Under the pieces are notes generated by a model, which searched no databases, had not been told where the DNA came from, and saw only the letters and a list, made by a program, of their open reading frames with translations. Positions 1 to 64,000 of a DNA stretch of 64,000 nucleotides are shown piece after piece. Numbering within the stretch: position 1 is the stretch's first letter; every line of letters starts with the position of its first letter. This DNA is from an uncultured Armatimonadetes bacterium (GTDB lineage Bacteria; Armatimonadota; Hebobacteria; Hebobacterales; Hebobacteraceae), in assembly GCA_963716175.1 (NCBI GenBank), contig OY970296.1:3296001-3360000 (forward strand). The letters are read 5' to 3'. A program made the translations under genes and the position numbers.

Positions 1-305
1 GCATAGGTCATGGCCAGCGCCATGGAGAGGCTGTAGGGAGAGAAGAACAGGTTGCCATCTTGCGGCCGCAAGACCTGGTAGAGGGAGAAGGCGAAGTCGG
101 TGTTGCCTGCCACCAGCGCCGCTTGGTCCGCCTTCCCAACATGGGGCGAGGCCTCGCGCGGCTGGCTCGATTCGACCTTCTCGATGGCCCCGGCCTCGCC
201 GGAGTAGGCGGCCTGGGCCGAGCCCGAGGTGGGTGACGGCCCCCGGGAGCAGCCGGCCAACAGCGACATCAGAATCAGCACCAGCAGAGCCTGTCTCATG
301 GTCAT
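1..305 (-). CDS. Serpin family lipoprotein, N-terminal part (runs off window start)
   Basis: Manual translation from ATG 305: MTMRQALLVLILMSLLAGC (lipobox)...GNTDFAFSLYQVL...GNLFFSPYSLSMALAMTY, the typical serpin N-terminal helix A/B signature. Confidence 0.88.
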   Translation of the reverse strand, partial: MTMRQALLVLILMSLLAGCSRGPSPTSGSAQAAYSGEAGAIEKVESSQPREASPHVGKADQAALVAGNTDFAFSLYQVLRPQDGNLFFSPYSLSMALAMTY

Positions 306-320
306 GCCCTCACTCTCTCT

Positions 321-348
321 TTGACGTCGTGGCCGGCCCCGGTGTTCC
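321..348 (-). promoter_or_regulatory. Putative ECF-sigma promoter for the serpin
   Basis: Minus strand reads GGAAC-N17-CGTCAA, ending 15 nt upstream of ATG 305; matches the generic ECF -35 GGAAC / -10 CGTC consensus. Confidence 0.45.
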
Positions 349-418
349 GGGACTGCAACGCTCGGCGTGAGTCGTCGACCGCGTGCTCTTTCGTTGCAGC
401 GGTCAGCCTCTGCCGTTG

Positions 419-555
419 TTGTAGGGCGGCCATGCGCCCCGGAGGAAAGGCGCAGGGGCGCATAGCCGCCGCGAGGCCGATACCCTGCCCCATTCCCACC
501 AGGCGGCGGCGATGCCTCCTGCTTCCGCGAAGCAGTCAGCATGGCCGCCCTACAA
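419..555. repeat. REP doublet (REPIN-like), GTAG type
   Basis: Perfect 17-bp inverted repeat TTGTAGGGCGGCCATGC (419-435) / GCATGGCCGCCCTACAA (539-555). Confidence 0.7.
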
Positions 556-703
556 ACTCACGCTCGTGCTCACTTCGCCCGGTGTTCCGGGACTTCGGTC
601 CCGACAGCGCTGCGCCCTCAGCTTCGCTGATAGGCAAGGAGCTCCTGCCCGCCTGAACACCCCTCCCAGGACGCAGGCATCAGCTTGTCGAATTGGCTCT
701 GCT

Positions 704-1663
704 ATGAGCGCGAGAGCAGTCTGGGGCTGCTCGCCCCTGATGCTTCTGGCCCTCCTTGCTGCGGGGCCGGCTGGCCCTGCGGCCGGCGGGCAAGCCCGCC
801 ACGCGGCCGGCGGGCAAGCCCTGCGGCCGGCCGTGGTGCAGGTCGAGACCGACATAGACGCCTTCTCCCTCGGGCCGGGCCTGAACGCCGAGCTGGCCGC
901 GCGCCAGCCCTGGACCGCCTATGAGGCCGAGCTGGCCCGTCGCCTGCGCCTGGGCAGCACTGGCACCGGGTTCTTCGTGAACGTGCGCGGCGATCTGGTC
1001 ACCAACGCACACGTGGTGCTGAGCGGGGTGCGATACCGCACGCTGCCGTTCCCGCAGAGCGAATGGGATTCGCTGACCAGCCTGCTCACTGCCATCCGCG
1101 ACGTCTGGGTCACAGTAGGGGAGGGAGAGCAGGCCCGCTGCTATGTCGCGGCGCCGGTGGCGATCGCAGAGGACCTGGACCTGGCGGTGCTGCGAGTGGC
1201 GCTCCCGCCGGGCGATGAGACCAAGTTCAGCTACCTCACGATCGGCTCCTCCGACGCGCTGCGGGCGGGACAGGCGGTCACCGTGCTCGGGTTCCCGGAG
1301 AACGAGTTCCAGGCCAGCGCGGGCGAGATCCTCTCGCTCATCTATGGCTCCCACGTGCACGAGGAGATGACCCTGGTCCGGCGCGGTTCCGGCGAGCCAG
1401 GCCAGCCTCCGGTGACGGTGAGCGGCAGCACGCCGGGCCCCGTCGTCCGCCTCCAGCACAACGCCCCCACCGGCCACGGCAGCAGTGGCAGCCCGCTGCT
1501 CGACGCCAAAAACCGGGTCATCGGGCTGGCCTACGCCACACTGGTGGCGCGCAGCCCCGATCGCGTGGTCCCGGAGCGCGACCTGAACCTGGCGATCGCC
1601 TCCGATGTGATCAAGCGCTTTCTTAAGAGCCACGCTGTTCCTTTCACCGAGGCGCCGCGATGA
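704..1663 (+). CDS. Secreted trypsin-like (S1C/HtrA-type) serine protease without PDZ domain
   Basis: Signal peptide; GTGFFV..TNAHV (His), DLAVL (Asp), GHGSSGSPL (Ser); start set at ATG 704 within ORF 512..1663. Confidence 0.85.
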   Translation: MSARAVWGCSPLMLLALLAAGPAGPAAGGQARHAAGGQALRPAVVQVETDIDAFSLGPGLNAELAARQPWTAYEAELARRLRLGSTGTGFFVNVRGDLVTNAHVVLSGVRYRTLPFPQSEWDSLTSLLTAIRDVWVTVGEGEQARCYVAAPVAIAEDLDLAVLRVALPPGDETKFSYLTIGSSDALRAGQAVTVLGFPENEFQASAGEILSLIYGSHVHEEMTLVRRGSGEPGQPPVTVSGSTPGPVVRLQHNAPTGHGSSGSPLLDAKNRVIGLAYATLVARSPDRVVPERDLNLAIASDVIKRFLKSHAVPFTEAPR

Positions 1664-2569
1664 AACGCGTGGCGCTCCTCGCTCTACTGGTGCTGGCCGC
1701 GGCGATCCCAGATGGGTGGGCGGCCGAGCCCTCCCGGTCGGGCCCTGCCCAGTCGGCGGCGCCCTACTCCTCCAGCCCCGATGTCCTCCAGGCGCGGCTG
1801 GAGGAGGATCCCTACGACTACCGGGCTCGACAGCAACTGGTGCAGGCCTACCAGGAGGCGGGCGGCCACGCCGCCGGCTACTATCAGGCGGCCTGGCTGG
1901 CCTGGCTGGCGCCCCGCCGCTACGCGCAGTCAGGTGCGAGTCTGCTTCGCGATCGGCGGGAGCGAGACCGGGCGGCAGCGGAAGGCGGGGCGCCGGCGGC
2001 CGCGGTGATCGCCGCCGGCGACGCCGCGAGATCTCTCGCCGACACCTGCCTCAATGGCGCCATCTCGGTGCAGGCCCCGCGCCTGCGGGCAGAGGTGGAG
2101 GAACTCATCTCCCGGGCCGAGCAAGCGGATGCCAGCGCGAGCCGCGCCGACCCGGTGGTGCGCGTCGCCCTCGCCCATCTCTACCTCACCCTCGACGACT
2201 GCCTGCTGCTGGAGGACACTGCGGCCAGCCGCCGCGCCCGGCCCCGCGCTGCAGAAAGCGGCCAGCCTGGCGGCCGCGGTGGCAGGCTGGCTGCCCAAGA
2301 GCCCGGCCGCGCATCGCACACTCGCGGTCGCCCGCGCCCGCCTGGCCCAGCTGGAGAACCGGGCCGAGCTCTGGGATCTGGCGATTCAGGAGTGCGAGAT
2401 GGCGCAGGCCCTGGATCCCGACGACCCCGCTCTCTCCGAGATGGTGTGGACCCTGCACCTGCGAGCCGGCCACTGGGCCGAAGCCAAGCGCTGGCAGACG
2501 GGCGGGCCGGCCACGGGGGCCGCCGGCGATGTGTCACCGAAGAAACAAGGATCCGCGCAGGGCAAGTAG
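1660..2569 (+). CDS. Secreted TPR-like helical protein (frameshift near 2250)
   Basis: Signal peptide in ORF 1660; helical repeat pattern continues in ORF 2054..2569 (AHRTLA..AQALDPDDP); ATGA overlap with the protease stop. Confidence 0.65.
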
Positions 2570-2688
2570 GGAAATCCGTCCTGCCAGCGAACCCGGAACT
2601 GGCTAGCTTTCCGCGCTGGGATTCCGCAGTGTTCCACCTGAGATTGGCCGCCGGATTCTGCCTCTTGGGCAGAAAGGGGGAGCCAGAG

Positions 2689-2922
2689 GTGGACGTACCA
2701 TGCCCAAGCTGCGGGGCGACGAACTGGCTCGAGAACCAGAGCCGGTGTCACCAGTGCAGCGCCATTCTCCGGCGCTGTAAGGACTGCAGCAACTACGACA
2801 GCCGGAAGCAGCTCTGCCGCACCACCCAGGACGAAGTTGACGCCTACGAAGCCGGACACCCCACGCTGCTATCCACCAGCACCAACTGCCTCAGCTACCG
2901 CTACGCCGCCGGAGCCACTTAG
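2689..2922 (+). CDS. Small 8-Cys putative metal-binding protein (paralogue of 14249..14485)
   Basis: GTG after GGGGGAG RBS; CPSC..CHQC..LRRCKDCSNYD..C..C; clear paralogue elsewhere in the window. Confidence 0.75.
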   Translation: MDVPCPSCGATNWLENQSRCHQCSAILRRCKDCSNYDSRKQLCRTTQDEVDAYEAGHPTLLSTSTNCLSYRYAAGAT

Positions 2923-2985
2923 CCGGAGCTGGCGATCAAGCCGACTTCAGCCTTCGCCCGCCGCGCTGGCCCGCCTCGGGCGGGG

Positions 2986-5163
2986 TCAGCCGCGCCGGGT
3001 GCGATCGACGCGCAGCACATCGCTGAGGGCGCCGATCCGGTCCATGATCCTCCCCAGGTGCTTGCGATCCTTCACCTCCAGGGTGAGATCGAAGCGCGCG
3101 GTCTTGGGCTTGCCTCCGGTTCTCACTCTGGCCTCCACGATGTTGGTGCTGGTGCCGCTGATGATGCTCGTGATATCACTCAGCAGCCCCACCCGGTCCA
3201 GCGCCTCCACCTGGATCACCACCTGGAAATAGGCCTCCGGGCTCAGCGTCCACTCCAGCGTGGCCATGCGGCCGGGCTCTTTTCGCGAGTAGTAGCTGAC
3301 ATTGGGGCAGTTCGCCCGGTGGACGGTCACTCCGCGGCCGCGGGTGATGAACCCCACGATCGGGTCACCCGGCACTGGCGCGCAGCAGCGGGAGAGCCGG
3401 AAGAGCACATCCGTCACTCCCCCCACGCTGATCGCCAGCCGTAGGCTGCCCTGCTCCTTTCGCGCCGGCCGCTTCTTCGCCTTGGCCGCGGGGGGCTCGC
3501 CCCGCAGCCGCCGCACCACTGCTTCCGGGCCCAGGTCGCCATAGCCCACGGCGGCGTACAGGTCCTCCGCCGAGCTGTAGTTCAGGCTCAGCGCCAGTTT
3601 CTCCAGGGCCTCCTCCTGCAGCACCTGCGGGGGCTGCAGCCCCAGCCGCTGGCACTCCTCCTCCAGCCGCTCCCGCCCCCGGGCGATGCTCTCCTCTCGC
3701 TGCTGCCGGCGATACCAGGTCTTGATGCGGCTCTTCGCCTGAGAGGTGGCGACGAAGGAGAGCCAGTCCAGGCTGGGCCGCGCCCCGGCCCGGGAGGAGG
3801 TGATGATCTCGGCCACATCCCCGTTCTCGAACACGTAGCTCAGGGGCACCATCCTGCCGTTGACCTTCGCCCCCACACAGGTGTTGCCCACCTCGCTGTG
3901 AATCCGGTAGGCGAAGTCCACCGAGGTCGAGCCCGCGGGAAGATCAATCACATCTCCCTTGGGGGTGAACACGAACACCTGGTCCTTGAACAGATCGAGC
4001 TTGAGCGATTCCAGCCACTCCTGCGGATCGCGCAGGTCGCTGTGCAGGTCCAGAAGCTGGCGCAGCCAGGAGAGCTTGGATTCGGTCTCCAGATCGCCGC
4101 TCGCCCCCTCCTTGTAGCGCCAGTGAGCGGCCACCCCGTACTCCGCTCTGCGGTGCATCGCCCAGGTGCGAATCTGCACCTCCAGCGGCTGCCCGTGCGG
4201 GCCCACCACCTTGGTGTGCAGCGACTGGTACATATTGGATTTCGGCTTGGCGATATAGTCGGTGAACATGTTGGGCAGCGGCAGCCAGAGGGAATGCACC
4301 ACCCCCAGCGCGGTGTAGCACTCCGGCTCCGTGTTCACCACCACCCGGATCGCTTCCAGGTCGAGAATCTGATCGAAGTCCACCGACTGCTTCTGCATCT
4401 TCTGGTAGATGCTGTAGAAGTGCTTGGGCCGCCCCTCGATCTCGGCCTTCACGCCCATCGCCTCCAGCCGCGCCCGGAGTTGAGCGATCGCGTCCTGGAT
4501 GGTGGCCACGCGCTCGGCCCGGCTGCGCGCCACCGCCCGCACGATCTCCTGGTAGGGTTCCGCCTCCAGGTGGCGCAGGGCCAGATCCTCCAGCTCCCAC
4601 TTGTAGCGCCAGATCCCCAGGCGGTGGGCGATAGGGGCGAAGATCTGCAGTGTCTCCTGGGCCACCTCCTGCCGCCGCTCCTCGGGAAGCGGCGCCAGGG
4701 TGCGCATGTTGTGCAGCCGGTCCGCGAGCTTGATCAGGATCACCCGCAGATCCTTCGCCATGGCCAGCAGCATGCGCCGCAGATTCTGCGCCTGCCGCTC
4801 CCTGCCCGTGTCGAACTGGATGCGCCGCAGCTTGGTCACCCCGTCCACCAGACCCGCGATCTCCGGACCGAACCGCGCCTGCACCTCCTCCAGGCCATGG
4901 CCGGTGTCCTCCACCACGTCGTGCAGCAGCGCTGCCGCCAGGGTGGCCTGGTCCAGCTCCAGTTCGGCCAGCACCGAGGCCACCTCCAGGGGATGGCTCA
5001 CGTAATCGTCGCCGGTGAGCCGCTTCTGCCCGGCATGGGCGGCGGCCGAGAACTCGTAGGCGCGGGTGAGCAGCTCCCGGTCCACCTCGGGGTTGTACGA
5101 GGCCACCTGGTCGAGCAGCCCCTGGATCGTCGTCGCCGCCGTTTCTCCGATTGCCCCTGCCAT
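2986..5163 (-). CDS. relA: Bifunctional (p)ppGpp synthetase/hydrolase (RelA/SpoT)
   Basis: HD motif LLHDVVED, KLADRLHNMRT, YQSLHT, EVQIRT, TGS and ACT domains. Confidence 0.96.
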   Translation of the reverse strand: MAGAIGETAATTIQGLLDQVASYNPEVDRELLTRAYEFSAAAHAGQKRLTGDDYVSHPLEVASVLAELELDQATLAAALLHDVVEDTGHGLEEVQARFGPEIAGLVDGVTKLRRIQFDTGRERQAQNLRRMLLAMAKDLRVILIKLADRLHNMRTLAPLPEERRQEVAQETLQIFAPIAHRLGIWRYKWELEDLALRHLEAEPYQEIVRAVARSRAERVATIQDAIAQLRARLEAMGVKAEIEGRPKHFYSIYQKMQKQSVDFDQILDLEAIRVVVNTEPECYTALGVVHSLWLPLPNMFTDYIAKPKSNMYQSLHTKVVGPHGQPLEVQIRTWAMHRRAEYGVAAHWRYKEGASGDLETESKLSWLRQLLDLHSDLRDPQEWLESLKLDLFKDQVFVFTPKGDVIDLPAGSTSVDFAYRIHSEVGNTCVGAKVNGRMVPLSYVFENGDVAEIITSSRAGARPSLDWLSFVATSQAKSRIKTWYRRQQREESIARGRERLEEECQRLGLQPPQVLQEEALEKLALSLNYSSAEDLYAAVGYGDLGPEAVVRRLRGEPPAAKAKKRPARKEQGSLRLAISVGGVTDVLFRLSRCCAPVPGDPIVGFITRGRGVTVHRANCPNVSYYSRKEPGRMATLEWTLSPEAYFQVVIQVEALDRVGLLSDITSIISGTSTNIVEARVRTGGKPKTARFDLTLEVKDRKHLGRIMDRIGALSDVLRVDRTRRG

Positions 5164-5165
5164 GG

Positions 5166-6945
5166 CTAGCCCGCCGCGCTCAACCGCATGTCCTCAACGT
5201 GCAGACGCACCCGCACCTCGCCGCTCCATTCGTCCAACCGCGGCCGATGGCACACCTCCACCGCTGCCCCCGCGGCGAGTTGCTCGCTCCGCGCGCCCTG
5301 GCCGAACCAGATTCCTTCCACCACCCGACCCGATTCTTCCCGCAGCCGGAGGAGAGATGCAGGCCGTTCCCCACCGGCCTCGCCTCCATCACCCGCAGAG
5401 ACCGGGTGACCAGCACCGGAGCCGGGTTGCCCATGCCGAAGGGTGCCAGCCGGTTGAGCTCGGCCACGGTCTCGGGCGAGAGTTCGTCCAGGCCGGCCTC
5501 GCTGTCCACCGCGATCTCGCGCACCAGGTCCTCCCCGGTGAGGCAGCGGTCCGCGACCTCGTTGATCCGTCCCCGCAGCTCCGGCACTCGCTCGGCGGCG
5601 AGGCCGAACCCGGCTGCATACCGGTGCCCGCCGAAGCGGGTGAGCAGAGGCGCGCACTCGCGCAGCGCCTCCCAGAGGTTGAGCGCCGCGATGCTGCGGC
5701 CCGAGCCTTTGCCCATGCCATCGCTGAGGGCGATCAGCAGCACCGGGCGATGATGGCGCTCCACCAGCCGGGAGGCGACGATCCCGATCACCCCCGGATG
5801 CCAGCCCTCGCGGGCGAGTACGATCACCTTCTCCCGGTCCAGGTCCACTTCCCGCGCCAGCAGCTCCTCCGCCTCCGTCAGGGTTTGCAGCTCCTGCTCC
5901 CGCCGCCGGTCGTTCTGCTCGCAGAGGTGGAGTGCGAGCTGCCTCGCCTCCTCCGGATCGCGCGTCAGCAGCAAGCGCACCGCGGCCTGGGCGTGCTCCA
6001 TGCGACCGGCCGCGTTGATGCGGGGCGCCAGGCCGAACGCCACTTCCCGCGCGCTGATCTCCCCGCCGCATCCGGCGGCCTGGAGCAGCGCGGTGAGGCC
6101 GAGCTTCTTGGACTTGGGAAGGCGGAGCAGGCCGTGCTGGACGAACAGCCGATTTTCCCCCAGCAGGGGCACCACATCACCCACCGTGCCCAGGCAAACC
6201 AGATCGAGGAAGCGCAGCTCCGCCCTGGCAGGCAGGCCCCGCGCCACGCCAGCGCGCTCACCAGCTTGAAGGCCACACCTACGCCGGCGAGATCCTTGAA
6301 GGGGTAGGGACAATCCTCCCGCCAGGGGTTCAACACCGCCGCCGGCGGCAGCCGCTGCCCCGAGCCTGTCGCAGGATCCGCTGCGGGCCGGTGATGGTCG
6401 GTCACCACCACCTCCAGGCCCAGCTCGCGCGCCAGCGCCACTTCCGCCACCGCGGTGCTCCCGCAGTCCACCGTGATCAGCAGCTCGACGCCGCTGCCCT
6501 TGGCTTCCCGCACCGCCTCTTCGTTCACCCCATAGCCTTCATCCAGGCGATGCGGGATGTACCAGTCCACCTTCCCGCCCAGGCCGCGCAGCGCGCGCAC
6601 CAGCAAGGCAGTGGCGCAGACCCCGTCTACGTCATAGTCGCCGTAGATACGGATGAGGCCTCCCCGCGCCAGCGCCCCCTCCACCAGGGCCACCGCCCGG
6701 TCCATGTCTTTCATCTGGCCGGGATCGCAGAGGCCTTGCAGGTCGTGGGTGAGGAACAGCCGCGCCTGCTCCGGGCTGGTCACTCCCCGGCACACCAGCG
6801 CGCGAGCGGTGAGCCTCTGTAGGGCGGGCCTCCCCGTGCCCGCCAGCGTGAGCCGGTTGACCGCCGCCTCATCGGCCGGCTTCAGGGTCCAGCGGCACCC
6901 GGTCAGGCTGCGCTTCGCCGGGCCGCCGGACAGGTCAGTCATCAC
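5166..6945 (-). CDS. recJ: ssDNA exonuclease RecJ (two frameshifts, near 6250 and 5360)
   Basis: YGDYDVDG, ITVDCG, TDHH, APRINAAGR, GSGRS, FGGH, PFGMGNP spread over ORFs 5965..6945, 5180..6313 and 5166..6071; secDF-recJ-relA synteny. Confidence 0.92.
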
Positions 6946-7879
6946 TTCCCCCGGGCTCCACGTGAATCATCACCTCCGCCTCCGGGAGCCGAGACCTGAG
7001 GTCGCGTTCCAGGTGATCGCACAGGGCATGGGCCTTGGCCACCGATTCCTCGCCTGCCACCTCCAGATGCAGGTCAATGTAGCGCTGGGAGCCGGCCTTG
7101 CGAGTGCGCAGGCGATGGTAGCTGCTGAACTCGGGGTAGTGCTCTCTCAGCAGACTCTCGATCAGGGCGATCTCTTCCTCGGGCAGGGACCGGTCAACCA
7201 AGTGGCCCCAGGATCGGCGCGTGATGTCCCAGGCCGCCCGCGTGATCACTGCCGCTACCCCCAGCGCGATGATCGGGTCCAGGACGCTCGCCCTCCTCCA
7301 GCCCAGTTGTTCGGCGCCGGTGATGATCGCCAGCCCCACCAGCACGCCCACCGAGGTCCAGACATCGGTGCGCAGGTGCCAGGCGTCGGCCTCCAGGGCC
7401 ACCGAGTCGGTCTCTCTGGCGACGCGAAAGAGCATCCGAGACACGAACACATTCACCAGGGCCGAAACGCCCATCACCACCACGCCCCAGCCGACATGCT
7501 CGATCTCAGCGTGGTGGAATATGAGGCGGTGCAGCGCGCTCCACGCGATCATCACCACTGCGACCAGGATCAGCGCGCCCTCGGCCAGGCCGGAGAGGCT
7601 CTCGAACTTGCCATGGCCGAACTGGTGGTCGGCGTCGGCCGGCGTCCGCGAGGTGCGCACCGCGAGCAGGGCCATGATGGCAGCCACCAGGTCCAGCCCG
7701 GAGTGGAGGGCTTCGGAGAGCACGCTGACCGAGCCGGTGACAATGCCGGCCGCCAGCTTGAACCCGGTCAGGCAGGCATTGGAGAGCACTGAGACGCGCG
7801 CCGCCCGCGGCTTGGCCTCGCTCGCGGTCGGGGGCGGTTCTGACACTGTTGTGGCGCTCCCTCTCGAGTGGGAAGTCAT
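6935..7879 (-). CDS. Cation diffusion facilitator (FieF-like) transporter
   Basis: EALHSGLD, HQFGHGKFE, ADAWHLRTD, HALCD, IHVEP motifs. Confidence 0.92.
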   Translation of the reverse strand: MTSHSRGSATTVSEPPPTASEAKPRAARVSVLSNACLTGFKLAAGIVTGSVSVLSEALHSGLDLVAAIMALLAVRTSRTPADADHQFGHGKFESLSGLAEGALILVAVVMIAWSALHRLIFHHAEIEHVGWGVVVMGVSALVNVFVSRMLFRVARETDSVALEADAWHLRTDVWTSVGVLVGLAIITGAEQLGWRRASVLDPIIALGVAAVITRAAWDITRRSWGHLVDRSLPEEEIALIESLLREHYPEFSSYHRLRTRKAGSQRYIDLHLEVAGEESVAKAHALCDHLERDLRSRLPEAEVMIHVEPGGSDD

Positions 7880-7915
7880 CTGGCGTTCCCCGTGCCCGCC
7901 CAGGGCGGACAAGCC

Positions 7916-9177
7916 TCAGAAACGCTTCTTGCGCTTGCGGCCGGCCTTCAGCTTCTTGCCGGCCGGCCGGGTGGCGGGCTTGCCCGCCGGCCGGGTAGTG
8001 GAGGCGCCCTGGCCTACCGGAGCTGGCGTCTCCACCAGCTCCGCCCGGCCGGCCATCGGCTCGGCCTGGGGCCGCGGCGCCTCCGGCCGCGTCGTTGCTG
8101 CTGGCGAGGCCGCCCGGGTTGGCCTCGCCGACACCGGGCGCGTGCTTCTCGCGGGGGCCGTCGCTGCCGGCCGGCCCCCCAGCGCCCGCCGTCGCGCCAG
8201 GGCCCGCTCCTCCCGGTTCTTCAGCACCACCATCAGTTGGCTGGCGTTGAAGATGGAGGAATAGGCTCCCACCGTCACGCCTACGATCAGGGCGAAGGTG
8301 AAGTCCCGCAGTGACACCCCGCCCAGCAGGTAGACCGCGACCAGCACCAGCTCCACCGTCAGCACCGTGTTCACTGATCGCGCCATGGTCTCGAGCAGGG
8401 AGATGTTCGCGGTCTGGGCGAAGGTGGCCCCCTTGCGCAGGCGCAGATTCTCCCGGATGCGGTCGAAGATGACAATGGTGTCGTGCACCGAGAACCCCAC
8501 CACGGTGAGCGCGGCCGCGACGAAGGGGCTGTTGATCTCCCGGTAAGTCATGGCGAAAACACCGATCAACACCAGCACATCGTGCACCAGCGCCACCAGC
8601 GCGCAGCTGCCCCACTGCCAGCCATGATAGCGGATCCAGACCCAGAGCAGGATGAACACCATCCCGGCCACCACAGACCAGACCGCGTTCCAGAGCAGCT
8701 CCTTGCTCACCACCGGGGTCACCATTTCGGCGGCCACGGTGCGAATGCCGGGGAAGGCCTGGTCGAGCGCGGCCTGGATCTTGGCCTGCTGTTCGGTGCG
8801 CACCTGCTCTTCGCTCTTGGTGGCCTCCCGCACGATCCGGGTGCGGACCAGGAGCTGGTCTTTGCCCATGGCGGTGCCGGCCACCTGCACCCTGGCTTCG
8901 ATGCCGGTCTTCTCAATCGCCGTTCCCGCCTTCGCCAAGGCCTCGGTCTCGCCGTCGGCGGCGAGGGGCTGAACCAGCTTATAGGTGATCAGGCCCCCAC
9001 CCTTGAAGTCGATCCCGTAGTTGAGGCCCCGCGTGGACCAGAAGGCGACCCCTGGCAGGATGATTAGCAGGGAGATGGCGAACCAGAGATTGCGCAGGTG
9101 CACCAGGTCCCACTTGCGTTCTCGAAATAGGTCTACCAACTTTCCTCTCCCAGCAGTGCGGTCTGCGCTGCGCTCAT
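7916..9177 (-). CDS. secF: Protein translocase subunit SecF (probable frameshift near 9146)
   Basis: GIDFKGG, LVHDV, GFSVHDTIVIFDRIREN, YSSIF; ATG 9177 overlaps the secD stop but is out of frame with the main ORF 7916..9208. Confidence 0.93.
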
Positions 9178-10877
9178 GCCCCCTGTACCTCTTTCGCTGC
9201 CACCCCAAACAGCGAGAGATTGCCGGCCCTCCGCGACTCCACCGTCATGTTCATGAACAGGCGAGTCACCGTCACCGCCGTGAACAGGCTCACCCCCACG
9301 CCGATCACCAGCGCCACCGCGAACCCTTTGATGGGCCCAGTGCCGAAGTAGAAGAGCACGATGCCGGTGCCGATGCTGCACACGTTCGAGTCCAGAATCG
9401 CGGTCCAGGCCCGCTTGAATGCCGCCTCCACCGCGGACCGCAGCGTCTTGCCGGTGCGGATCTCCTCCTTCAGCCGCTCGAAGATGATGACATTGGCGTC
9501 CACCGCCATACCGATGGAGATGATCACCGCCAGAATCCCCGGCAGCGTCAGCACCTGGTTCACCAGCTTGATCGCCCCCATCAGCAGGATGCAGTACATG
9601 ATCAGTGCCATGTCGGCCAGCAGGCCGGGCAGCCGATAGTAGGCCACCATGAAGATCAGCACCAGCGCCATCCCCACCAGCCCCGCCATCAGGCTCTTGT
9701 GGAGAGCATCCTCTCCCAGCTCCGGGCTGATGGTGCGGTTTTCCACATACTCCAGGTCGAAAGGCAGCGCGCCCGCGTTCAGCAGGATGCTCAGATCCCG
9801 TGCCTCCTCCAGGCCCCCGGGCCGGTCGAACCCGCCCTCGATCACACCTTCGCCAGGGATCGTGGACTTGATGATCGGGCAAGAGATCATCTGCCCGTCC
9901 AGCACCACCGCCAGGTAGGCGCGGACATTGGCCCGGGTGAAGTTCTCGAAATCCTTGGCCGCCTGGCCCTTGAGCGCGAAGGTGACTGCAGTCGGGCGCC
10001 CGGGTACTGACACCACCCGGGAGGCGCTGGGCTTGAGATCACGCCCGGAGGCGATCACCGGAGATTGGTCAATCACCTGTGGGGTCGGCACCTCCTTGCT
10101 GGTAGGATCGGTGAAGGTGTACACCGGCCGCCCCTCCACCTTGCTCTCCACGGGCGCTTTCTCTCCATAGGCGTACCTGCGCGGGATGCCCCGGAACTGG
10201 AGGATGGCGGTCTTCCTGATCATCTTTTTCGCCTTCTCCGGATCTCTGATGCCGGGCAACTCCACGATGATCCGGTCGGGAGGCTCGCGCTGGATCAGCG
10301 GTTCCGCCACCCCGAAGGCGTTGATGCGGTTGTCCAGGATGCGCTCGATGCTGGCCAGATCGTTGCCGCTGATCGCCTGCATCCCCACCGCCTTCTCCTC
10401 GATCTTGGGGAAGTGGGCCTTCAGCAGGTCGAAGATGATCTGGGCCTGCCGCCGCATGTCCGCGCTGTCCCTGACCCGGGTGCGCACGGTGATGCGGGAG
10501 CTGGTGCGCTCCAGGTCCACCTCCCGCTTATCGGTGCCGATCTTGTCCATGGGCAGGAGGCTGACGATCAGCTCCCACACCTCCCCCTGCTTCTCCTCGG
10601 TGCGGGGGTCGTTCAGCTCGGGCGCGGAGAACTCGTAGATCCCCTCCCGCTGGGCCTGCAGCACCAGGTGGATGCCCCCCCTCAGGTCCAACCCCAGGGT
10701 GAGGCCGATGTGAGGCCGATAGAAGCGGAAGGGCCCCACCTGCTTCAGGGGCGCCACCGGCCTGCCAGTGTCCGGGTTACGGCGATCTCGCAGCTTGATC
10801 GGTTCCAACACGCCCAGCAAGGCGGCTATCACTAGCACCGTGACCCCGATGAGCCACCAGCGCGTGCGAGCCTGCAT
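9174..10877 (-). CDS. secD: Protein translocase subunit SecD
   Basis: LGLDLRGG, RINAFGVAEP, LNAGALP, GMAVDANVIIFER, GPIKGFA. Confidence 0.96.
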   Translation of the reverse strand: MQARTRWWLIGVTVLVIAALLGVLEPIKLRDRRNPDTGRPVAPLKQVGPFRFYRPHIGLTLGLDLRGGIHLVLQAQREGIYEFSAPELNDPRTEEKQGEVWELIVSLLPMDKIGTDKREVDLERTSSRITVRTRVRDSADMRRQAQIIFDLLKAHFPKIEEKAVGMQAISGNDLASIERILDNRINAFGVAEPLIQREPPDRIIVELPGIRDPEKAKKMIRKTAILQFRGIPRRYAYGEKAPVESKVEGRPVYTFTDPTSKEVPTPQVIDQSPVIASGRDLKPSASRVVSVPGRPTAVTFALKGQAAKDFENFTRANVRAYLAVVLDGQMISCPIIKSTIPGEGVIEGGFDRPGGLEEARDLSILLNAGALPFDLEYVENRTISPELGEDALHKSLMAGLVGMALVLIFMVAYYRLPGLLADMALIMYCILLMGAIKLVNQVLTLPGILAVIISIGMAVDANVIIFERLKEEIRTGKTLRSAVEAAFKRAWTAILDSNVCSIGTGIVLFYFGTGPIKGFAVALVIGVGVSLFTAVTVTRLFMNMTVESRRAGNLSLFGVAAKEVQGA

Positions 10878-11104
10878 TCACTGTGCCTTTCGCAGTGCGC
10901 GCCGCCGTAGGCCCGGGTGGGCCCGCCACCCTCAGGCGCGCGAAAAAGTTCCCGAAGTGGCCGGGCCCGCCTGTGGCTGGCCGCCATCCCGCTGGCTAGG
11001 CCCGCAGGGTCGCCATGGCGGTCGCCTGCCGGCGACCTAGCCGCCCTCCGGGCGCAGGGACCTCCGACCACACCCAGTGGCACCGAGCCGCTTCGGTTGA
11101 GGTC

Positions 11105-11133
11105 ATTATAGTGCCAGGCACCGGCTGTGTCAA
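11105..11133 (-). promoter_or_regulatory. Sigma70-type promoter of the secDF operon
   Basis: Perfect TTGACA-N17-TATAAT on the minus strand, about 230 nt upstream of secD. Confidence 0.85.
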
Positions 11134-11419
11134 CGCGACCCGCCATGCGGGTGTGACCCCAGATTTCTGGTCAGTGGTAATCGCGGTGCACGTCGCCGGG
11201 AGGAACGGGCTCCCACCGGCATGCGCACCCTCTTGGTGGGAGCCTCGTCCTCGAGGCGATCAGAACGACCAGGCAAACTCAGCCACACCCAGCCATCCCC
11301 GGTGTGACCGCTGAGGGCGGCCGGCGGCTGCATCGCGGCAGGCCGCCGTAGTCTTGCGGGGACGGCCAGGCCCCGACTTTGGCAGGGATGGGTCGGCCTG
11401 CGGTGAAGATGATAGCTAG

Positions 11420-12751
<1,332 letters not shown>

Positions 12752-12810
12752 GTACGAGTTCACTCTCGCCGAGAGTGAAGTGTTACTCGGGTAGGTGCAG
12801 GTTGGGGAGC

Positions 12811-13962
12811 ATGTACCAGGGCCGCGGCCCGTACGGCAGCCGGGCGAGGGGGGCCAGGCGGGGCGTCTGGCTGCTCCTGGCCGGCCTACTGATGGCGATG
12901 CTCTCACTGCCAGCCGGGGTCTCCGGCGCCAGCACCCGGGGTTGGGCCGCGGTGACGGGGTCTGTGGGCTGGTGGGACACCGACGTGCGCGGTCCCTTCA
13001 GGTCCTGCCGTATGATCCTGGCCTACAACAGTGGCGGCATGCCGCTGTGGACAGCCGATCGGTTCCGCTATTACGTTACTCATGTCGCCCCCAATGGCGC
13101 TCCCGACGGCTGGCTCTTCGACACGGTCCTGATGCTGGCGCTGGCCGCGGACTCCCAGCGCGGCTTCGAGCCAGGCTACGGCAATGGACCTTCCCGGGGC
13201 GAGGACTGGCGCTGGTATCTCGACCAGCGCCTCTTCGGCGGCAGCTCAGAGCTGGCCGAGTTGGAGCGGGCGGTGGCAGTCGCCGGCAAGGAGCTCGGCG
13301 ATCCGCGCCATGTGGTGCGGGTGGTGATTGCGGTGCCCTATCCCGATCCCAGGGCCACCGATTTCGGCGCCCTCGACGACGTGCCCCTCGATTTCAGCCG
13401 CACCGAGGATCGGGCAGCCGCAGTGAGATGGTATCTGCGAGGGGTGGCCCGACGCTGGACCGCAGGCCACTTCGAGCATCTGCGCTTGGGCGGGTTCTAC
13501 TGGCTGCGGGAGGAAGTGCCCGACAGCGACCGCGCCTTGCTCAAGCAGGTGTCCCGGCTGGTGGCCGGCCAGCTCGTGCCTTTCTACTGGATCCCGTACT
13601 ATGGCGGCAGCGGTTGGGACCAATGGCGGGAGCTGGGCTTCGACGTCGCCATCCAGCAGCCTAACTACTTCTTCTACCAGGTGCCTCCCGAGCGCCTGAA
13701 GGAGGCAGCCCACTTCGCCTGGGACCACCGCATGGGGGTGGAGATGGAGCTGGACCGCAGGGTGATGGAATCGGAGGAGCGGCGCAGCCGCTACCTCAGC
13801 TATCTCCGGGCTGGCGTGGACCAGGGATACCAGGAGGCCGGCACCCTCGCCTGGTACGACGACAGCGCCCTGCTGGAATGCGCCCGCTCCCAGGACCCGG
13901 CCGCCCGCCATCTCTATGACGCGACCTACGATTTCATCCGTGGCGTGTACCCCGGAGGCTAG
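12811..13962 (+). CDS. Exported DUF4855-family protein (putative glycoside hydrolase-like)
   Basis: Signal/TM segment; WLFD, GFYW, WIPY, QQPNYFF, GVEME motifs that I recognise from DUF4855. Confidence 0.7.
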   Translation: MYQGRGPYGSRARGARRGVWLLLAGLLMAMLSLPAGVSGASTRGWAAVTGSVGWWDTDVRGPFRSCRMILAYNSGGMPLWTADRFRYYVTHVAPNGAPDGWLFDTVLMLALAADSQRGFEPGYGNGPSRGEDWRWYLDQRLFGGSSELAELERAVAVAGKELGDPRHVVRVVIAVPYPDPRATDFGALDDVPLDFSRTEDRAAAVRWYLRGVARRWTAGHFEHLRLGGFYWLREEVPDSDRALLKQVSRLVAGQLVPFYWIPYYGGSGWDQWRELGFDVAIQQPNYFFYQVPPERLKEAAHFAWDHRMGVEMELDRRVMESEERRSRYLSYLRAGVDQGYQEAGTLAWYDDSALLECARSQDPAARHLYDATYDFIRGVYPGG

Positions 13963-14090
13963 AGCGCATTTCATAACCTACTTGCTGGCTGGCCGCACCA
14001 TGCCCTCGCATGAAATGCGCCTGCCACTGCCTGACGTTGTGCAGTGCTGTTTCATAACCTCCCCTGGGGAGGTTATGAAACAGCTTCTAG
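13959..14090 (+). mobile_element. Twin-palindrome element family A, copy 1 (132 bp, MITE-like)
   Basis: CTAG-AGCGCATTTCATAACCT...AGGTTATGAAACAGCTT-CTAG; near-identical copies at 17560, 36171 and 60831. Confidence 0.8.
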
Positions 14091-14248
14091 CGCTCCCAGC
14101 CCTGCCGCATTGCTCCCGGACCCGCCGGGGCCGCACCGCGAAAACCAGCTCCTGGCCGAGAGGGGGGCGCGGGATCGCGGCGAAGTCGCGTCCCGTTGAG
14201 TGATCGCGGTGATCCGTCCAATCTAACTCGGGAAGGGGGGTGTGCAAG

Positions 14249-14485
14249 GTGCAGATCACCTGCCCGAAGTGCAAGCAAGTGCAGGAGGCCGACAGCCGAA
14301 CCGCCACCTGTCCCAACTGCCGCACCGTGCTTCGGCGGTGCCTGGACTGCAGCAAGTACGACGTGCGCCTGTCCTTCTGCAAAGCCCTCAACAAGCCGGT
14401 CACCTCCGGCGAATCCCACTACCCTACCTACTCCTCGGCCAGCACCTACTGCCGCGAGTATCTGCCATCGGCGCCAGCCACCTGA
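14249..14485 (+). CDS. Small 8-Cys putative metal-binding protein (paralogue of 2689..2922)
   Basis: GGAAGGGGGG RBS then GTG; CPKC..CPNC..LRRCLDCSKYD..C..C. Confidence 0.75.
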   Translation: MQITCPKCKQVQEADSRTATCPNCRTVLRRCLDCSKYDVRLSFCKALNKPVTSGESHYPTYSSASTYCREYLPSAPAT

Positions 14486-14621
14486 TACCCATCTCCGGCC
14501 CCCGTTTGACCCGCGTGCGGCGGGGTATCATGAAAACGAGGCGTTACCACCGAGAGACGCAGGAATCGCGGCGAACGCTCTTGTTGGGTCATGTAGCAGG
14601 TCGTCTCTCGGAGGCCGGGAG

Positions 14622-15197
14622 ATGGCAGTAAAGGCGTTGCGCTGGAAAGAGGCCCGCCAGGCGCTGCAGGCCAGCGGCCTCGGAGTGGGCAGTTTGCTGG
14701 GGCTGCTCTGGCCCTTCGGCCGAGATCAGCGGGCGCGGGCCTTGCTGCGCGAGCGGCAGGCCGTGCTGGAAGCGAAGAACGCGGTAGTGGACTACCTGTT
14801 CCGGGCCCAGCGGGTGCTGGCCCCGTTCCGCCTGACCACCATGGAGCAGTTGCAGAAGGCGCTCCAGAACCCCGACAAGCGACAGCTCATCGCCTCCGTC
14901 GGCATCAACCGGGGGATGATGGAAGAGGCCCTCCATTCCCGCTACCATGCGGACGCGGGCAAGCCGCTGGACCGGGCCTTGGCCGAACTTCTGGCCGCAG
15001 GAGTGGTGCTGAAAGTGGCGCCGCTGTCCGGCCTTTCCCAGGAGATCTACGTGGCCGCGCAGGGGCGGCCCCGACCCGCCTTCGACCTCTCCGCTCTGAC
15101 CCGGCTACTGCAGGAAGGGCGAGACTACGGCAGTCAGCTCCGGGAGCGATACCGGCGGCAAGAGGCCACCGACAGAGGGCGCACCCATCGCATCTGA
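14622..15197 (+). CDS. Hypothetical protein
   Basis: ATG 14622 after GGAGG/GGGAG; protein-like composition; no recognised motif. Confidence 0.6.
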   Translation: MAVKALRWKEARQALQASGLGVGSLLGLLWPFGRDQRARALLRERQAVLEAKNAVVDYLFRAQRVLAPFRLTTMEQLQKALQNPDKRQLIASVGINRGMMEEALHSRYHADAGKPLDRALAELLAAGVVLKVAPLSGLSQEIYVAAQGRPRPAFDLSALTRLLQEGRDYGSQLRERYRRQEATDRGRTHRI

Positions 15198-15208
15198 GGC
15201 GCGCCGCG

Positions 15209-15628
15209 CTAGCGAGCCGTCGCAGGCCGCTTCGACTTCGGGGAGCCCTGCACGGCGCGCGTGCGCATGCCCGCCGCCCTGGTTGGCGAGGCCGGTTCCC
15301 GGTTGGCGCGTGGGATGAACACCAGCCGGCGCTCACCGTCTCGCACATAGCCCTCTCGCCGAGCTGCTCCCTCCAGGCCGGCCTCCGAGGCGAGGTGCCG
15401 CTTGTAGCTCTGCAGGCGCTCCTGCTCTGCCGCCAGAGTGGCCTTCTCCAGCCCCAATCGAGTGAGCTCTTCCTGCTTCCGCCGGGCCGCGGCCAGCGGG
15501 CCATAGAGCTTCACCAGCCCCACCAGCAGCACCAGCCCGACCAGGGCCACAAGCAGCCGCCGACCTACTCGCGGCCCTCGCCGCGATTTGCGCTGGGTGA
15601 AGCTAGACCGCCGACCACCCAAGCCCAT
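15209..15628 (-). CDS. FtsB/DivIC-like septum formation initiator
   Basis: Single TM helix, coiled coil, then EGAARREGYVRDGE motif; GGAGGAG RBS. Confidence 0.72.
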   Translation of the reverse strand: MGLGGRRSSFTQRKSRRGPRVGRRLLVALVGLVLLVGLVKLYGPLAAARRKQEELTRLGLEKATLAAEQERLQSYKRHLASEAGLEGAARREGYVRDGERRLVFIPRANREPASPTRAAGMRTRAVQGSPKSKRPATAR

Positions 15629-15790
15629 CGCCTCTCCTCCGATGTCATTCCGAGCGCAGCGAGGGATCCTGGCCCCGCCGTGCACGCCGGGCAGGGGCGG
15701 AAGCGGCTAGGTCCCATGGGCCGCCACCCCGGCCCGAAACGGGCCTGGAGGCTCCTGCCACCCTCAGCTCCGCCGCCACCGCAGCCCATG

Positions 15791-17242
15791 TCACAGCTTC
15801 GCGTGTCGGCCCACCACCTCTACCTTCAGCAGGTTGGTGTTGCCCGGCCCGGGCGGCACGCCGGCCGTCACTACCACCCGCTCGCCGGCCCGCACCAGGC
15901 CGGCCTGGCGCGCCCGCGCCACCGCGTTCACTATCAGCTCGTCGCTGTTGCGGCCCCGCGGCGCCAGCAGGGGGTGCACGCCCCAGACCAGGGTCAGCCG
16001 CCTGAGTGTTGCCACATCCGCGGTCACGGCTATTATCGGCGTCTCGGGCCGGTGCCGCGAGACCATGAGCGCAGTGTAGCCCGAGCTGGTTGCGGTGATG
16101 ATGGCGCGCGCGTTCACATCGCCCGCCAGGCTGCAGGCCGCCTCGCTGATGCCGCTCGCGATGCTCTCGCACGGCCAGGCGCGCGACTCGGTCAGCCGCT
16201 CCTGGAAGTCGGAGGCGGCCTCGGCGCGAGCGATGACATCGGACATCACCCGCACTGCTTCCGTTGGGTACTGGCCGGCAGCCGTCTCACCCGACAGCAT
16301 CACCCCGTCGCTGCCATCGAACACCGCGTTAGCGACATCGCTCACCTCCGCCCGCGTCGGTCGCGGGCTGCTGACCATGGACTCGAGCATCTGGGTGGCG
16401 GTGACCACGGGTCTGCCCACTCGCCGGCAGCGGGCGATGATCGCCTTCTGCAGCACTGGCACCTGGGCCAGCGGCAGCTCGATCCCCAGGTCTCCCCGCG
16501 CCACCATGATCCCATCCGCCGCCTCCACGATTTCGTCGAGGCGATCCACCGCCTCGTGTTTCTCTATCTTCGCCATCAGCCTTGGCGCCGGGCTCGCCCC
16601 CTTCAGCGCGCGGCGCAGCGGAGAGAGGTCGCTAGCCCTGCGTACGAAGGACATCGCCACCCAATCCACGCCGCGCGCGAGGCCGAACTTCAGGTCGGCG
16701 AGATCCTTGGCGGTCACTGTCCTGATGGGCAGCGCGGCGTCGGGTGCGTTGAGTCCCTGGTGGGACTTGAGCACACCTCCCGTCTGCACCCGGCACCGGA
16801 TCTCCGACCTGCTCGCCGACAGCACGCGCAGCTCGATGCTCCCGTCGGCCAACAGCAAGCGCTGGCCCGGCGCCACTGCCTTCGCCAGCTCGGGCACTGG
16901 CAGCGGCAGCCGGGAGGGAGAGGAAGAGGCGCTCTCGGTGACGCTCAGCACCAGTGGGGCGCCGGCCCGCAGTTCCACCATACCACCGGGCAGCTCGCCT
17001 ACGCGCAGCTTCGGCCCCGAGAGGTCCTGCAAGATGCCGATGGGACGGCCCACTTCCTCGGCCACCGAGCGCAGCAGAGCGATGGTTCGAGCATGGGTCT
17101 CGTGCGTGCCATAGGAGAAGTTCAGCCGCGCTACATCCATCCCCGCCCGCGCCAGCCGCCGGATCGCCGCGCCGGAGCTGGTCGCCGGCCCGATCGTACA
17201 TACGATCTTGGTGCGTCTTGGCAGCTCTCGCTTTGGTGGCAT
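15791..17242 (-). CDS. pyk: Pyruvate kinase
   Basis: RTKIVCTIGPAT, ARLNFS, AKIEK, MVARGDLG, ATQMLESM, MLSGETA. Confidence 0.97.
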   Translation of the reverse strand: MPPKRELPRRTKIVCTIGPATSSGAAIRRLARAGMDVARLNFSYGTHETHARTIALLRSVAEEVGRPIGILQDLSGPKLRVGELPGGMVELRAGAPLVLSVTESASSSPSRLPLPVPELAKAVAPGQRLLLADGSIELRVLSASRSEIRCRVQTGGVLKSHQGLNAPDAALPIRTVTAKDLADLKFGLARGVDWVAMSFVRRASDLSPLRRALKGASPAPRLMAKIEKHEAVDRLDEIVEAADGIMVARGDLGIELPLAQVPVLQKAIIARCRRVGRPVVTATQMLESMVSSPRPTRAEVSDVANAVFDGSDGVMLSGETAAGQYPTEAVRVMSDVIARAEAASDFQERLTESRAWPCESIASGISEAACSLAGDVNARAIITATSSGYTALMVSRHRPETPIIAVTADVATLRRLTLVWGVHPLLAPRGRNSDELIVNAVARARQAGLVRAGERVVVTAGVPPGPGNTNLLKVEVVGRHAKL

Positions 17243-17438
17243 CGCTTGCCCAGTGGTCGGTGCTTGGGACAGGTCGCGGACCTATCCTCTCGGGGGATTT
17301 ACCACATGGGGCAGATCGCGGCCAATCGCGCCTCTTCCCGCGCCCGGTGGCGACAAGAAGGGCGACGGTGGGGGAGGTGGACAGCGGCAGGCGGGGAAGC
17401 TCGTGCTTCGTAGCAAAGGACACTGCTCTGCTGAAGCT

Positions 17439-17563
17439 ATAGGGTTTCTTGCATTATGGTGACGCCAACCATAATGCAGGAAACGCTTCAGCGGAGAGCC
17501 TGACGCCTGCAAAGGCGATTCTCTTGCGTTACGGCTGTAATCGTAACGCAAGAGAATCTGTAG
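17439..17563. repeat. Twin-palindrome element family C (single copy), docked on A copy 2
   Basis: 17-bp-arm hairpins at 17444-17484 (one mismatch) and 17517-17558 (perfect), mutually related, bounded by TAG. Confidence 0.62.
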
Positions 17564-17691
17564 AAGCTGTTTCATAACCTTCCCAGGGGAGGTTATGAAA
17601 CAGCACTGCACAACGTCAGGCCGTGGCAGGCGCATTTCATGCGAGGGCGTGGTGCGGCCAGCCAGCCGGTAGGTTATGAAATGCGCTCTAG
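17560..17691 (-). mobile_element. Twin-palindrome element family A, copy 2
   Basis: Reverse-complement match to 13959..14090, same length. Confidence 0.8.
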
Positions 17692-17757
17692 CCAGTGCGG
17701 AGCGCAGGCTTCGCAATCTGGCAGAGCAGCAAAGCCCCTGCATCCCCAGGGAGGTGG

Positions 17758-18789
17758 ATGATGAGAGCCGCCATCTTTCCGACCCCGGAAGTGTGCGAGA
17801 TCGTGGAGCGGCAAACCCCGACGCCGCCCGAGTGGTACGTGGTGGTGCGAGTGGAGGCCTGCGGGGTTTGCGGCACCGATGTGCACATCTACCGCGGTGA
17901 GTTCCCGGCTCGCTTCCCCCTCATCCCCGGGCACGAGTTCGCCGGCGTGGTGGAGGATGTGGGGCAGGGAGTGGCCAGCCTGCGCCCCGGTCACCGTGTC
18001 GTCATTGACCCCAATATCAACTGCGGCTCCTGCCGGCCCTGCCAGCGCGGACTCACCCACCTCTGCCGCAACCTGGTCGCCTTCGGTGTGACGGCCGACG
18101 GCGGCTTCGCCACCCACTGCTCGGTTCCGGCCCGCCAGTGCTACAAGCTGCCGGCCGAGATGCCCTTCGAGGTGGCCGCCATGACCGAGCCCGTCGCCTG
18201 CTGTGTCCATGGGGTCGAGCGGGCGCAGATTCGGCCCGGCGAGGCGGTGGTCGTGATTGGGGCGGGCATGATCGGGCTGGTGATGCTCCAGTTAGCCCTG
18301 ATGCGCGGGGCCGCGGCCGTGATCGTCTCCGACCACGCGGCCGAGAAGCGGGAGCTGGCGATGCAGTTCGGGGCAACCCGGACCGTGAATCCCAAGACTG
18401 AGGATCTCGCCGAGGTGGTGATGAAGGCGACGGAGGAGTCGGGCGCCGATGTGGCGATTGACTGCGTGGGCGGAGTGGAAACCTCACAGCAGGCCGTGGC
18501 GCTGGTGGGAGAAGGCGGGCGGGCGCTGCTGTTCGGGGTGGCCCCGCAGAAGGCAGAGATAACCGTCAAGCCCTACCATATCTACGCCCACGAGATCACC
18601 ATCACGGGCAGCTTCATCAATCCGTTCACTCACGGAGCTGCGCTGTCGCTGCTGGCCGCCGGGCGGATCAAGGTGGCGGAGATCATCAGCCACCGCCTGG
18701 GTCTGGACGAGCTGCCTCGCGCCTTCGAGCTACTGGAGGCGCGGCAGGCCAGCAAGATCGTCATCCTGCCCCAGCGCACCCAGGAGTGA
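17758..18789 (+). CDS. Zinc-dependent medium-chain alcohol/polyol dehydrogenase
   Basis: CGTD, GHEFAG, CxxCxxC...C structural Zn site, GAGMIG. Confidence 0.93.
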   Translation: MMRAAIFPTPEVCEIVERQTPTPPEWYVVVRVEACGVCGTDVHIYRGEFPARFPLIPGHEFAGVVEDVGQGVASLRPGHRVVIDPNINCGSCRPCQRGLTHLCRNLVAFGVTADGGFATHCSVPARQCYKLPAEMPFEVAAMTEPVACCVHGVERAQIRPGEAVVVIGAGMIGLVMLQLALMRGAAAVIVSDHAAEKRELAMQFGATRTVNPKTEDLAEVVMKATEESGADVAIDCVGGVETSQQAVALVGEGGRALLFGVAPQKAEITVKPYHIYAHEITITGSFINPFTHGAALSLLAAGRIKVAEIISHRLGLDELPRAFELLEARQASKIVILPQRTQE

Positions 18790-18861
18790 TCGCCGCCCCC
18801 CGAGCAGAATAACGCCTTGGTCTTCGCGCGCCGTGCCGTGGGCCGGCGCCCGGGAAGCGGA

Positions 18862-19398
18862 ATGGGTTCCCAAGAATTCATCGCCATGCTCGAGCGGCTG
18901 TTCAAGGCCTTCATCTTCGTGCCTTGCATGGCCTTGATCGCCTGGTGGCTGTTCAGCGCCTGGCTCGACCACACCCTGACCCTGGGCGAGGCCGCGGCCG
19001 GTATCGTGCTGCTGGCGGGCGCCTTCTTGCTCGGGGTGATCTCGATCGTCTCTGGAGGCTGGGGTTTCCTCGGCATTCTCGCGCTGATCTATGTGCTGCT
19101 GCTGGCGCTGGTGGTGTGGGAGTATGTCTACTGGCGCCGCCGCGAGCGGGAGCACTGGCGGGATCAGATCGAGAGATATCAGGAAGCCATCGCCCGCGAT
19201 CCCCTGAACGCCGCCGCCTACTCTTTCCTGGGCCACACGCACCTCGCGCTGGGAAGCATTGACGAGGCGGTGTCCGCCTTGGAGCAGGCGCTGGCGCTAG
19301 ACCCGCGCTCCGACAAGGATCGGCGCCTGCTGCGGCGCGCGCGGGAGCTTCAGGAGCGCATCCTTTCGCGACGGCGCCGCCCACCCCGCGGCGCCTAG
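18862..19398 (+). CDS. Membrane protein with C-terminal TPR
   Basis: Three hydrophobic segments followed by DPLNAAAYSFLG..ALALDP. Confidence 0.75.
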   Translation: MGSQEFIAMLERLFKAFIFVPCMALIAWWLFSAWLDHTLTLGEAAAGIVLLAGAFLLGVISIVSGGWGFLGILALIYVLLLALVVWEYVYWRRREREHWRDQIERYQEAIARDPLNAAAYSFLGHTHLALGSIDEAVSALEQALALDPRSDKDRRLLRRARELQERILSRRRRPPRGA

Positions 19399-19402
19399 CT
19401 CC

Positions 19403-20086
19403 TCACCTCGGACGCCTGGGGCAGACCGCCATGCACAGCCCGCAGATGGTGGACTCGATGCCCCGATCCGCCGCTCGTGCCAGGGCCGCGCGCCGGCAAG
19501 CATGGGCATCGTAGAACTCCTCCCGCGGGCGCCCCGCCCACCACAGCTCGCCGCTGACCGCGCCTCCGGGGCAGATATCCGTGCAGGCCGTGCAATCCCC
19601 ACACTCACTCTCAACTACGGGTGTCCCCACTGCCAGGGGCGCGTCGGTCAGCAGGCTGGTGAGCCGCAGCGCCGGCCCCAGCTCCGGGGTCACCAGCAAG
19701 GCCGACTTGCCGATCCAGCCCAGGCCGGCCCGAGTGGCCGCCATCTTGTGCGAGAAGGGCGCCGCCAGGGTCGCCGGATCTATCTCGCCCAGAGTCGCCG
19801 GATTGGCTCTCCCTCGGTACCCGGCCTCCGCGATCACGCCTGCGAGCTGGCCCGCGATCTCGTCCAGCCTGCGGTTGAAGTCGAGGTACTCCTGGTAGTA
19901 AGCTGGGCTGGGCATCGCCTCCAGGTCCGCCAAGGCCGCGGCTGAATGAGCGATTACGATCACCACCGCCCGCGGCAGCTCCGCCAGCCCGGCGAGATCG
20001 GCGAAGCCGACGAGCGACGCCCCGGCGGCGAGGGCGCAGCAGCGCAGGCAATCAGTAAGCTCCCCATCGGGTCGCGTGGGCGCCAC
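19403..20086 (-). CDS. Epoxyqueuosine reductase (QueG)-like Fe-S protein
   Basis: SHKMAATRAGLGWIGK, CxxCxxCxxxCP and CGLCMAVCP. Confidence 0.82.
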   Translation of the reverse strand: MAPTRPDGELTDCLRCCALAAGASLVGFADLAGLAELPRAVVIVIAHSAAALADLEAMPSPAYYQEYLDFNRRLDEIAGQLAGVIAEAGYRGRANPATLGEIDPATLAAPFSHKMAATRAGLGWIGKSALLVTPELGPALRLTSLLTDAPLAVGTPVVESECGDCTACTDICPGGAVSGELWWAGRPREEFYDAHACRRAALARAADRGIESTICGLCMAVCPRRPR

Positions 20087-20087
20087 T

Positions 20088-20642
20088 CTACTTCACCTGG
20101 ATCTCGTCTCGCGAGGGAGCAGCTTCCTCCGGCGGCATCAGCATTCCCGGAAGCAAAGATCGCCGCAGTGTCACATAGACTTTGATCCCCGGCTCCCGGT
20201 CCTGGGTCTCTATCCCCAGGTCGTGTTTCGCCAGCCTGACTGTTGACGCCATTTCGAGGTCAAGTTGGAACAGCCCCTTCGGGTCCATCCAGACCGCGCG
20301 AAAGACATCCACGAGCTTGTCTTTCTCCTGCTGCTGGACCCAGGCCGGCGCGCCCTTGGTCATCAGCTTCCACCCTTTGGGTTCGAGCTGCTTCTGGTAG
20401 AAGTAGAACACCGACAGCGACGGGTAATCCTCATTCAGCTTGAACCAGTACTTGCGTAAGCTCATGTTCGGCGAGGTCTGCTCCTCCGCGCCCTCCGTGC
20501 CCGGATAGTGGATCAGCTCCGGCTCGGTCGTCACACGCTGCGCCGCCCGGCCGCGCTGCCATCTGGCCAGCCCGGCCATCAGCACGATCCAGCCGACCAG
20601 CACCACGCCCAATACTATCAGCAGTTCCTTACGCAGGTTCAC
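20088..20642 (-). CDS. Hypothetical membrane-anchored protein
   Basis: N-terminal TM helix; tightly coupled to flanking genes. Confidence 0.65.
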   Translation of the reverse strand: MNLRKELLIVLGVVLVGWIVLMAGLARWQRGRAAQRVTTEPELIHYPGTEGAEEQTSPNMSLRKYWFKLNEDYPSLSVFYFYQKQLEPKGWKLMTKGAPAWVQQQEKDKLVDVFRAVWMDPKGLFQLDLEMASTVRLAKHDLGIETQDREPGIKVYVTLRRSLLPGMLMPPEEAAPSRDEIQVK

Positions 20643-21427
20643 CTTGAGTCAGCTCCCTTTTCGCGGTTCTGCCTTAGCTGCTCCTTGCGACGGCGGGCGT
20701 GGGCACGCCCGCCCTGCACCACGGCCGCGGGGCGCTGGCGCAGCGAGCGCGCTCCCGCAACCACAAAGATCACTCCCAGCCCCAGCAGGAAGGCCCCGCA
20801 CACCACATAGATACCCCGCAGCACACCCGCGGAAAAGAGGGTGCGGCCGAAGGCCAGCGCCACCGACACCGCGCAGTACCAGACCACATCAGAGAGAATG
20901 TGGCCGACGAAGTAGGTTCCACCCCCCACCGGGCCCCGCTGGCTCGCCCAGCCCACGTGGGCCACCCCGATGGTCGCCCACCACAGCCACCAATAGGGAT
21001 TCGCCATGCTCATCAGCCCGCCGAGGAAGGCGAGTTGGAGCACGAGCCCAGGCATGGGCAGACCGGTGCCGGAAGCAGCGGCTGCGCCCCCTGCTTGCAG
21101 CGCCGCGGCCGCACTCTCTCCCGGAATCTGAACCGTCAGATACCCGAGGTAGAGGAGCACCAGCCCTCCAACCACGCCGATCGTCCCGCGCACCCGCGGC
21201 GAGCGCGCGAACTTGATCAGACCGGTGATCAACAGGATCACCGCGATCAACTCCAGCGCCCCGTGCCCGATCATCATCAACGGCCCCGCCAGCCAGCCGA
21301 CCCGCACCGACTCGGTCACCACCACCGCCAGCAGCGAGCCGGGCACCACGGCCCCGGAGAAGCCAGTCGCCAGCGCGACTGCGAAGATGGCGGGAAGCGC
21401 AATGCTTCTTGGCAAGGTAGCGTTCAT
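20639..21427 (-). CDS. LysE-family translocator
   Basis: SGAVVPG..GH..E, NPYWWLWW, GHILSD; multiple TM helices. Confidence 0.82.
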   Translation of the reverse strand: MNATLPRSIALPAIFAVALATGFSGAVVPGSLLAVVVTESVRVGWLAGPLMMIGHGALELIAVILLITGLIKFARSPRVRGTIGVVGGLVLLYLGYLTVQIPGESAAAALQAGGAAAASGTGLPMPGLVLQLAFLGGLMSMANPYWWLWWATIGVAHVGWASQRGPVGGGTYFVGHILSDVVWYCAVSVALAFGRTLFSAGVLRGIYVVCGAFLLGLGVIFVVAGARSLRQRPAAVVQGGRAHARRRKEQLRQNREKGADSR

Positions 21428-22542
21428 TCCTGGATTAGCTCCAGGTTGGCGCGCGGCGCCCGCACTTCCTCGCCGCCGTCCAGCTCGATCAACGCGATGC
21501 GGACGCGCGACTCGGTGTCAATTTCGGTGAGCTCGGAGGGAAGCGCGGTGACTCGGCCCAGAGCCCCGAAATGCGGCTCCCGGATCACCCGCACGCGGGC
21601 GCCGATGACCAGCATCTGCGCGGGCGGCGCCTCCGGTGCGCCGGCGCCCACCACCTCCCGGGTGACGATGATCTCGGGGCGGATCACCCCGGCCCGGATC
21701 TGGGTGGCGCCGTCAATGGAGGCGAGCTGACCCTCCAACGAGGACAGCAGCTCCCAGGTGTGCCTGGCCATGGGCAGCTCGCCGAACCCCTCGGTGATGA
21801 TCAGGGTCATGGGCACGGCTTCCTGGCCTGTGATCGCCACGCCAATATCGTACCCAACGTATTGGCGCAGCACCTCATCGCTCACCGCCCCGACCACCAG
21901 TCCGACCGCGCCCGCCCCAGCGGCAGCGGTGATGGCCGCTGCCTCCGCGCTCGCCCCCGCGATCAACACGCAGCCCTCGCAGTCCGCGATTGACTCCGCG
22001 CGCAGCGGCTGGTCCGGGCCCTGGGTGGCCACCCGCAGCCGGCCCCTGCGCTCGCCCCCGACCCCGAAGATGCCCTGCACCAGTGCCCCCCGGGCTTCGA
22101 TCACCGCCCCCTCTTCGGCGATCACCTCGACCACCCGGCCGGCGATGTGGGCCAGCACCTCGATGCTCCTGGGTGGCTCTCGCAGGCGAACGAAGCCGGA
22201 GGCCGTGCTCACCTCCTCCACCGTCCCGGCGACCGGTGAGCGCACCTCGTTCTTGAACAGCCCCCACAGCCCCTGGGTGCGAGCGATCACCTCACCTGGC
22301 TGCACTGCGTCGCCGGGGTGCTTCAGCAGATAGGACTCCAGCTCATAGGGCTCGACGTGCAGCATCTGCGCCGCCCGCATCACCTGCACGTTGCCCGGCC
22401 GCTGGGCCCGCGCCACCGCCGCCTCCGCGGACACCAAATCGCCCATGCCCGCCAACACCTGGCCCCGCATCGGCAGCCGCCGGGTCTGGCGCACTATGGT
22501 GTCCGCGGCCACCCGCAGCCCTGGGGTATAGGCCACCGGCAT
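21424..22542 (-). CDS. Conserved hypothetical protein partnered with the GlmL-like gene
   Basis: AYTPGL start, lipoyl/barrel-sandwich-like repeats, QGIFGVGGE, GATQIRAGVIRPE, KOW-like C-terminus. Confidence 0.75.
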   Translation of the reverse strand: MPVAYTPGLRVAADTIVRQTRRLPMRGQVLAGMGDLVSAEAAVARAQRPGNVQVMRAAQMLHVEPYELESYLLKHPGDAVQPGEVIARTQGLWGLFKNEVRSPVAGTVEEVSTASGFVRLREPPRSIEVLAHIAGRVVEVIAEEGAVIEARGALVQGIFGVGGERRGRLRVATQGPDQPLRAESIADCEGCVLIAGASAEAAAITAAAGAGAVGLVVGAVSDEVLRQYVGYDIGVAITGQEAVPMTLIITEGFGELPMARHTWELLSSLEGQLASIDGATQIRAGVIRPEIIVTREVVGAGAPEAPPAQMLVIGARVRVIREPHFGALGRVTALPSELTEIDTESRVRIALIELDGGEEVRAPRANLELIQE

Positions 22543-22544
22543 CG

Positions 22545-24326
22545 CTAGCTTACTCCTGGCATCGCGCCCGCCGCGCGCAGCCACTGCTCCAGCTTGGCCA
22601 GGCGCTGCTGATCGTCGGCCGGCAGCTCCAGCGGCCGGCCCCGCCCATCGAGGATGATCCCGACCACGCCCCCGTCCACCACACCGGTCCACCGGTGGCC
22701 CCGCCCCGCGCCCACATCCAGCCCCCGTCTGGGATGCAGGGTCGCCTCGCGCTTCTCGCCGAGCGGGAGAGCGAGCCGCCGCAGCTCCCCACCGCGCAGC
22801 TCGCCCCGATCATCTCCGATCTCCCATGCCAGCACCACCTCGCCCTCGCGGCCCCGGCCCGCCGGCGCGATCACGGTCCCCAGTGGGATCAAGCAATCCC
22901 GCCGGAATACCTCCATCGCCGCCTCCGGCAGCACCGAGGCCAGCACCCCGAGCTGAGGCATCATGAAGATAGAATCAACCGCCAGCTTGGTGACGCCCTG
23001 GGGCTCGAAGGCATCCACCATCATCAGCGCGGCCTGCTCCCGGCGCGGGGCGTGGGAGAGAATGCCGCCGCTGCCGATGATCAGCCGGAGCGACATCATG
23101 TCCACCAGACTGGCGCCGCCCGCGGTCTGGGAGAAGATGTCGGCGATGGTCCGCGCTTGCTGCACGCCTTTGAGGCCCGAGGCCAGCGCCCCATGGTGGG
23201 CCAGCGCCAAGCGCAGTGCCTCCCTGGCCACCGCTTGCTCCAGGAGCAGGTCGCCCATAGCTTGCGGGATGGTGGTGGGACGGATCATCTTGTTGCGCAG
23301 CCGGTTGCGCAGATCGGCCTCGGCCATGGGGAGCGGAAGCCAGCGCCGGATGCCAGCCGCGCCCGCCTCCGCCAATACGTTGCATACACTGTAGCTGAGG
23401 CCGAGGTTCGCGGACACGGTGCGGTTGAACTGATCCCCGAAGACCGAGAAGACATCGGTGGTGGCCCCGCCGATATCCACGGCCAGCACATCCGCGCCCT
23501 CCTGCTGGGCCGCGAGCTGGACCATCTCGCCCACCGCGCGGGGCGTGGACATCACCGGGGCGCTGGTCCAGGTCAGCAGCTTGTCATATCCGGGCGCCTG
23601 GGCCATCACATGCTCCAGGAACAGGCGGTGGATCGCCTCCCGAGAGGGCGCCAGGTTCTCCCGCTCGAGCTGGGGCCGAAGGTTGTCCACCACCAGCAGC
23701 TCCAGCCCGTCTCCGAGCACCTGCCGCACGCCCTCCCGCGCGGCGCTGTTGCCGGCGTAGATCACCGGGAGCTTGAACCCCCGGCCCAACCGGGGCCGGG
23801 GATCGGCCGCCACCAGCAGCTCCGCGGTGTCCAGCAGGTGCTGCACCGTCCCGCCCTCGGTGCCTCCGGACATCAGGATCATGTCCGGCCGGATGGCGCG
23901 GATGCGGGCGATGCGCTCGTGGTCGGCGCGGCCGTCGTCCACCGCGATCACGTCTATCACGATCGCACCCGCCCCCAGCGCCGCGCGTTGTGCCGACTCC
24001 GCGGTCATGGTCTTGACCACGCCAGTGACCAGCATCTGCAGGCCGCCGCCGGCGCTGGAGGTGGAGAGGTAGAGGTCAGCCCCCAGCCCGTTCCGGGAGG
24101 GGGTGGAGACGCGATCCTCCCCCAGGAAGCGGCGCCCGGTCAGCTCCTCCAGCTCGCCGACCGCGTTGCGCACCCCCACGGTGACGTCGTCGAAGGGCGC
24201 CTCCACGGTCGTGGGGGCCTCACCCCGCCCCAGCAGGCGATACCCCGTTTCTCCGCGCTCGATCAGGATCGCCTTCGTGGTGGTGGAACCGCAGTCGGTG
24301 GCGACAATGCGTGCGGCCTCAGCCAT
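22545..24326 (-). CDS. GlmL/MutL-like ASKHA ATPase (glutamate mutase L family)
   Basis: DCGSTTTK, SSAGGGL, GGTEGG, VDIGGATTDVFS, RTVSANLG. Confidence 0.85.
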   Translation of the reverse strand: MAEAARIVATDCGSTTTKAILIERGETGYRLLGRGEAPTTVEAPFDDVTVGVRNAVGELEELTGRRFLGEDRVSTPSRNGLGADLYLSTSSAGGGLQMLVTGVVKTMTAESAQRAALGAGAIVIDVIAVDDGRADHERIARIRAIRPDMILMSGGTEGGTVQHLLDTAELLVAADPRPRLGRGFKLPVIYAGNSAAREGVRQVLGDGLELLVVDNLRPQLERENLAPSREAIHRLFLEHVMAQAPGYDKLLTWTSAPVMSTPRAVGEMVQLAAQQEGADVLAVDIGGATTDVFSVFGDQFNRTVSANLGLSYSVCNVLAEAGAAGIRRWLPLPMAEADLRNRLRNKMIRPTTIPQAMGDLLLEQAVAREALRLALAHHGALASGLKGVQQARTIADIFSQTAGGASLVDMMSLRLIIGSGGILSHAPRREQAALMMVDAFEPQGVTKLAVDSIFMMPQLGVLASVLPEAAMEVFRRDCLIPLGTVIAPAGRGREGEVVLAWEIGDDRGELRGGELRRLALPLGEKREATLHPRRGLDVGAGRGHRWTGVVDGGVVGIILDGRGRPLELPADDQQRLAKLEQWLRAAGAMPGVS

Positions 24327-24335
24327 AGCGGCGGC

Positions 24336-24365
24336 ATGATAGCACGCGCTCTTCGCGGGGGTCAA
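24336..24365 (-). promoter_or_regulatory. Sigma70-type promoter of the glmL-like operon (near-leaderless)
   Basis: TTGACC-N18-TATCAT with TG extension; -10 ends 9 nt before ATG 24326; no SD. Confidence 0.55.
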
Positions 24366-24440
24366 CGAAGGAGCGATCCCGGGACGCGGCGGCCGCACGG
24401 GCGGCAGGAGAAACGCGCCCGGGCGCCAAACAGTGCCGCC

Positions 24441-25334
24441 GTGAGCGAGCAAGAGCCGCAGTACACCGAGATTACTGTCCTCGTCCACCCCGACGTGGTC
24501 GAGGGCCTGGTTGACGTGCTGCTGTCCCTGGGCGCCAAGGGGGTAGTGGAGGAGCGCCGGCTGCTCGCCTTTCACGTCACCGCCTATGTCCCCGCGGACG
24601 ACAAGAACGAGGAGCGTGTGAGAGCGATCAGGAGCCGGCTCCACGCCCTGGAGGCGGCCGGACTCCGGGTGGGGCCGGGCACCATCGGGGTGCGCACCGT
24701 GGGGGTGGAGGCCTGGAGCGAGGCCTGGCAGGACCTCTTCCAGGTGCAGCGGATCACGCCCTCATTGGTGCTGGCCCCGAGCTGGGAGGAATACCAGGCC
24801 CAGCCGGGGGAGACGGTGGTGGTGCTCGACCCGGGCGCCGCTTTTGGCACTGGCGGCCATGCCACTACCCGGCTCTGCCTCCGCGCCCTGGTGGAGCAGA
24901 TTCGCCCGGGCGATCGGGTGGCCGATGTGGGCTGCGGCAGCGGGATTCTGGCGATCACCGCCGCGCTGCTGGGCGCCGAGGAAGTGGTGGCCACCGACAG
25001 CGATTCCTCGGCCCTGCTCGTCGCCCGGCAGAACGCGCGGAAGAACGGGGTCGCCGACCTGGTGCGGCTGATCGAGAGCGATCTGGTAGCGGCCTCCCTG
25101 GGGCCGTTCGACCTCATTGTCTGCAACATCATCGCCAGCGAGGTGACGCGGCTGGCCGAGAACCTGCGCCGACTGCTGGCGCCGGGTGGGCGCTTCATCG
25201 GTTCCGGGTTCTTCATCACCATGGTGCCGATGGTGGAGGACGCACTGGTGCGAGCCGGGCTGTCCATGCTGGACACCCCCAGCGAAGAGGGCTGGTCCGC
25301 CTGCGTGGCGGTGAAGCCGGGGCGGAAGCATTGA
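24441..25334 (+). CDS. prmA: Ribosomal protein L11 methyltransferase
   Basis: LDPGAAFGTGGHATT, DVGCGSGILAI, CNII; true start GTG 24441 at the 3' end of the long shadow ORF. Confidence 0.9.
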   Translation: MSEQEPQYTEITVLVHPDVVEGLVDVLLSLGAKGVVEERRLLAFHVTAYVPADDKNEERVRAIRSRLHALEAAGLRVGPGTIGVRTVGVEAWSEAWQDLFQVQRITPSLVLAPSWEEYQAQPGETVVVLDPGAAFGTGGHATTRLCLRALVEQIRPGDRVADVGCGSGILAITAALLGAEEVVATDSDSSALLVARQNARKNGVADLVRLIESDLVAASLGPFDLIVCNIIASEVTRLAENLRRLLAPGGRFIGSGFFITMVPMVEDALVRAGLSMLDTPSEEGWSACVAVKPGRKH

Positions 25335-25370
25335 CGTCTGGTGCGCCGAGTGCTATCATACTGATAGCAC
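25331..25370 (+). promoter_or_regulatory. TA-operon promoter with operator palindrome
   Basis: TTGACG-N17-TATCAT overlapped by GTGCTATCA-tac-TGATAGCAC. Confidence 0.75.
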
Positions 25371-25385
25371 AGCAGGAGGAACGCG

Positions 25386-25622
25386 ATGCCGGACGTGCTG
25401 ATCCGCGATCTGCCCAAGAAGACCCTGGAAGCGCTGAAACAGAGAGCCGCCCGACACGGCCGCTCGCTTCAGCAGGAGCTGAAGGTGACGCTCGTGCGCC
25501 TGGGGGAAGAGCCAGACTTCGACTACGTCGAGCACGTGAGGATGCTTCGCGAGCGGATCGAGAGTTACGCGCCCCAGCAGAGTGACTCAACGCTCTTGAT
25601 CCGTGAGGATCGGGGGCGGTGA
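25386..25622 (+). CDS. FitA-like ribbon-helix-helix antitoxin
   Basis: VLIRDL...LKQRAARHGRSLQQE...LIREDR; directly upstream of a PIN toxin. Confidence 0.85.
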   Translation: MPDVLIRDLPKKTLEALKQRAARHGRSLQQELKVTLVRLGEEPDFDYVEHVRMLRERIESYAPQQSDSTLLIREDRGR

Positions 25623-26056
25623 CGCGCTATGTGGTGGACGCCAGCGTGGCGGCCAAGTGGTACTTCCCGGAGGAATCTAGCAGCCTTGCTCTCGCGCTGT
25701 TGCTCGAAGCGAAGCAGAAGCGCGTCCTACTCAGCGCCCCCGATCTGGTGATCTACGAACTCGGCAGTGTAGTGTTGAAGAAGCTGCGGGCTGGCCTTGT
25801 CACGAGGCAGGACGCCGATCTTCTTCTGGCGCGCTTCCCGCGAAGCCCGTTGGCCCTAACGCCGGCCTCCGATATCGCAGAGGTCACGCTGGCCGTGGCG
25901 GAGATCGCTGGGATCAGCTTCTACGACGCCGCCTATCTCGCCACCGCGCAGCGCGCCGGCTGCTCCCTGGTTAGCGCAGACCAAGGGTTGATTGCACAGG
26001 TGCGCGACACGCCCTTCCGTGACTCGGTGCTGGCCTTGACTGCCGTGTCCCTCTAG
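25619..26056 (+). CDS. vapC: VapC-family PIN-domain toxin
   Basis: VVDASVAAKW, E, YDAAYL, LVSAD acidic PIN motifs; GTGA overlap with the antitoxin. Confidence 0.88.
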   Translation: MTRYVVDASVAAKWYFPEESSSLALALLLEAKQKRVLLSAPDLVIYELGSVVLKKLRAGLVTRQDADLLLARFPRSPLALTPASDIAEVTLAVAEIAGISFYDAAYLATAQRAGCSLVSADQGLIAQVRDTPFRDSVLALTAVSL

Positions 26057-26063
26057 AACTGCC

Positions 26064-26459
26064 ATGCTCACCTCCATCGGCCTAGATATCATCGAAGTTG
26101 ACCGCATGCGCCAGGCCCTGCGGCGCCGGCCCTGGCTGGCGGCGCGGCTGTTCACGGACCGCGAACGCGCTTACTGCGACCGGCGAGCCGACCCCGCGCC
26201 TCACTATGCCGCCCGCTTCGCCGCCAAAGAAGCCACCGCCAAGGCACTGGGCCGGTGGCTCCGCTGGCAGGAGGTGGAGGTGACCCACGGCGCCGAGGGC
26301 CGGCCTCTGCTGAAGCTCACTGGGGAGGCGGCCGCGCTCGCCCAGGTCGCCGAGGGGGCTCGCCTGTTGGTCTCTCTCTCCCACAGCCGGGATTACGCCG
26401 TGGCCTGGGTGGGCCTGGTGGCTGGGCCCATGGGGCCGCCATGGCGGGCAGAGCCCTAA
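26064..26459 (+). CDS. acpS: Holo-ACP synthase
   Basis: IGLDII, ARFAAKEA, SLSHS. Confidence 0.94.
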   Translation: MLTSIGLDIIEVDRMRQALRRRPWLAARLFTDRERAYCDRRADPAPHYAARFAAKEATAKALGRWLRWQEVEVTHGAEGRPLLKLTGEAAALAQVAEGARLLVSLSHSRDYAVAWVGLVAGPMGPPWRAEP

Positions 26460-26559
26460 TGGCGTTCGCACAAAGAAGTAATGTGCGAACGCCGCCCTGG
26501 GCCCGTGTGAGCAGTTGCCTGAGCTTCGCCCGCTTACTTCTTTGAGCGAAGCTCACTAG
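26456..26559 (-). mobile_element. Twin-palindrome element family B, copy 1 (104 bp)
   Basis: Reverse-complement homologue of 50415..50518 and 60963..61066; ends CTAA / CTAG. Confidence 0.72.
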
Positions 26560-26604
26560 AGCGCATTCCGCAGCCTCCCCTGGGAGGGTTATGAAGCAGC
26601 TTCC
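26556..26604 (+). repeat. Family A element, internally deleted copy 3
   Basis: CTAGAGCGCATT joined directly to ..CCTCCCCTGGGAGGGTTATGAAGCAGCTTC. Confidence 0.65.
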
Positions 26605-26668
26605 GGCCATTTTCCCCCCAGGAGAGCGAGGGCTTGGTGCAGAAACCCCTTCTGCCGGGAGTGTGGGC

Positions 26669-28234
26669 GTGAAGATCGTCACCGCTGGGCAGATGCGGGA
26701 GATAGACCGCAGGGCCATCGAGGAGCGGGGCATCGCCAGCCTCGTCCTGATGGAAGGTGCCGGCCGCGCCGTGGCCGAGTCCGCCTATCGCCTCACCGAG
26801 GGCTGTCCCGACCGACCTATCCTGGTTCTCTGCGGGCGGGGCAACAATGGCGGAGACGGCTTCGTCGCCGCGCGCCATCTCATCGCGCTGGGGCGCACCG
26901 TGCAGGTGTTTGTGGCCGCGCCTCGGGGTGAGATCACCGGCGACGCCGAAGCCAATCTCCAGCGGCTGGAAGTCCTGGGTCTCTCCTGCCTCTACCTGAC
27001 AGAGGCCGAGCCGGCCCTGGCCGCGCTGCCTCGCTGCGGGCTGGTCGTGGACGCGCTGCTAGGCACCGGGCTCTCGGGGAAGGTGCGCGGGCTGGCTGGC
27101 AAGCTGATCGAGGGCCTCAACGAGTCCGGGCAACCCGTGCTGGCCGTGGACATTCCCTCGGGCCTGGACGCGGACACTGGCGAGCCACTTGGGGTGGCCG
27201 TGCGTGCCCAGGAGACGGTCACCATGGGCTTGCCCAAGCTCGGGCTCTTCCTGCACCCCGGTGTGGACTACGCCGGTCGGGTGACGGCGGCCGACATCGG
27301 CTTTCCTGCTGACCTGATCGCCGACTCCCAGGCGGTGGCCGATCTGACCGCGCCGGAATGGGTGCGGATGCTGCTGCCCCAGCGCCCGCGCAGCGCCCAC
27401 AAGGGTGAGTTCGGCCGAGTGCTGGTCATCGCGGGTTCAGTGGGCATGACAGGAGCGGCCTCCCTGTGCGCCGAGGCCGCCCTGCGCGTGGGCGCGGGTC
27501 TGGTCACCGTGGGGTGTCCGGCCAGCCTGAACGACATCCTCGAGGTCAAGCTCACCGAGGCCTTGACTCTCCCGCTCCCCGAGACCTATCAGCGCAGCCT
27601 GGACACCCGCGCCCTGGCCCCCATCCTGGAGCACGCCGAAGCGGCGAGCGTGCTCGCCATCGGTCCCGGGCTCTCCCGCCAGCCCGAGACGTCGGTGCTG
27701 GTGCGCCGCCTGGTGGCGCGGGTGGACAAGCCTATGGTGGTTGATGCCGATGGCCTGAACGCCCTGGCCGACGCGGCGGTGCTGCTGGAGGGCGAGCATG
27801 CTCCTGCCGTGCTCACCCCGCATCCCGGCGAAATGGGCCGGCTGATGGGCGTCTCCACGGAGAGAGTCCAGGCCCGCCGCGCACATTTTGCCGAGGCGGC
27901 AGCAAATCGTTTCCATTCTGTGATAATACTAAAGGGAGCTTGCAGCCTCGTGGCGGAAGCCGGGCGTCCTCTGACCGTGAACCCCACCGGCAACCCCGGC
28001 CTGGCGAGTGGCGGCACCGGCGATGTGCTCACCGGGATGGTGGCCGGGTTGATCGCCCAGGGGCTGCTGCCCTTCGAGGCCGGCGCCGCTGCCGCCTACC
28101 TGCATGGGCTGGCCGGAGACCTGGCGGCCCGGAAGCTGGGAGAGGCCAGTCTGGTGGCCGGGGATGTGCTGGCTGCAGTCCCTCAGGCAATCTGTCGCAC
28201 CATGGCGGGAGTAGAGGAGAATGACCACACCTGA
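26669..28234 (+). CDS. nnr: Bifunctional NAD(P)H-hydrate epimerase/dehydratase (NnrE-NnrD)
   Basis: GRGNNGGDG, DALLGTG, DIPSG, HKGEFG, TPHPGE, GGTGDVL; follows acpS. Confidence 0.94.
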   Translation: MKIVTAGQMREIDRRAIEERGIASLVLMEGAGRAVAESAYRLTEGCPDRPILVLCGRGNNGGDGFVAARHLIALGRTVQVFVAAPRGEITGDAEANLQRLEVLGLSCLYLTEAEPALAALPRCGLVVDALLGTGLSGKVRGLAGKLIEGLNESGQPVLAVDIPSGLDADTGEPLGVAVRAQETVTMGLPKLGLFLHPGVDYAGRVTAADIGFPADLIADSQAVADLTAPEWVRMLLPQRPRSAHKGEFGRVLVIAGSVGMTGAASLCAEAALRVGAGLVTVGCPASLNDILEVKLTEALTLPLPETYQRSLDTRALAPILEHAEAASVLAIGPGLSRQPETSVLVRRLVARVDKPMVVDADGLNALADAAVLLEGEHAPAVLTPHPGEMGRLMGVSTERVQARRAHFAEAAANRFHSVIILKGACSLVAEAGRPLTVNPTGNPGLASGGTGDVLTGMVAGLIAQGLLPFEAGAAAAYLHGLAGDLAARKLGEASLVAGDVLAAVPQAICRTMAGVEENDHT

Positions 28235-28258
28235 GTTTCCGCGCCGGGGCTGGGCGCG

Positions 28259-28843
28259 ATGAGCGAGGCCACCTCCTCGGGCCTTGCTCAGGCCACCCTA
28301 TCTGCCATGCTGCTGGTGGCCGTGCTGATGCTCTATCTCCGCCGGTTTGCGCGCTCGCGGCGGTGGGTGGCGGTGGCGCTGGGGGTCTGCGTGTTGGATC
28401 AGGCCGCCAAGGCCTTGCTTCCGGTAACTCTGCGCTATGGCCGGTTCGCCCTGCTTGGCGGCTACCTCCGGCTCTCCTACCTGGAGAACCGGGACCAGGG
28501 CTTTGGTGGCAGTTTCTCCTATCTCCTGCTGGTCACCGCGGTCTGCGTGCTCGCTCTGAGCCTCCTCTACGGACGCCTCTCCAGGACCGGATACCGGATG
28601 TCGGCCCTGGCCGAACTGGGGTGTGCGCTCATGATCGGAGGTTATCTCGGCATCCTGCTGGATCGCATCCGCCTGGGCTTCGTCGTGGATTTCCTCGAGT
28701 TCGGCCGGGCGAGCCAATTTGTGTATAATCTGGCCGACCTGGCCGTGCTGCTGGCGGTTGCGCTGCTCGCCTGCCGTGCGGTACAATTCGCGTCGGAGCT
28801 GAGGCAGAGACGCATCAGCCTCCAGGACAGGATGCTGAGATGA
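28259..28843 (+). CDS. Signal peptidase II (LspA)-like protein, divergent
   Basis: DQAAK, DRIRLGFVVDF, YNLAD (both catalytic Asp present). Confidence 0.75.
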   Translation: MSEATSSGLAQATLSAMLLVAVLMLYLRRFARSRRWVAVALGVCVLDQAAKALLPVTLRYGRFALLGGYLRLSYLENRDQGFGGSFSYLLLVTAVCVLALSLLYGRLSRTGYRMSALAELGCALMIGGYLGILLDRIRLGFVVDFLEFGRASQFVYNLADLAVLLAVALLACRAVQFASELRQRRISLQDRMLR

Positions 28844-29268
28844 TCGGAGACCCTACCGAGCTCGGGCGGCGGGTCGCCCGTCGTTTCGCCGCAAGGGGAG
28901 TGCGGCCTTCGGTGCGAGAGGTGGCTGCTCAGATGGGGGTCCACATCCAGGAGCGCCCGGCCCCACCGCCGGCCCAGCCAGAGCTGCGCAGCGAGTACCA
29001 GCCCAGTCCCCCCTGCATCATCTTATACCGGGATCCCATTGATGTGCTGGCCGGGGCCATCCACGCCAACCAGCGCTTCGACATGCTGGCCTGCAATCTC
29101 GACGAGGTGCACATCGCGCACGAGTTGTTCCACCATCTGGAGTGCGGCCAGCGGTTCGGCCCGCTGCGTCGGGAGGAGGTGGAGGCCGCCGCCCAGGGCT
29201 TCGCCCAGCAGCTGCTCGACCTCTGCTTTCACCCCGACGAGTTGTCTGACCTAACCTCTCGCCCCTGA
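28840..29268 (+). CDS. HExxH protein, ImmA/IrrE-like zinc metallopeptidase fold
   Basis: IAHELFHH followed by EAAAQGFAQQLL. Confidence 0.62.
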   Translation: MIGDPTELGRRVARRFAARGVRPSVREVAAQMGVHIQERPAPPPAQPELRSEYQPSPPCIILYRDPIDVLAGAIHANQRFDMLACNLDEVHIAHELFHHLECGQRFGPLRREEVEAAAQGFAQQLLDLCFHPDELSDLTSRP

Positions 29269-29293
29269 CCGGCTTCGCGGGCGCCGCGCCGGG

Positions 29294-29677
29294 CTACCCG
29301 GCCTCGGATTCCCCGGCCTGCTTGACGAAGTTCAGCCGCAGGTCGGTGAGCAAGTTCTGGTAGTCGCGCGCTTCCTGGCCCGCGAGCTGGGGGAGCAGCT
29401 TCTCGACCAGATAGGCGGTGCTGTCGATCGCCAGCCGCGCCTGCTCGATGTCCTTGCGCACCGCGCCGGTGAAGGGATCGGCCTGCAGGCCCAGCATCTG
29501 CCAGGCCGCGCTGGAGAGCTGAGCGATGGCCGCCCGCAACACCATGTAGATGTCCAGGGGGCGCAGCGCTTCTTCGGCCTGCTCTCCGGGGGGCGGGGCC
29601 TGCTGCGGCTGCTGCGGGCCCGCGGTAGGCTGCTCGCCCTCGCTCTTCGCCTCTTCAGATGATGACATCGCCTTCAC
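29294..29677 (-). CDS. DUF1844-family protein
   Basis: AWQMLG..DP.TG...DIEQARLAID...LTDLRLNFV pattern. Confidence 0.7.
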   Translation of the reverse strand: MKAMSSSEEAKSEGEQPTAGPQQPQQAPPPGEQAEEALRPLDIYMVLRAAIAQLSSAAWQMLGLQADPFTGAVRKDIEQARLAIDSTAYLVEKLLPQLAGQEARDYQNLLTDLRLNFVKQAGESEAG

Positions 29678-29689
29678 CTCCCATAGCTG

Positions 29690-30865
29690 TCAGAAGATGA
29701 TCTTGTCTCTTCGCATGTGCACGTTCTGGAGCAGCCCGAAGGCGAGGAAGCTGACCAGCAGGTTACTCCCTCCGTAGCTGACAAAGGGCAGCGGGATGCC
29801 GGTGATCGGCACGATGTTGATGCTCATCCCGATGTTCACGATGGTGTGGAAGATCAGCAGCGAGACCGCGCCCCCTGCCAGCAGCGAGCCCACGGAATCT
29901 CGTGCCCGCAGCGCAATCCTCAGCCCGCGCCAGAACAGGAGAAGGTACAGCAGGAGCATGGCCAAGGCTCCCACCAGCCCCAGCTCCTCGCCCACGACCG
30001 AGAAGATGAAATCGGTGTGCCGCTCCGGGACGAAGCGGAGCCGGCTCTGAGTGCCGCGGAACAGACCCCGGCCCAGGAGCTCGCCGGAGCCGATGGCCAG
30101 ACGAGACTGGATGACGTGGTAGCCGGCCCCAAGTGGGTCCGACTGAGGCGACAGGAAGATGGTGAGGCGTCGCTTCTGATAGTCTCTCAGCCCCACGTGG
30201 GCAAGAGCCTTTGCCACCGGAGCCGGGCGCACCCGATCCAGGGGAAGGCGGTCCAGATTCCACATCAGGCCGAACAGCGCCAGCCCGCACGCAAACACCG
30301 CGCCCAGATGCCGCCCCTTCGCCCCCGCCAGGTAGAGCACGCTGAACCAGATGGTGATCAGCGCCAGCGCGGTGCCGAGGTCCGGCTGCAGCAGCACCAG
30401 CAGCACCGGCCCGCCCGCCAGCACCAGAGAGTATAGCACCAGGGGGAGCTCGCGCACGGCGTGGATGCGCCGGCCCAGCACGCCGGCGAGGGAGAGGATC
30501 AGCGCCACTTTGGCCAGCTCCGAGGGCTGCAGGTGGAAGCTGCCCAGGGCGAGCCACCGCGCCGCCCCAGTGGGAGCGTGGCCCATCGCTAGCACCCCCG
30601 CCAGCAGCGCCATCACGGCGCCGTAGAAAGGCAGATGCCAGCGCGCCAGCGCTTCGTATTCCCAGAGCAGCGTGATCGCGAACGCGCCCACCCCCACCAG
30701 CATCCAGATGATCTGTCTCTGCACGAACTGGCTCGGCGGCCCCAGCCCCGGCATCTCCGGTGCCCGCGTCGCCGAGTAGATCATCACCAGGCCGTAGAGG
30801 CAGAGCGCGATCACCGCCGCGAAGAGAGACCAGTCAACTCGTTTCAGCAGACGGAGGTCGAACAC
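29690..30865 (-). CDS. rodA: Rod shape-determining SEDS protein RodA
   Basis: QPSELAK, QPDLGT, YQKRR, QSRLAIGSG, PERHTDFIF, TGIPLPFVSYGGS. Confidence 0.95.
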   Translation of the reverse strand: MFDLRLLKRVDWSLFAAVIALCLYGLVMIYSATRAPEMPGLGPPSQFVQRQIIWMLVGVGAFAITLLWEYEALARWHLPFYGAVMALLAGVLAMGHAPTGAARWLALGSFHLQPSELAKVALILSLAGVLGRRIHAVRELPLVLYSLVLAGGPVLLVLLQPDLGTALALITIWFSVLYLAGAKGRHLGAVFACGLALFGLMWNLDRLPLDRVRPAPVAKALAHVGLRDYQKRRLTIFLSPQSDPLGAGYHVIQSRLAIGSGELLGRGLFRGTQSRLRFVPERHTDFIFSVVGEELGLVGALAMLLLYLLLFWRGLRIALRARDSVGSLLAGGAVSLLIFHTIVNIGMSINIVPITGIPLPFVSYGGSNLLVSFLAFGLLQNVHMRRDKIIF

Positions 30866-30911
30866 AGCCGGCCACCCTCAGACCGGCGGAGATTATAGCA
30901 CGCGGGGGAGG

Positions 30912-31517
30912 TCAGCGATTGTGAACGGAGCGTGCCAGCGAGGACGCGATCTCCGCGGCTACCTTCTCGTACTGTGTGATCAGCTTCTCGGTGAACCGCC
31001 CCGGTGTGCGGCTGTTCAACTGCAGCAGGCCCAGCGTGTGCTCTCCTGTCCGTAGCGGGATCAGCGTTACGGACTCATAGCCCACGGCGTTGCAGCAACC
31101 CCGGATGACGATCCCTCGCGCCCCGGGGGGGTCGTCTCGCAGCATGGCCGTGGTCCCGTTCGTCCAGAAGCTGCCAGCTTTGGTGAAGCAAGGCACTGAC
31201 GGGTCGGTCCGTCCCTGGATCACTGCTCCGCAGAGGCAGGCGAGCTGAGGCCTCCCATCTGCGCCTCGCAGCACTCGCCCCGCGATGTCCCGCTCGCAGA
31301 GCGGGCCCTCCATCACCACGAAGTCTCGCCCGAAACCTCGCGTCAGGTAATAGGGGTAGTCCTCCTCGGCCTTCCATCGGATGCCAACGGACTCACATCC
31401 CGATTGCTCGCTGATCAGGTTCAGCGCCTCCTCGAGGATGCCTCTCTGGTCCCGCCCTTCTGCCAGCCGCTCCACGATCGCTCGCACCTGCGCGACCAGC
31501 CCGGCCTTGCTTCTCAT
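30912..31517 (-). CDS. Stand-alone GAF-domain protein
   Basis: GYESVTLIPL...LGLLQLN...F GAF C-terminal pattern; Cys-rich insert. Confidence 0.7.
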   Translation of the reverse strand: MRSKAGLVAQVRAIVERLAEGRDQRGILEEALNLISEQSGCESVGIRWKAEEDYPYYLTRGFGRDFVVMEGPLCERDIAGRVLRGADGRPQLACLCGAVIQGRTDPSVPCFTKAGSFWTNGTTAMLRDDPPGARGIVIRGCCNAVGYESVTLIPLRTGEHTLGLLQLNSRTPGRFTEKLITQYEKVAAEIASSLARSVHNR

Positions 31518-31576
31518 GTCATATCTCCTGGCGCCCTGCCCGCTCTCGAGTCAGGCCTCGCGGGCCCTGCCGGTCG

Positions 31577-32086
31577 TCACTTTCCGCTCTTCCCCGACAA
31601 CTGGTCCAGGATAGTGATGACATCCTCGCTGTCATAGAACGAATCGGCGGCGTTGGGCTTCTTCTCGAGCGTCACCTTCTTACCACTGGGGAGGGTGAAC
31701 TCGGTCTTGCCATTGATGAAGATCACGGCGCAGGTGTAGCCCCGCCGCTGCATCTCGGTGTCGCAATCCGATCGCCCCATGGGCATGAGGGTGACATGGA
31801 TGCGATCGGGGTGAGCCTTGTCGTATTGGCGCAGCAGGCCGATGGTCCTCTGGTGCCACTCCAGCGTGAGCGGCGCATAGAGCTCAACCTTGATCGGCGC
31901 TGACTCCTGCCCGAAGGTGACGATCCGGTTGGAGCCCTCGGCAATCGCGCGCTGAGCCTCCGCAGGTCGTCTTGGCTTGGGCCGCAGGAGGATGAACCCC
32001 TCCGCGGCCAACGCCGCCAGCAGCACGACCACCACCACGATGAACAGCGCGCCGGACCGCCGCCGCGCCGGGCCAGCCTTGGTCAT
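31577..32086 (-). CDS. Membrane-anchored thioredoxin-fold-like hypothetical protein
   Basis: TM helix, FG..SAPIKVELY, CAVIFING; no CxxC. Confidence 0.55.
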   Translation of the reverse strand: MTKAGPARRRSGALFIVVVVVLLAALAAEGFILLRPKPRRPAEAQRAIAEGSNRIVTFGQESAPIKVELYAPLTLEWHQRTIGLLRQYDKAHPDRIHVTLMPMGRSDCDTEMQRRGYTCAVIFINGKTEFTLPSGKKVTLEKKPNAADSFYDSEDVITILDQLSGKSGK

Positions 32087-32907
32087 GGTTTCCTCTCCGG
32101 GGCCGGGAGCAAGCCGGTGCCAGCCAGTGCCTGGCGCGCTTGCTCGGAGGCCAGAAAATCAACGAACTTCTGGGACGGCTGTCGCTGGCTAGTGCCCTTT
32201 AGTATCCCAACCTGGAGCCGCACCGGCGGGTAAGACTCTCGCGGGAACTTGGCCACCACGCGCAGATCCGACTTGGAGGCCTTATCCGGCGCCGTCTCCA
32301 GGGGACAGGTGAGATAGGTGATGCCCGCGTCCACCTGGCCTTGGCTCACCAGCTTCACCGCCTCCAGCGGATACTCCCGCAGGCGAAGCTTGCTCTGGAG
32401 TGGATCCCAAAGTTTCAGCGACCGCAGCGCCTGCTCGCCATAGAAGCCAATGGAGTTGAACCTGGGGTCCCCCATGCTGATGTACTTGATGCCGGGCTTG
32501 GCGAGATCGGCCAGAGTCTCCAGACCCTTGGTCTTGCTGGGGGCGAACACCACGATATCGAGAGAGCCGAAATCCCGCACCGTGCCGGTGTCGATGTACC
32601 CCTCCTCCCCGAGCTGGCGCATCTCCAGCTCGCCGGGCGAGATGAAGACATCGGGCCGCTCTCCCTTGCGCACCCTCCGCACCAGCACATTGGCGTTATC
32701 GAATACCACCTCCAAGCGAATCTCCGGGTGGGCCTTGCGGAAGATGGCGGTGCCCACGTTCAGGGGCCCGGTCATCCCGCAGGGCGCGAACACCAGCACC
32801 GCGTTCGGCGCCGCCGCCTGCCGCTGCCGGGCGCGGCCAATCACCAGTCCGCCCACTGCCACCACCGCCGCCAGCAGCAGGATGATGCTGAACTGCGAAC
32901 GGCTCAT
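32083..32907 (-). CDS. ModA-like substrate-binding protein
   Basis: PDVFISPG, ISMGDP, G.YGEQAL, DAGITY, FVDFLAS. Confidence 0.8.
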   Translation of the reverse strand: MSRSQFSIILLLAAVVAVGGLVIGRARQRQAAAPNAVLVFAPCGMTGPLNVGTAIFRKAHPEIRLEVVFDNANVLVRRVRKGERPDVFISPGELEMRQLGEEGYIDTGTVRDFGSLDIVVFAPSKTKGLETLADLAKPGIKYISMGDPRFNSIGFYGEQALRSLKLWDPLQSKLRLREYPLEAVKLVSQGQVDAGITYLTCPLETAPDKASKSDLRVVAKFPRESYPPVRLQVGILKGTSQRQPSQKFVDFLASEQARQALAGTGLLPAPERKP

Positions 32908-33822
32908 ATCCCGGCCCGCTTCGCACCCATCGGGCTCACCTCTTGCTGGGGCCCCCAGGGCCCAGGGGTGAGCGGGAGATTGCGGTCATTGCGCATGCGG
33001 TTCTCAGCCATGAACTTGATGGTCTCCGGGGAGGTGAGGAAGGTGAGGAACTCCTCCGCGAGCGCCCGCTTCTTCGTCGTCTTCAAGATGCCGACGACAT
33101 TGCGTGGCACGTAGAAGGTGTCGCTGGGGAAGTTGCAGGCGAATAGCACCTTCTGCTTCTCCGCAGTCTCCGCCGTCTTGGGGTCCAGCGGGCAGCCCAG
33201 GAACTGTACGTTCGCCTGGGCCCGGCCGTCCAGGATCCACTTGAAGGAGGACATGCAGCAGCCGGTCACCTTCATCTTGGGCTTCAGCTTCTCCCACAGC
33301 CCCAGGTTCTCCAATGACTGTCGCGCGGCGTAGCAGGCCGCGTTCAAGTCCGGGTCGGAGATCGAGATTGCTTTCACCTCCGGGTTGAGCAAGTCCGCAA
33401 GCTTCTTGATCCCGGCCCGGGTTGGCCTTGGGCACCAGTATCGCCAGATCGTAGCTGCCAAAGGCCACCTGCGTCGTCCCGTCTATGAAGCCCTTCTGCC
33501 GGAGCACCTCGATTTCGTGTCCACCCGGAGACATGAAGATGTCTGGCTTGTCCGCGTTCTCTTGCACCGCTTGCACCATCGCCTCCGGGGTGTCCACCAG
33601 CATCGGGAACTCGACATTGGGGTGGCTGACCTGGAACTTCTCGATCGCCTTCGAAATCGGCAGAAACAGGCCCTGCGGCACCGCCAGGTAGAGGGTCTGC
33701 TTCTGGGAGGCCGCCTTGCCCTCGGCCCCGCCCGCGGCGGTCACCCCGCTCTGAGCGCGCCAGGCGAAGATCGCCCCCGCCGCCACCAGGACCACCAGCA
33801 CGATGATGATCACAGCTCTCAT
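32904..33822 (-). CDS. ModA-like substrate-binding protein (frameshift near 33420)
   Basis: N-half in ORF 33004..33822 (PDIFMSPG, LVPKANP), C-half in ORF 32904..33461 (ISISDP, FLTFLTS). Confidence 0.75.
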
Positions 33823-33851
33823 GTTCTGACCTCCGAGTCCTTACCCCAGCT

Positions 33852-34322
33852 TCATCCAGGTCCGGCCGCGCCGCCCCGCGCGGCCGCCTTCCCCAGCTCC
33901 TTCAGCATCACCTGATGGGGCACCGCCCCTCGCACCCGGCCAATCTCCTTGCCGCCGCTCTCCAGGAAGACCACCGTCGGGTAGCCGCTGACCTCGAGCT
34001 GCCGCTTCAGCTCCGGCTGCCTGTCCCCGTCCACTCGCACCGGCACGAAGGCGCTGCTGGCCGCGACCACGTCAGGGCGGGAGAGCACCTCCTCCTCCAG
34101 GCGCTTGCAGGCAGAACAGCCAACGGTTGATACCTCGACCATCAAGGGCTTGTTCTCCGCGCGCGCCCGGCCCATGGCTTGCTGGTAATCGCTCAGCCAC
34201 GCGATGTGTGGCGAGCCTGCGGCAGTCCCGCCCGGCTGGACAGTAGTTGCGGAGGGGCGGGTGCAGCCGAAGGCCAGAGCCGACAGGGCGGTTATCACCG
34301 CCCACTTCCCAACTCGCACCAT
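33852..34322 (-). CDS. Thioredoxin-family lipoprotein
   Basis: Lipobox AFGC, KPLMVEV..GCSACK, GYPT. Confidence 0.82.
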   Translation of the reverse strand: MVRVGKWAVITALSALAFGCTRPSATTVQPGGTAAGSPHIAWLSDYQQAMGRARAENKPLMVEVSTVGCSACKRLEEEVLSRPDVVAASSAFVPVRVDGDRQPELKRQLEVSGYPTVVFLESGGKEIGRVRGAVPHQVMLKELGKAAARGGAAGPG

Positions 34323-34523
34323 CGCTGTCCCGGCGCGGCTCACGGCCATCAACCTCAACCCCCTCGCCCGCTCCCGCGAGCGAGCCTCAGATATCATAGG
34401 GGACAAGTGTGAAACTTCTGTGTCAAATGCAGGGGGGTTGGCCGAACACGCCGCGGCCGCTTGCCACACCGCACGCCCGTTCCCTCCTGGGCGACCGCGC
34501 CCCCGGGCCGCGATCTTCTGCCG

Positions 34524-35084
34524 TCACTCCGGGGGTTTGCCTTCTCCCTTGCCAGGGGAGGCGGCAGGCTTCGCCTTCCCCTGAGAGGAGGCGGGCGCCT
34601 TCGTCTTCGCCACCGCGGCCGCGGGCAGCTTCTCGGTTCTCTTCAGGCTCAGCTCTTTGCCGCCCCGGCTTACCACCACGGTGATCGGCTTGCCCCCGGT
34701 CTGCAGCTCGTCAATCGCGGTGATGATAGCATCTCGAATCCCCTGCTTGGCGCCATTGCACTCCATGATCACATCGCCCGGCTTGACTCCGATCACCTCC
34801 AGAGGAGAGGAACCAGCAGATCCCTCGAAGCCATCCACCTTGAACCCGCGCGGCGATGAGCTCCGGCTGAATCGGATACCGAGCGCGCTGCTCTGCGACG
34901 TTCCCCCGCCGCCCCCTCCTCGCCTCATTGCCATGCCGCCCCCTCTGCCCGCTCCCCTGCGGGCCATCATGGGCGCCGTCTGGCGCGGCGGCTCCTGCAT
35001 GCGGCGGCTGAACACCATGGCCACCAATATCAGGGCTATGATCAACGCCAACACCGCGATGATCGGATGGACCCGCTTAGTCAT
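34524..35084 (-). CDS. Membrane-anchored PDZ-domain protein
   Basis: TM helix; LGI..SP...GVKPGDVI..NG..V.RGG. Confidence 0.72.
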   Translation of the reverse strand: MTKRVHPIIAVLALIIALILVAMVFSRRMQEPPRQTAPMMARRGAGRGGGMAMRRGGGGGGTSQSSALGIRFSRSSSPRGFKVDGFEGSAGSSPLEVIGVKPGDVIMECNGAKQGIRDAIITAIDELQTGGKPITVVVSRGGKELSLKRTEKLPAAAVAKTKAPASSQGKAKPAASPGKGEGKPPE

Positions 35085-35245
35085 GCCCCTGCTCCTCTCA
35101 GCTATAGCCGTATCGGCGCTCGGCATCAGTCGGGATTCGTGCTTCGGCTTCGGGAGGCAGATTCGCCGGTAGCCGCCAGGCCTCCTGCCCCGGACGGCAG
35201 GGGAGGAGAGTGAGAGCAGAGAAAACGCTCCCGGTCCTGGGGGTC

Positions 35246-36115
35246 ATGCTCGAACACGTCGAATGCCCGCGCTGTCACGCGCCCAATCTGAAGGCGGAGG
35301 TGATCTGCTTTGCCTGCGGCGCCTCCCTCCGCGCGCTCCCCAAGCACTTGCGGCCTGCGCTCGCGCCGGTGCCGTGGTTGCTCTGGGTGGGCCTGCTGCT
35401 GGGCCTGGTGGTGATCGGCTTCGTGGGCTGGCACATCGCGGGCTGGCTCGCCGGTTACCGGCTGCGCGGGGCGATGCCCTCGTGGTACTTCCCGGCCGCC
35501 GGGGCCGCTTTGCTGGTGGCCGGGCAAGTGGGCTTCGCGGAAGCGCGCCGCATTGATCGGAGATGGTGGGGCTTGAAGCGCGCCCCGCGGTTGCCTCTGG
35601 CCCAGGTCCACACCGGGGATAGTGTGTGGGTGCGGGGGAACCTGACCTGCGACTCTCCGCTGGTGGCCCCGTACACTGCCCAGGAGTGTGCTTACTACCG
35701 GTCCATCCTCCAGGAGCGGCCAGAGGATCGCGCCACCTGGCAGACCAAGGAGCGGGATAGCAACTCCGTGGACTTCAACGTGGAGGAGGGCGGCAGATCC
35801 ATCTACGTCCCGTCCGGCGGGGTGCTCTTCGACGCTGCCTTGTACGCCGAGAGCATGCTCGCGGATAACCTTCGGGTCAAGGTCTGGGCGCTGCCGGTGG
35901 GGCTGCCAGTCAGCGTCTGTGGGCAGGTGGCCGGCGAGAGCGACCATCCCAGGGCGGATGCCCTCGGCGAAGATCTCCCGGTCGTCGCCACCTGGCGGGA
36001 GCCCGCGGACTACGTGGCCCTCACCGCGCGGCGAGCCAGGCTGGCCCTGTGGGCCGGGTGGGCGTTCACGGCCCTCGGCGGCCTGGCCTTGATCGCGAGC
36101 GTCGCGCGAGTGTAG
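35246..36115 (+). CDS. Zinc-ribbon membrane protein with GIDE-like domain
   Basis: CPRC..CFACG, two TM helices, PLVAPYTAQECAYY, C-terminal TM. Confidence 0.6.
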   Translation: MLEHVECPRCHAPNLKAEVICFACGASLRALPKHLRPALAPVPWLLWVGLLLGLVVIGFVGWHIAGWLAGYRLRGAMPSWYFPAAGAALLVAGQVGFAEARRIDRRWWGLKRAPRLPLAQVHTGDSVWVRGNLTCDSPLVAPYTAQECAYYRSILQERPEDRATWQTKERDSNSVDFNVEEGGRSIYVPSGGVLFDAALYAESMLADNLRVKVWALPVGLPVSVCGQVAGESDHPRADALGEDLPVVATWREPADYVALTARRARLALWAGWAFTALGGLALIASVARV

Positions 36116-36170
36116 AGCTGGAGGGCGCGCGTGGGAGCCCCGTCCTCGGGCCGGTTCCGGCGACACGCGG

Positions 36171-36302
36171 CTAGAGCGCATTTCATAGCCTAACTGCTGG
36201 CTGGCCGCACCACGCGCTCGCATGAAATGCGCCTGCCACTGCCTGAGGTGGTGCAGTGCTGTTTCATAGCCTCCCCTGGGAAGGTTATGAAACAGCTTCC
36301 AA
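36171..36302 (+). mobile_element. Twin-palindrome element family A, copy 4
   Basis: Near-identical to 13959..14090; right end CCAA runs into the AAGGAG RBS of the next gene. Confidence 0.8.
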
Positions 36303-36313
36303 GGAGAACTGCG

Positions 36314-36697
36314 ATGCTCATCGAGTACGCGGGCGGCATGAAGCTGATCGCCCGCCACCGCGGCCTGGAGATGATCACCGACCAGGTCAAGGAGCAAGGC
36401 GGAGAAAACAGCGCCCTGACCCCGACCGAGGCTTTTGTGGCCGCGCTCGGGACCTGCGTCGGGGTCTACGTCCTGAACTTCGCCAAGCGGCACCACATCC
36501 CGGTCGAGGGGATGAAGATCGAGGTTGACTACACTTACGGCGAGAAGCCCCGCCGCATCGCCTCAGTACAGATTCGCGTGAAAATGCCCCAGCCGGTGAG
36601 CGAGCAATACCGGGTGGCGCTCCAGAGAGCGGCCGAGCAGTGCCTGGTGCACAACTCGCTGCGCCAGCCCCCGGAGGTCACGATCACGCTGAGCTAG
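36314..36697 (+). CDS. OsmC-family protein
   Basis: TDQ..GGE..TPTE..ALGTC..C.VHNSL. Confidence 0.88.
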   Translation: MLIEYAGGMKLIARHRGLEMITDQVKEQGGENSALTPTEAFVAALGTCVGVYVLNFAKRHHIPVEGMKIEVDYTYGEKPRRIASVQIRVKMPQPVSEQYRVALQRAAEQCLVHNSLRQPPEVTITLS

Positions 36698-36732
36698 CAG
36701 TAGGTAGCCGGCTGCGCCCCGGCCTTCTGCTG

Positions 36733-38121
36733 CTAGCTCCCTTTCGGATCGCAGGAGGCAAGCTCGGGGACAAACTGGCGGGCCAGCGCTTCCATCTCGG
36801 GATTCGACATGGGCGTGGTGCGGCCGGCGTCGTATTCCTTGGCGATGCATTCGGCGATCCGGGCAATCCCGGGATGGGATTTCTCGATCCCCTGCTCCGG
36901 CCCCAACTCGAAATAGGAGTTGATCCAGTGCGCGATCCCGGCCGTCCCGGAGGTATCGGTGATGGCCACCGCCACCGGGCGGTTGAGGAGCGCGTCGGTG
37001 TCGAAGATGTTGTAGATCTCCTCGTCCTTGAGCAGACCGTCGGCGTGGATGCCGGCGCGGGTGACGTTGAAGTCCTTGCCCACGAAGGGCTGGTTGGCTG
37101 GGATGGGGTGCCCGCACTCCCGCTGCATGTACTCGGCGATCTCGGTCAGCACCTGGGGCCGCATTCCGCTATCCGTCCCGCGCAGGCCCATGTACTCGAA
37201 CACCAGGCCCTCGATGGGGGCATTGCCGGTGCGCTCCCCGATGCCCAGCACCGTGCCGTTCGCGGCCGCGCAGCCATACAGCCAGGCGCTGGCCGCGTTC
37301 ACCAGCACCTTGTAGAAATCATTGTGCCCATGCCACTCCAGCCACTCGCTGGGCACCCCCGCGTGGTGCACCAGCCCGTAGACGATGCCCTGCACGCTCC
37401 GTGGCATGGAGGCTCCGGGGTAGGTCACCCCATAGCCCAGAGTGTCGCAGGCCCGCACCTTCACTGGCAACTTCGCCTGCTCGGCCAGCCGCATCAGCTC
37501 CTGCACGAAGGGCACCACGAACCCGTAGAAATCCGCCCGGGTGATGTCCTCCAGGTGGCAGCGCGGGGTCACGCCCGCCTCCAGCGCCGCCCGCACGATG
37601 CCAAGATAGTCATCCATCGCCTGGCGCCGGGTCTTGCGCAGCTTCAGGTAGATGTGGTAGTCCGACACCGAGGTCAGGATCCCCGTCTCCTGCAGCCCCA
37701 TCTGCCGCACCAGCTTGAAGTCCTCTTTGTGGGCGCGAATCCAGCCGGTGATCTCGGGATAGCGGAACCCCTGCTCCAGACAGGCCGCCACCGCCTTCTT
37801 GTGGTTGTTGGAGTAGAGGAAGAACTCGCAGGAGCGGATCACCCCGTTGGGGCCGCCCAGCCGATGGAGCATGGTGTACAGGTCCACGATCTGCTGCACC
37901 GTGAAGGGCGGACGCGACTGCTGTCCATCCCGGAAGGTGGTGTCCGTGATCCAGATCTCGTCCGGCGGCTCCATGGGCACATGCCGGTGGTTGAACGGGA
38001 TCTTCGGCGGCTGAATGTAGGGGAAGGTCTCGCGGAACAGGTTGGGCTGCGCGGTCTCCTGCAGCTCATAGTGGTAGGTCTCCTGCTCCAGGGTGTTGCG
38101 CCGTTTGTTGAACGAGATCAT
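36733..38121 (-). CDS. Re-citrate synthase-like DRE-TIM enzyme
   Basis: ITDTTFRDGQQ, CHLEDITRAD, EWHGHNDF, GERTGN, TRAGIHADG; N-terminus resembles clostridial Re-citrate synthase; no LeuA regulatory domain. Confidence 0.82.
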   Translation of the reverse strand: MISFNKRRNTLEQETYHYELQETAQPNLFRETFPYIQPPKIPFNHRHVPMEPPDEIWITDTTFRDGQQSRPPFTVQQIVDLYTMLHRLGGPNGVIRSCEFFLYSNNHKKAVAACLEQGFRYPEITGWIRAHKEDFKLVRQMGLQETGILTSVSDYHIYLKLRKTRRQAMDDYLGIVRAALEAGVTPRCHLEDITRADFYGFVVPFVQELMRLAEQAKLPVKVRACDTLGYGVTYPGASMPRSVQGIVYGLVHHAGVPSEWLEWHGHNDFYKVLVNAASAWLYGCAAANGTVLGIGERTGNAPIEGLVFEYMGLRGTDSGMRPQVLTEIAEYMQRECGHPIPANQPFVGKDFNVTRAGIHADGLLKDEEIYNIFDTDALLNRPVAVAITDTSGTAGIAHWINSYFELGPEQGIEKSHPGIARIAECIAKEYDAGRTTPMSNPEMEALARQFVPELASCDPKGS

Positions 38122-38212
38122 GGAATCCGCTCCTCGCGCGGCAACCAGGCCGCGACAGAAAGCTTACCTGAAACCAGCGGGTCCTGTCCAGAACCGGGGG
38201 CGGCGGGTGCGC

Positions 38213-38926
38213 TCAGTAGCGCGGCGCCTTGGCGGGCATGGGGAAAGCGACGGAGGCCTCCAACTGCTCGTCCTGCACCACGAGGCTGAGGCTGCTGACT
38301 TCCGGGCCAATCGGCGGGAATCCCGGGCTCCCCTGAATCGGGAAGTGCATATCATAGCCGTAGAGGGCCGAGGGCAGAGTATCGGGGGCATCCAGGGCCG
38401 TCGCCACATCTCGCAGGTAGACTGGCGCGTCTACCGAGAGGGGAGGATAGGACTGACCGCTGCTGGTCCGCATCAGGAAGCGGACGGAGCTGGGATCATA
38501 CCCCCTCTGGATCTGCAGCACGAGCGAGAACCCCACCTCCCGCTCCGCCTGTCTGCGCGCGTTGCGCGCCGCCCGATTCACCGCGTCGTCGCTGCGATCA
38601 TTCTGCTTGGCGATGGCGAAGGCGATCTCATCCTGAGGCCAGCAGCAGGCCGCTTCCCGGATGGTGACCTGGGGTGTCACCCGCAGCGGCTGCTGCAAGC
38701 TGAACCTGAAGGCCTTGTAGGGATCGCCTCCGACCAGGCTCCGCCCTCGCTCCACCGCCCGCTGGTAGTCCTCCTGCTCCAGGCGGAGCGCCGGGTTGAG
38801 TGCGTCCTGACTGCTGCAGCCGGGGCTCAGCAGCGCGGCCAGACCCAGGGCCAGCGCGGAACAACGCGACAGCCACCGCCCTGCCTGCCACCGGCCGCCC
38901 AACCTCCCGCCGCGCGACCAGCGCAC
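38213..38926 (-). CDS. Hypothetical lipoprotein
   Basis: LLSPGC lipobox-like signal; GGAGG RBS; lies between co-oriented genes. Confidence 0.6.
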   Translation of the reverse strand: MRWSRGGRLGGRWQAGRWLSRCSALALGLAALLSPGCSSQDALNPALRLEQEDYQRAVERGRSLVGGDPYKAFRFSLQQPLRVTPQVTIREAACCWPQDEIAFAIAKQNDRSDDAVNRAARNARRQAEREVGFSLVLQIQRGYDPSSVRFLMRTSSGQSYPPLSVDAPVYLRDVATALDAPDTLPSALYGYDMHFPIQGSPGFPPIGPEVSSLSLVVQDEQLEASVAFPMPAKAPRY

Positions 38927-39053
38927 TCCTAGCCTCCGTTCCCCTCAGCACGCCGTCCTCGCGCGATACTACCAAAGCCCGCCGCCGAAGTCAACGCGGC
39001 CGCGGCATTGCTTGCACCGGCAGAGCGCCTCCTGGCGCCATCCGGCTTCCGCG

Positions 39054-39797
39054 CTAGGCGGCGTACTTCGCCCCGAAGGGCCGGTGCGAGACCGGCGCCA
39101 CCCGCACGAATCCGTCCCCTAGCAGGTTCTCCAGATCGAAGTCGAAGGCCTCAGCGAAGGCCGCCAGGTGGGGCCGGAGGCGGGCCCGCTCGCTCTCCTG
39201 CGCCGGCGCCAGCGCCGCGAACTCGGTGGCGATCTGGTTTGGGTCCACCTCCCCCCGCAGGTAGATCTCCCCCCCGTGCATGCCGGTGGCGCACCAATCC
39301 CCGACCAGGGGCTCGCCCTTCCTGCGACCCAGCCCGAGCACGACCAGCAGGCCCCCGGCCATGTACTCCCCCAGGAAATCCCCGGCCACGCCACCGGCGA
39401 TCACCACCGGCCGGCGGTCGCGGAAGGCCTTCATGTGAATGCCCACCCGGTAGCCCACAGGGCCGCGCACGAACACCTCGCCCCCTCGCATTCCATATCC
39501 CAGCACATCGCCGGCGTGACCGTGGACGATGATGCGGCCCGCGTTCATGGTGTTGCCCACCCCGTCCTGGGCGTTACCATGCACCCGGATGGTGGGGCCG
39601 TCCATGAATGCCCCCAGGTCATTGCCCGGGACGCCGTGGATATCGAGGGTGATCTCGCCGCTGATCCCATCGGCCAGGTAACGCTGGCCATTCACATGCA
39701 CCAGCTCCAGCTTCTTCTCTCCCGCGGCCACCGCCTCGCGGATGCGCGCGTTGAGTTCCCGGTAGTGCATGTTCGCTGCGTCTATCCGCACTGCCAT
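39054..39797 (-). CDS. Glutamate synthase GXGXG-domain subunit (GltB3-like)
   Basis: GNDLGAFMDG, GNTMNAG, GYGMRGG, GEYMAGG beta-helix repeats. Confidence 0.88.
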   Translation of the reverse strand: MAVRIDAANMHYRELNARIREAVAAGEKKLELVHVNGQRYLADGISGEITLDIHGVPGNDLGAFMDGPTIRVHGNAQDGVGNTMNAGRIIVHGHAGDVLGYGMRGGEVFVRGPVGYRVGIHMKAFRDRRPVVIAGGVAGDFLGEYMAGGLLVVLGLGRRKGEPLVGDWCATGMHGGEIYLRGEVDPNQIATEFAALAPAQESERARLRPHLAAFAEAFDFDLENLLGDGFVRVAPVSHRPFGAKYAA

Positions 39798-39858
39798 GCT
39801 CTCCCGTCCCTTCCGCAAGCGATGGGACACAGGCTGGGAGCCTGTGCCACCCGGCTGG

Positions 39859-41438
39859 TCAGGCGCCTACGCCCGCCGGCTTCACGCCCAATATCTGGCA
39901 GGTCCGTTCATCCAGGCCCACCGCGCGCAGCCGCTCCCGGCTGCCCCGCAGACTCTCGATGGCGTTGACTCCCATCGCTCCCAGGATCTCCTCCAGCTCG
40001 GCGCTCCACGCCCGCACCAGGTTCATCAGCCGCTGGGATCCCAGGTAGGGATCGAGGCGGCGGGTCAGCGCCGGGTCCTGGGTGGTGATCCCCCAGGAGC
40101 AGCGGCCGGTGTAGCACCTCTGGCAGAGGGTGCAGCCCAGCGCCAGCAGGGCCGCGGTGCCGACCGCCACCGCGTCCGCGCCCAGGGCGATGGCCTTGGC
40201 GGCATCGGCGCTGGAGCGGATCCCGCCGGCCGCGATCAGGGAGGCCTGATTGCGGATGCCCTCTTCCCGCAGCTGTTGATCCACCACCGCCACCGCGATC
40301 TCGATGGGGATGCCCAGGTGATCGCGAATGGTGGTGGGGGCGGCGCCGGTGCCGCCGCGGAAGCCGTCCAGGTAGATGATGTCGGCCCCGGCGCGGACGA
40401 TGCCGCTGGCGATGGCGGCCACATTGTGCACCGCCGCGATCTTCACCGAGATCGGCTTCTGGTAATCGGTCGCCTCCTTCAGCGCATAGATCAGCTGGCG
40501 CAGGTCCTCGATGGAGTAGATGTCGTGCTGCGGCGCCGGGGAGAGGGCGTCGCTGCCCGCCGGTATCATCCGGGTCTCGGAGATCGCCTGCGACACTTTT
40601 TCACCGGGGAGATGGCCGCCGATGCCCGGCTTGGCCCCCTGTCCGATCTTGATCTCCACCGCCGCGCCCGCGTTCAGGTAATCGGCGTGCACCCCGAAGC
40701 GCCCGGAGGCGCACTGCACGAAGGCGCGGTGAGCATAGGGGCTCAGCTCCGGGTGCAGCCCGCCCTCGCCGGTGTTCCACAGGATGCCGCACTCCCGCGC
40801 CGCCATCGCGAGCGCCTTCTGCGCGGGCAGGCTGATGGAACCATAGGACATGGCGGCGAAGAGCAAGGGAGTCTCGAGCTGGAGGGATGGGGCCAGCTCT
40901 CCGGACAACTGCGGCTCTCCATCTCGCCAGGTGAGGGGGCGCGATCGGGCTTGCTCCCCAGAAAGGTCCGCAGCTCCATCGGCTCCCGCAGCGGGTCAAT
41001 GGGGGGATTGGTCACCTGGCAGGCGTCCAGCACCAGGTTGTCCCAGAGCACGGGGTAGGGGAGGTCATTGCCCATCGCCGCCAGCAGCACCCCACCGGTC
41101 TCGGCCTGCAGCCAGATGTTGCGCCGGTGCGCCTCCGTCCACAGCGGATGGGGGCGGAAGTACTGCGGGTTGGGCCGAATGGTGATCGCCTGCTGCGGGC
41201 AAAAGGCCTCGCAGCGATGGCAGCCGACGCACTTGGCGGGATCGACTACGGGCCCGTCCTCCCACGAGATCGCCAGGAATCCGCACTGCTGCACGCACCG
41301 CTTGCAGCGGGCGCACCGCTCCGCATCGTTCTCCCACCGGAAATCGTGAGGCTGGTAGATGGGCACCCGCGCGCTGCGCGCCCGCCGCGTTGCCACCATC
41401 GCCGCCGTGCCCTGTCGGCTGCCAGATGAACTGCTCAC
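39859..41438 (-). CDS. Glutamate synthase FMN subunit with N-terminal 2x[4Fe-4S] (GltB2-like; frameshift near 40910)
   Basis: Two CxxCxxCxxxC motifs; AMSYGS, NTGEGG, IKIGQGAKPGIGGHLPG, SPAPQHDIYSIEDL, CTLCQRCYTGRC. Confidence 0.9.
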
Positions 41439-42589
41439 CTCAAGCCTCCCTTCGTCATCGCCGTTGGCTCAGCGCCTGGATCTCCCACCACCCGCTCACT
41501 CCCCAGGCGGCCGATCACTGGCCGGCCCGCCCGCGGCGCCCAGATACGATCGGGGTCAGGGCACATGGCGCGGATCCCTGCCTCCTCGCTGGAGAGGTAG
41601 AGCCAGCTATCCCTGCGCGCCGCCACCAGGGGCCGCAGCTTGACGCGGTCGTTCAAGCCCACCATCTCTCCCTGCCGGGCGAAGATGATGGCGAATGGCC
41701 CGTTCACCAGCGCGCTGGCGTACACCTGACGCAGCGTCCGGTAGAGCCCCTGCCGCGACTCCGGCATGCGCTCGATCTGCTGCCAGAAGGGGGCCGCCAG
41801 CACATCACAGGCCAGCTCCACCGAGAGCTCGTGCCGCCGGATCAGCAGATCGAGCAGGTAGGCGATCACCTCCGTGTCGGTACGCATGGTGCACTGGTAG
41901 CCGAACATCTCCAGGTAGCGCTTGTTGATGCCGTAGGAGGAGATCTCCCCGTTGTGCACCACCGCCCAATCCAGCAGAGTGAAAGGATGCGCGCCTGCCC
42001 ACCAGCCCGGCGTGTTGGTGGGGAAACGGCCGTGCCCGATCCAGATATAGGCCTGGTACTCCTCCAGGCGGAAGAAGTCCGCGATCTCTTCCGCATAGCC
42101 CACGGCCTTGAACGCACCCATGTTCTTTCCGCTGGAGAAGACGTAGGCGTCGGCGATCTCGCTGTTGATGTGCATCACTCGCCGCATCACGAACTCCTCG
42201 ACGGAGAGGCCGGAGTGGCTCAATTCCGCCGGTCGCGGCAGGACGAAGTAGCGCATCAGGATGGGCGGATCAAGGATGTTGGGGTGAGGGCGGGTAGGGA
42301 TGCGCTCGTCGTGGCGGACCTCGAAATCGCGCTCCAGCGCCGCCTCTGTCCGGCCCTGGGCCTCGGGGGAGTAGAACATGAGGTGAAGCGCGAACTGGTC
42401 GGCCCGCTGGGGGTAGATGCCGTAGCCGGCGAATCCGCCGCCCAGCCCGTTGCTGCGGTCGTGCAGCAGTGCGATGGAGGCGCGGATCGCCCTCCCGTCA
42501 ACCCGATCGCCGGTCAGGCTCATCAGCCCGCTCAGGCCGCAGCCCGAGATCATGCGGTTGCCGCGGTCAAACTCGGATCGCTTCATCAC
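41435..42589 (-). CDS. Glutamate synthase glutamine amidotransferase subunit (GltB1-like)
   Basis: CGL, GHGRFPTNT, AHPF, HNGEI, TDTEV, LRP, SSEE. Confidence 0.88.
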   Translation of the reverse strand: MMKRSEFDRGNRMISGCGLSGLMSLTGDRVDGRAIRASIALLHDRSNGLGGGFAGYGIYPQRADQFALHLMFYSPEAQGRTEAALERDFEVRHDERIPTRPHPNILDPPILMRYFVLPRPAELSHSGLSVEEFVMRRVMHINSEIADAYVFSSGKNMGAFKAVGYAEEIADFFRLEEYQAYIWIGHGRFPTNTPGWWAGAHPFTLLDWAVVHNGEISSYGINKRYLEMFGYQCTMRTDTEVIAYLLDLLIRRHELSVELACDVLAAPFWQQIERMPESRQGLYRTLRQVYASALVNGPFAIIFARQGEMVGLNDRVKLRPLVAARRDSWLYLSSEEAGIRAMCPDPDRIWAPRAGRPVIGRLGSERVVGDPGAEPTAMTKGGLR

Positions 42590-42731
42590 CGCCTAACCCT
42601 GTAGCGCGGGCATGTGGCTAGGTCGCCGGTGGGCAACCGCTGGCTAGGCCGGCAAAGCCGGCCGCCATCCCGGCCCTATCGGGCCTAGGGACATCCCGGC
42701 CTTCAGGCCTAGGGACCCATGCCCGCCGACC

Positions 42732-44075
42732 TCATCGGCGTTCATCTGCGGTTGATTCTCCCTCCCCCAGCAGCTCTCGCAGCTCCTCTGCCGGCGCCGG
42801 CGGCACTGGCGGCAGACCCAGCCGGCGCCGCTGCGCCACCGAGCCCTCGGCCATCCGGCCTGTCTCCCTGAAGGCGCGCAGGCCCTCCCGCACTGCCTCC
42901 GGCGCCAGCCCTCGCGCCATCGCCAGGCTCTTGGCCACCCGCAGGATGGTCATCTGGTCATACTTGTTGGGGCACAGCTCGGCGCAGGTGTAGCACTCCA
43001 CGCACTTCCAGAGCTGCGGGGAATGCAGCACCGTCTCCAGCTCGCCGCTCGCCAGGGCGCGCACCACGGCATTGGGGTCGAAGTCCGGGTCGGCCCGCGC
43101 CACCGGGCAGTCGTCCACACAGGCGCCGCACTCGGCGCAGGCGCGCAGCAGGGGATAATCCCAGTGCTCTCGCACTGAGTCAATGCGCTGCCGCCGTTCC
43201 TCCCAGTTCGCCAGGAAGGGAGCCACCGACACCCGGTGCCGGTCCAGGGCCAACTCTTCGGGTCCCAGGCCCAGTGCCAGCCCGAGCAGCTCCGGATAGT
43301 AGAGCACCGGCAGGTTCAGCTCCTCCCCGGCCCGCTGCAGCACATGCTGCACATTGTCGTACTGCAGCATGCAGGAGGGGCAGACCAGGGTGAGGGCGTC
43401 CGCTTCCCGTGCTGCTATCTCCCGCAGCTTGCTCCGGCACATCGCCTGGGCTGTCTCCTCTTGCCCGGCCCGCAGCAGCAGGTTGCCGCAGCAGTCCATC
43501 TTCGAGGGGTAGGGTATGCTCTCCGCCCCCAGGGTCGCGACCAGTTGATCGAACTTGGTGGGCCAGAACGGGTCATCGAACATCAGCTCTTGGCTGGGCC
43601 GCAGCAGGTGACAGCCATAGTGCACCGCGATCTTCATCCCGGTCAGCGGATAGAGGATCCGATCCCGCAAGGCGCCAGCAGCGGCCTCCTGGTCAATCAC
43701 GTCCAGAAGATGAAGCACCTCCACGGTGCCGTGATAGCGGCGGCCGACCCGGCCCAGCGCGTGGTTCACTTCCTCCGCCAGCGCGGGGTCGGATCGGAGC
43801 TCCACATTGGCACCCTTCAGGGTGGAGAAGCAGCCCGTGCAGGGAGTGACGAAGTCCCGGCCGGCTTGCTCGGCTACGCTGAGATTGCGGGCGGCCGTCA
43901 GCAGCCACAGGCGGTGGCTCAAGTTCCGGACCGCGGTCTTCTCGGGGCAGCAGGTCAGATCCGGCAGATCCACCACGTCCACCCCCAGGCGTCCCAGCAC
44001 CGCCCGGGTTGACTTCTCCATGAAGGGCAATCGCCCGGGAATGTAGCAGCCCCAGAAGTATGCGTAGGATGCCAC
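42732..44075 (-). CDS. HdrB-like (two CCG domains) protein fused to a C-terminal HdrC-like 2x[4Fe-4S] domain
   Basis: WGC, TCCP, PCTGC, HYGCHLLRP, CCG, CPSC, then CAECGACVDDCP and CVECYTCAELCP. Confidence 0.85.
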   Translation of the reverse strand: MASYAYFWGCYIPGRLPFMEKSTRAVLGRLGVDVVDLPDLTCCPEKTAVRNLSHRLWLLTAARNLSVAEQAGRDFVTPCTGCFSTLKGANVELRSDPALAEEVNHALGRVGRRYHGTVEVLHLLDVIDQEAAAGALRDRILYPLTGMKIAVHYGCHLLRPSQELMFDDPFWPTKFDQLVATLGAESIPYPSKMDCCGNLLLRAGQEETAQAMCRSKLREIAAREADALTLVCPSCMLQYDNVQHVLQRAGEELNLPVLYYPELLGLALGLGPEELALDRHRVSVAPFLANWEERRQRIDSVREHWDYPLLRACAECGACVDDCPVARADPDFDPNAVVRALASGELETVLHSPQLWKCVECYTCAELCPNKYDQMTILRVAKSLAMARGLAPEAVREGLRAFRETGRMAEGSVAQRRRLGLPPVPPAPAEELRELLGEGESTADERR

Positions 44076-44127
44076 CACAGCCTCCACACTGCCGCCGAAG
44101 CCAGCATCACGAAGGTCCCGGCCGGCA

Positions 44128-44182
44128 GTCGGCAAGTTACTGCCGACAGGAGGATTATACCTGTGGGGCGTCTGCTGGTCAA
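44128..44182 (-). promoter_or_regulatory. Sigma70-type promoter of the hdr-glt operon with downstream palindrome
   Basis: TTGACC-N17-TATAAT (44182-44154); GTCGGCA-N6-TGCCGAC at 44128-44147. Confidence 0.7.
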
Positions 44183-44468
44183 GCCTGAGCCGGCAGCAGC
44201 AGGCTTCCGCTCGCATCCTTGGCTCGCGTCCCGCCCTCCGTCCTGGGCGGGACTGTTCGGGTTACCCTCGCGGGGCTCACAAGTGCGTCTGGACCGACAG
44301 GGGTGGCTTCATGCCGGAAGCGAGGAGGGTAAAATACTGCGAGCCGTTGAACCCGGGTCACCGGCGGTTCGGGGTCGCGGTTGGTGCTGGCTGGACGCCA
44401 CCCGGAGGTGGTGTGGCAGGGCAATCCGCTCCACCTCCAAGTGAGGAATCCAGCCCGAGGTGTAGACC

Positions 44469-45430
44469 ATGGTGTGGCTTGACAAGCTGCTGCGCCTGAG
44501 ATCGGTCGCCTACATCGTAGTGATCGCTTTTGTCGGCTTCGCCATCTGGCAACTGCTCTTCCACGTGATCTTCATGGTGGTGCTGCGGGTCCACAGCATG
44601 CTGGCCCAGCATCTTCATCTCTCTCACGGTGGAGACTGCGGGGGCAGCTACCCTGACCGTGATCGTGGTGAGAGCGGTGCTGCAGGCCAATAGGGAGCTC
44701 ACGGAGCTGCATCGCGAGAAGGACATGCTCACCAGCATCATCGTGCACGACCTCCGCCAGCCTCTGACCGGGCTGATCGGAGGCCTGGCCGGGGCCGCCG
44801 CCGACCCTTCCCTTCCGACCCAGACCCGGGAGATGCTGGCCCTCGCCCGCGAGAGCGGCGGAGAGCTGATCCAGATGGTGAACGACCTGCTCGACATCAG
44901 TCGGCTGGAGGCCGGCCAGCCGCTGACCGAGAAGCGCGCGGTGGCCCCCGATGAGTTCATCCGCCAGGGCGTACGCGACCTGGAGCAGGCGGCCCGGTTG
45001 GGCCGGGTCGAGCTCTCTCTGGCTCTGCCCGAGGACCTGCCGCAGATCGTGGGCGACGCGGGCCGGCTTCGCCGGGTGGTGGCGAACTTGGTGGGCAACG
45101 CGGTCAAGTTCACCCCCGCCGGCGGCCGGGTGGAGGTCGAGCGCGCGCAGCGATCCCTCCCGCCAGAGGCTGCTGGTCAGTGTGGCCGATACCGGGATCG
45201 GAGTTCCTGCCCACCTCCGGCGCCGCATCTTCGACAAGTTCGCGGTATACGAGTCCCGTTCCTCTGGCCGCGGCTCCACGGGCCTGGGCCTGGCCTTCTG
45301 CAAGATGGTGGTCGAGGCTCACGGCGGGACCATCCAGCTCGAAGGGGAAGAGGGCCACGGCAGCACATTCAGCTTCTCACTCCCCCTCTTCGCGGGGTCA
45401 GCCCGGAGGGCGGCCGCGGGAGGACCCTAA
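44469..45430 (+). CDS. Membrane sensor histidine kinase 1 (frameshifts near 44620 and 45145)
   Basis: Two TM helices, HDLRQPL H-box, NLVGNAVKFT, DTGIG, GSTGLGLAFCK across three frames. Confidence 0.8.
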
Positions 45431-46359
45431 TGGGCCGTCGCCTGGCACGATTCCGTCTGGGTCCGGTGGTGACCGGGGTGCTGCTGGCCTTCGTGGTGTT
45501 CTCGCTCTGGCAGTTCGTGGATCACTGGCTGCTGGCCGAGCGCTTCAGGCTGCCTCTCCTCGCCGAGTACTCGGTTGACGACCTGGTGGAGACCGCTTGC
45601 GCCAGCGTGGTGATCGCCTTCGTGATCAGAGCACTCGCCGGCCGTAACCGGGAGTTGGCCGAGCTCAGCCGCCAGAAGGACACCCTGACCGATTTTCTGG
45701 TGCACGACCTGCGGCAGCCGATCACCGCCCTGCTCGCCGGGCTCTCCGTCGCTCGCGCCGCGCGGTTGCCGCCGCAGGCCAAGGCCTCGATCCAGATCGC
45801 CGAACAGGGTGGCGCCGAGCTGCTGGGAATGGTGGACGACCTGCTGGATATCACCCGGCTGGAGGCAGGCCAGCCCCTGATCGAGAAGGCGGCCGTCTTC
45901 CCGGCCGAGTTCATCGAGGTCGCAGTGAGAGATGCGGAGCAGCTGGCGCGGCAGAAGGAGATAGACCTGAGGCTGGACCTCGCCCAGAACCTGCCGCGGA
46001 TTGCGGGTGATCGGCAGAGGCTGGGGCGCGTGGTGATGAACCTGTTGAGCAATGCCGTCCAGTACACCCCGGAGAAAGGGCGGGTCCAGGTGCGCGCTCG
46101 CCTCGATCCCGGCAGCGCCCAGGTCCTGGTCAGCGTTTCCGACAACGGGATCGGCATCCCGAGGCAGTTCCAGCAGCGGATCTTCGACAAGTTCGTCGTG
46201 ATCGGGACCCGCCTCTCCGCCGGCCGGGGCTCCACCGGGCTGGGCCTGGCCTTCTGCAAGATGATCGTGGAAGCCCATGGCGGCACCATCTGGCTGGAGA
46301 GCGAGGAAGGTCAGGGCAGCACCTTCACTTTCGCTCTCCCCGTCTCCGGGGGCGCCTGA
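45430..46359 (+). CDS. Membrane sensor histidine kinase 2
   Basis: ATG overlaps the TAA of HK1; two TM helices, HDLRQPI, NLLSNAVQYT, DNGIG, GSTGLGLAFCK. Confidence 0.88.
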   Translation: MGRRLARFRLGPVVTGVLLAFVVFSLWQFVDHWLLAERFRLPLLAEYSVDDLVETACASVVIAFVIRALAGRNRELAELSRQKDTLTDFLVHDLRQPITALLAGLSVARAARLPPQAKASIQIAEQGGAELLGMVDDLLDITRLEAGQPLIEKAAVFPAEFIEVAVRDAEQLARQKEIDLRLDLAQNLPRIAGDRQRLGRVVMNLLSNAVQYTPEKGRVQVRARLDPGSAQVLVSVSDNGIGIPRQFQQRIFDKFVVIGTRLSAGRGSTGLGLAFCKMIVEAHGGTIWLESEEGQGSTFTFALPVSGGA

Positions 46360-46786
46360 CACAGCGGCTGATGCATCGTGTCTGCCTGGTTGTCTGGGCG
46401 AGGTCCTGACCTGTCTGGTGGCCGGCAGGCCAACCGCAGGGGCGGACCTGGGGCCGGCCTGCGGGCGATGGGGGCCTGTCGCGCTTAAGCGCGGGAAGAC
46501 CTGTACCTTTCGGCAGAGCTGTGGTATACTCTCGCGCCGTCCCGCGGTATGCGAGCGGCGGCGAGGCGAGGGCCTTCGCTCCCTTCCACGCCAACCGGCA
46601 CTCAGCCGGCGGGTGATCTGAGGGAGGCTGCGCCCTAGATGTGGTAACACAACCTGCACACATCTGTGACACGGCCGCCTGGCCGGGGCCGTCCGGGAAA
46701 AGGAGGTGAGGGGCAGATCTGATTTCAGCTACCAGATGGGCCGCAGATGGTGCTGTGGCAACGAGAGGTGAAAGGAAGAAAGGAAG

Positions 46787-47692
46787 ATGAACAAGAGAGT
46801 GTGGGCACTTCCCGTCCTGGTTGCCCTGTTGCTGGCGGTAGGGACCGGCGTTGGGTTCGCCATCCCGTCGCTGGGTGGACCAACGGGAATCGTCAGCCTG
46901 CCGACGGCAGAGATCGCGCCTCAGAACCAACTGCAGACCGCGCTCAGCTACCAGAAGTTCACGGTGACGAGCGTAGTCGAGAGCACTGGGATGTACGGGC
47001 AGCCAGCGCCAGCAGAAAGCTCCGACGACTTCACATCCTGGTCCCTCCAGGCCTTGGCAGCAGTGACGAAGGAGGCGGAACTTTGGGCAGCCTACTCGTC
47101 CGTCAAGAACTCGGATGATACCAGCGTGTGGGGAATCGGGGGCAAGGTGCAGTTGACGAAGGAGTCCGAGCAGGGCGCTGACGTCGCCATCGGGGCCAGC
47201 TTCCAGAGCGCCACCGAGACTGTGTTGGAGTCCATCGGGATGTATGGTGAGAGCCAGGAGGTCAGCATTGATGTGGACGTGGATGTGTGGAAGGCCTACC
47301 TGGTCGCCACCAAGGACTTCGCACAGATGAAGGGCGAGATGTCGGAAGGGGCTCGACCTCGCATGCTGGGCAGCCTCGGCTTGCTCTACCTCAAGGTCAA
47401 CGCCTCGGCCAGCGCCTACGGGGTAAGTGTAAGTGAGGACGAGAGCCTGACTCGGCCCTTCATCGGGTTCGAGTTTGTGCAGCCTCCTGCGACCAGTCTG
47501 GGCCTCGAGTATCGCTGGAGTGACGACAACCTGGACGCTAAGGCCGTGTTCTCGGCCGTGCTCCGGCAGAAGCTCTCGCCGGAGGTGACAGCCGAGATCG
47601 GGACCACCAACGCCGACCCCCTCGGCCTTGGGCTCGACGATCAGAACATCTTCGTGCGCGTAGGGTATAGCTTCCCACTTAAGGGGTATTAG
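46787..47692 (+). CDS. Outer-membrane beta-barrel-like exported protein, paralogue 1
   Basis: Signal peptide, IPSLGGPTGIV..P.A, alternating beta-strand pattern, C-terminal RVGYSF..Y. Confidence 0.7.
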   Translation: MNKRVWALPVLVALLLAVGTGVGFAIPSLGGPTGIVSLPTAEIAPQNQLQTALSYQKFTVTSVVESTGMYGQPAPAESSDDFTSWSLQALAAVTKEAELWAAYSSVKNSDDTSVWGIGGKVQLTKESEQGADVAIGASFQSATETVLESIGMYGESQEVSIDVDVDVWKAYLVATKDFAQMKGEMSEGARPRMLGSLGLLYLKVNASASAYGVSVSEDESLTRPFIGFEFVQPPATSLGLEYRWSDDNLDAKAVFSAVLRQKLSPEVTAEIGTTNADPLGLGLDDQNIFVRVGYSFPLKGY

Positions 47693-47732
47693 CGGGTAGC
47701 GCTTCCGCAGCCTGCTGAGCACGGAGAATTGC

Positions 47733-47761
47733 GACAAGGAACGCTTCTGGCGTTCCTTGTC
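47733..47761. terminator. Hairpin after barrel paralogue 1
   Basis: GACAAGGAACGC-ttctg-GCGTTCCTTGTC, 12-bp stem; no clear U tract. Confidence 0.45.
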
Positions 47762-48214
47762 CGCGTGAGCAGGCTCGCGGGCGGCGTGACGTGTGGTGGC
47801 GGCGCCAGGCAGGCCTACCGGGTGTGCCAGAGGGTGACTGCTCAGGAGCCTGTGATGAGCATGCCGCCGAGTGAGGTATACAAGGCTGTGCCAGAAACCC
47901 ATCGGCCCTGCCCCAGCGCCGGATTGCGCCGCAGAGCCTGACACGACGTGGGAGGTGCCGGGGACCGCTCACGGCGCTCGCCAAGCGAGGAAGGGAGGTG
48001 GGGTCCCAAGGCGGTATTCTTGGGCAGTTTCACCTCGCAGCCGGCTGCAGTGCTGTGTCTCGGGATAGCTTGGTATAGGGCGCCGGGGCTGCCATCTGGC
48101 AACACGAGAGGCAGCCGCGCCTCGCGCTTGCGCCGCCTCAGGCGGGGGCGAGGCCGGACCGGAAGGGCATCTGTGTGGCGGCACACTAGCGAGGAGGACT
48201 GAAAGGAAGAGAGG

Positions 48215-49106
48215 ATGATGAACAAGAGACTGTGGGCACTTCCCGTGCTGGCGGCCCTGTTGCTGGCTGCGGGGGGTGGCGTCGGGTTCGCCATGCCATC
48301 GCTGGGCGGGCCAACGGGAATCGTCAGCGTGCCGACGGCGGAGATCGCCCCGCCCAACACGCTGCAGACTGCGCTGAGCTATCAGGCCTTCAAGGTGAAG
48401 GAGATAGAGGCGGCCGGCATGTACGCGCCTGCCACCACCCGCAACGAGGACTTCACGGCGTGGTCGCTGCAAGGCCTGGCGGGCATCACCGATATGGCGG
48501 AACTCTGGGCAGCCTATACGGCCGTCAGGAATGAGAACGACTCCCACGTCTGGGGCATCGGCGGCAAGTTCGCCTTCACCAAAGAGCCTGAGGACACCGC
48601 CGCGCTCGCCATTGGGGCGAGCTATCAGAGAATGGGTGGACGGTCTGGAGATCGCCACCACCAGCATGTATGGCGGTGTCCCGGAGACCATCACTACTGA
48701 CGCCAAGGTGCTCAAGGCCTACCTGGTCGCCACCAAGGACTTCACCCCGATGAAGAGCGAGAAGTGGGAATGGGGTCCAGGTGCAGGCACCCGCATGCTG
48801 GGCACCGTGGGCCTGCTGTACCTGCGGGCGGACCCAGGTGTTGGCGAGGCGGAAACCCTGACCCGTCCCTTCATTGGCTTCGAGTTCCTGGGCGCGGGCG
48901 GCACCAGCATTGGGCTCGAGTATCGCTGGCAGGATGACAATCTGGACGAGAAGGCCGTCTTCTCTGCCGCGGTGCAGCACAGGTTCTCAGACCAAGTCAG
49001 TGTCGAGATCGGCACCACCAATGCGGACTCGCTCGGCATCGGTACGGGCGATCAGGACTTCTTCGCGCGCGTGGGCTACAGCTTCAAGATGAAGGGCGTC
49101 TACTAG
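48215..49106 (+). CDS. Outer-membrane beta-barrel-like protein, paralogue 2 (frameshift near 48630)
   Basis: ORFs 48215..48700 and 48531..49106 together align end-to-end with paralogue 1. Confidence 0.7.
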
Positions 49107-49150
49107 GCCTCACGCCTGCTCTCGCGGTCCTCGCGGCCGCTGCTGAGATT

Positions 49151-49180
49151 GACAGGGGACGGCTCCAGCCGTCCCCTGTC
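49151..49180. terminator. Hairpin after barrel paralogue 2
   Basis: GACAGGGGACGGCT-cc-AGCCGTCCCCTGTC. Confidence 0.5.
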
Positions 49181-49521
49181 CGCATTTCCCTCCTGATGCA
49201 TCGGGCCGGGGCCTCTCCGGTGGGCGCTCAGCGGACTGAGGGGCAGCCGCCTTGGTGGGGGGTGCCGCGAGCTGGCGGGAGCCGCGCCGCTCTCTCCACC
49301 CCGGACTTGCGGTGAAGACTGCAGGTGAGGTATAAGGGCACGGCGAACAGGCGGCCTCGGCCAGGTCGCGGCAGGAAAAGGAGGTGAGTCGCAGGCCCGA
49401 CAGCGAGTGAACGGGACGCAGAGGCAGTTGCCTGCTGACAGGGGCTCCGGCTCCGGTTGTGCTCTCGCCACCGCTGCGGTGGATGGGTCAGAGTCGCCCA
49501 CAGGGAAAGGACAAAAGCAAG

Positions 49522-50418
49522 ATGACCAACAGAAGCTGGTTGCTTGCCGTGCTTGCCGTATGTTTGATCGCGCTTTGCAGTGAAGCTGGATTCGCCATCC
49601 CGTCCCTGGGCGGGCCGACGGGAATCGCCACCCTGCCCAACGCGGCCATCGCGCCCATGAAGGTGGTGGACACCGCCCTCACCTATCAGAAGGCCAGAGT
49701 GAGCAACCTGGTGGCCAGCTCGAGCATGTACGGCGGCCCCACCACGCTGGTGCGAAAGAGCGAGGATCTCAGAGTGTGGTCCTTGCAGGCCCTGACCGGG
49801 GTCACGGATGAGGCGGAACTCTGGGCAGCCTACTCCACGGTCAGGGATGCTACGGACTCGCACGTCTGGGGCATCGGCGGCAAGATGCTCCTACCCCGGC
49901 TCATCAGGCTGCCGGGGACCTCGCTGGCCGTCGGCGCCAGCTACCAAGACTGGGTGGGCGCGGTCGCGGAGGTGGGGGTCACCGGGGGCGGCCCGGCTCT
50001 CCTGGTGGCCGACCAGAAAGTAACGAAGGCCTATCTGGTCGCTACCAGGGACCTGAGCCAGCCCAAGGGCGAAACCCCGCGGTCGGGTCCGCGGCCCGGC
50101 ACTCACCTGCTTGGAAGCGCGGGTCTGCTCTACATGCGGGTGGCGCCAGGTATCGGTGACAGCGATACCGTGATCCGGCCCTTCTTCGGCCTGGAAATCA
50201 AGGGCGAGGACGGAGCCGAGCTTGGTCTCGAGTATCGCTGGAGAGATGACCATGTTGATAGCAAGGCCGTGACCTCTGCCTTCCTGCGCTATCGGTTCAG
50301 CTCTGAGTCCACCATCGAGATCGGCACCAGCAACGCCGGGCCCACGGGTACCGGCCTGGACGACCGCAAGCCGTTCATCCGGGTGGGCTACTCCATCCCC
50401 ATCGCCGCCCTGTACTAA
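49522..50418 (+). CDS. Outer-membrane beta-barrel-like protein, paralogue 3
   Basis: IPSLGGPTGI, AELWAAYS, VWGIGGK, KAYLVAT, GLEYRW, RVGYS shared with paralogues 1 and 2. Confidence 0.7.
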   Translation: MTNRSWLLAVLAVCLIALCSEAGFAIPSLGGPTGIATLPNAAIAPMKVVDTALTYQKARVSNLVASSSMYGGPTTLVRKSEDLRVWSLQALTGVTDEAELWAAYSTVRDATDSHVWGIGGKMLLPRLIRLPGTSLAVGASYQDWVGAVAEVGVTGGGPALLVADQKVTKAYLVATRDLSQPKGETPRSGPRPGTHLLGSAGLLYMRVAPGIGDSDTVIRPFFGLEIKGEDGAELGLEYRWRDDHVDSKAVTSAFLRYRFSSESTIEIGTSNAGPTGTGLDDRKPFIRVGYSIPIAALY

Positions 50419-50518
50419 AGAGCTTCGCCGAATGGAGTAACACAGCGAAGCTCAAGAAGCGGCCCAGACAGACACAGGGGGATGTTCGCACATTGCTTCG
50501 TTGTGCGAACATCATTAG
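50415..50518 (+). mobile_element. Twin-palindrome element family B, copy 2 (104 bp)
   Basis: CTAA..GAGCTTCGC..GCGAAGCTC..GATGTTCGCACA..TGTGCGAACATC..TTAG; left end includes the stop codon of paralogue 3. Confidence 0.75.
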
Positions 50519-50661
50519 AAGACCGCTTGTGTCAGGATGACCAGGTCGGTGATGCCGATGACGAGGGACGGGGAAAGCCGTCCCTCGTTCGCGGTGGGGC
50601 CCATGCTGCCGGGCGCGGGATCTCGCGTTGAGGCAGCAGGACAATGGCGCGCCCATCGTGT

Positions 50662-50690
50662 TTGACACTCGCACCTCAGGGGCCTATAAT
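50662..50690 (+). promoter_or_regulatory. Sigma70-type promoter
   Basis: Perfect TTGACA-N17-TATAAT ending 32 nt before ATG 50723. Confidence 0.85.
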
Positions 50691-50722
50691 CGCGGCTGAC
50701 TCGCAGAGCAAGCGAGGGAGGC

Positions 50723-51739
50723 ATGGCTGACGGGACCACACGGGGCTTTCAACTATCGCCCGTGGATCTGACCGACCTGTACCCACGACTTGGTGACCTC
50801 CTGGCCCGGGTGGAGGTGAAGACTGAGCGCGTCTGGGCGCAGGAGCCGGGCTTCCTCGCCGACGCTGCTCGCGATCTGCTCTCAGGGAGAGGCAAGCGCC
50901 TGCGGCCCACCCTGTTGCTGCTCGCCGCGGAATGCGCCGGCGGCGCCACCGACAGCAGCATTGCTATAGCCAGCATGATCGAGGTGGTGCACGCCGCTTC
51001 GCTGGTCCACGACGATGTGATAGATGACGCCCCCTCCCGCCGCGGGCGCCGCTCGGCGAAGGTGGTCTGGGGGAACAAGGTCTCGGTGCTGCTGGGCGAT
51101 TACCTGATCGCCCGCGCCTTCAGCTTGCTCGAGCGCGAGGACAGCCACTGCCTGATCGGGCCTCTCTGCGATGTCGCCGCCCGCATGTGCGGCGGACAGG
51201 TGGGCGAGCTCCGGGCCGCGGGCCGGCGCGCGACCGAGCCCCAGTACCTGGAGATTGTACGAGACAAGACCGCCAGCCTCTTCGGCTTCTGCGGGCAGGC
51301 CGGGGTGCAGACCGCGCAGGGGCCGCCGGCGCTGGCTCGGGCCCTGGGTCTGTTCGGTGAGAGCTTCGGGGTGGCGTTCCAGGTGGCCGACGACATCCTC
51401 GACCTGGTGGGCAGCAACGGGCGCTCCGGAAAGCCCGAGGGGCGAGACCTGGCGGAGCGGAAGTGGACCCTGCCCCTGATCCGCGCCTACGAGCGCGGCA
51501 CGGAGGAAGAGCGCGCCCGGCTGGGGGAGCTGCTGGGGGCCGACCAGGTTTCGGCCCGGGAGGTGGAGCTGGTGAGGGAGATGGCCCGCGCCGCCGGGGC
51601 CATTGACTACGCCTGGCATCGGGTGGAAGACTGGCTGCGGAAGGCGCGAGAGCAGCTTGCTCTGGTCCCGGACAGCGGAGCCAAGCAAGCGCTGCTGGTG
51701 CTGGCGGGAGAGCGCTTTCCGCTGCCGGTCATGACCTGA
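50723..51739 (+). CDS. Polyprenyl diphosphate synthase
   Basis: GKRLRP, SLVHDDVID, RRG, GDYL, KTASL, FQVADDILD. Confidence 0.93.
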   Translation: MADGTTRGFQLSPVDLTDLYPRLGDLLARVEVKTERVWAQEPGFLADAARDLLSGRGKRLRPTLLLLAAECAGGATDSSIAIASMIEVVHAASLVHDDVIDDAPSRRGRRSAKVVWGNKVSVLLGDYLIARAFSLLEREDSHCLIGPLCDVAARMCGGQVGELRAAGRRATEPQYLEIVRDKTASLFGFCGQAGVQTAQGPPALARALGLFGESFGVAFQVADDILDLVGSNGRSGKPEGRDLAERKWTLPLIRAYERGTEEERARLGELLGADQVSAREVELVREMARAAGAIDYAWHRVEDWLRKAREQLALVPDSGAKQALLVLAGERFPLPVMT

Positions 51740-51744
51740 ACGGA

Positions 51745-52919
51745 ATGAGATTCGCGCCTCTCATGCTGCTCGCGGCGGCGCTGCTGACGGCGTCGCCGCG
51801 ATTTGCCGGCCCCGCGGCGGCCGGAGTCGGCGGCGAATTCGCCGACCTGGAGCAGCGCATCCGTGAGCAGCCCCTCGACGCCGATGCTCGCAGAGAGCTG
51901 GCCGAGGCCTACGCCGAGCGGGGCTTCGTGGAGGAGGCGGTCGCGGCATACCTGGCCTTGCTGGCGCAAGACCGCGAGGACGCGCAAGCTCGGGACCGGG
52001 TGCGGGAGCTGGTGGCGGAGCGCGTGCCGGAATGGCTGCCGGCTCAGGCCAGTGAGCTGGCCCCCTTCCCTCATGCCCTTTTCGAGCTGAAGCTGGCCGA
52101 CCCGGCCGGGACCGGCGGAACGACCGGCTACCGCGTGCTCCGGACCGTTCAGGGCTTCATCTCGGCGGGCGACCGGGAGCGGCGCGATCCGCTGCATAAG
52201 TGGCCATTCCCCTCCAGCGACCACGCCTACCTCTGGAACCCGAAGACTTCCCGCTGGGTGCTCAAGGCGCACGCCTATCGCGGTCCTCAGGTCAACCCGT
52301 CTCTGGCCGACGGCGCGCTGGTCGCCCTGATGTGCTTCTACTGCGTGGCGCGGGAGTACCTCCAGCGCGATCCCACCGCGCCCCAGGGGCAGCCCATCAA
52401 CCTGTGGTTAGCTGCAGATGGACAGCCCGGCGCGCGGGCCGTCGGCAGGGATCTCTACCTCTACGCGGTGGAAGTGGAACGCGCCCCGCGGAATGGCTGC
52501 GGGAGATCGCGCACGAATACGGGCACACGTCCCTCGCCGGGATCGGCGGGTTCACCGGCACTGATGACCCCTGGGCAGATGGCGAACTCGGCGAGCTGCT
52601 GTTCATCAAGTGGCTGGCGGCGAACGGGGCAGGCTCGTCGGCGGCGCTGCCCTGGTCGGCCGAGGAGGCCGAGAAGATCGCGCGCCCGCGGCGCCAGCTT
52701 CTGATCGCAGCAGCGCGAGGCAAACCCGACTGGGCGCGCCTGAAGGGTGCTGACCTGAACGCGCGCGACTACTTTCTGGGCCTCGCCCTGCGGATGGAGG
52801 AGACTGCCGGCCCGCGCTTTCTGGCCGAGGCCCTCGCCCGCTGCCCGCGGGGAACCGCGGCCTGCTTCGTCAGCGCGGCCGACGCGCTGGCGAAGGAGCG
52901 CAAACTCGCCCTCTGGTGA
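51745..52919 (+). CDS. Exported TPR-containing hypothetical protein with HExxH (frameshift near 52490)
   Basis: Signal peptide and TPR in ORF 51745; continues as EWLREIAHEYGH in ORF 52200..52919. Confidence 0.6.
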
Positions 52920-52941
52920 GGCCTGGCGGCAGGGCCTCCGT

Positions 52942-53856
52942 TCAGTACCTGCAGCTCACAGACAGGAAGGTCAGGTCGTTCGCCGACCTCACGGTAGTGC
53001 CGGGGATGAGCACCTCTCCGTGGCCGACGCTGAGCTGCGCCAGATCCACCGACCAATCTCCCATCCGGTAGCCGATGCCATAGCTGAGATTTCCCGCGGC
53101 GGAGCCAAGGCGCAGGGCGAAGCCGTTGTCGAAGCGATACTCGGCCCCCGCCATGGTCTGCTGCTGTCGCCGCCCATCCCCGGCGATCCCGAACAGGTCC
53201 AGCGCGACAGTGCAACGGCCCGCCTCGTACGCCGCGCCCACTGTGCCCGTGGCGACGGTATGCCCCCCGGTCACGAGCAGATTGTCCCACTTGAGGCCGA
53301 GGGCGAGGTTCTGCTGGCGATGGTAGAGCAAGCCCAATCCGAGCAGGCTCGCATCCATGGCGCGGGTGGATTCCGCCGCCGCGCCCCACGTCCACCTGCT
53401 GCCCGGCGCGCACCGTCGGGCAAAGCCGCAGCGAAGGCTCTCGGTGTCGGGCACTCGCTCCGGGCTGGGCAGGGGAGCGGGATACGGCGCGTTCGCCTGG
53501 GCATCTTCGGGCTCGGGGCTGGCCGGCGCGATGGGCCACTTGGTGGGGCTCCCATCGGCCTCGGGCGCGTCGTACATCTCCAGCGCGGCCACCATGTCGG
53601 CGTCGAGGTAGCCGATGATGACCTCCTGCTTCTCCGCCCACATCGCTCCTGCCGGGTTGCAGAGCGTCTGATCTCTGGCTCCGGATAGAGCCGCGCAGGC
53701 GCCTCCCATGCCCCAGACGCGCGCATTGAGGGGGCGATCGCTGGTGAGCACGTTCGGGGGGAGCGGGGCGTCGGCTCGGGCCAGGGCGGCCCACATGGCG
53801 AGCAGCGCAAGCGTGGATGCAGCAACGACAGCGATACTCCGGGGACGACCCAACAT
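52942..53856 (-). CDS. PorV/FadL-like outer-membrane barrel protein
   Basis: Signal peptide; ARVWGMGGA...NPAG; GAEY..LRLG..SYGIG; aromatic C-terminus. Confidence 0.62.
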   Translation of the reverse strand: MLGRPRSIAVVAASTLALLAMWAALARADAPLPPNVLTSDRPLNARVWGMGGACAALSGARDQTLCNPAGAMWAEKQEVIIGYLDADMVAALEMYDAPEADGSPTKWPIAPASPEPEDAQANAPYPAPLPSPERVPDTESLRCGFARRCAPGSRWTWGAAAESTRAMDASLLGLGLLYHRQQNLALGLKWDNLLVTGGHTVATGTVGAAYEAGRCTVALDLFGIAGDGRRQQQTMAGAEYRFDNGFALRLGSAAGNLSYGIGYRMGDWSVDLAQLSVGHGEVLIPGTTVRSANDLTFLSVSCRY

Positions 53857-54368
53857 CACATGCCTCCTTAGAGAGCCTGCCACCGGGCTGCATCAGAGCC
53901 AACGCGGCTGCGCCGGCAAAGGCTTGCAGGGCTCTGATAGAGCTCGTGTGGGGCGGGAACAGAAATGGGCACGCCGCTCACGACCGGCTAGCGTGCCCTC
54001 TCACTCCCTACCTGTTCAGGCGCCCCGGAGTCTGGTGCTACGCAGCGAAGTCTCGCCACTTCGCAGAGTAGCAAAGGGCGATGATAAGTTGACGAGCACA
54101 GGCGCGGCCAGCGCCGCTCATCTACCTGCTATCCCCGGCCATCGTCTCCTTTTCGCACGGGTGGTAGAAAGGCGGGACTCTGGTATCATTATCACTGTTC
54201 TCGTGCCGCTCGTTGCCTCCTCTCTCGCGTGCCGGTCTGGCCACGGCGAGATTCACCGCGGAGGCGCAAAGGACGCGGAGAGTGCGAGTGGGGGTGCTGT
54301 AGGGCGGGGGGGCTACTAGGTGGACGTGGCAACGTGGTATGATGGCGATGGGCTGAGAGGAGGACAGA

Positions 54369-54578
54369 GTGCTCAAGATCGAGGCCTACCACGATGGTGA
54401 GAAATGGTGCGCTCGCGGCATCGGCGCGGATATCTTCACCCAAGGCGACACCCTCGATGAGCTGATAGCCAACATCAAGGAGGCAGTGGCCCTGCACTTC
54501 GAAGACCAGGCGGAAGTGCCAGACGTGCTTGTGCTGTCAGAGGTCAAGGTGCCGCATGCCAAGGCTGCCGCAGGCTAG
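54369..54578 (+). CDS. hicB: HicB-family antitoxin (short)
   Basis: TQGDTLDELIANIKEAVALHFE. Confidence 0.82.
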   Translation: MLKIEAYHDGEKWCARGIGADIFTQGDTLDELIANIKEAVALHFEDQAEVPDVLVLSEVKVPHAKAAAG

Positions 54579-54798
54579 CGGGCAGGCACTGGTACGCCTG
54601 CTCAGGTCGCTCGGATACCAGGTCCTTCGACAGCGCGGCAGCCACGTACACCTCACGAGGGCCACGCCTGTCGGGGACCACCGGATCACTGTGCCGATGC
54701 ACCGCAACGTAGCCAAAGGCACTCTGCATGATATCCTGTCGCAGGTCAGCCTCCGTACCGGCGTGTCCATGGAAGAGCTCGTCCGCCGACTTGGGTAG
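54556..54798 (+). CDS. hicA: HicA-family toxin
   Basis: LGY..RQRGSH..ITVPMH..KGTL..IL. Confidence 0.88.
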   Translation: MPRLPQASGQALVRLLRSLGYQVLRQRGSHVHLTRATPVGDHRITVPMHRNVAKGTLHDILSQVSLRTGVSMEELVRRLG

Positions 54799-54974
54799 GG
54801 GCTGCGATTCGTAAGGCAGCAGCAAGTCTCCTGCCCTGATGCAGCGCGTACGCCCGCCCTACAGTTGCCATCCGCGCTCATCTGTGTTCATCTGCGGTTG
54901 GATTGCGGTGTCTTTGCGCTCGGCCTCTCTCCTATGTTAGAATACGCCCCACCAAGTTCCGGAGGTATGCGACG

Positions 54975-56052
54975 GTGCTGAAGATCGCGGTGATTCCCGG
55001 TGATGGCATTGGGCCGGAGGTGGCGCGGGAGGGGTTGAAGGTGCTGGAGGCGGTGGCGGGGCCCACCGGGCTGAAGTACGACGCTCACCGAATACGATTA
55101 CGGCGGCGACCGCTACCTGCGCACCGGCGAGGTGCTGCCCGCGGGCGCGCTGGAGGAGCTGCGCCAGTTCGACGCCATCTACCTGGGCGCGGTGGGGCAC
55201 CCCGAGGTGAAGGCCGGCATCCTCGAGAAGGGGCTGCTGCTGGCGATCCGCTTCGGCCTCGACCAGTACGTCAACCTCCGCCCGATCAAGCTCTATCCCG
55301 GTGTCTGGACGCCGATCAAGGACAAAGGCCCGGCCGAGATTGACTTCGTGGTGGTGCGCGAGAACACCGAGGATATGTACATCGGCACTGGCGGCTTCAT
55401 GCACTACGGCACCAAGGACGAGGTGGCGATCCAGGTGGCCTCCTATAGCTATAAGGGCACGGAGCGCATCATCCGCTATGCCTTCGAGCTGACCCGGGCG
55501 CGCAATAGGGCGAAGAAGCCCACCACACGGCCGGCGGGCAAGCTGACTCTGTGCGACAAGTCGAATGTGCTCACCTTTGGGCACGATCTCTGGCAGCGGG
55601 TGTTCAGAGAAGTGGGCGAGGACTATCCCGATGTGACCAAGGACCACGCCTATGTTGACGCCACCTGCATGTGGATGGTGAAGAACCCGGAGTGGTTCGA
55701 TGTGATCGTCACCACCAACATGTTCGGGGACATCATCACCGACCTGGGGGCGATGATCCAGGGCGGGATGGGGGTGGCCGCCTCCGGCAACATCAATCCG
55801 GAGGGGGTCTCGATGTTCGAGCCCATCCACGGGTCCGCGCCTAAGTACGCCGGCACCAATAAGGCGAATCCGCTGGCCGCGATCTGCGCCATCGGCATGC
55901 TGCTGGAGCACACCGGCCACGAGCAGGCCGCGGCGCGCATCGAGAAGGCGATCTCCGATACCCTGGCCGCGGGCAAGATCCCGGACCTGTCGGCCGGAAA
56001 ATGCCCGCCGACGAGCGAGATCGGGGACATGATCGCGGGCGCGGTGGCGTAG
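54975..56052 (+). CDS. leuB: 3-isopropylmalate dehydrogenase family enzyme (frameshift near 55085)
   Basis: [46 protein letters not shown]; substrate not certain within this beta-decarboxylating family. Confidence 0.78.
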
Positions 56053-56249
56053 GGGCGATGATCACCGCAGAGGCGCAGAGAGCGCAGAGGGGCGGCTGCT
56101 TGGCCAGGCCTGCCCAAATCTTCTCCGGCTCTTCATACTTATTTCACAGCAGGGCCACATAATGTCCTATGGAGAATCGCATCTCCCACACCGGACGGGC
56201 GGCGCGCGAGGGCGGATAGCGGCGGGTGTGACCCGCCGGAGGCGGGCAA

Positions 56250-57317
56250 GTGCTATCAGTGCAGTTCGGCAAGCAGCTTCGGGAGTTCGAGCTCGAGATC
56301 GGGTTCGAGGTGCGGCCCGCCGAGACCCTGGTCGTGATCGGGCCCAGCGGCTGCGGCAAGACCACCACACTCAATGTCATCGCCGGCCTGGTGGAGCCGG
56401 ATGAGGGCCGCATCGCCCTGTCAGATCGCGTGCTCTGGGATCGAGAGGCCGGGGTTGACGTGCCGACCGAGGGCCGCAATGTCGGGTATGTGTTCCAGGA
56501 TTTCGCGCTCTTCCCCCATATGTCGGTGAGCGAGAATGTGGCCTACGGGCTGCGTGCTCGCAAGGCCCCCAGGGACAGTATCAAGGCGCGGGTGAGCGAG
56601 GCCCTGGCTTTGCTGGGCATAGAGCACCTGCGGGAGCGGCGGCCGGGGGCCCTTTCCGGGGGCGAGCGGCAGCGAGTGGCGCTGGCGCGCGCCATCGCCT
56701 GCCAGGCCGGGATCTTGCTGCTGGACGAGCCCCTGGGATCACTCGACGCCCAGACCCGCAATCAGGTGCGGGGGGAGCTGCAGCGGATGCTGCGCCTGGT
56801 GCGCCGGATCGTGATCATGGTGACCCATGATTACATTGATGCTCTCACCTTCGGCGATCAGATTTGCGTGCTGGACCGGGGGCGGATCCTCCAGATCGGC
56901 AACCGGAGCCAACTGCTGCGCCACCCGAAGTCGCGATTTGTCGCGGAGCTGACCGGGGTCAACTTCTTCGAGGGCGAGATCACCGCCCTGCCGCCCGAGG
57001 GGGCGGCCGAGATCACGGTGAACGGGGCCCAGCTCTACGCGGTCTCCGGTCAGCAGGAGACCGGCCACACGCTGGTGGCGTTCTTCCCGAGCGATGTCGC
57101 GATCAGCCGCGAGGCCCCGGACTCCTCCGCGCGGAATGTCTTCCAGACCGAAATCAGAGAGATCGTCCACCTCGGGGACAAGGTGCGGCTGTCGTTGAAC
57201 GGGGCCTTGCCCATGTGCGCCGAGATCACCGCCGGGTCGCTGGACCGGATGGGGCTGAGGGAAGGCGACGCAGTCTACGCCTCGCTGAAGGCGACGGCGA
57301 TCAAGACCTATCGCTGA
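56250..57317 (+). CDS. Molybdate/tungstate ABC ATPase with TOBE domain
   Basis: GPSGCGKT, LSGGERQR, LLDEP, C-terminal ASLKATAI. Confidence 0.88.
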   Translation: MLSVQFGKQLREFELEIGFEVRPAETLVVIGPSGCGKTTTLNVIAGLVEPDEGRIALSDRVLWDREAGVDVPTEGRNVGYVFQDFALFPHMSVSENVAYGLRARKAPRDSIKARVSEALALLGIEHLRERRPGALSGGERQRVALARAIACQAGILLLDEPLGSLDAQTRNQVRGELQRMLRLVRRIVIMVTHDYIDALTFGDQICVLDRGRILQIGNRSQLLRHPKSRFVAELTGVNFFEGEITALPPEGAAEITVNGAQLYAVSGQQETGHTLVAFFPSDVAISREAPDSSARNVFQTEIREIVHLGDKVRLSLNGALPMCAEITAGSLDRMGLREGDAVYASLKATAIKTYR

Positions 57318-57332
57318 GCACGGAGTCGTGGT

Positions 57333-58149
57333 GTGATGGGAACGCGCAGGATCATCGTCATCACTCTGATCTGCATCGCCGTGGTAGCAGGCGTCTTGCT
57401 CTTCGCCTGGTCGGGTAACGCCAGGGACGAGATCAGGCTGCTGGCCCACGCCGGCGCTGGAATCCAGCCTCCGCTGGACGAGCTGGGGGCGATGTTCGCC
57501 AAGAGGACGGGCATCGGCGTGGACTACAGCTACAAAGGGTCGGGGTGCTTGCTGCCCGACATCGTGATCTCGCAGAAGGGCGATATCTACATCCCGGGCG
57601 AGCTGTTCTACATGCAGCAGGCGGTGGATCGCGGCCTCATCAGCAAGTACCGTCCCGTGGCCCAGATGAGCACGGTTGTGATCGCGCAGCACGGGAACCC
57701 GAAGAAGATCGCCGGCCTCAAGGACCTGGCGCGGCCGGGGCTGCGGGTTGGGCTGGGGGATGCCAAAGCCATCGCCATCGGGCGCGCCGCCAGGATGGTG
57801 CTCGAAGAGGGCCAAGCTGCGGGATCGGGTGGAAAAGAACGTGTGCATGTGCTGCATGAACGTGGTGGAGCTGGGCAATGCCGTGAAGCTGGGCCACCTG
57901 GATGCCGCGATCGTGTGGGACGGCACCGCCGCGCTCTACGGAGAGGCCATCACCACCATCCCCATCCCCGCGGCCTACCGGGAGACCAGCACTATCCCCG
58001 TGGGAGTGCTGAGAGTCTCCAAGCACCCCAGGGAGGCGGCGCAGTTCATGGACTTCCTGGCCAGCAAGGAAGCGGCGCCGATCTTCCGCAGGCACGGCTA
58101 CGCGGTCCCCGAGGGCGCCGCGAAGAAGGTCGCGGGCGGGAAGCTTTGA
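57333..58149 (+). CDS. modA: Molybdate/tungstate-binding protein (frameshift near 57808)
   Basis: GAGIQPP, YKGSG, GDIYIPG, GNPKKI, then DAAIVW, FMDFLAS in ORF 57748..58149. Confidence 0.78.
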
Positions 58150-59066
58150 GCGCGGTGGAGGCGGCGCGACCGCGAGGGAATCTCAATAACTCGCTGTTCG
58201 CGGCCCTGCTCGTGAGCGTGCTGATCGTTTTCCTGGCCGCTGTTGCCCTGGTGCTGCTGAGCAACGTCTGGTACCTGGCCGGGCCTCACCCCGCGGTAGG
58301 CAAGAGCGGCTGGCAGCTGTTCCTGGCCGGACTGCAGGACCCGGAGAACCTGTTCGCGATCAAGCTCAGCGTGCTCATGTCGGCGATCACCGCCCTCATC
58401 TCCATGCTGGTAGCAATCCCCGCCGCCTACTCGCTCTCCCGCTTCCGGGTAGTGGGCTCTTCCATTATTGACACTCTCCTGGACCTGCCCATCGTGGTCC
58501 CGCCCCCGGTGCTCGGGCTCAGCCTGCTGATGTTCTTCCAGACCGCGGCGGGCAGAGCGGTGAACGATCTCACACCCCAATGGTTTGTCGGCTCCATCAA
58601 CCTGGTGCTTTCTCACATTCTGGGGCAGCCCATCCGGGATGATCAGAACTGGGTGTACTCCACCCGCGGCATCGTGCTGGCACAGTTCTTCGTCGCCTGC
58701 TCTTTTGGCGTGCGGGCGGTGAAGGCCGCGTTCGACACCATCGGCACCAGGCACGAGGAGGTGGCGCGCACTCTGGGCTGCACCCGGCGCCAGGCCTTCT
58801 TCCGCGTGGTGCTGCCGATGGCCCGCACCGGGATCGTCGCCGGCGCGGTGATGACCTGGGCGCGGGCGGTGGCGGAGTTCGGGCCGGTGCTGTTCTTCTG
58901 CGGAGCCACGCGGCTGAAGACCGAGGTGCTGCCGATCGGAATGTTCCTGCTCTACTCGGCCGGCAAGCTAGAGCAGGCGGTGGTGCTGCTGCTGATCATG
59001 CTCATCATCTCCACCTTGACGCTGCTGACGTTCAAGAGACTCGGGGGCAAGGGTTATCTGTGGTGA
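58146..59066 (+). CDS. modB: Molybdate/tungstate ABC permease
   Basis: DLPIVVPPPVLGL, EEVARTLG (EAA loop), WARAVAEFG. Confidence 0.82.
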   Translation: MSAVEAARPRGNLNNSLFAALLVSVLIVFLAAVALVLLSNVWYLAGPHPAVGKSGWQLFLAGLQDPENLFAIKLSVLMSAITALISMLVAIPAAYSLSRFRVVGSSIIDTLLDLPIVVPPPVLGLSLLMFFQTAAGRAVNDLTPQWFVGSINLVLSHILGQPIRDDQNWVYSTRGIVLAQFFVACSFGVRAVKAAFDTIGTRHEEVARTLGCTRRQAFFRVVLPMARTGIVAGAVMTWARAVAEFGPVLFFCGATRLKTEVLPIGMFLLYSAGKLEQAVVLLLIMLIISTLTLLTFKRLGGKGYLW

Positions 59067-59099
59067 GCCGCGCTGATAAGACGCCGATAGACACAGCAA

Positions 59100-59155
59100 C
59101 TGTACGGCGGGCATTCCCATGCCCGCCAGGCGGGCGTAGGCACGCCCGCTCTACA
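59100..59155. repeat. REP doublet, GTAG type
   Basis: CTGTACGGCGGGCATTCCCATGCCCGCC followed by an inverted copy ending CTACA; related copies at 6817, 42599, 54297, 54853 and 62138. Confidence 0.65.
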
Positions 59156-59171
59156 CAGGAGGTTGGTCCGG

Positions 59172-59444
59172 ATGGTTAAGTTGAGGTTGTTTTCCAGTCT
59201 GCGTGAGATTGCAGGGTCGAAGGAGGTGGAAATCGAGGCCGACCGGCTCTCGGTCAGGCAGGCGCTCGAGCGGTTCGCGGAGCGCTTCGGAGAGCGAGCG
59301 AAAGAGTGCCTCTTTGATAAGCAGGGACAGCTCTTCCCCAGCGTGCTGCTGCTGGTGAACGGTGAGGCGGCCGAAGGCGGCCAGGAGACCCAGGTCAGGT
59401 CGGGGGACGTGGTCTCGGTGCTGCTGCCCACGGCCGGGGGGTAG
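59172..59444 (+). CDS. MoaD/ThiS-family ubiquitin-like sulfur carrier
   Basis: LVNG..GDVV..P..GG C-terminus. Confidence 0.88.
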   Translation: MVKLRLFSSLREIAGSKEVEIEADRLSVRQALERFAERFGERAKECLFDKQGQLFPSVLLLVNGEAAEGGQETQVRSGDVVSVLLPTAGG

Positions 59445-59564
59445 GGAGAGGACACAACTGCAGATGGAGGCAGATGAACGCAGATAGGGGAGCAAGGGAC
59501 AGAACCCCAGAGTCGGGCGGAAGGTCCGGCCCAACCTGGACGCGGCAGAACGGGGGCGACGGCC

Positions 59565-60626
59565 TTGGCGGCTGAGGCGCTCATTCAGGTGCGCGGGGTC
59601 TCGATCACGCTGGGCGAGTTCGCCGTCCGCGACGCATGCCTGGCGGTGGAGGCCGGGGAGTATTTCGTGCTGCTGGGGCCCACCGGGGCGGGGAAGACCG
59701 TGCTGCTGGAGTGCATCGCGGGGCTGCACCGGCCCCATCAGGGCGAGATCCTGGTGGCGGGACGGCGGGTGAACGAGGTGCCGCCAGAGCAGCGGGGGCT
59801 GGGCTATCTGCCGCAGGACTACGCCCTCTTCCCGCACCTCGACGTGGCCCAGAACATCGGCTTCGGCATGCGCCTGCGCCGGAAGACGCGAGCAGAGATC
59901 AGCCGGCGGGTGCAGGAGCTGGCCGAGCTGCTGGGCATCACGCATCTGCTCGCCCGCTCACCGGTGCATCTCAGCGGAGGCGAGAAGCAGCGGGCGGCGC
60001 TGGCCCGGGCGCTGGCCATCGAGCCCCAGGTGCTGCTGCTCGACGAACCCCTGAGCGCGCTCGACGAGCAGACGCGGGAGGCGCTGTGCGTGGAGCTGCG
60101 CCGCGTGCACGCGCAGCTTCGCACTACCACCGTGCACGTCTCGCACAACTTCGAGGAAACTCTGGCGGTGGCCGACCGCATCGGGGTCATCCACCAGGGG
60201 CGGATTCAGCAGGTGGGCACTCCGGAGGAGGTGTTCCATCGGCCGGCCTCCGAGTTCGTGGCCCGCTTCGTGCGATCCGAGAACATCCTGCGGGGCCGGG
60301 CCCAGCGAGGGGCCGATGGCGTGCTGGTGAGCGTAGGCCTGGTGAATCTGAAGGCCGCGGACGGACCGGAGGGCGATGTCTTCCTCACCGTGAGGCCGGA
60401 GGATGTGGAGGTGACAACGCCGATGCCTGATCGCCCCAACACGGTCACCGGCCCCATCGTGAGCATCGTGGATCGGGGGCCGCTGGTGCGGGTGGATATC
60501 AACGGCGGAGTGAGCATGACGGCGCTGGTGACGAGGCGGACCTGGCAGGCCGAAGGGTTCCGGGTGGGGGAGGTGGTGAGCGCGCACTTCGAGCCGGGGG
60601 CGGCGCACGTACTCAGGGCGGACTGA
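59565..60626 (+). CDS. Second molybdate/tungstate ABC ATPase (WtpC/ModC-like)
   Basis: GPTGAGKT, LSGGEKQR, LLDEP, TOBE-like C-terminus. Confidence 0.85.
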   Translation: MAAEALIQVRGVSITLGEFAVRDACLAVEAGEYFVLLGPTGAGKTVLLECIAGLHRPHQGEILVAGRRVNEVPPEQRGLGYLPQDYALFPHLDVAQNIGFGMRLRRKTRAEISRRVQELAELLGITHLLARSPVHLSGGEKQRAALARALAIEPQVLLLDEPLSALDEQTREALCVELRRVHAQLRTTTVHVSHNFEETLAVADRIGVIHQGRIQQVGTPEEVFHRPASEFVARFVRSENILRGRAQRGADGVLVSVGLVNLKAADGPEGDVFLTVRPEDVEVTTPMPDRPNTVTGPIVSIVDRGPLVRVDINGGVSMTALVTRRTWQAEGFRVGEVVSAHFEPGAAHVLRAD

Positions 60627-60830
60627 GCAACGTCGCGATTTGCGCGCGTCTTGGGCGGGACGCCGCTTGACAGGCGACCACACTGTGAGTCAGCATCGTG
60701 CCCTAGGGACACGCCCGGCGGAGGCGGACAAGCCCGCCCGCGTGCGGGCGTCGTTCGCGGAGTGGCCGGGCCCTTCGGGCCGCCATGGCGGTCGGCTCTG
60801 CCGACCCAGCCACATCCGGGCCCCGCGGGC

Positions 60831-60966
60831 CTAGAGCGCATTTCATAACCTACCTGCTGGGTGGCCGCGCCACGCCCTCGCATGAAATGCGCCTGCCACC
60901 GCCTGACGTTGTGCGGTGCTGTTTCATAGCCTCCCCTCCCTGGGAGGGTTATGAAACAGCTTCTAG
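60831..60966 (+). mobile_element. Twin-palindrome element family A, copy 5 (136 bp)
   Basis: CTAG...CTAG; matches copy 1 with 4 extra bases in the second hairpin loop. Confidence 0.8.
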
Positions 60967-61066
60967 GGAGCTTCGCCGAATGAAGTAACACGGCGAAGCT
61001 CAAGAAGCGGCCCAGACAGGCACAGGGCGATGTTCGCACATTACTTCGTTGTGCGAACATCATTAG
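60963..61066 (+). mobile_element. Twin-palindrome element family B, copy 3 (104 bp)
   Basis: Shares CTAG 60963-60966 with A copy 5; near-identical to 50415..50518; ends TTAG at the galT RBS. Confidence 0.78.
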
Positions 61067-61076
61067 GGAGTGTGCG

Positions 61077-62129
61077 ATGGTCGATCAACCGAGGCGGGAT
61101 CCAGACTACCAGCCGGAGCTGCGCAAGAACCTGGTGACCAGGGAGTGGGTGATCATCGCCAAGGGCCGGGGCAAGCGGCCCTCCGATTTCGCGCCCGAGG
61201 AGGGGGCGGCGGCGCCTGTGCCGGAGCGGGACGAGCACTGCCCCTTCTGCCCGGGCAACGAGGCGATGACTCCACCCGAGGTGTTTGCGGTGCGAGATGG
61301 AGAACCCAGGAATGCCTCGCCGTGGAAGGTGCGGGTGGTGCCCAATCGTTTTGCGGCGCTGCGCATTGACGCCTCGGACCGGGTGAAGGAGGTCGGGATC
61401 TTCTCGGCCCGGGACGGGTTCGGGGCGCACGAGGTGATCGTGGAATCGCCCCGGCACAACCAGGACCTGTGGGAGATGGACACCGACCAGGTGGAGGCGG
61501 TGGTGGAGGCCTACCGGCAGCGCTTCCTCGCCTTCGAGGCCGGCGACGCCCTGCGGTATGTGCTGATCTTCCGGAACCACGGGCTGAGGGCGGGGACATC
61601 GCTGGCGCATCCGCACTCCCAGTTGATCGCGGCCCCGGTGATGCCGCGGCAGGTGCAGATGGAGCTGCGAGGCTCGGCCGACTACTTCGAGTACCTCGGG
61701 CAGTGCGCGTTCTGCGCGCTGGTGCATGCGGAGAGCCGGGGCGACGAGCGGACGGTGCTGCAGACCGACCACTTCATGGTGGCCACCGCCTTCGCGGGAC
61801 GCTACCCGTTCGAGACCTGGATCCTGCCCAAGCGACACGCCATTCGGTTCGCTGACATGAGCGAGGCCGAGGCCAGCGATTTCGCGCGGGTGCTGAAGGA
61901 GACGCTGGGCCGGATCGCGCGGTGCCTGAACCGCCCCTCCTACAATTACGCCATTCACAGCGCGCCCGCGGCCGAGCACAACGTGCGCGCCTACCATTGG
62001 CACATGGAGATCTTCCCGCGCGTCACTACTCTGGGTGGCTTCGAGTTGGGGAGCGAAATCTACATCAACGTGGTGGCCCCGGAGGACGCCGCGCGGTACC
62101 TCAGGGAGGCGCAGGCGCCGGCGGCGTGA
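61077..62129 (+). CDS. galT: Galactose-1-phosphate uridylyltransferase
   Basis: R.KRP, CPFCPGNE, HEVIVE, N.G..AGTSLAHPHSQ (HxHxQ), HWHMEI, GFELG. Confidence 0.92.
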   Translation: MVDQPRRDPDYQPELRKNLVTREWVIIAKGRGKRPSDFAPEEGAAAPVPERDEHCPFCPGNEAMTPPEVFAVRDGEPRNASPWKVRVVPNRFAALRIDASDRVKEVGIFSARDGFGAHEVIVESPRHNQDLWEMDTDQVEAVVEAYRQRFLAFEAGDALRYVLIFRNHGLRAGTSLAHPHSQLIAAPVMPRQVQMELRGSADYFEYLGQCAFCALVHAESRGDERTVLQTDHFMVATAFAGRYPFETWILPKRHAIRFADMSEAEASDFARVLKETLGRIARCLNRPSYNYAIHSAPAAEHNVRAYHWHMEIFPRVTTLGGFELGSEIYINVVAPEDAARYLREAQAPAA

Positions 62130-62137
62130 GCTGCCCC

Positions 62138-62165
62138 GGCGGGCATGGGTATGCCCGCCCTACAG
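62138..62165 (-). repeat. REP, GTAG type, between convergent genes
   Basis: Reverse complement CTGTAGGGCGGGCATACCCATGCCCGCC. Confidence 0.65.
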
Positions 62166-62168
62166 AAG

Positions 62169-62672
62169 CTACCGACGGCGTACGAACGCGATCTCGCAGC
62201 CCGGCGCGCCCGCGCAGGCCATGGCCGCCATCTCGAACTGATAGCGGTTGCCGAACTCCGCACACCAGGCCTGCCCTTCGGTGGGGCAGATGGTCTGCGA
62301 GACCCTGGCGGCGAGATGCTCGCGGTTGCTCTTGCGCAGCAGCTCCAGCCAGGGACACTGGTCAATCCGGAAGCGCACTCCGCTGGGCCCGAGTGCGACC
62401 GCAAAGCGGTGGCCGTCGGCCGTGAGCTTGAGAGAGAAGCAGCGCGCTAGCTCCTCGGGGGCATGACCGGCGCAGCCGGTCAGCTCGCGGGCTTCGCGGG
62501 CCTGGATCTTGGCGACCACGGCCCACACCCGAGCATCTAGCTCCAGGGCGTGATCGAACCCGCGGCTCTCCTCCTCCAGCATGAACCAGAGGCCGTCAAC
62601 CGCGTGGTAGGACCGGCGCAGAAAGCGCGCCACCGTGTCGGCGTCGAAAGAGGGCAGCTCCGCGGGCCCCAT
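62169..62672 (-). CDS. DUF6125-like hypothetical protein
   Basis: AVDGLWF..E..A.ELD..VW, conserved Cys (CPW, C, C, C). Confidence 0.6.
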   Translation of the reverse strand: MGPAELPSFDADTVARFLRRSYHAVDGLWFMLEEESRGFDHALELDARVWAVVAKIQAREARELTGCAGHAPEELARCFSLKLTADGHRFAVALGPSGVRFRIDQCPWLELLRKSNREHLAARVSQTICPTEGQAWCAEFGNRYQFEMAAMACAGAPGCEIAFVRRR

Positions 62673-62802
62673 GTGATGTGTGCTTCGGCGGCCTGGTGGT
62701 AGTTCCTGTTGGCGCGGGAGGTAGCGATCCGTCGCCCGGCGAAAACCACAGGCGAAGGGGGCCCGGTGCGGGCCCCCGTGTGCTTGCTGTCAGGAGAGAA
62801 TA

Positions 62803-63573
62803 TTGCCTCGTTTGATCCGGGCCGATTGGCACATCCACAGCAGCCTCTCAGATTGCGGTCACCCCGAGGCGACGCCGGAGGCGATCGTGCGGGCGGCCCA
62901 GGAGGCGGCATTGGAGGCGATCGGGATCACGGATCATGTGATCTTCGCCAAGGACCGCCTCCGGGCCGGCCTGATCCGCCGACAGCTTCCGGCCCAGGTG
63001 GGTGGACTGCGCATCTGGGTGGGATGCGAGGCGGACATGCAGTCCGCCACCCGGGCCTCCATTGATGCAGAGTTCGCCGCCGGTCTGGACTACGTGATCA
63101 TGTCGGCCAGCCATCTCTTCGATGTGGGGATGGAACAGCGAGCGGACCTGGATGCCAAGGGAATGGTGAGCTTCATCCTGGAGCTGATGGACGGCGCCAT
63201 TGCCAGCGGCCTGGCGGATGTTATCGCCCATCCCTTTGGGGTGCCGGAGTGCCCGTTCGCCTGGGAGGAGCTGATCGCCGCGGTGGATCAGACCGCGCTC
63301 TCCCGCACGGCCCAGGCCGCGGCCCGGGCTGGCGTGGCGTTGGAGTTCAACCCCCGCTACCTGAGGCAGTCGCCGGAGGCGACCCGGTGGCTGTTTCGCC
63401 GGGTGCGGGAGGCTGGCTGCAAGCTGGCGCTCTCCAGCGACGCTCACCACCCGACGCACATCGGCTGCCGGGGGCCCAGGTACGCCAGCGAAGCGGAGAT
63501 CCGCGACCTGGGGATCAAACCAGAAGATCTCTGGAGTGTCGAACATAGGGTGAGCGCAGGCAGATCCGGTTGA
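62803..63573 (+). CDS. PHP-domain phosphoesterase
   Basis: DWHIHS, ITDH, GCE, SASH, IAHP, SSDAH. Confidence 0.88.
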   Translation: MPRLIRADWHIHSSLSDCGHPEATPEAIVRAAQEAALEAIGITDHVIFAKDRLRAGLIRRQLPAQVGGLRIWVGCEADMQSATRASIDAEFAAGLDYVIMSASHLFDVGMEQRADLDAKGMVSFILELMDGAIASGLADVIAHPFGVPECPFAWEELIAAVDQTALSRTAQAAARAGVALEFNPRYLRQSPEATRWLFRRVREAGCKLALSSDAHHPTHIGCRGPRYASEAEIRDLGIKPEDLWSVEHRVSAGRSG

Positions 63574-63691
63574 GGCCTACGCCGCCGCGCTCTCGCGCGC
63601 ATTGGACGGCCGCTTCGGAATCAGGGTAAACTAGCTTCAGCGCCAGGGGCCCGCCACACGGCCGGCGGGCGAGCAGTCCAGGTTGCAGACC

Positions 63692-64000
63692 ATGTCAAAG
63701 CCGTCGCGCCGGTGGTTCGCGTTGGTTAGAAGTCAACCGCAGTCAGCAGGAATCGGTTTCGGCCGCGTTGCGCTAGCTCTCGCTTTCGGGCTTCTGTTAT
63801 CCCTTCCCGCGTTCGCTGGCCCGGACCTACCCATCCCGATTGCACCCGGGACCAGCTACCGGCGACTTTACCGGCCGGAGGGGCCCTGGGCGATCAATGT
63901 GGTGGAGGCCGAGCTCTCCCAGCAATACCTTGAGCTGCACAGTGTGTTGGGGGGTGGGACAACCGTGGGGCGCCAGCCGGTGTCGCGCATGGTGAACGGG
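63692..64000 (+). CDS. Exported protein, probably phosphodiester glycosidase (NAGPA-like); runs off window end
   Basis: Open from ATG 63692; signal peptide then IAPGTSY..GPWAINVVE..GRQPVSRM. Confidence 0.5.
   Translation, partial: MSKPSRRWFALVRSQPQSAGIGFGRVALALAFGLLLSLPAFAGPDLPIPIAPGTSYRRLYRPEGPWAINVVEAELSQQYLELHSVLGGGTTVGRQPVSRMVNG

Follow-up and report, generated by a model that had tools for sequence, protein, structure and literature searches.

How three families of small palindromic elements that are unrelated in sequence came to share one design, and why they abut one another, is the question raised by a window of 64,000 nucleotides from the single-contig genome of an uncultured Armatimonadota bacterium. 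In a first-pass annotation, nine such elements were listed and regarded as a candidate for an undescribed system of mobile units, and the sequence check located all nine where they had been placed. The family A elements, read below as MITEs, lie at 13959..14090 (plus strand, 132 bp), 17560..17691 (minus strand), 36171..36302 (plus strand) and 60831..60966 (plus strand, 136 bp, hairpin 2 being lengthened by an insertion of 4 bp). The left flanking TA of the first is part of the TAG stop of a 404-aa ORF (12748-13962), and the right flanking TA of the copy at 36171 has decayed to CA. The family C MITE, one of two in the genome, occupies 17439..17563 (plus strand, 125 bp). The family B MITEs, each of 104 bp, lie at 26456..26559 (minus strand), 50415..50518 (plus strand) and 60963..61066 (plus strand); the last two belong to subfamily B1, and the first to a subfamily of 75% identity, B2. 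In the B2 copy, the flanking TA and the first base of the element form the TAA stop of the ORF at 26064-26459, and the left TA of the copy at 50415 lies within a predicted stop codon. The ninth element is a degenerate 49-bp "mini-A" (26556..26604, plus strand) in which the left and right terminal repeats of A are fused by an internal deletion. Each of the three cross-family junctions that had been described, C with the right end of A at 17560, B2 with mini-A at 26556 and the right end of A with B1 at 60963, was found with one TA in common.

In all subfamilies, every unit is made of a TA, a hairpin, a spacer of 25-32 bp, a second hairpin and a TA. The outer 20-27 bases of both ends match each other in every subfamily and are terminal inverted repeats. 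Behind each of these repeats, its outer 11-19 bases recur in inverted form, so that a unit has a hairpin at either end and the core occurs four times. The four-fold core motifs reported earlier are real, the outer arm of each end recurring as the inner inverted arm. The two hairpins are inverted to each other and their loop sequences are reverse complements. The hairpins of A, B1, B2 and C exceed chance by far: DNA folding gave z-scores of -8.5, -5.1, -4.8 and -10.0, respectively, and 0 of 200 shuffles folded equally well. The value for the 49-bp degenerate A copy (-0.98) was not significant. In family A, the inner arms are as conserved across genera as the outer arms, and in family B inner and outer arms covary. 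The same two-hairpin architecture is found in three sequence-unrelated superfamilies. No T-run was seen 3' of the hairpins of the window elements inspected. The search of the whole window against Rfam at gathering thresholds gave 0 matches, and the sub-threshold matches overlapping the elements were at chance level only.

Near-full-length copies were recovered by genome-wide BLAST for A (57), B (56) and C (2). When five further related subfamilies were added, the genome-wide count of copies and junctions, which had been suggested as a check, reached 137 full-length copies in 8 subfamilies, with 18 junctions. The elements are non-coding, measure about 100-136 bp and are nearly all intergenic. 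Within the genome, the mean identity of copies to the consensus of their family is 96% (divergence of about 4-5%), and 10-16% of the flanking TAs have decayed. Family A is also present in four other genera, with 75-80% identity to the window copy; set against the 96% within the genome, this suggests that A was active after the genera diverged. No match was found in the viral contigs searched, and among the matches listed in a scan of the collection with a 15-base B motif, chance matches predominate.

The fate of the target upon insertion was read from three sets of paralogous filled and empty sites (A, B1 and E), in which one TA becomes two, within CTAG or GTAG. Family A at 1763092 and 1765948 was compared with two CTAG-carrying empty paralogues, B1 at 1041584 with four identical ones carrying CTAG, and family E at 1332758 with an empty paralogue, the base 5' of the left TA not being the same in the filled and empty sites of this last pair. 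For family C, no empty site was found. These duplications support the initial proposal of non-autonomous mobile units with palindromic ends. Among 120 copies, the flanking dinucleotide is TA on the left in 108 and on the right in 101, and for 65 of 88 the target is inferred to be CTAG, a tetranucleotide about four-fold depleted in this genome of 66% GC. The bases beyond the TAs vary independently of each other, which excludes a 4-bp duplication. Duplications of 4 bp (IS5-like) or 6 bp, as known for IS481-like elements, were both rejected: the outer bases of the flanks differ and the filled sites of B1 and E do not fit. A syntenic contig of 76% identity (L057) is without A and C+A in the orthologous spaces between genes, its intergenic DNA being too diverged to place the exact empty site, and the element sites of a 98.3%-identical contig (L056) are occupied. 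When contigs of four public runs were compared with window positions 13001-33000, no joint skipping an element was found, these contigs breaking at repeats.

The TA duplication in A, B1 and E bears directly on a scarcely credible origin of the elements as REPIN- or BIME-like doublets, moved by HUH Y1 REP-associated tyrosine transposases acting on single-stranded hairpins. It is true that two inverted palindromic units joined by a linker resemble BIMEs and REPINs, that the genome has five Y1_Tnp genes and that family A forms long runs in one orientation. However, no target duplication is expected from HUH elements, and the duplications observed here largely refute this origin. REPs carry a GTAG-type tag, flank their own RAYT gene and leave the target unduplicated; A, B and C border none of the five Y1 genes, four of which have GTAG-GGCGGGC REPs on their flanks and the fifth a different type of hairpin. 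The identity of the elements as RAYT-mobilised REPs or REPINs was rejected on these two grounds. The orientation of A, moreover, tracked neither GC skew (p 0.007 to 0.18, according to window size) nor the local gene-strand majority (p 0.29-0.79) robustly, and the ends match terminal repeats of DDE-type insertion sequences, as described below. Palindromic elements derived from IS200/IS605 have subterminal hairpins that are direct on one strand and make no duplication; this identity was likewise rejected, the hairpins here being inverted and TA duplicated.

Eighteen abutting pairs, each with one common TA, were found among the 137 copies, whereas about 8 would be expected under even use of YTAR sites (binomial p 0.0015). 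The elements do use each other's flanks as targets, as had been proposed, and docking is never homotypic. After insertion, a TA-containing target, mostly YTAR, is present on both flanks. New insertions would land beside old ones, with one TA in common, because CTAG is rare and every insertion leaves a TA-containing site on both sides in a harmless intergenic place. A rare target duplicated by every insertion would be a simple account of repeat families piling up. A TA on both sides could also be left by conservative exchange if circles were excised and integrated by a serine recombinase at a central TA. Sequence alone makes no distinction between the two processes, the joined ends would make a palindromic site around TA, and seven Resolvase-domain genes, five of them of 516-592 aa, are present in the genome. 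A half-site model nevertheless predicts the opposite of the docking observed, the target is merely CTAG-like and unlike the element ends, and the ends of A and C match IS5 and IS630 terminal repeats, so that a recombinase of this type is extremely improbable.

A candidate parent of family A was found in a sister genus (G008). This element of 846 bp is TA-flanked, encodes DUF4096 and DDE_Tnp_1, and scored 133.8 bits against NF033580 (cut-off 110). Its terminal repeats have TAGA and TTTCATAACC in common with both A ends, and 16 of 22 positions of its ends agree with A, a match that is in part by construction as TTTCATAACC was the search pattern by which the element was found. Independent support comes from the placement of the two TTTCATAACC matches, which lie in inverted orientation at the extreme ends of a TA-flanked element that encodes a transposase. 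Unlike A, it has no inner inverted copy behind its terminal repeats. These features point to a descent of family A from an IS5-family insertion sequence. No TA-flanked repeat pair was found at the other IS5-family loci of the family. IS5-family insertion sequences prefer CTAG-like targets, the IS427 and IS1031 groups make duplications of 2-4 bp (ISfinder), and members with two frameshifted ORFs are known.

For families C and D, the candidate parent is a 1113-bp TA-flanked IS630-family element (L045) of another sister genus (genome G010), which scored 107.9 bits against NF033545 (cut-off 100). Between its terminal repeats and the ends of C and D, 15-17 of 22 positions agree; 2 of 300 shuffle rounds gave 17 or more, and this argues for a descent of C/D from an IS630-family element. 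The TA duplication of both parent elements (G008 and G010) was inferred from single copies; IS630-family copies in relatives sit in C-TA-G. When the ends of A and B were compared with 18 IS630 elements, none scored above the shuffle range. For the B superfamily no parent was found, its best match to these 18 elements (14/22) lying within that range. The first-pass annotation had held that ends matching a catalogued insertion sequence would speak against novelty. Matches to insertion sequences exist for A (IS5) and C (IS630) and are lacking for B, and by that standard A and C, of the three families, count as ordinary MITE derivatives and not as an undescribed system. Mobilisation by related enzymes is not supported either, as A matches the IS5 family and C the IS630 family, two unrelated superfamilies with a common TA/CTAG target.

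These results are in agreement, with a probability that we put at about 80%, with non-coding MITE families moved in trans by DDE transposases into the TA of CTAG, A by IS5-type and C/D by IS630-type enzymes. The transposases would cut with a 2-bp stagger at TA, by preference inside CTAG, and TA would be duplicated as a consequence; at least two unrelated transposase superfamilies would have taken part. Right after the TA, the elements begin with G or A. Insertion into a stop codon would therefore restore TAG or TAA, which would explain why many elements lie exactly at gene ends (in 34 of 120 copies, the flanking TA is within a predicted stop codon). The traits of bacterial MITEs are present: small size (<~300 bp), absence of coding capacity, many dispersed copies, terminal inverted repeats and TA duplication (A, B1, E). 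A (IS5 family, G008) and C/D (IS630 family, G010) have terminal repeats in common with an autonomous insertion sequence; for the B superfamily no such match was found.

By profile searches and tblastn, the cognate transposase of such MITEs is absent from the genome of the window (G000), the completeness of which is 90.85% by marker genes. None of the transposase or recombinase model matches of the genome scans falls inside the window, as had been stated at the outset. The whole genome has no match to PF13358, PF01609, PF13586, PF13340 or NF033580 and none above cut-off to NF033545, and tblastn with the IS630 ORFs of relatives gave nothing. The Mariner model PF01359 had no match in the genome and none in any control genome either, so that its negative result is uninformative. 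In the searched assemblies of five A-bearing genomes (G000, G002, G004, G009 and G011), neither transposase type was detected, and BLAST found nothing like A in the sister genomes that encode the transposases. The absence of a matching transposase from a single-contig genome is unusual, and on its account the copies in this genome are probably fossils. By eye, the multi-copy insertion sequences of the genome resemble IS110- and IS256-type elements, with ends unrelated to A, B and C, and rve-type integrase genes were also named.

Long copies enclosing a transposase or recombinase had been suggested as a further check. Pairs of ends were listed for separations of up to 5 kb, and translation of four intervals long enough for a gene gave methyltransferase-like, prepilin-type and oxidoreductase-like genes, along with a large repeat protein and the degraded remnant of a tyrosine recombinase, and no recombinase candidate. 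Two B-type ends 2 kb apart in another genome (G005:C446) belong to separate MITEs, one on each side of a housekeeping gene. That A-bearing genomes are without IS630 and IS5 transposases would also fit one undescribed enzyme, still encoded there, recognising hairpin or cruciform ends regardless of their sequence and moving all families; the architecture common to three unrelated superfamilies, the covarying B stems and the invariant A inner arms speak in the same sense. We consider such an enzyme very unlikely, as the A and C ends match plain IS5- and IS630-family terminal repeats, no recombinase candidate came to light between ends of A, B or C, and the divergence of the copies and their decayed TAs fit inactivity.

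The fold-back is an unusual trait, common to MITEs of two unrelated transposase superfamilies and specific to MITEs, both parent elements being without it; a plain 111-bp MITE in G008 is also without fold-back. An ordinary MITE would not need conserved inner arms (A) or covarying arms (B), and this counts against the explanation preferred here. Most likely, the fold-back would add transposase binding sites or supply neighbouring genes with a 3' hairpin in either orientation. There is a slim chance that the hairpins are kept chiefly for an RNA-level host function, as exapted 3'-end stabilisers or terminators after stops, mobility being their origin only. The copies in stop codons, the intergenic location of nearly all copies, a hairpin within a few bases of either end that makes both orientations usable, and the same design in MITEs of two transposase superfamilies are compatible with this function. 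The lack of a T-run and of any Rfam family at gathering score is against it, and selection for transposition competence explains the arm conservation equally well.

It is also conceivable, though rather doubtful, that fold-back ends are required for MITE spread or persistence in this Armatimonadota lineage, whatever the transposase. In that case, IS5- and IS630-derived MITEs would have converged on two hairpins and a 25-32 bp spacer that the parents and the 111-bp MITE do not have. The hairpin-dependent step could then be a host factor, a single-stranded or cruciform intermediate, a four-site transposase complex or, possibly, an unrecognised enzyme in the transposase-less genomes. Whether needed for movement or tolerated only as a service to neighbouring genes, such convergence in genomes without the transposases would bear on the domestication of MITEs and REP-like elements. 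With named parents for two of the three families, the candidate new system becomes testable by mobilisation and binding assays. In Armatimonadota annotation, these families would account for many "conserved hairpins" behind genes.

Among known systems, BIME and REPIN doublets, moved by RAYTs, share with A, B and C two inverted palindromic units, a short linker, an intergenic location and several families per genome, but here TA is duplicated and the repeats bordering the RAYT-like genes are of other kinds. Plant Stowaway and Tourist MITEs derive from Tc1/mariner-type and PIF/Harbinger (IS5-related) transposases, with TA or TAA as target; as here, two MITE superfamilies are found in one genome, but these elements are eukaryotic and no twin end hairpins are implied. 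The ends of A are like those of the IS5-family element of NF033580 type in G008, but A is 132 bp long, non-coding and provided with inner inverted copies. In vitro, ISY100 (IS630/Tc1/mariner) inserts almost exclusively into TA, which it duplicates (PMC2170065). The insertion and duplication are the same here and the family C ends match one such element, but the present elements encode nothing and families A and B match none of the 18 examined. The RUP of pneumococcus, as presented in the sections of the Delihas review (PMC2229807) on bacterial MITEs, is a non-coding unit of about 107 bp with about 100 intergenic copies, attributed to IS630-Spn1; its terminal repeats are like those of an IS630-family element, and it inserts at TA, often in or beside other mobile elements. 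RUP coexists with its partner insertion sequence in one genome, whereas A, B and C have none here. The MITE transcripts of these sections are long stem-loops, and separate twin end hairpins are not described in them. According to the same sections (PMC2229807), the Correia/NEMIS elements of Neisseria (107-155 bp) have 24-bp terminal inverted repeats, TA termini, a target duplication and alignable filled and empty sites, together with an IHF site and an action on neighbouring transcripts. A, B and C resemble them in size, terminal inverted repeats, TA ends and, as read from filled and empty sites of A and B1, target duplication, and differ by the fold-back of each terminal repeat, which those sections do not describe for Correia/NEMIS and which A, B and C possess.

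The genome under study (G000) is a single contig (C1) of 4.56-Mb with 66% GC. In the window, every element listed by the first-pass annotation was recovered at the coordinates claimed for it: family A in four complete copies (13959, 17560 in reverse, 36171 and 60831), a deleted A of 49 bp at 26556, three family B elements of 104 bp each at 26456 (reverse), 50415 and 60963, and one family C element at 17439. BLAST against the genome revealed 57 near-full-length copies of A, 56 of B and 2 of C. Family B divides into B1 and B2, which are 75% identical to each other, and de novo clustering brought out additional families of the same design, namely D, which is C-like, and E, F and G, which are B-like. 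With each subfamily represented by a single element, the full-length copies numbered 137 (A 57, B1 35, B2 21, E 10, F 5, D 4, G 3 and C 2). The genome also carries six 49-bp mini-A forms, in which a deletion between two TTTCATAACCT repeats fuses the left and right repeats and which are known from another genus too, as well as a single copy of an element reduced to hairpin 1. Outside the window, at C1:4172603-4172790, a chimera consists of B1 on its left and E on its right, joined within their similar hairpins, which suggests that subfamilies have exchanged sequence by recombination or template switching.

The predicted architecture was also confirmed, two separate hairpins forming when any full element is folded as single-stranded DNA. 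The folding z-scores of the full window elements range from -4.8 to -10.0 and none of 200 shuffles folded equally well; the folding of the decayed 49-bp A was not outstanding against shuffles. In all subfamilies, reading from either end, TA is followed by 0-3 bases, a terminal repeat of ~20-27 bases and an inverted copy of its outer 11-19 bases. Across the subfamilies of the B superfamily the 'loop' (AANGAAGTAAY) stays constant while the stems vary and covary, and 4 of the 23 predicted pairs of B show two-sided, pair-keeping changes; this 'loop' can be read as the inner half of a ~27-bp terminal repeat. Among the five genera in which A was compared, both arms of both hairpins are near-invariant and the loops and spacer have strongly diverged.

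The dinucleotide adjacent to the elements is TA on the left in 108/120 cases and on the right in 101/120, the remainder being mostly TG or CA. A duplication of 4 bp was ruled out, the base outside each TA varying independently between the two flanks and the base inside being constant for each family. The duplication of TA was settled by three paralogous sets of filled and empty sites. E is inserted in one of two Rhs-like paralogues; the empty paralogue has G-TA-G where the filled one has a TA on either side of the element, and the single base 5' of the left TA differs between the two; B1 is inserted in a repeat of which four empty copies each read C-TA-G; and two A insertions lie in a REP-like repeat of which two empty copies read C-TA-G. 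The inferred target was CTAG for 65 of the 88 copies with both flanks free. According to crude gene calls, the flanking TA lies inside a stop codon for 34/120 copies, and in the window the ORFs 12748-13962 and 26064-26459 end in this way. Since the first base of the element is G or A, the stop codon is restored on insertion.

The three junctions between different families that had been described in the window (C with A at 17560, B with the deleted A at 26556, A with B at 60963) were borne out, one TA being common to each pair. Across all 137 copies, one TA or a decayed form of it is common to both members of 18 neighbouring pairs, several further junctions involve mini or truncated copies, and an E+A junction was found in another metagenome-assembled genome. 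Docking follows from the target rule. CTAG occurs 3,688 times in the genome, where base composition would predict 14,288, and the flanks of the elements supply ~6% of the non-coding YTAR sites, so that ~8 junctions would be expected under even site use compared with the 18 observed (binomial p 0.0015). Regenerated targets thus explain much of the docking and leave a two-fold excess, which could arise because such sites are neutral or because DNA of this kind is preferred. The A/B junctions include every one of the four end combinations. None of the 18 pairs lies within one subfamily, for an estimated chance of ~27% per pair from copy numbers (p ~0.004), and a plausible cause would be that direct or palindromic doublets, being unstable, are lost.

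Family A is oriented '+' in 16/17 copies between 0 and 1.45 Mb and '-' in 11/13 copies between 1.5 and 2.65 Mb, and is mixed beyond. These runs did not robustly track GC skew or gene strand. The switch lies close to a shift in gene-strand bias, which may mark the replication origin.

Profile searches of the genome gave no match to DDE_3, DDE_Tnp_1, DDE_Tnp_1_2, DUF4096 or NF033580, and the IS630 model NF033545 touched only helix-turn-helix parts of other proteins, which by eye look like rve-type integrases. Five Y1 (RAYT-like) genes are present and are bordered by repeats other than A, B and C. Four of them (L002-L005), of 180-198 aa, are each bordered by REPs of a classic family common in the genome, in which a GGCGGGCA... 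palindrome comes after a GTAG tag and of which the window holds copies at 6812-6844, 54845-54875, 59095-59130 and 62135-62170; the fifth (L001) is bordered by another hairpin repeat. Tyrosine-recombinase gene fragments and paralogues were observed at C1:179695-180019 and nine other places, one degraded copy sitting between two inverted A copies.

Several other repeats were noted. A ~185 bp repeat unrelated to A, B and C lies at window 25483-25667 and 51502-51657 and has five genome copies. A small hairpin repeat (GCTCGTGCTTCGTAGC...), with ~10 genome copies, adjoins the left side of family C at ~17400-17437, and three paralogous segments, each ~1.4 kb long and 61-82% identical, lie in tandem at window 46758-50408, where a gene has probably been triplicated. 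Elsewhere in the genome, a 2.1-kb duplicate of 99% identity (C1:2802847-2804960 and 4504641-4506755) has as one edge a TA common to a B1 copy, shows no clear transposase ORF and is in part similar to the gene adjoining window 14247-14460.

Candidate parents were found in relatives. IS630-family genes occur in 89 of 301 genomes of the phylum, and TA-flanked terminal repeats were taken from 18 such elements for comparison. Between the ends of C and D and those of one of these, a 1113-bp element of a sister genus (G010) whose protein scores above the NF033545 cut-off, 15-17 of 22 positions agree, and shuffling attained 17 or more in 2/300 rounds; the ends of A and B had no match above the shuffle range among the 18 elements. 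For family A, a pattern scan of the 301 genomes detected in another sister-genus genome (G008) an inverted pair of A-type ends 850 bp apart. This pair encloses a TA-flanked element of 846 bp with two overlapping ORFs, which scored 99.6 bits with DUF4096, 72.8 bits with DDE_Tnp_1 and 133.8 bits with NF033580, 'IS5 family transposase' (cut-off 110). Both A ends align with the ends of this element. The scan itself used the TTTCATAACC core as its pattern, so that identity there is by construction and the independent support is the position of the hits, both at the extreme ends of a TA-flanked, transposase-coding element in the same taxonomic family. A plain MITE of 111 bp, whose ends are A-type and which shows no clear hairpins, also lies in G008, and the fold-back beside the terminal repeat is absent from both the G008 IS5-family and the G010 IS630-family elements.

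Family A was found in four further genera of the taxonomic family, three of which gave dozens of matches; identity to the copy in the window is 75-80%, and its copies inside this genome have a mean identity of 96% to their consensus. From these identities we infer that A would have been active after the genera split and then silent in this genome. B-type and E-type elements are also present in G011, G005 and one more Armatimonadota genome. Among the assemblies searched, A-bearing genomes lacked both transposase types and transposase-bearing genomes gave no BLAST match to A; this mutual absence is weak evidence because most of these assemblies are fragmentary and repeats assemble poorly, unlike G000 and G011, which are single contigs. 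No paper on Armatimonadota repeats was found in literature searches directed elsewhere than that phylum. The fold-back ends and the 25-32 bp spacer are common to MITEs of different parentage. At least two transposase superfamilies probably gave rise to the elements, which in this genome are orphans; they are MITEs of a known kind, which duplicate TA and seek CTAG.
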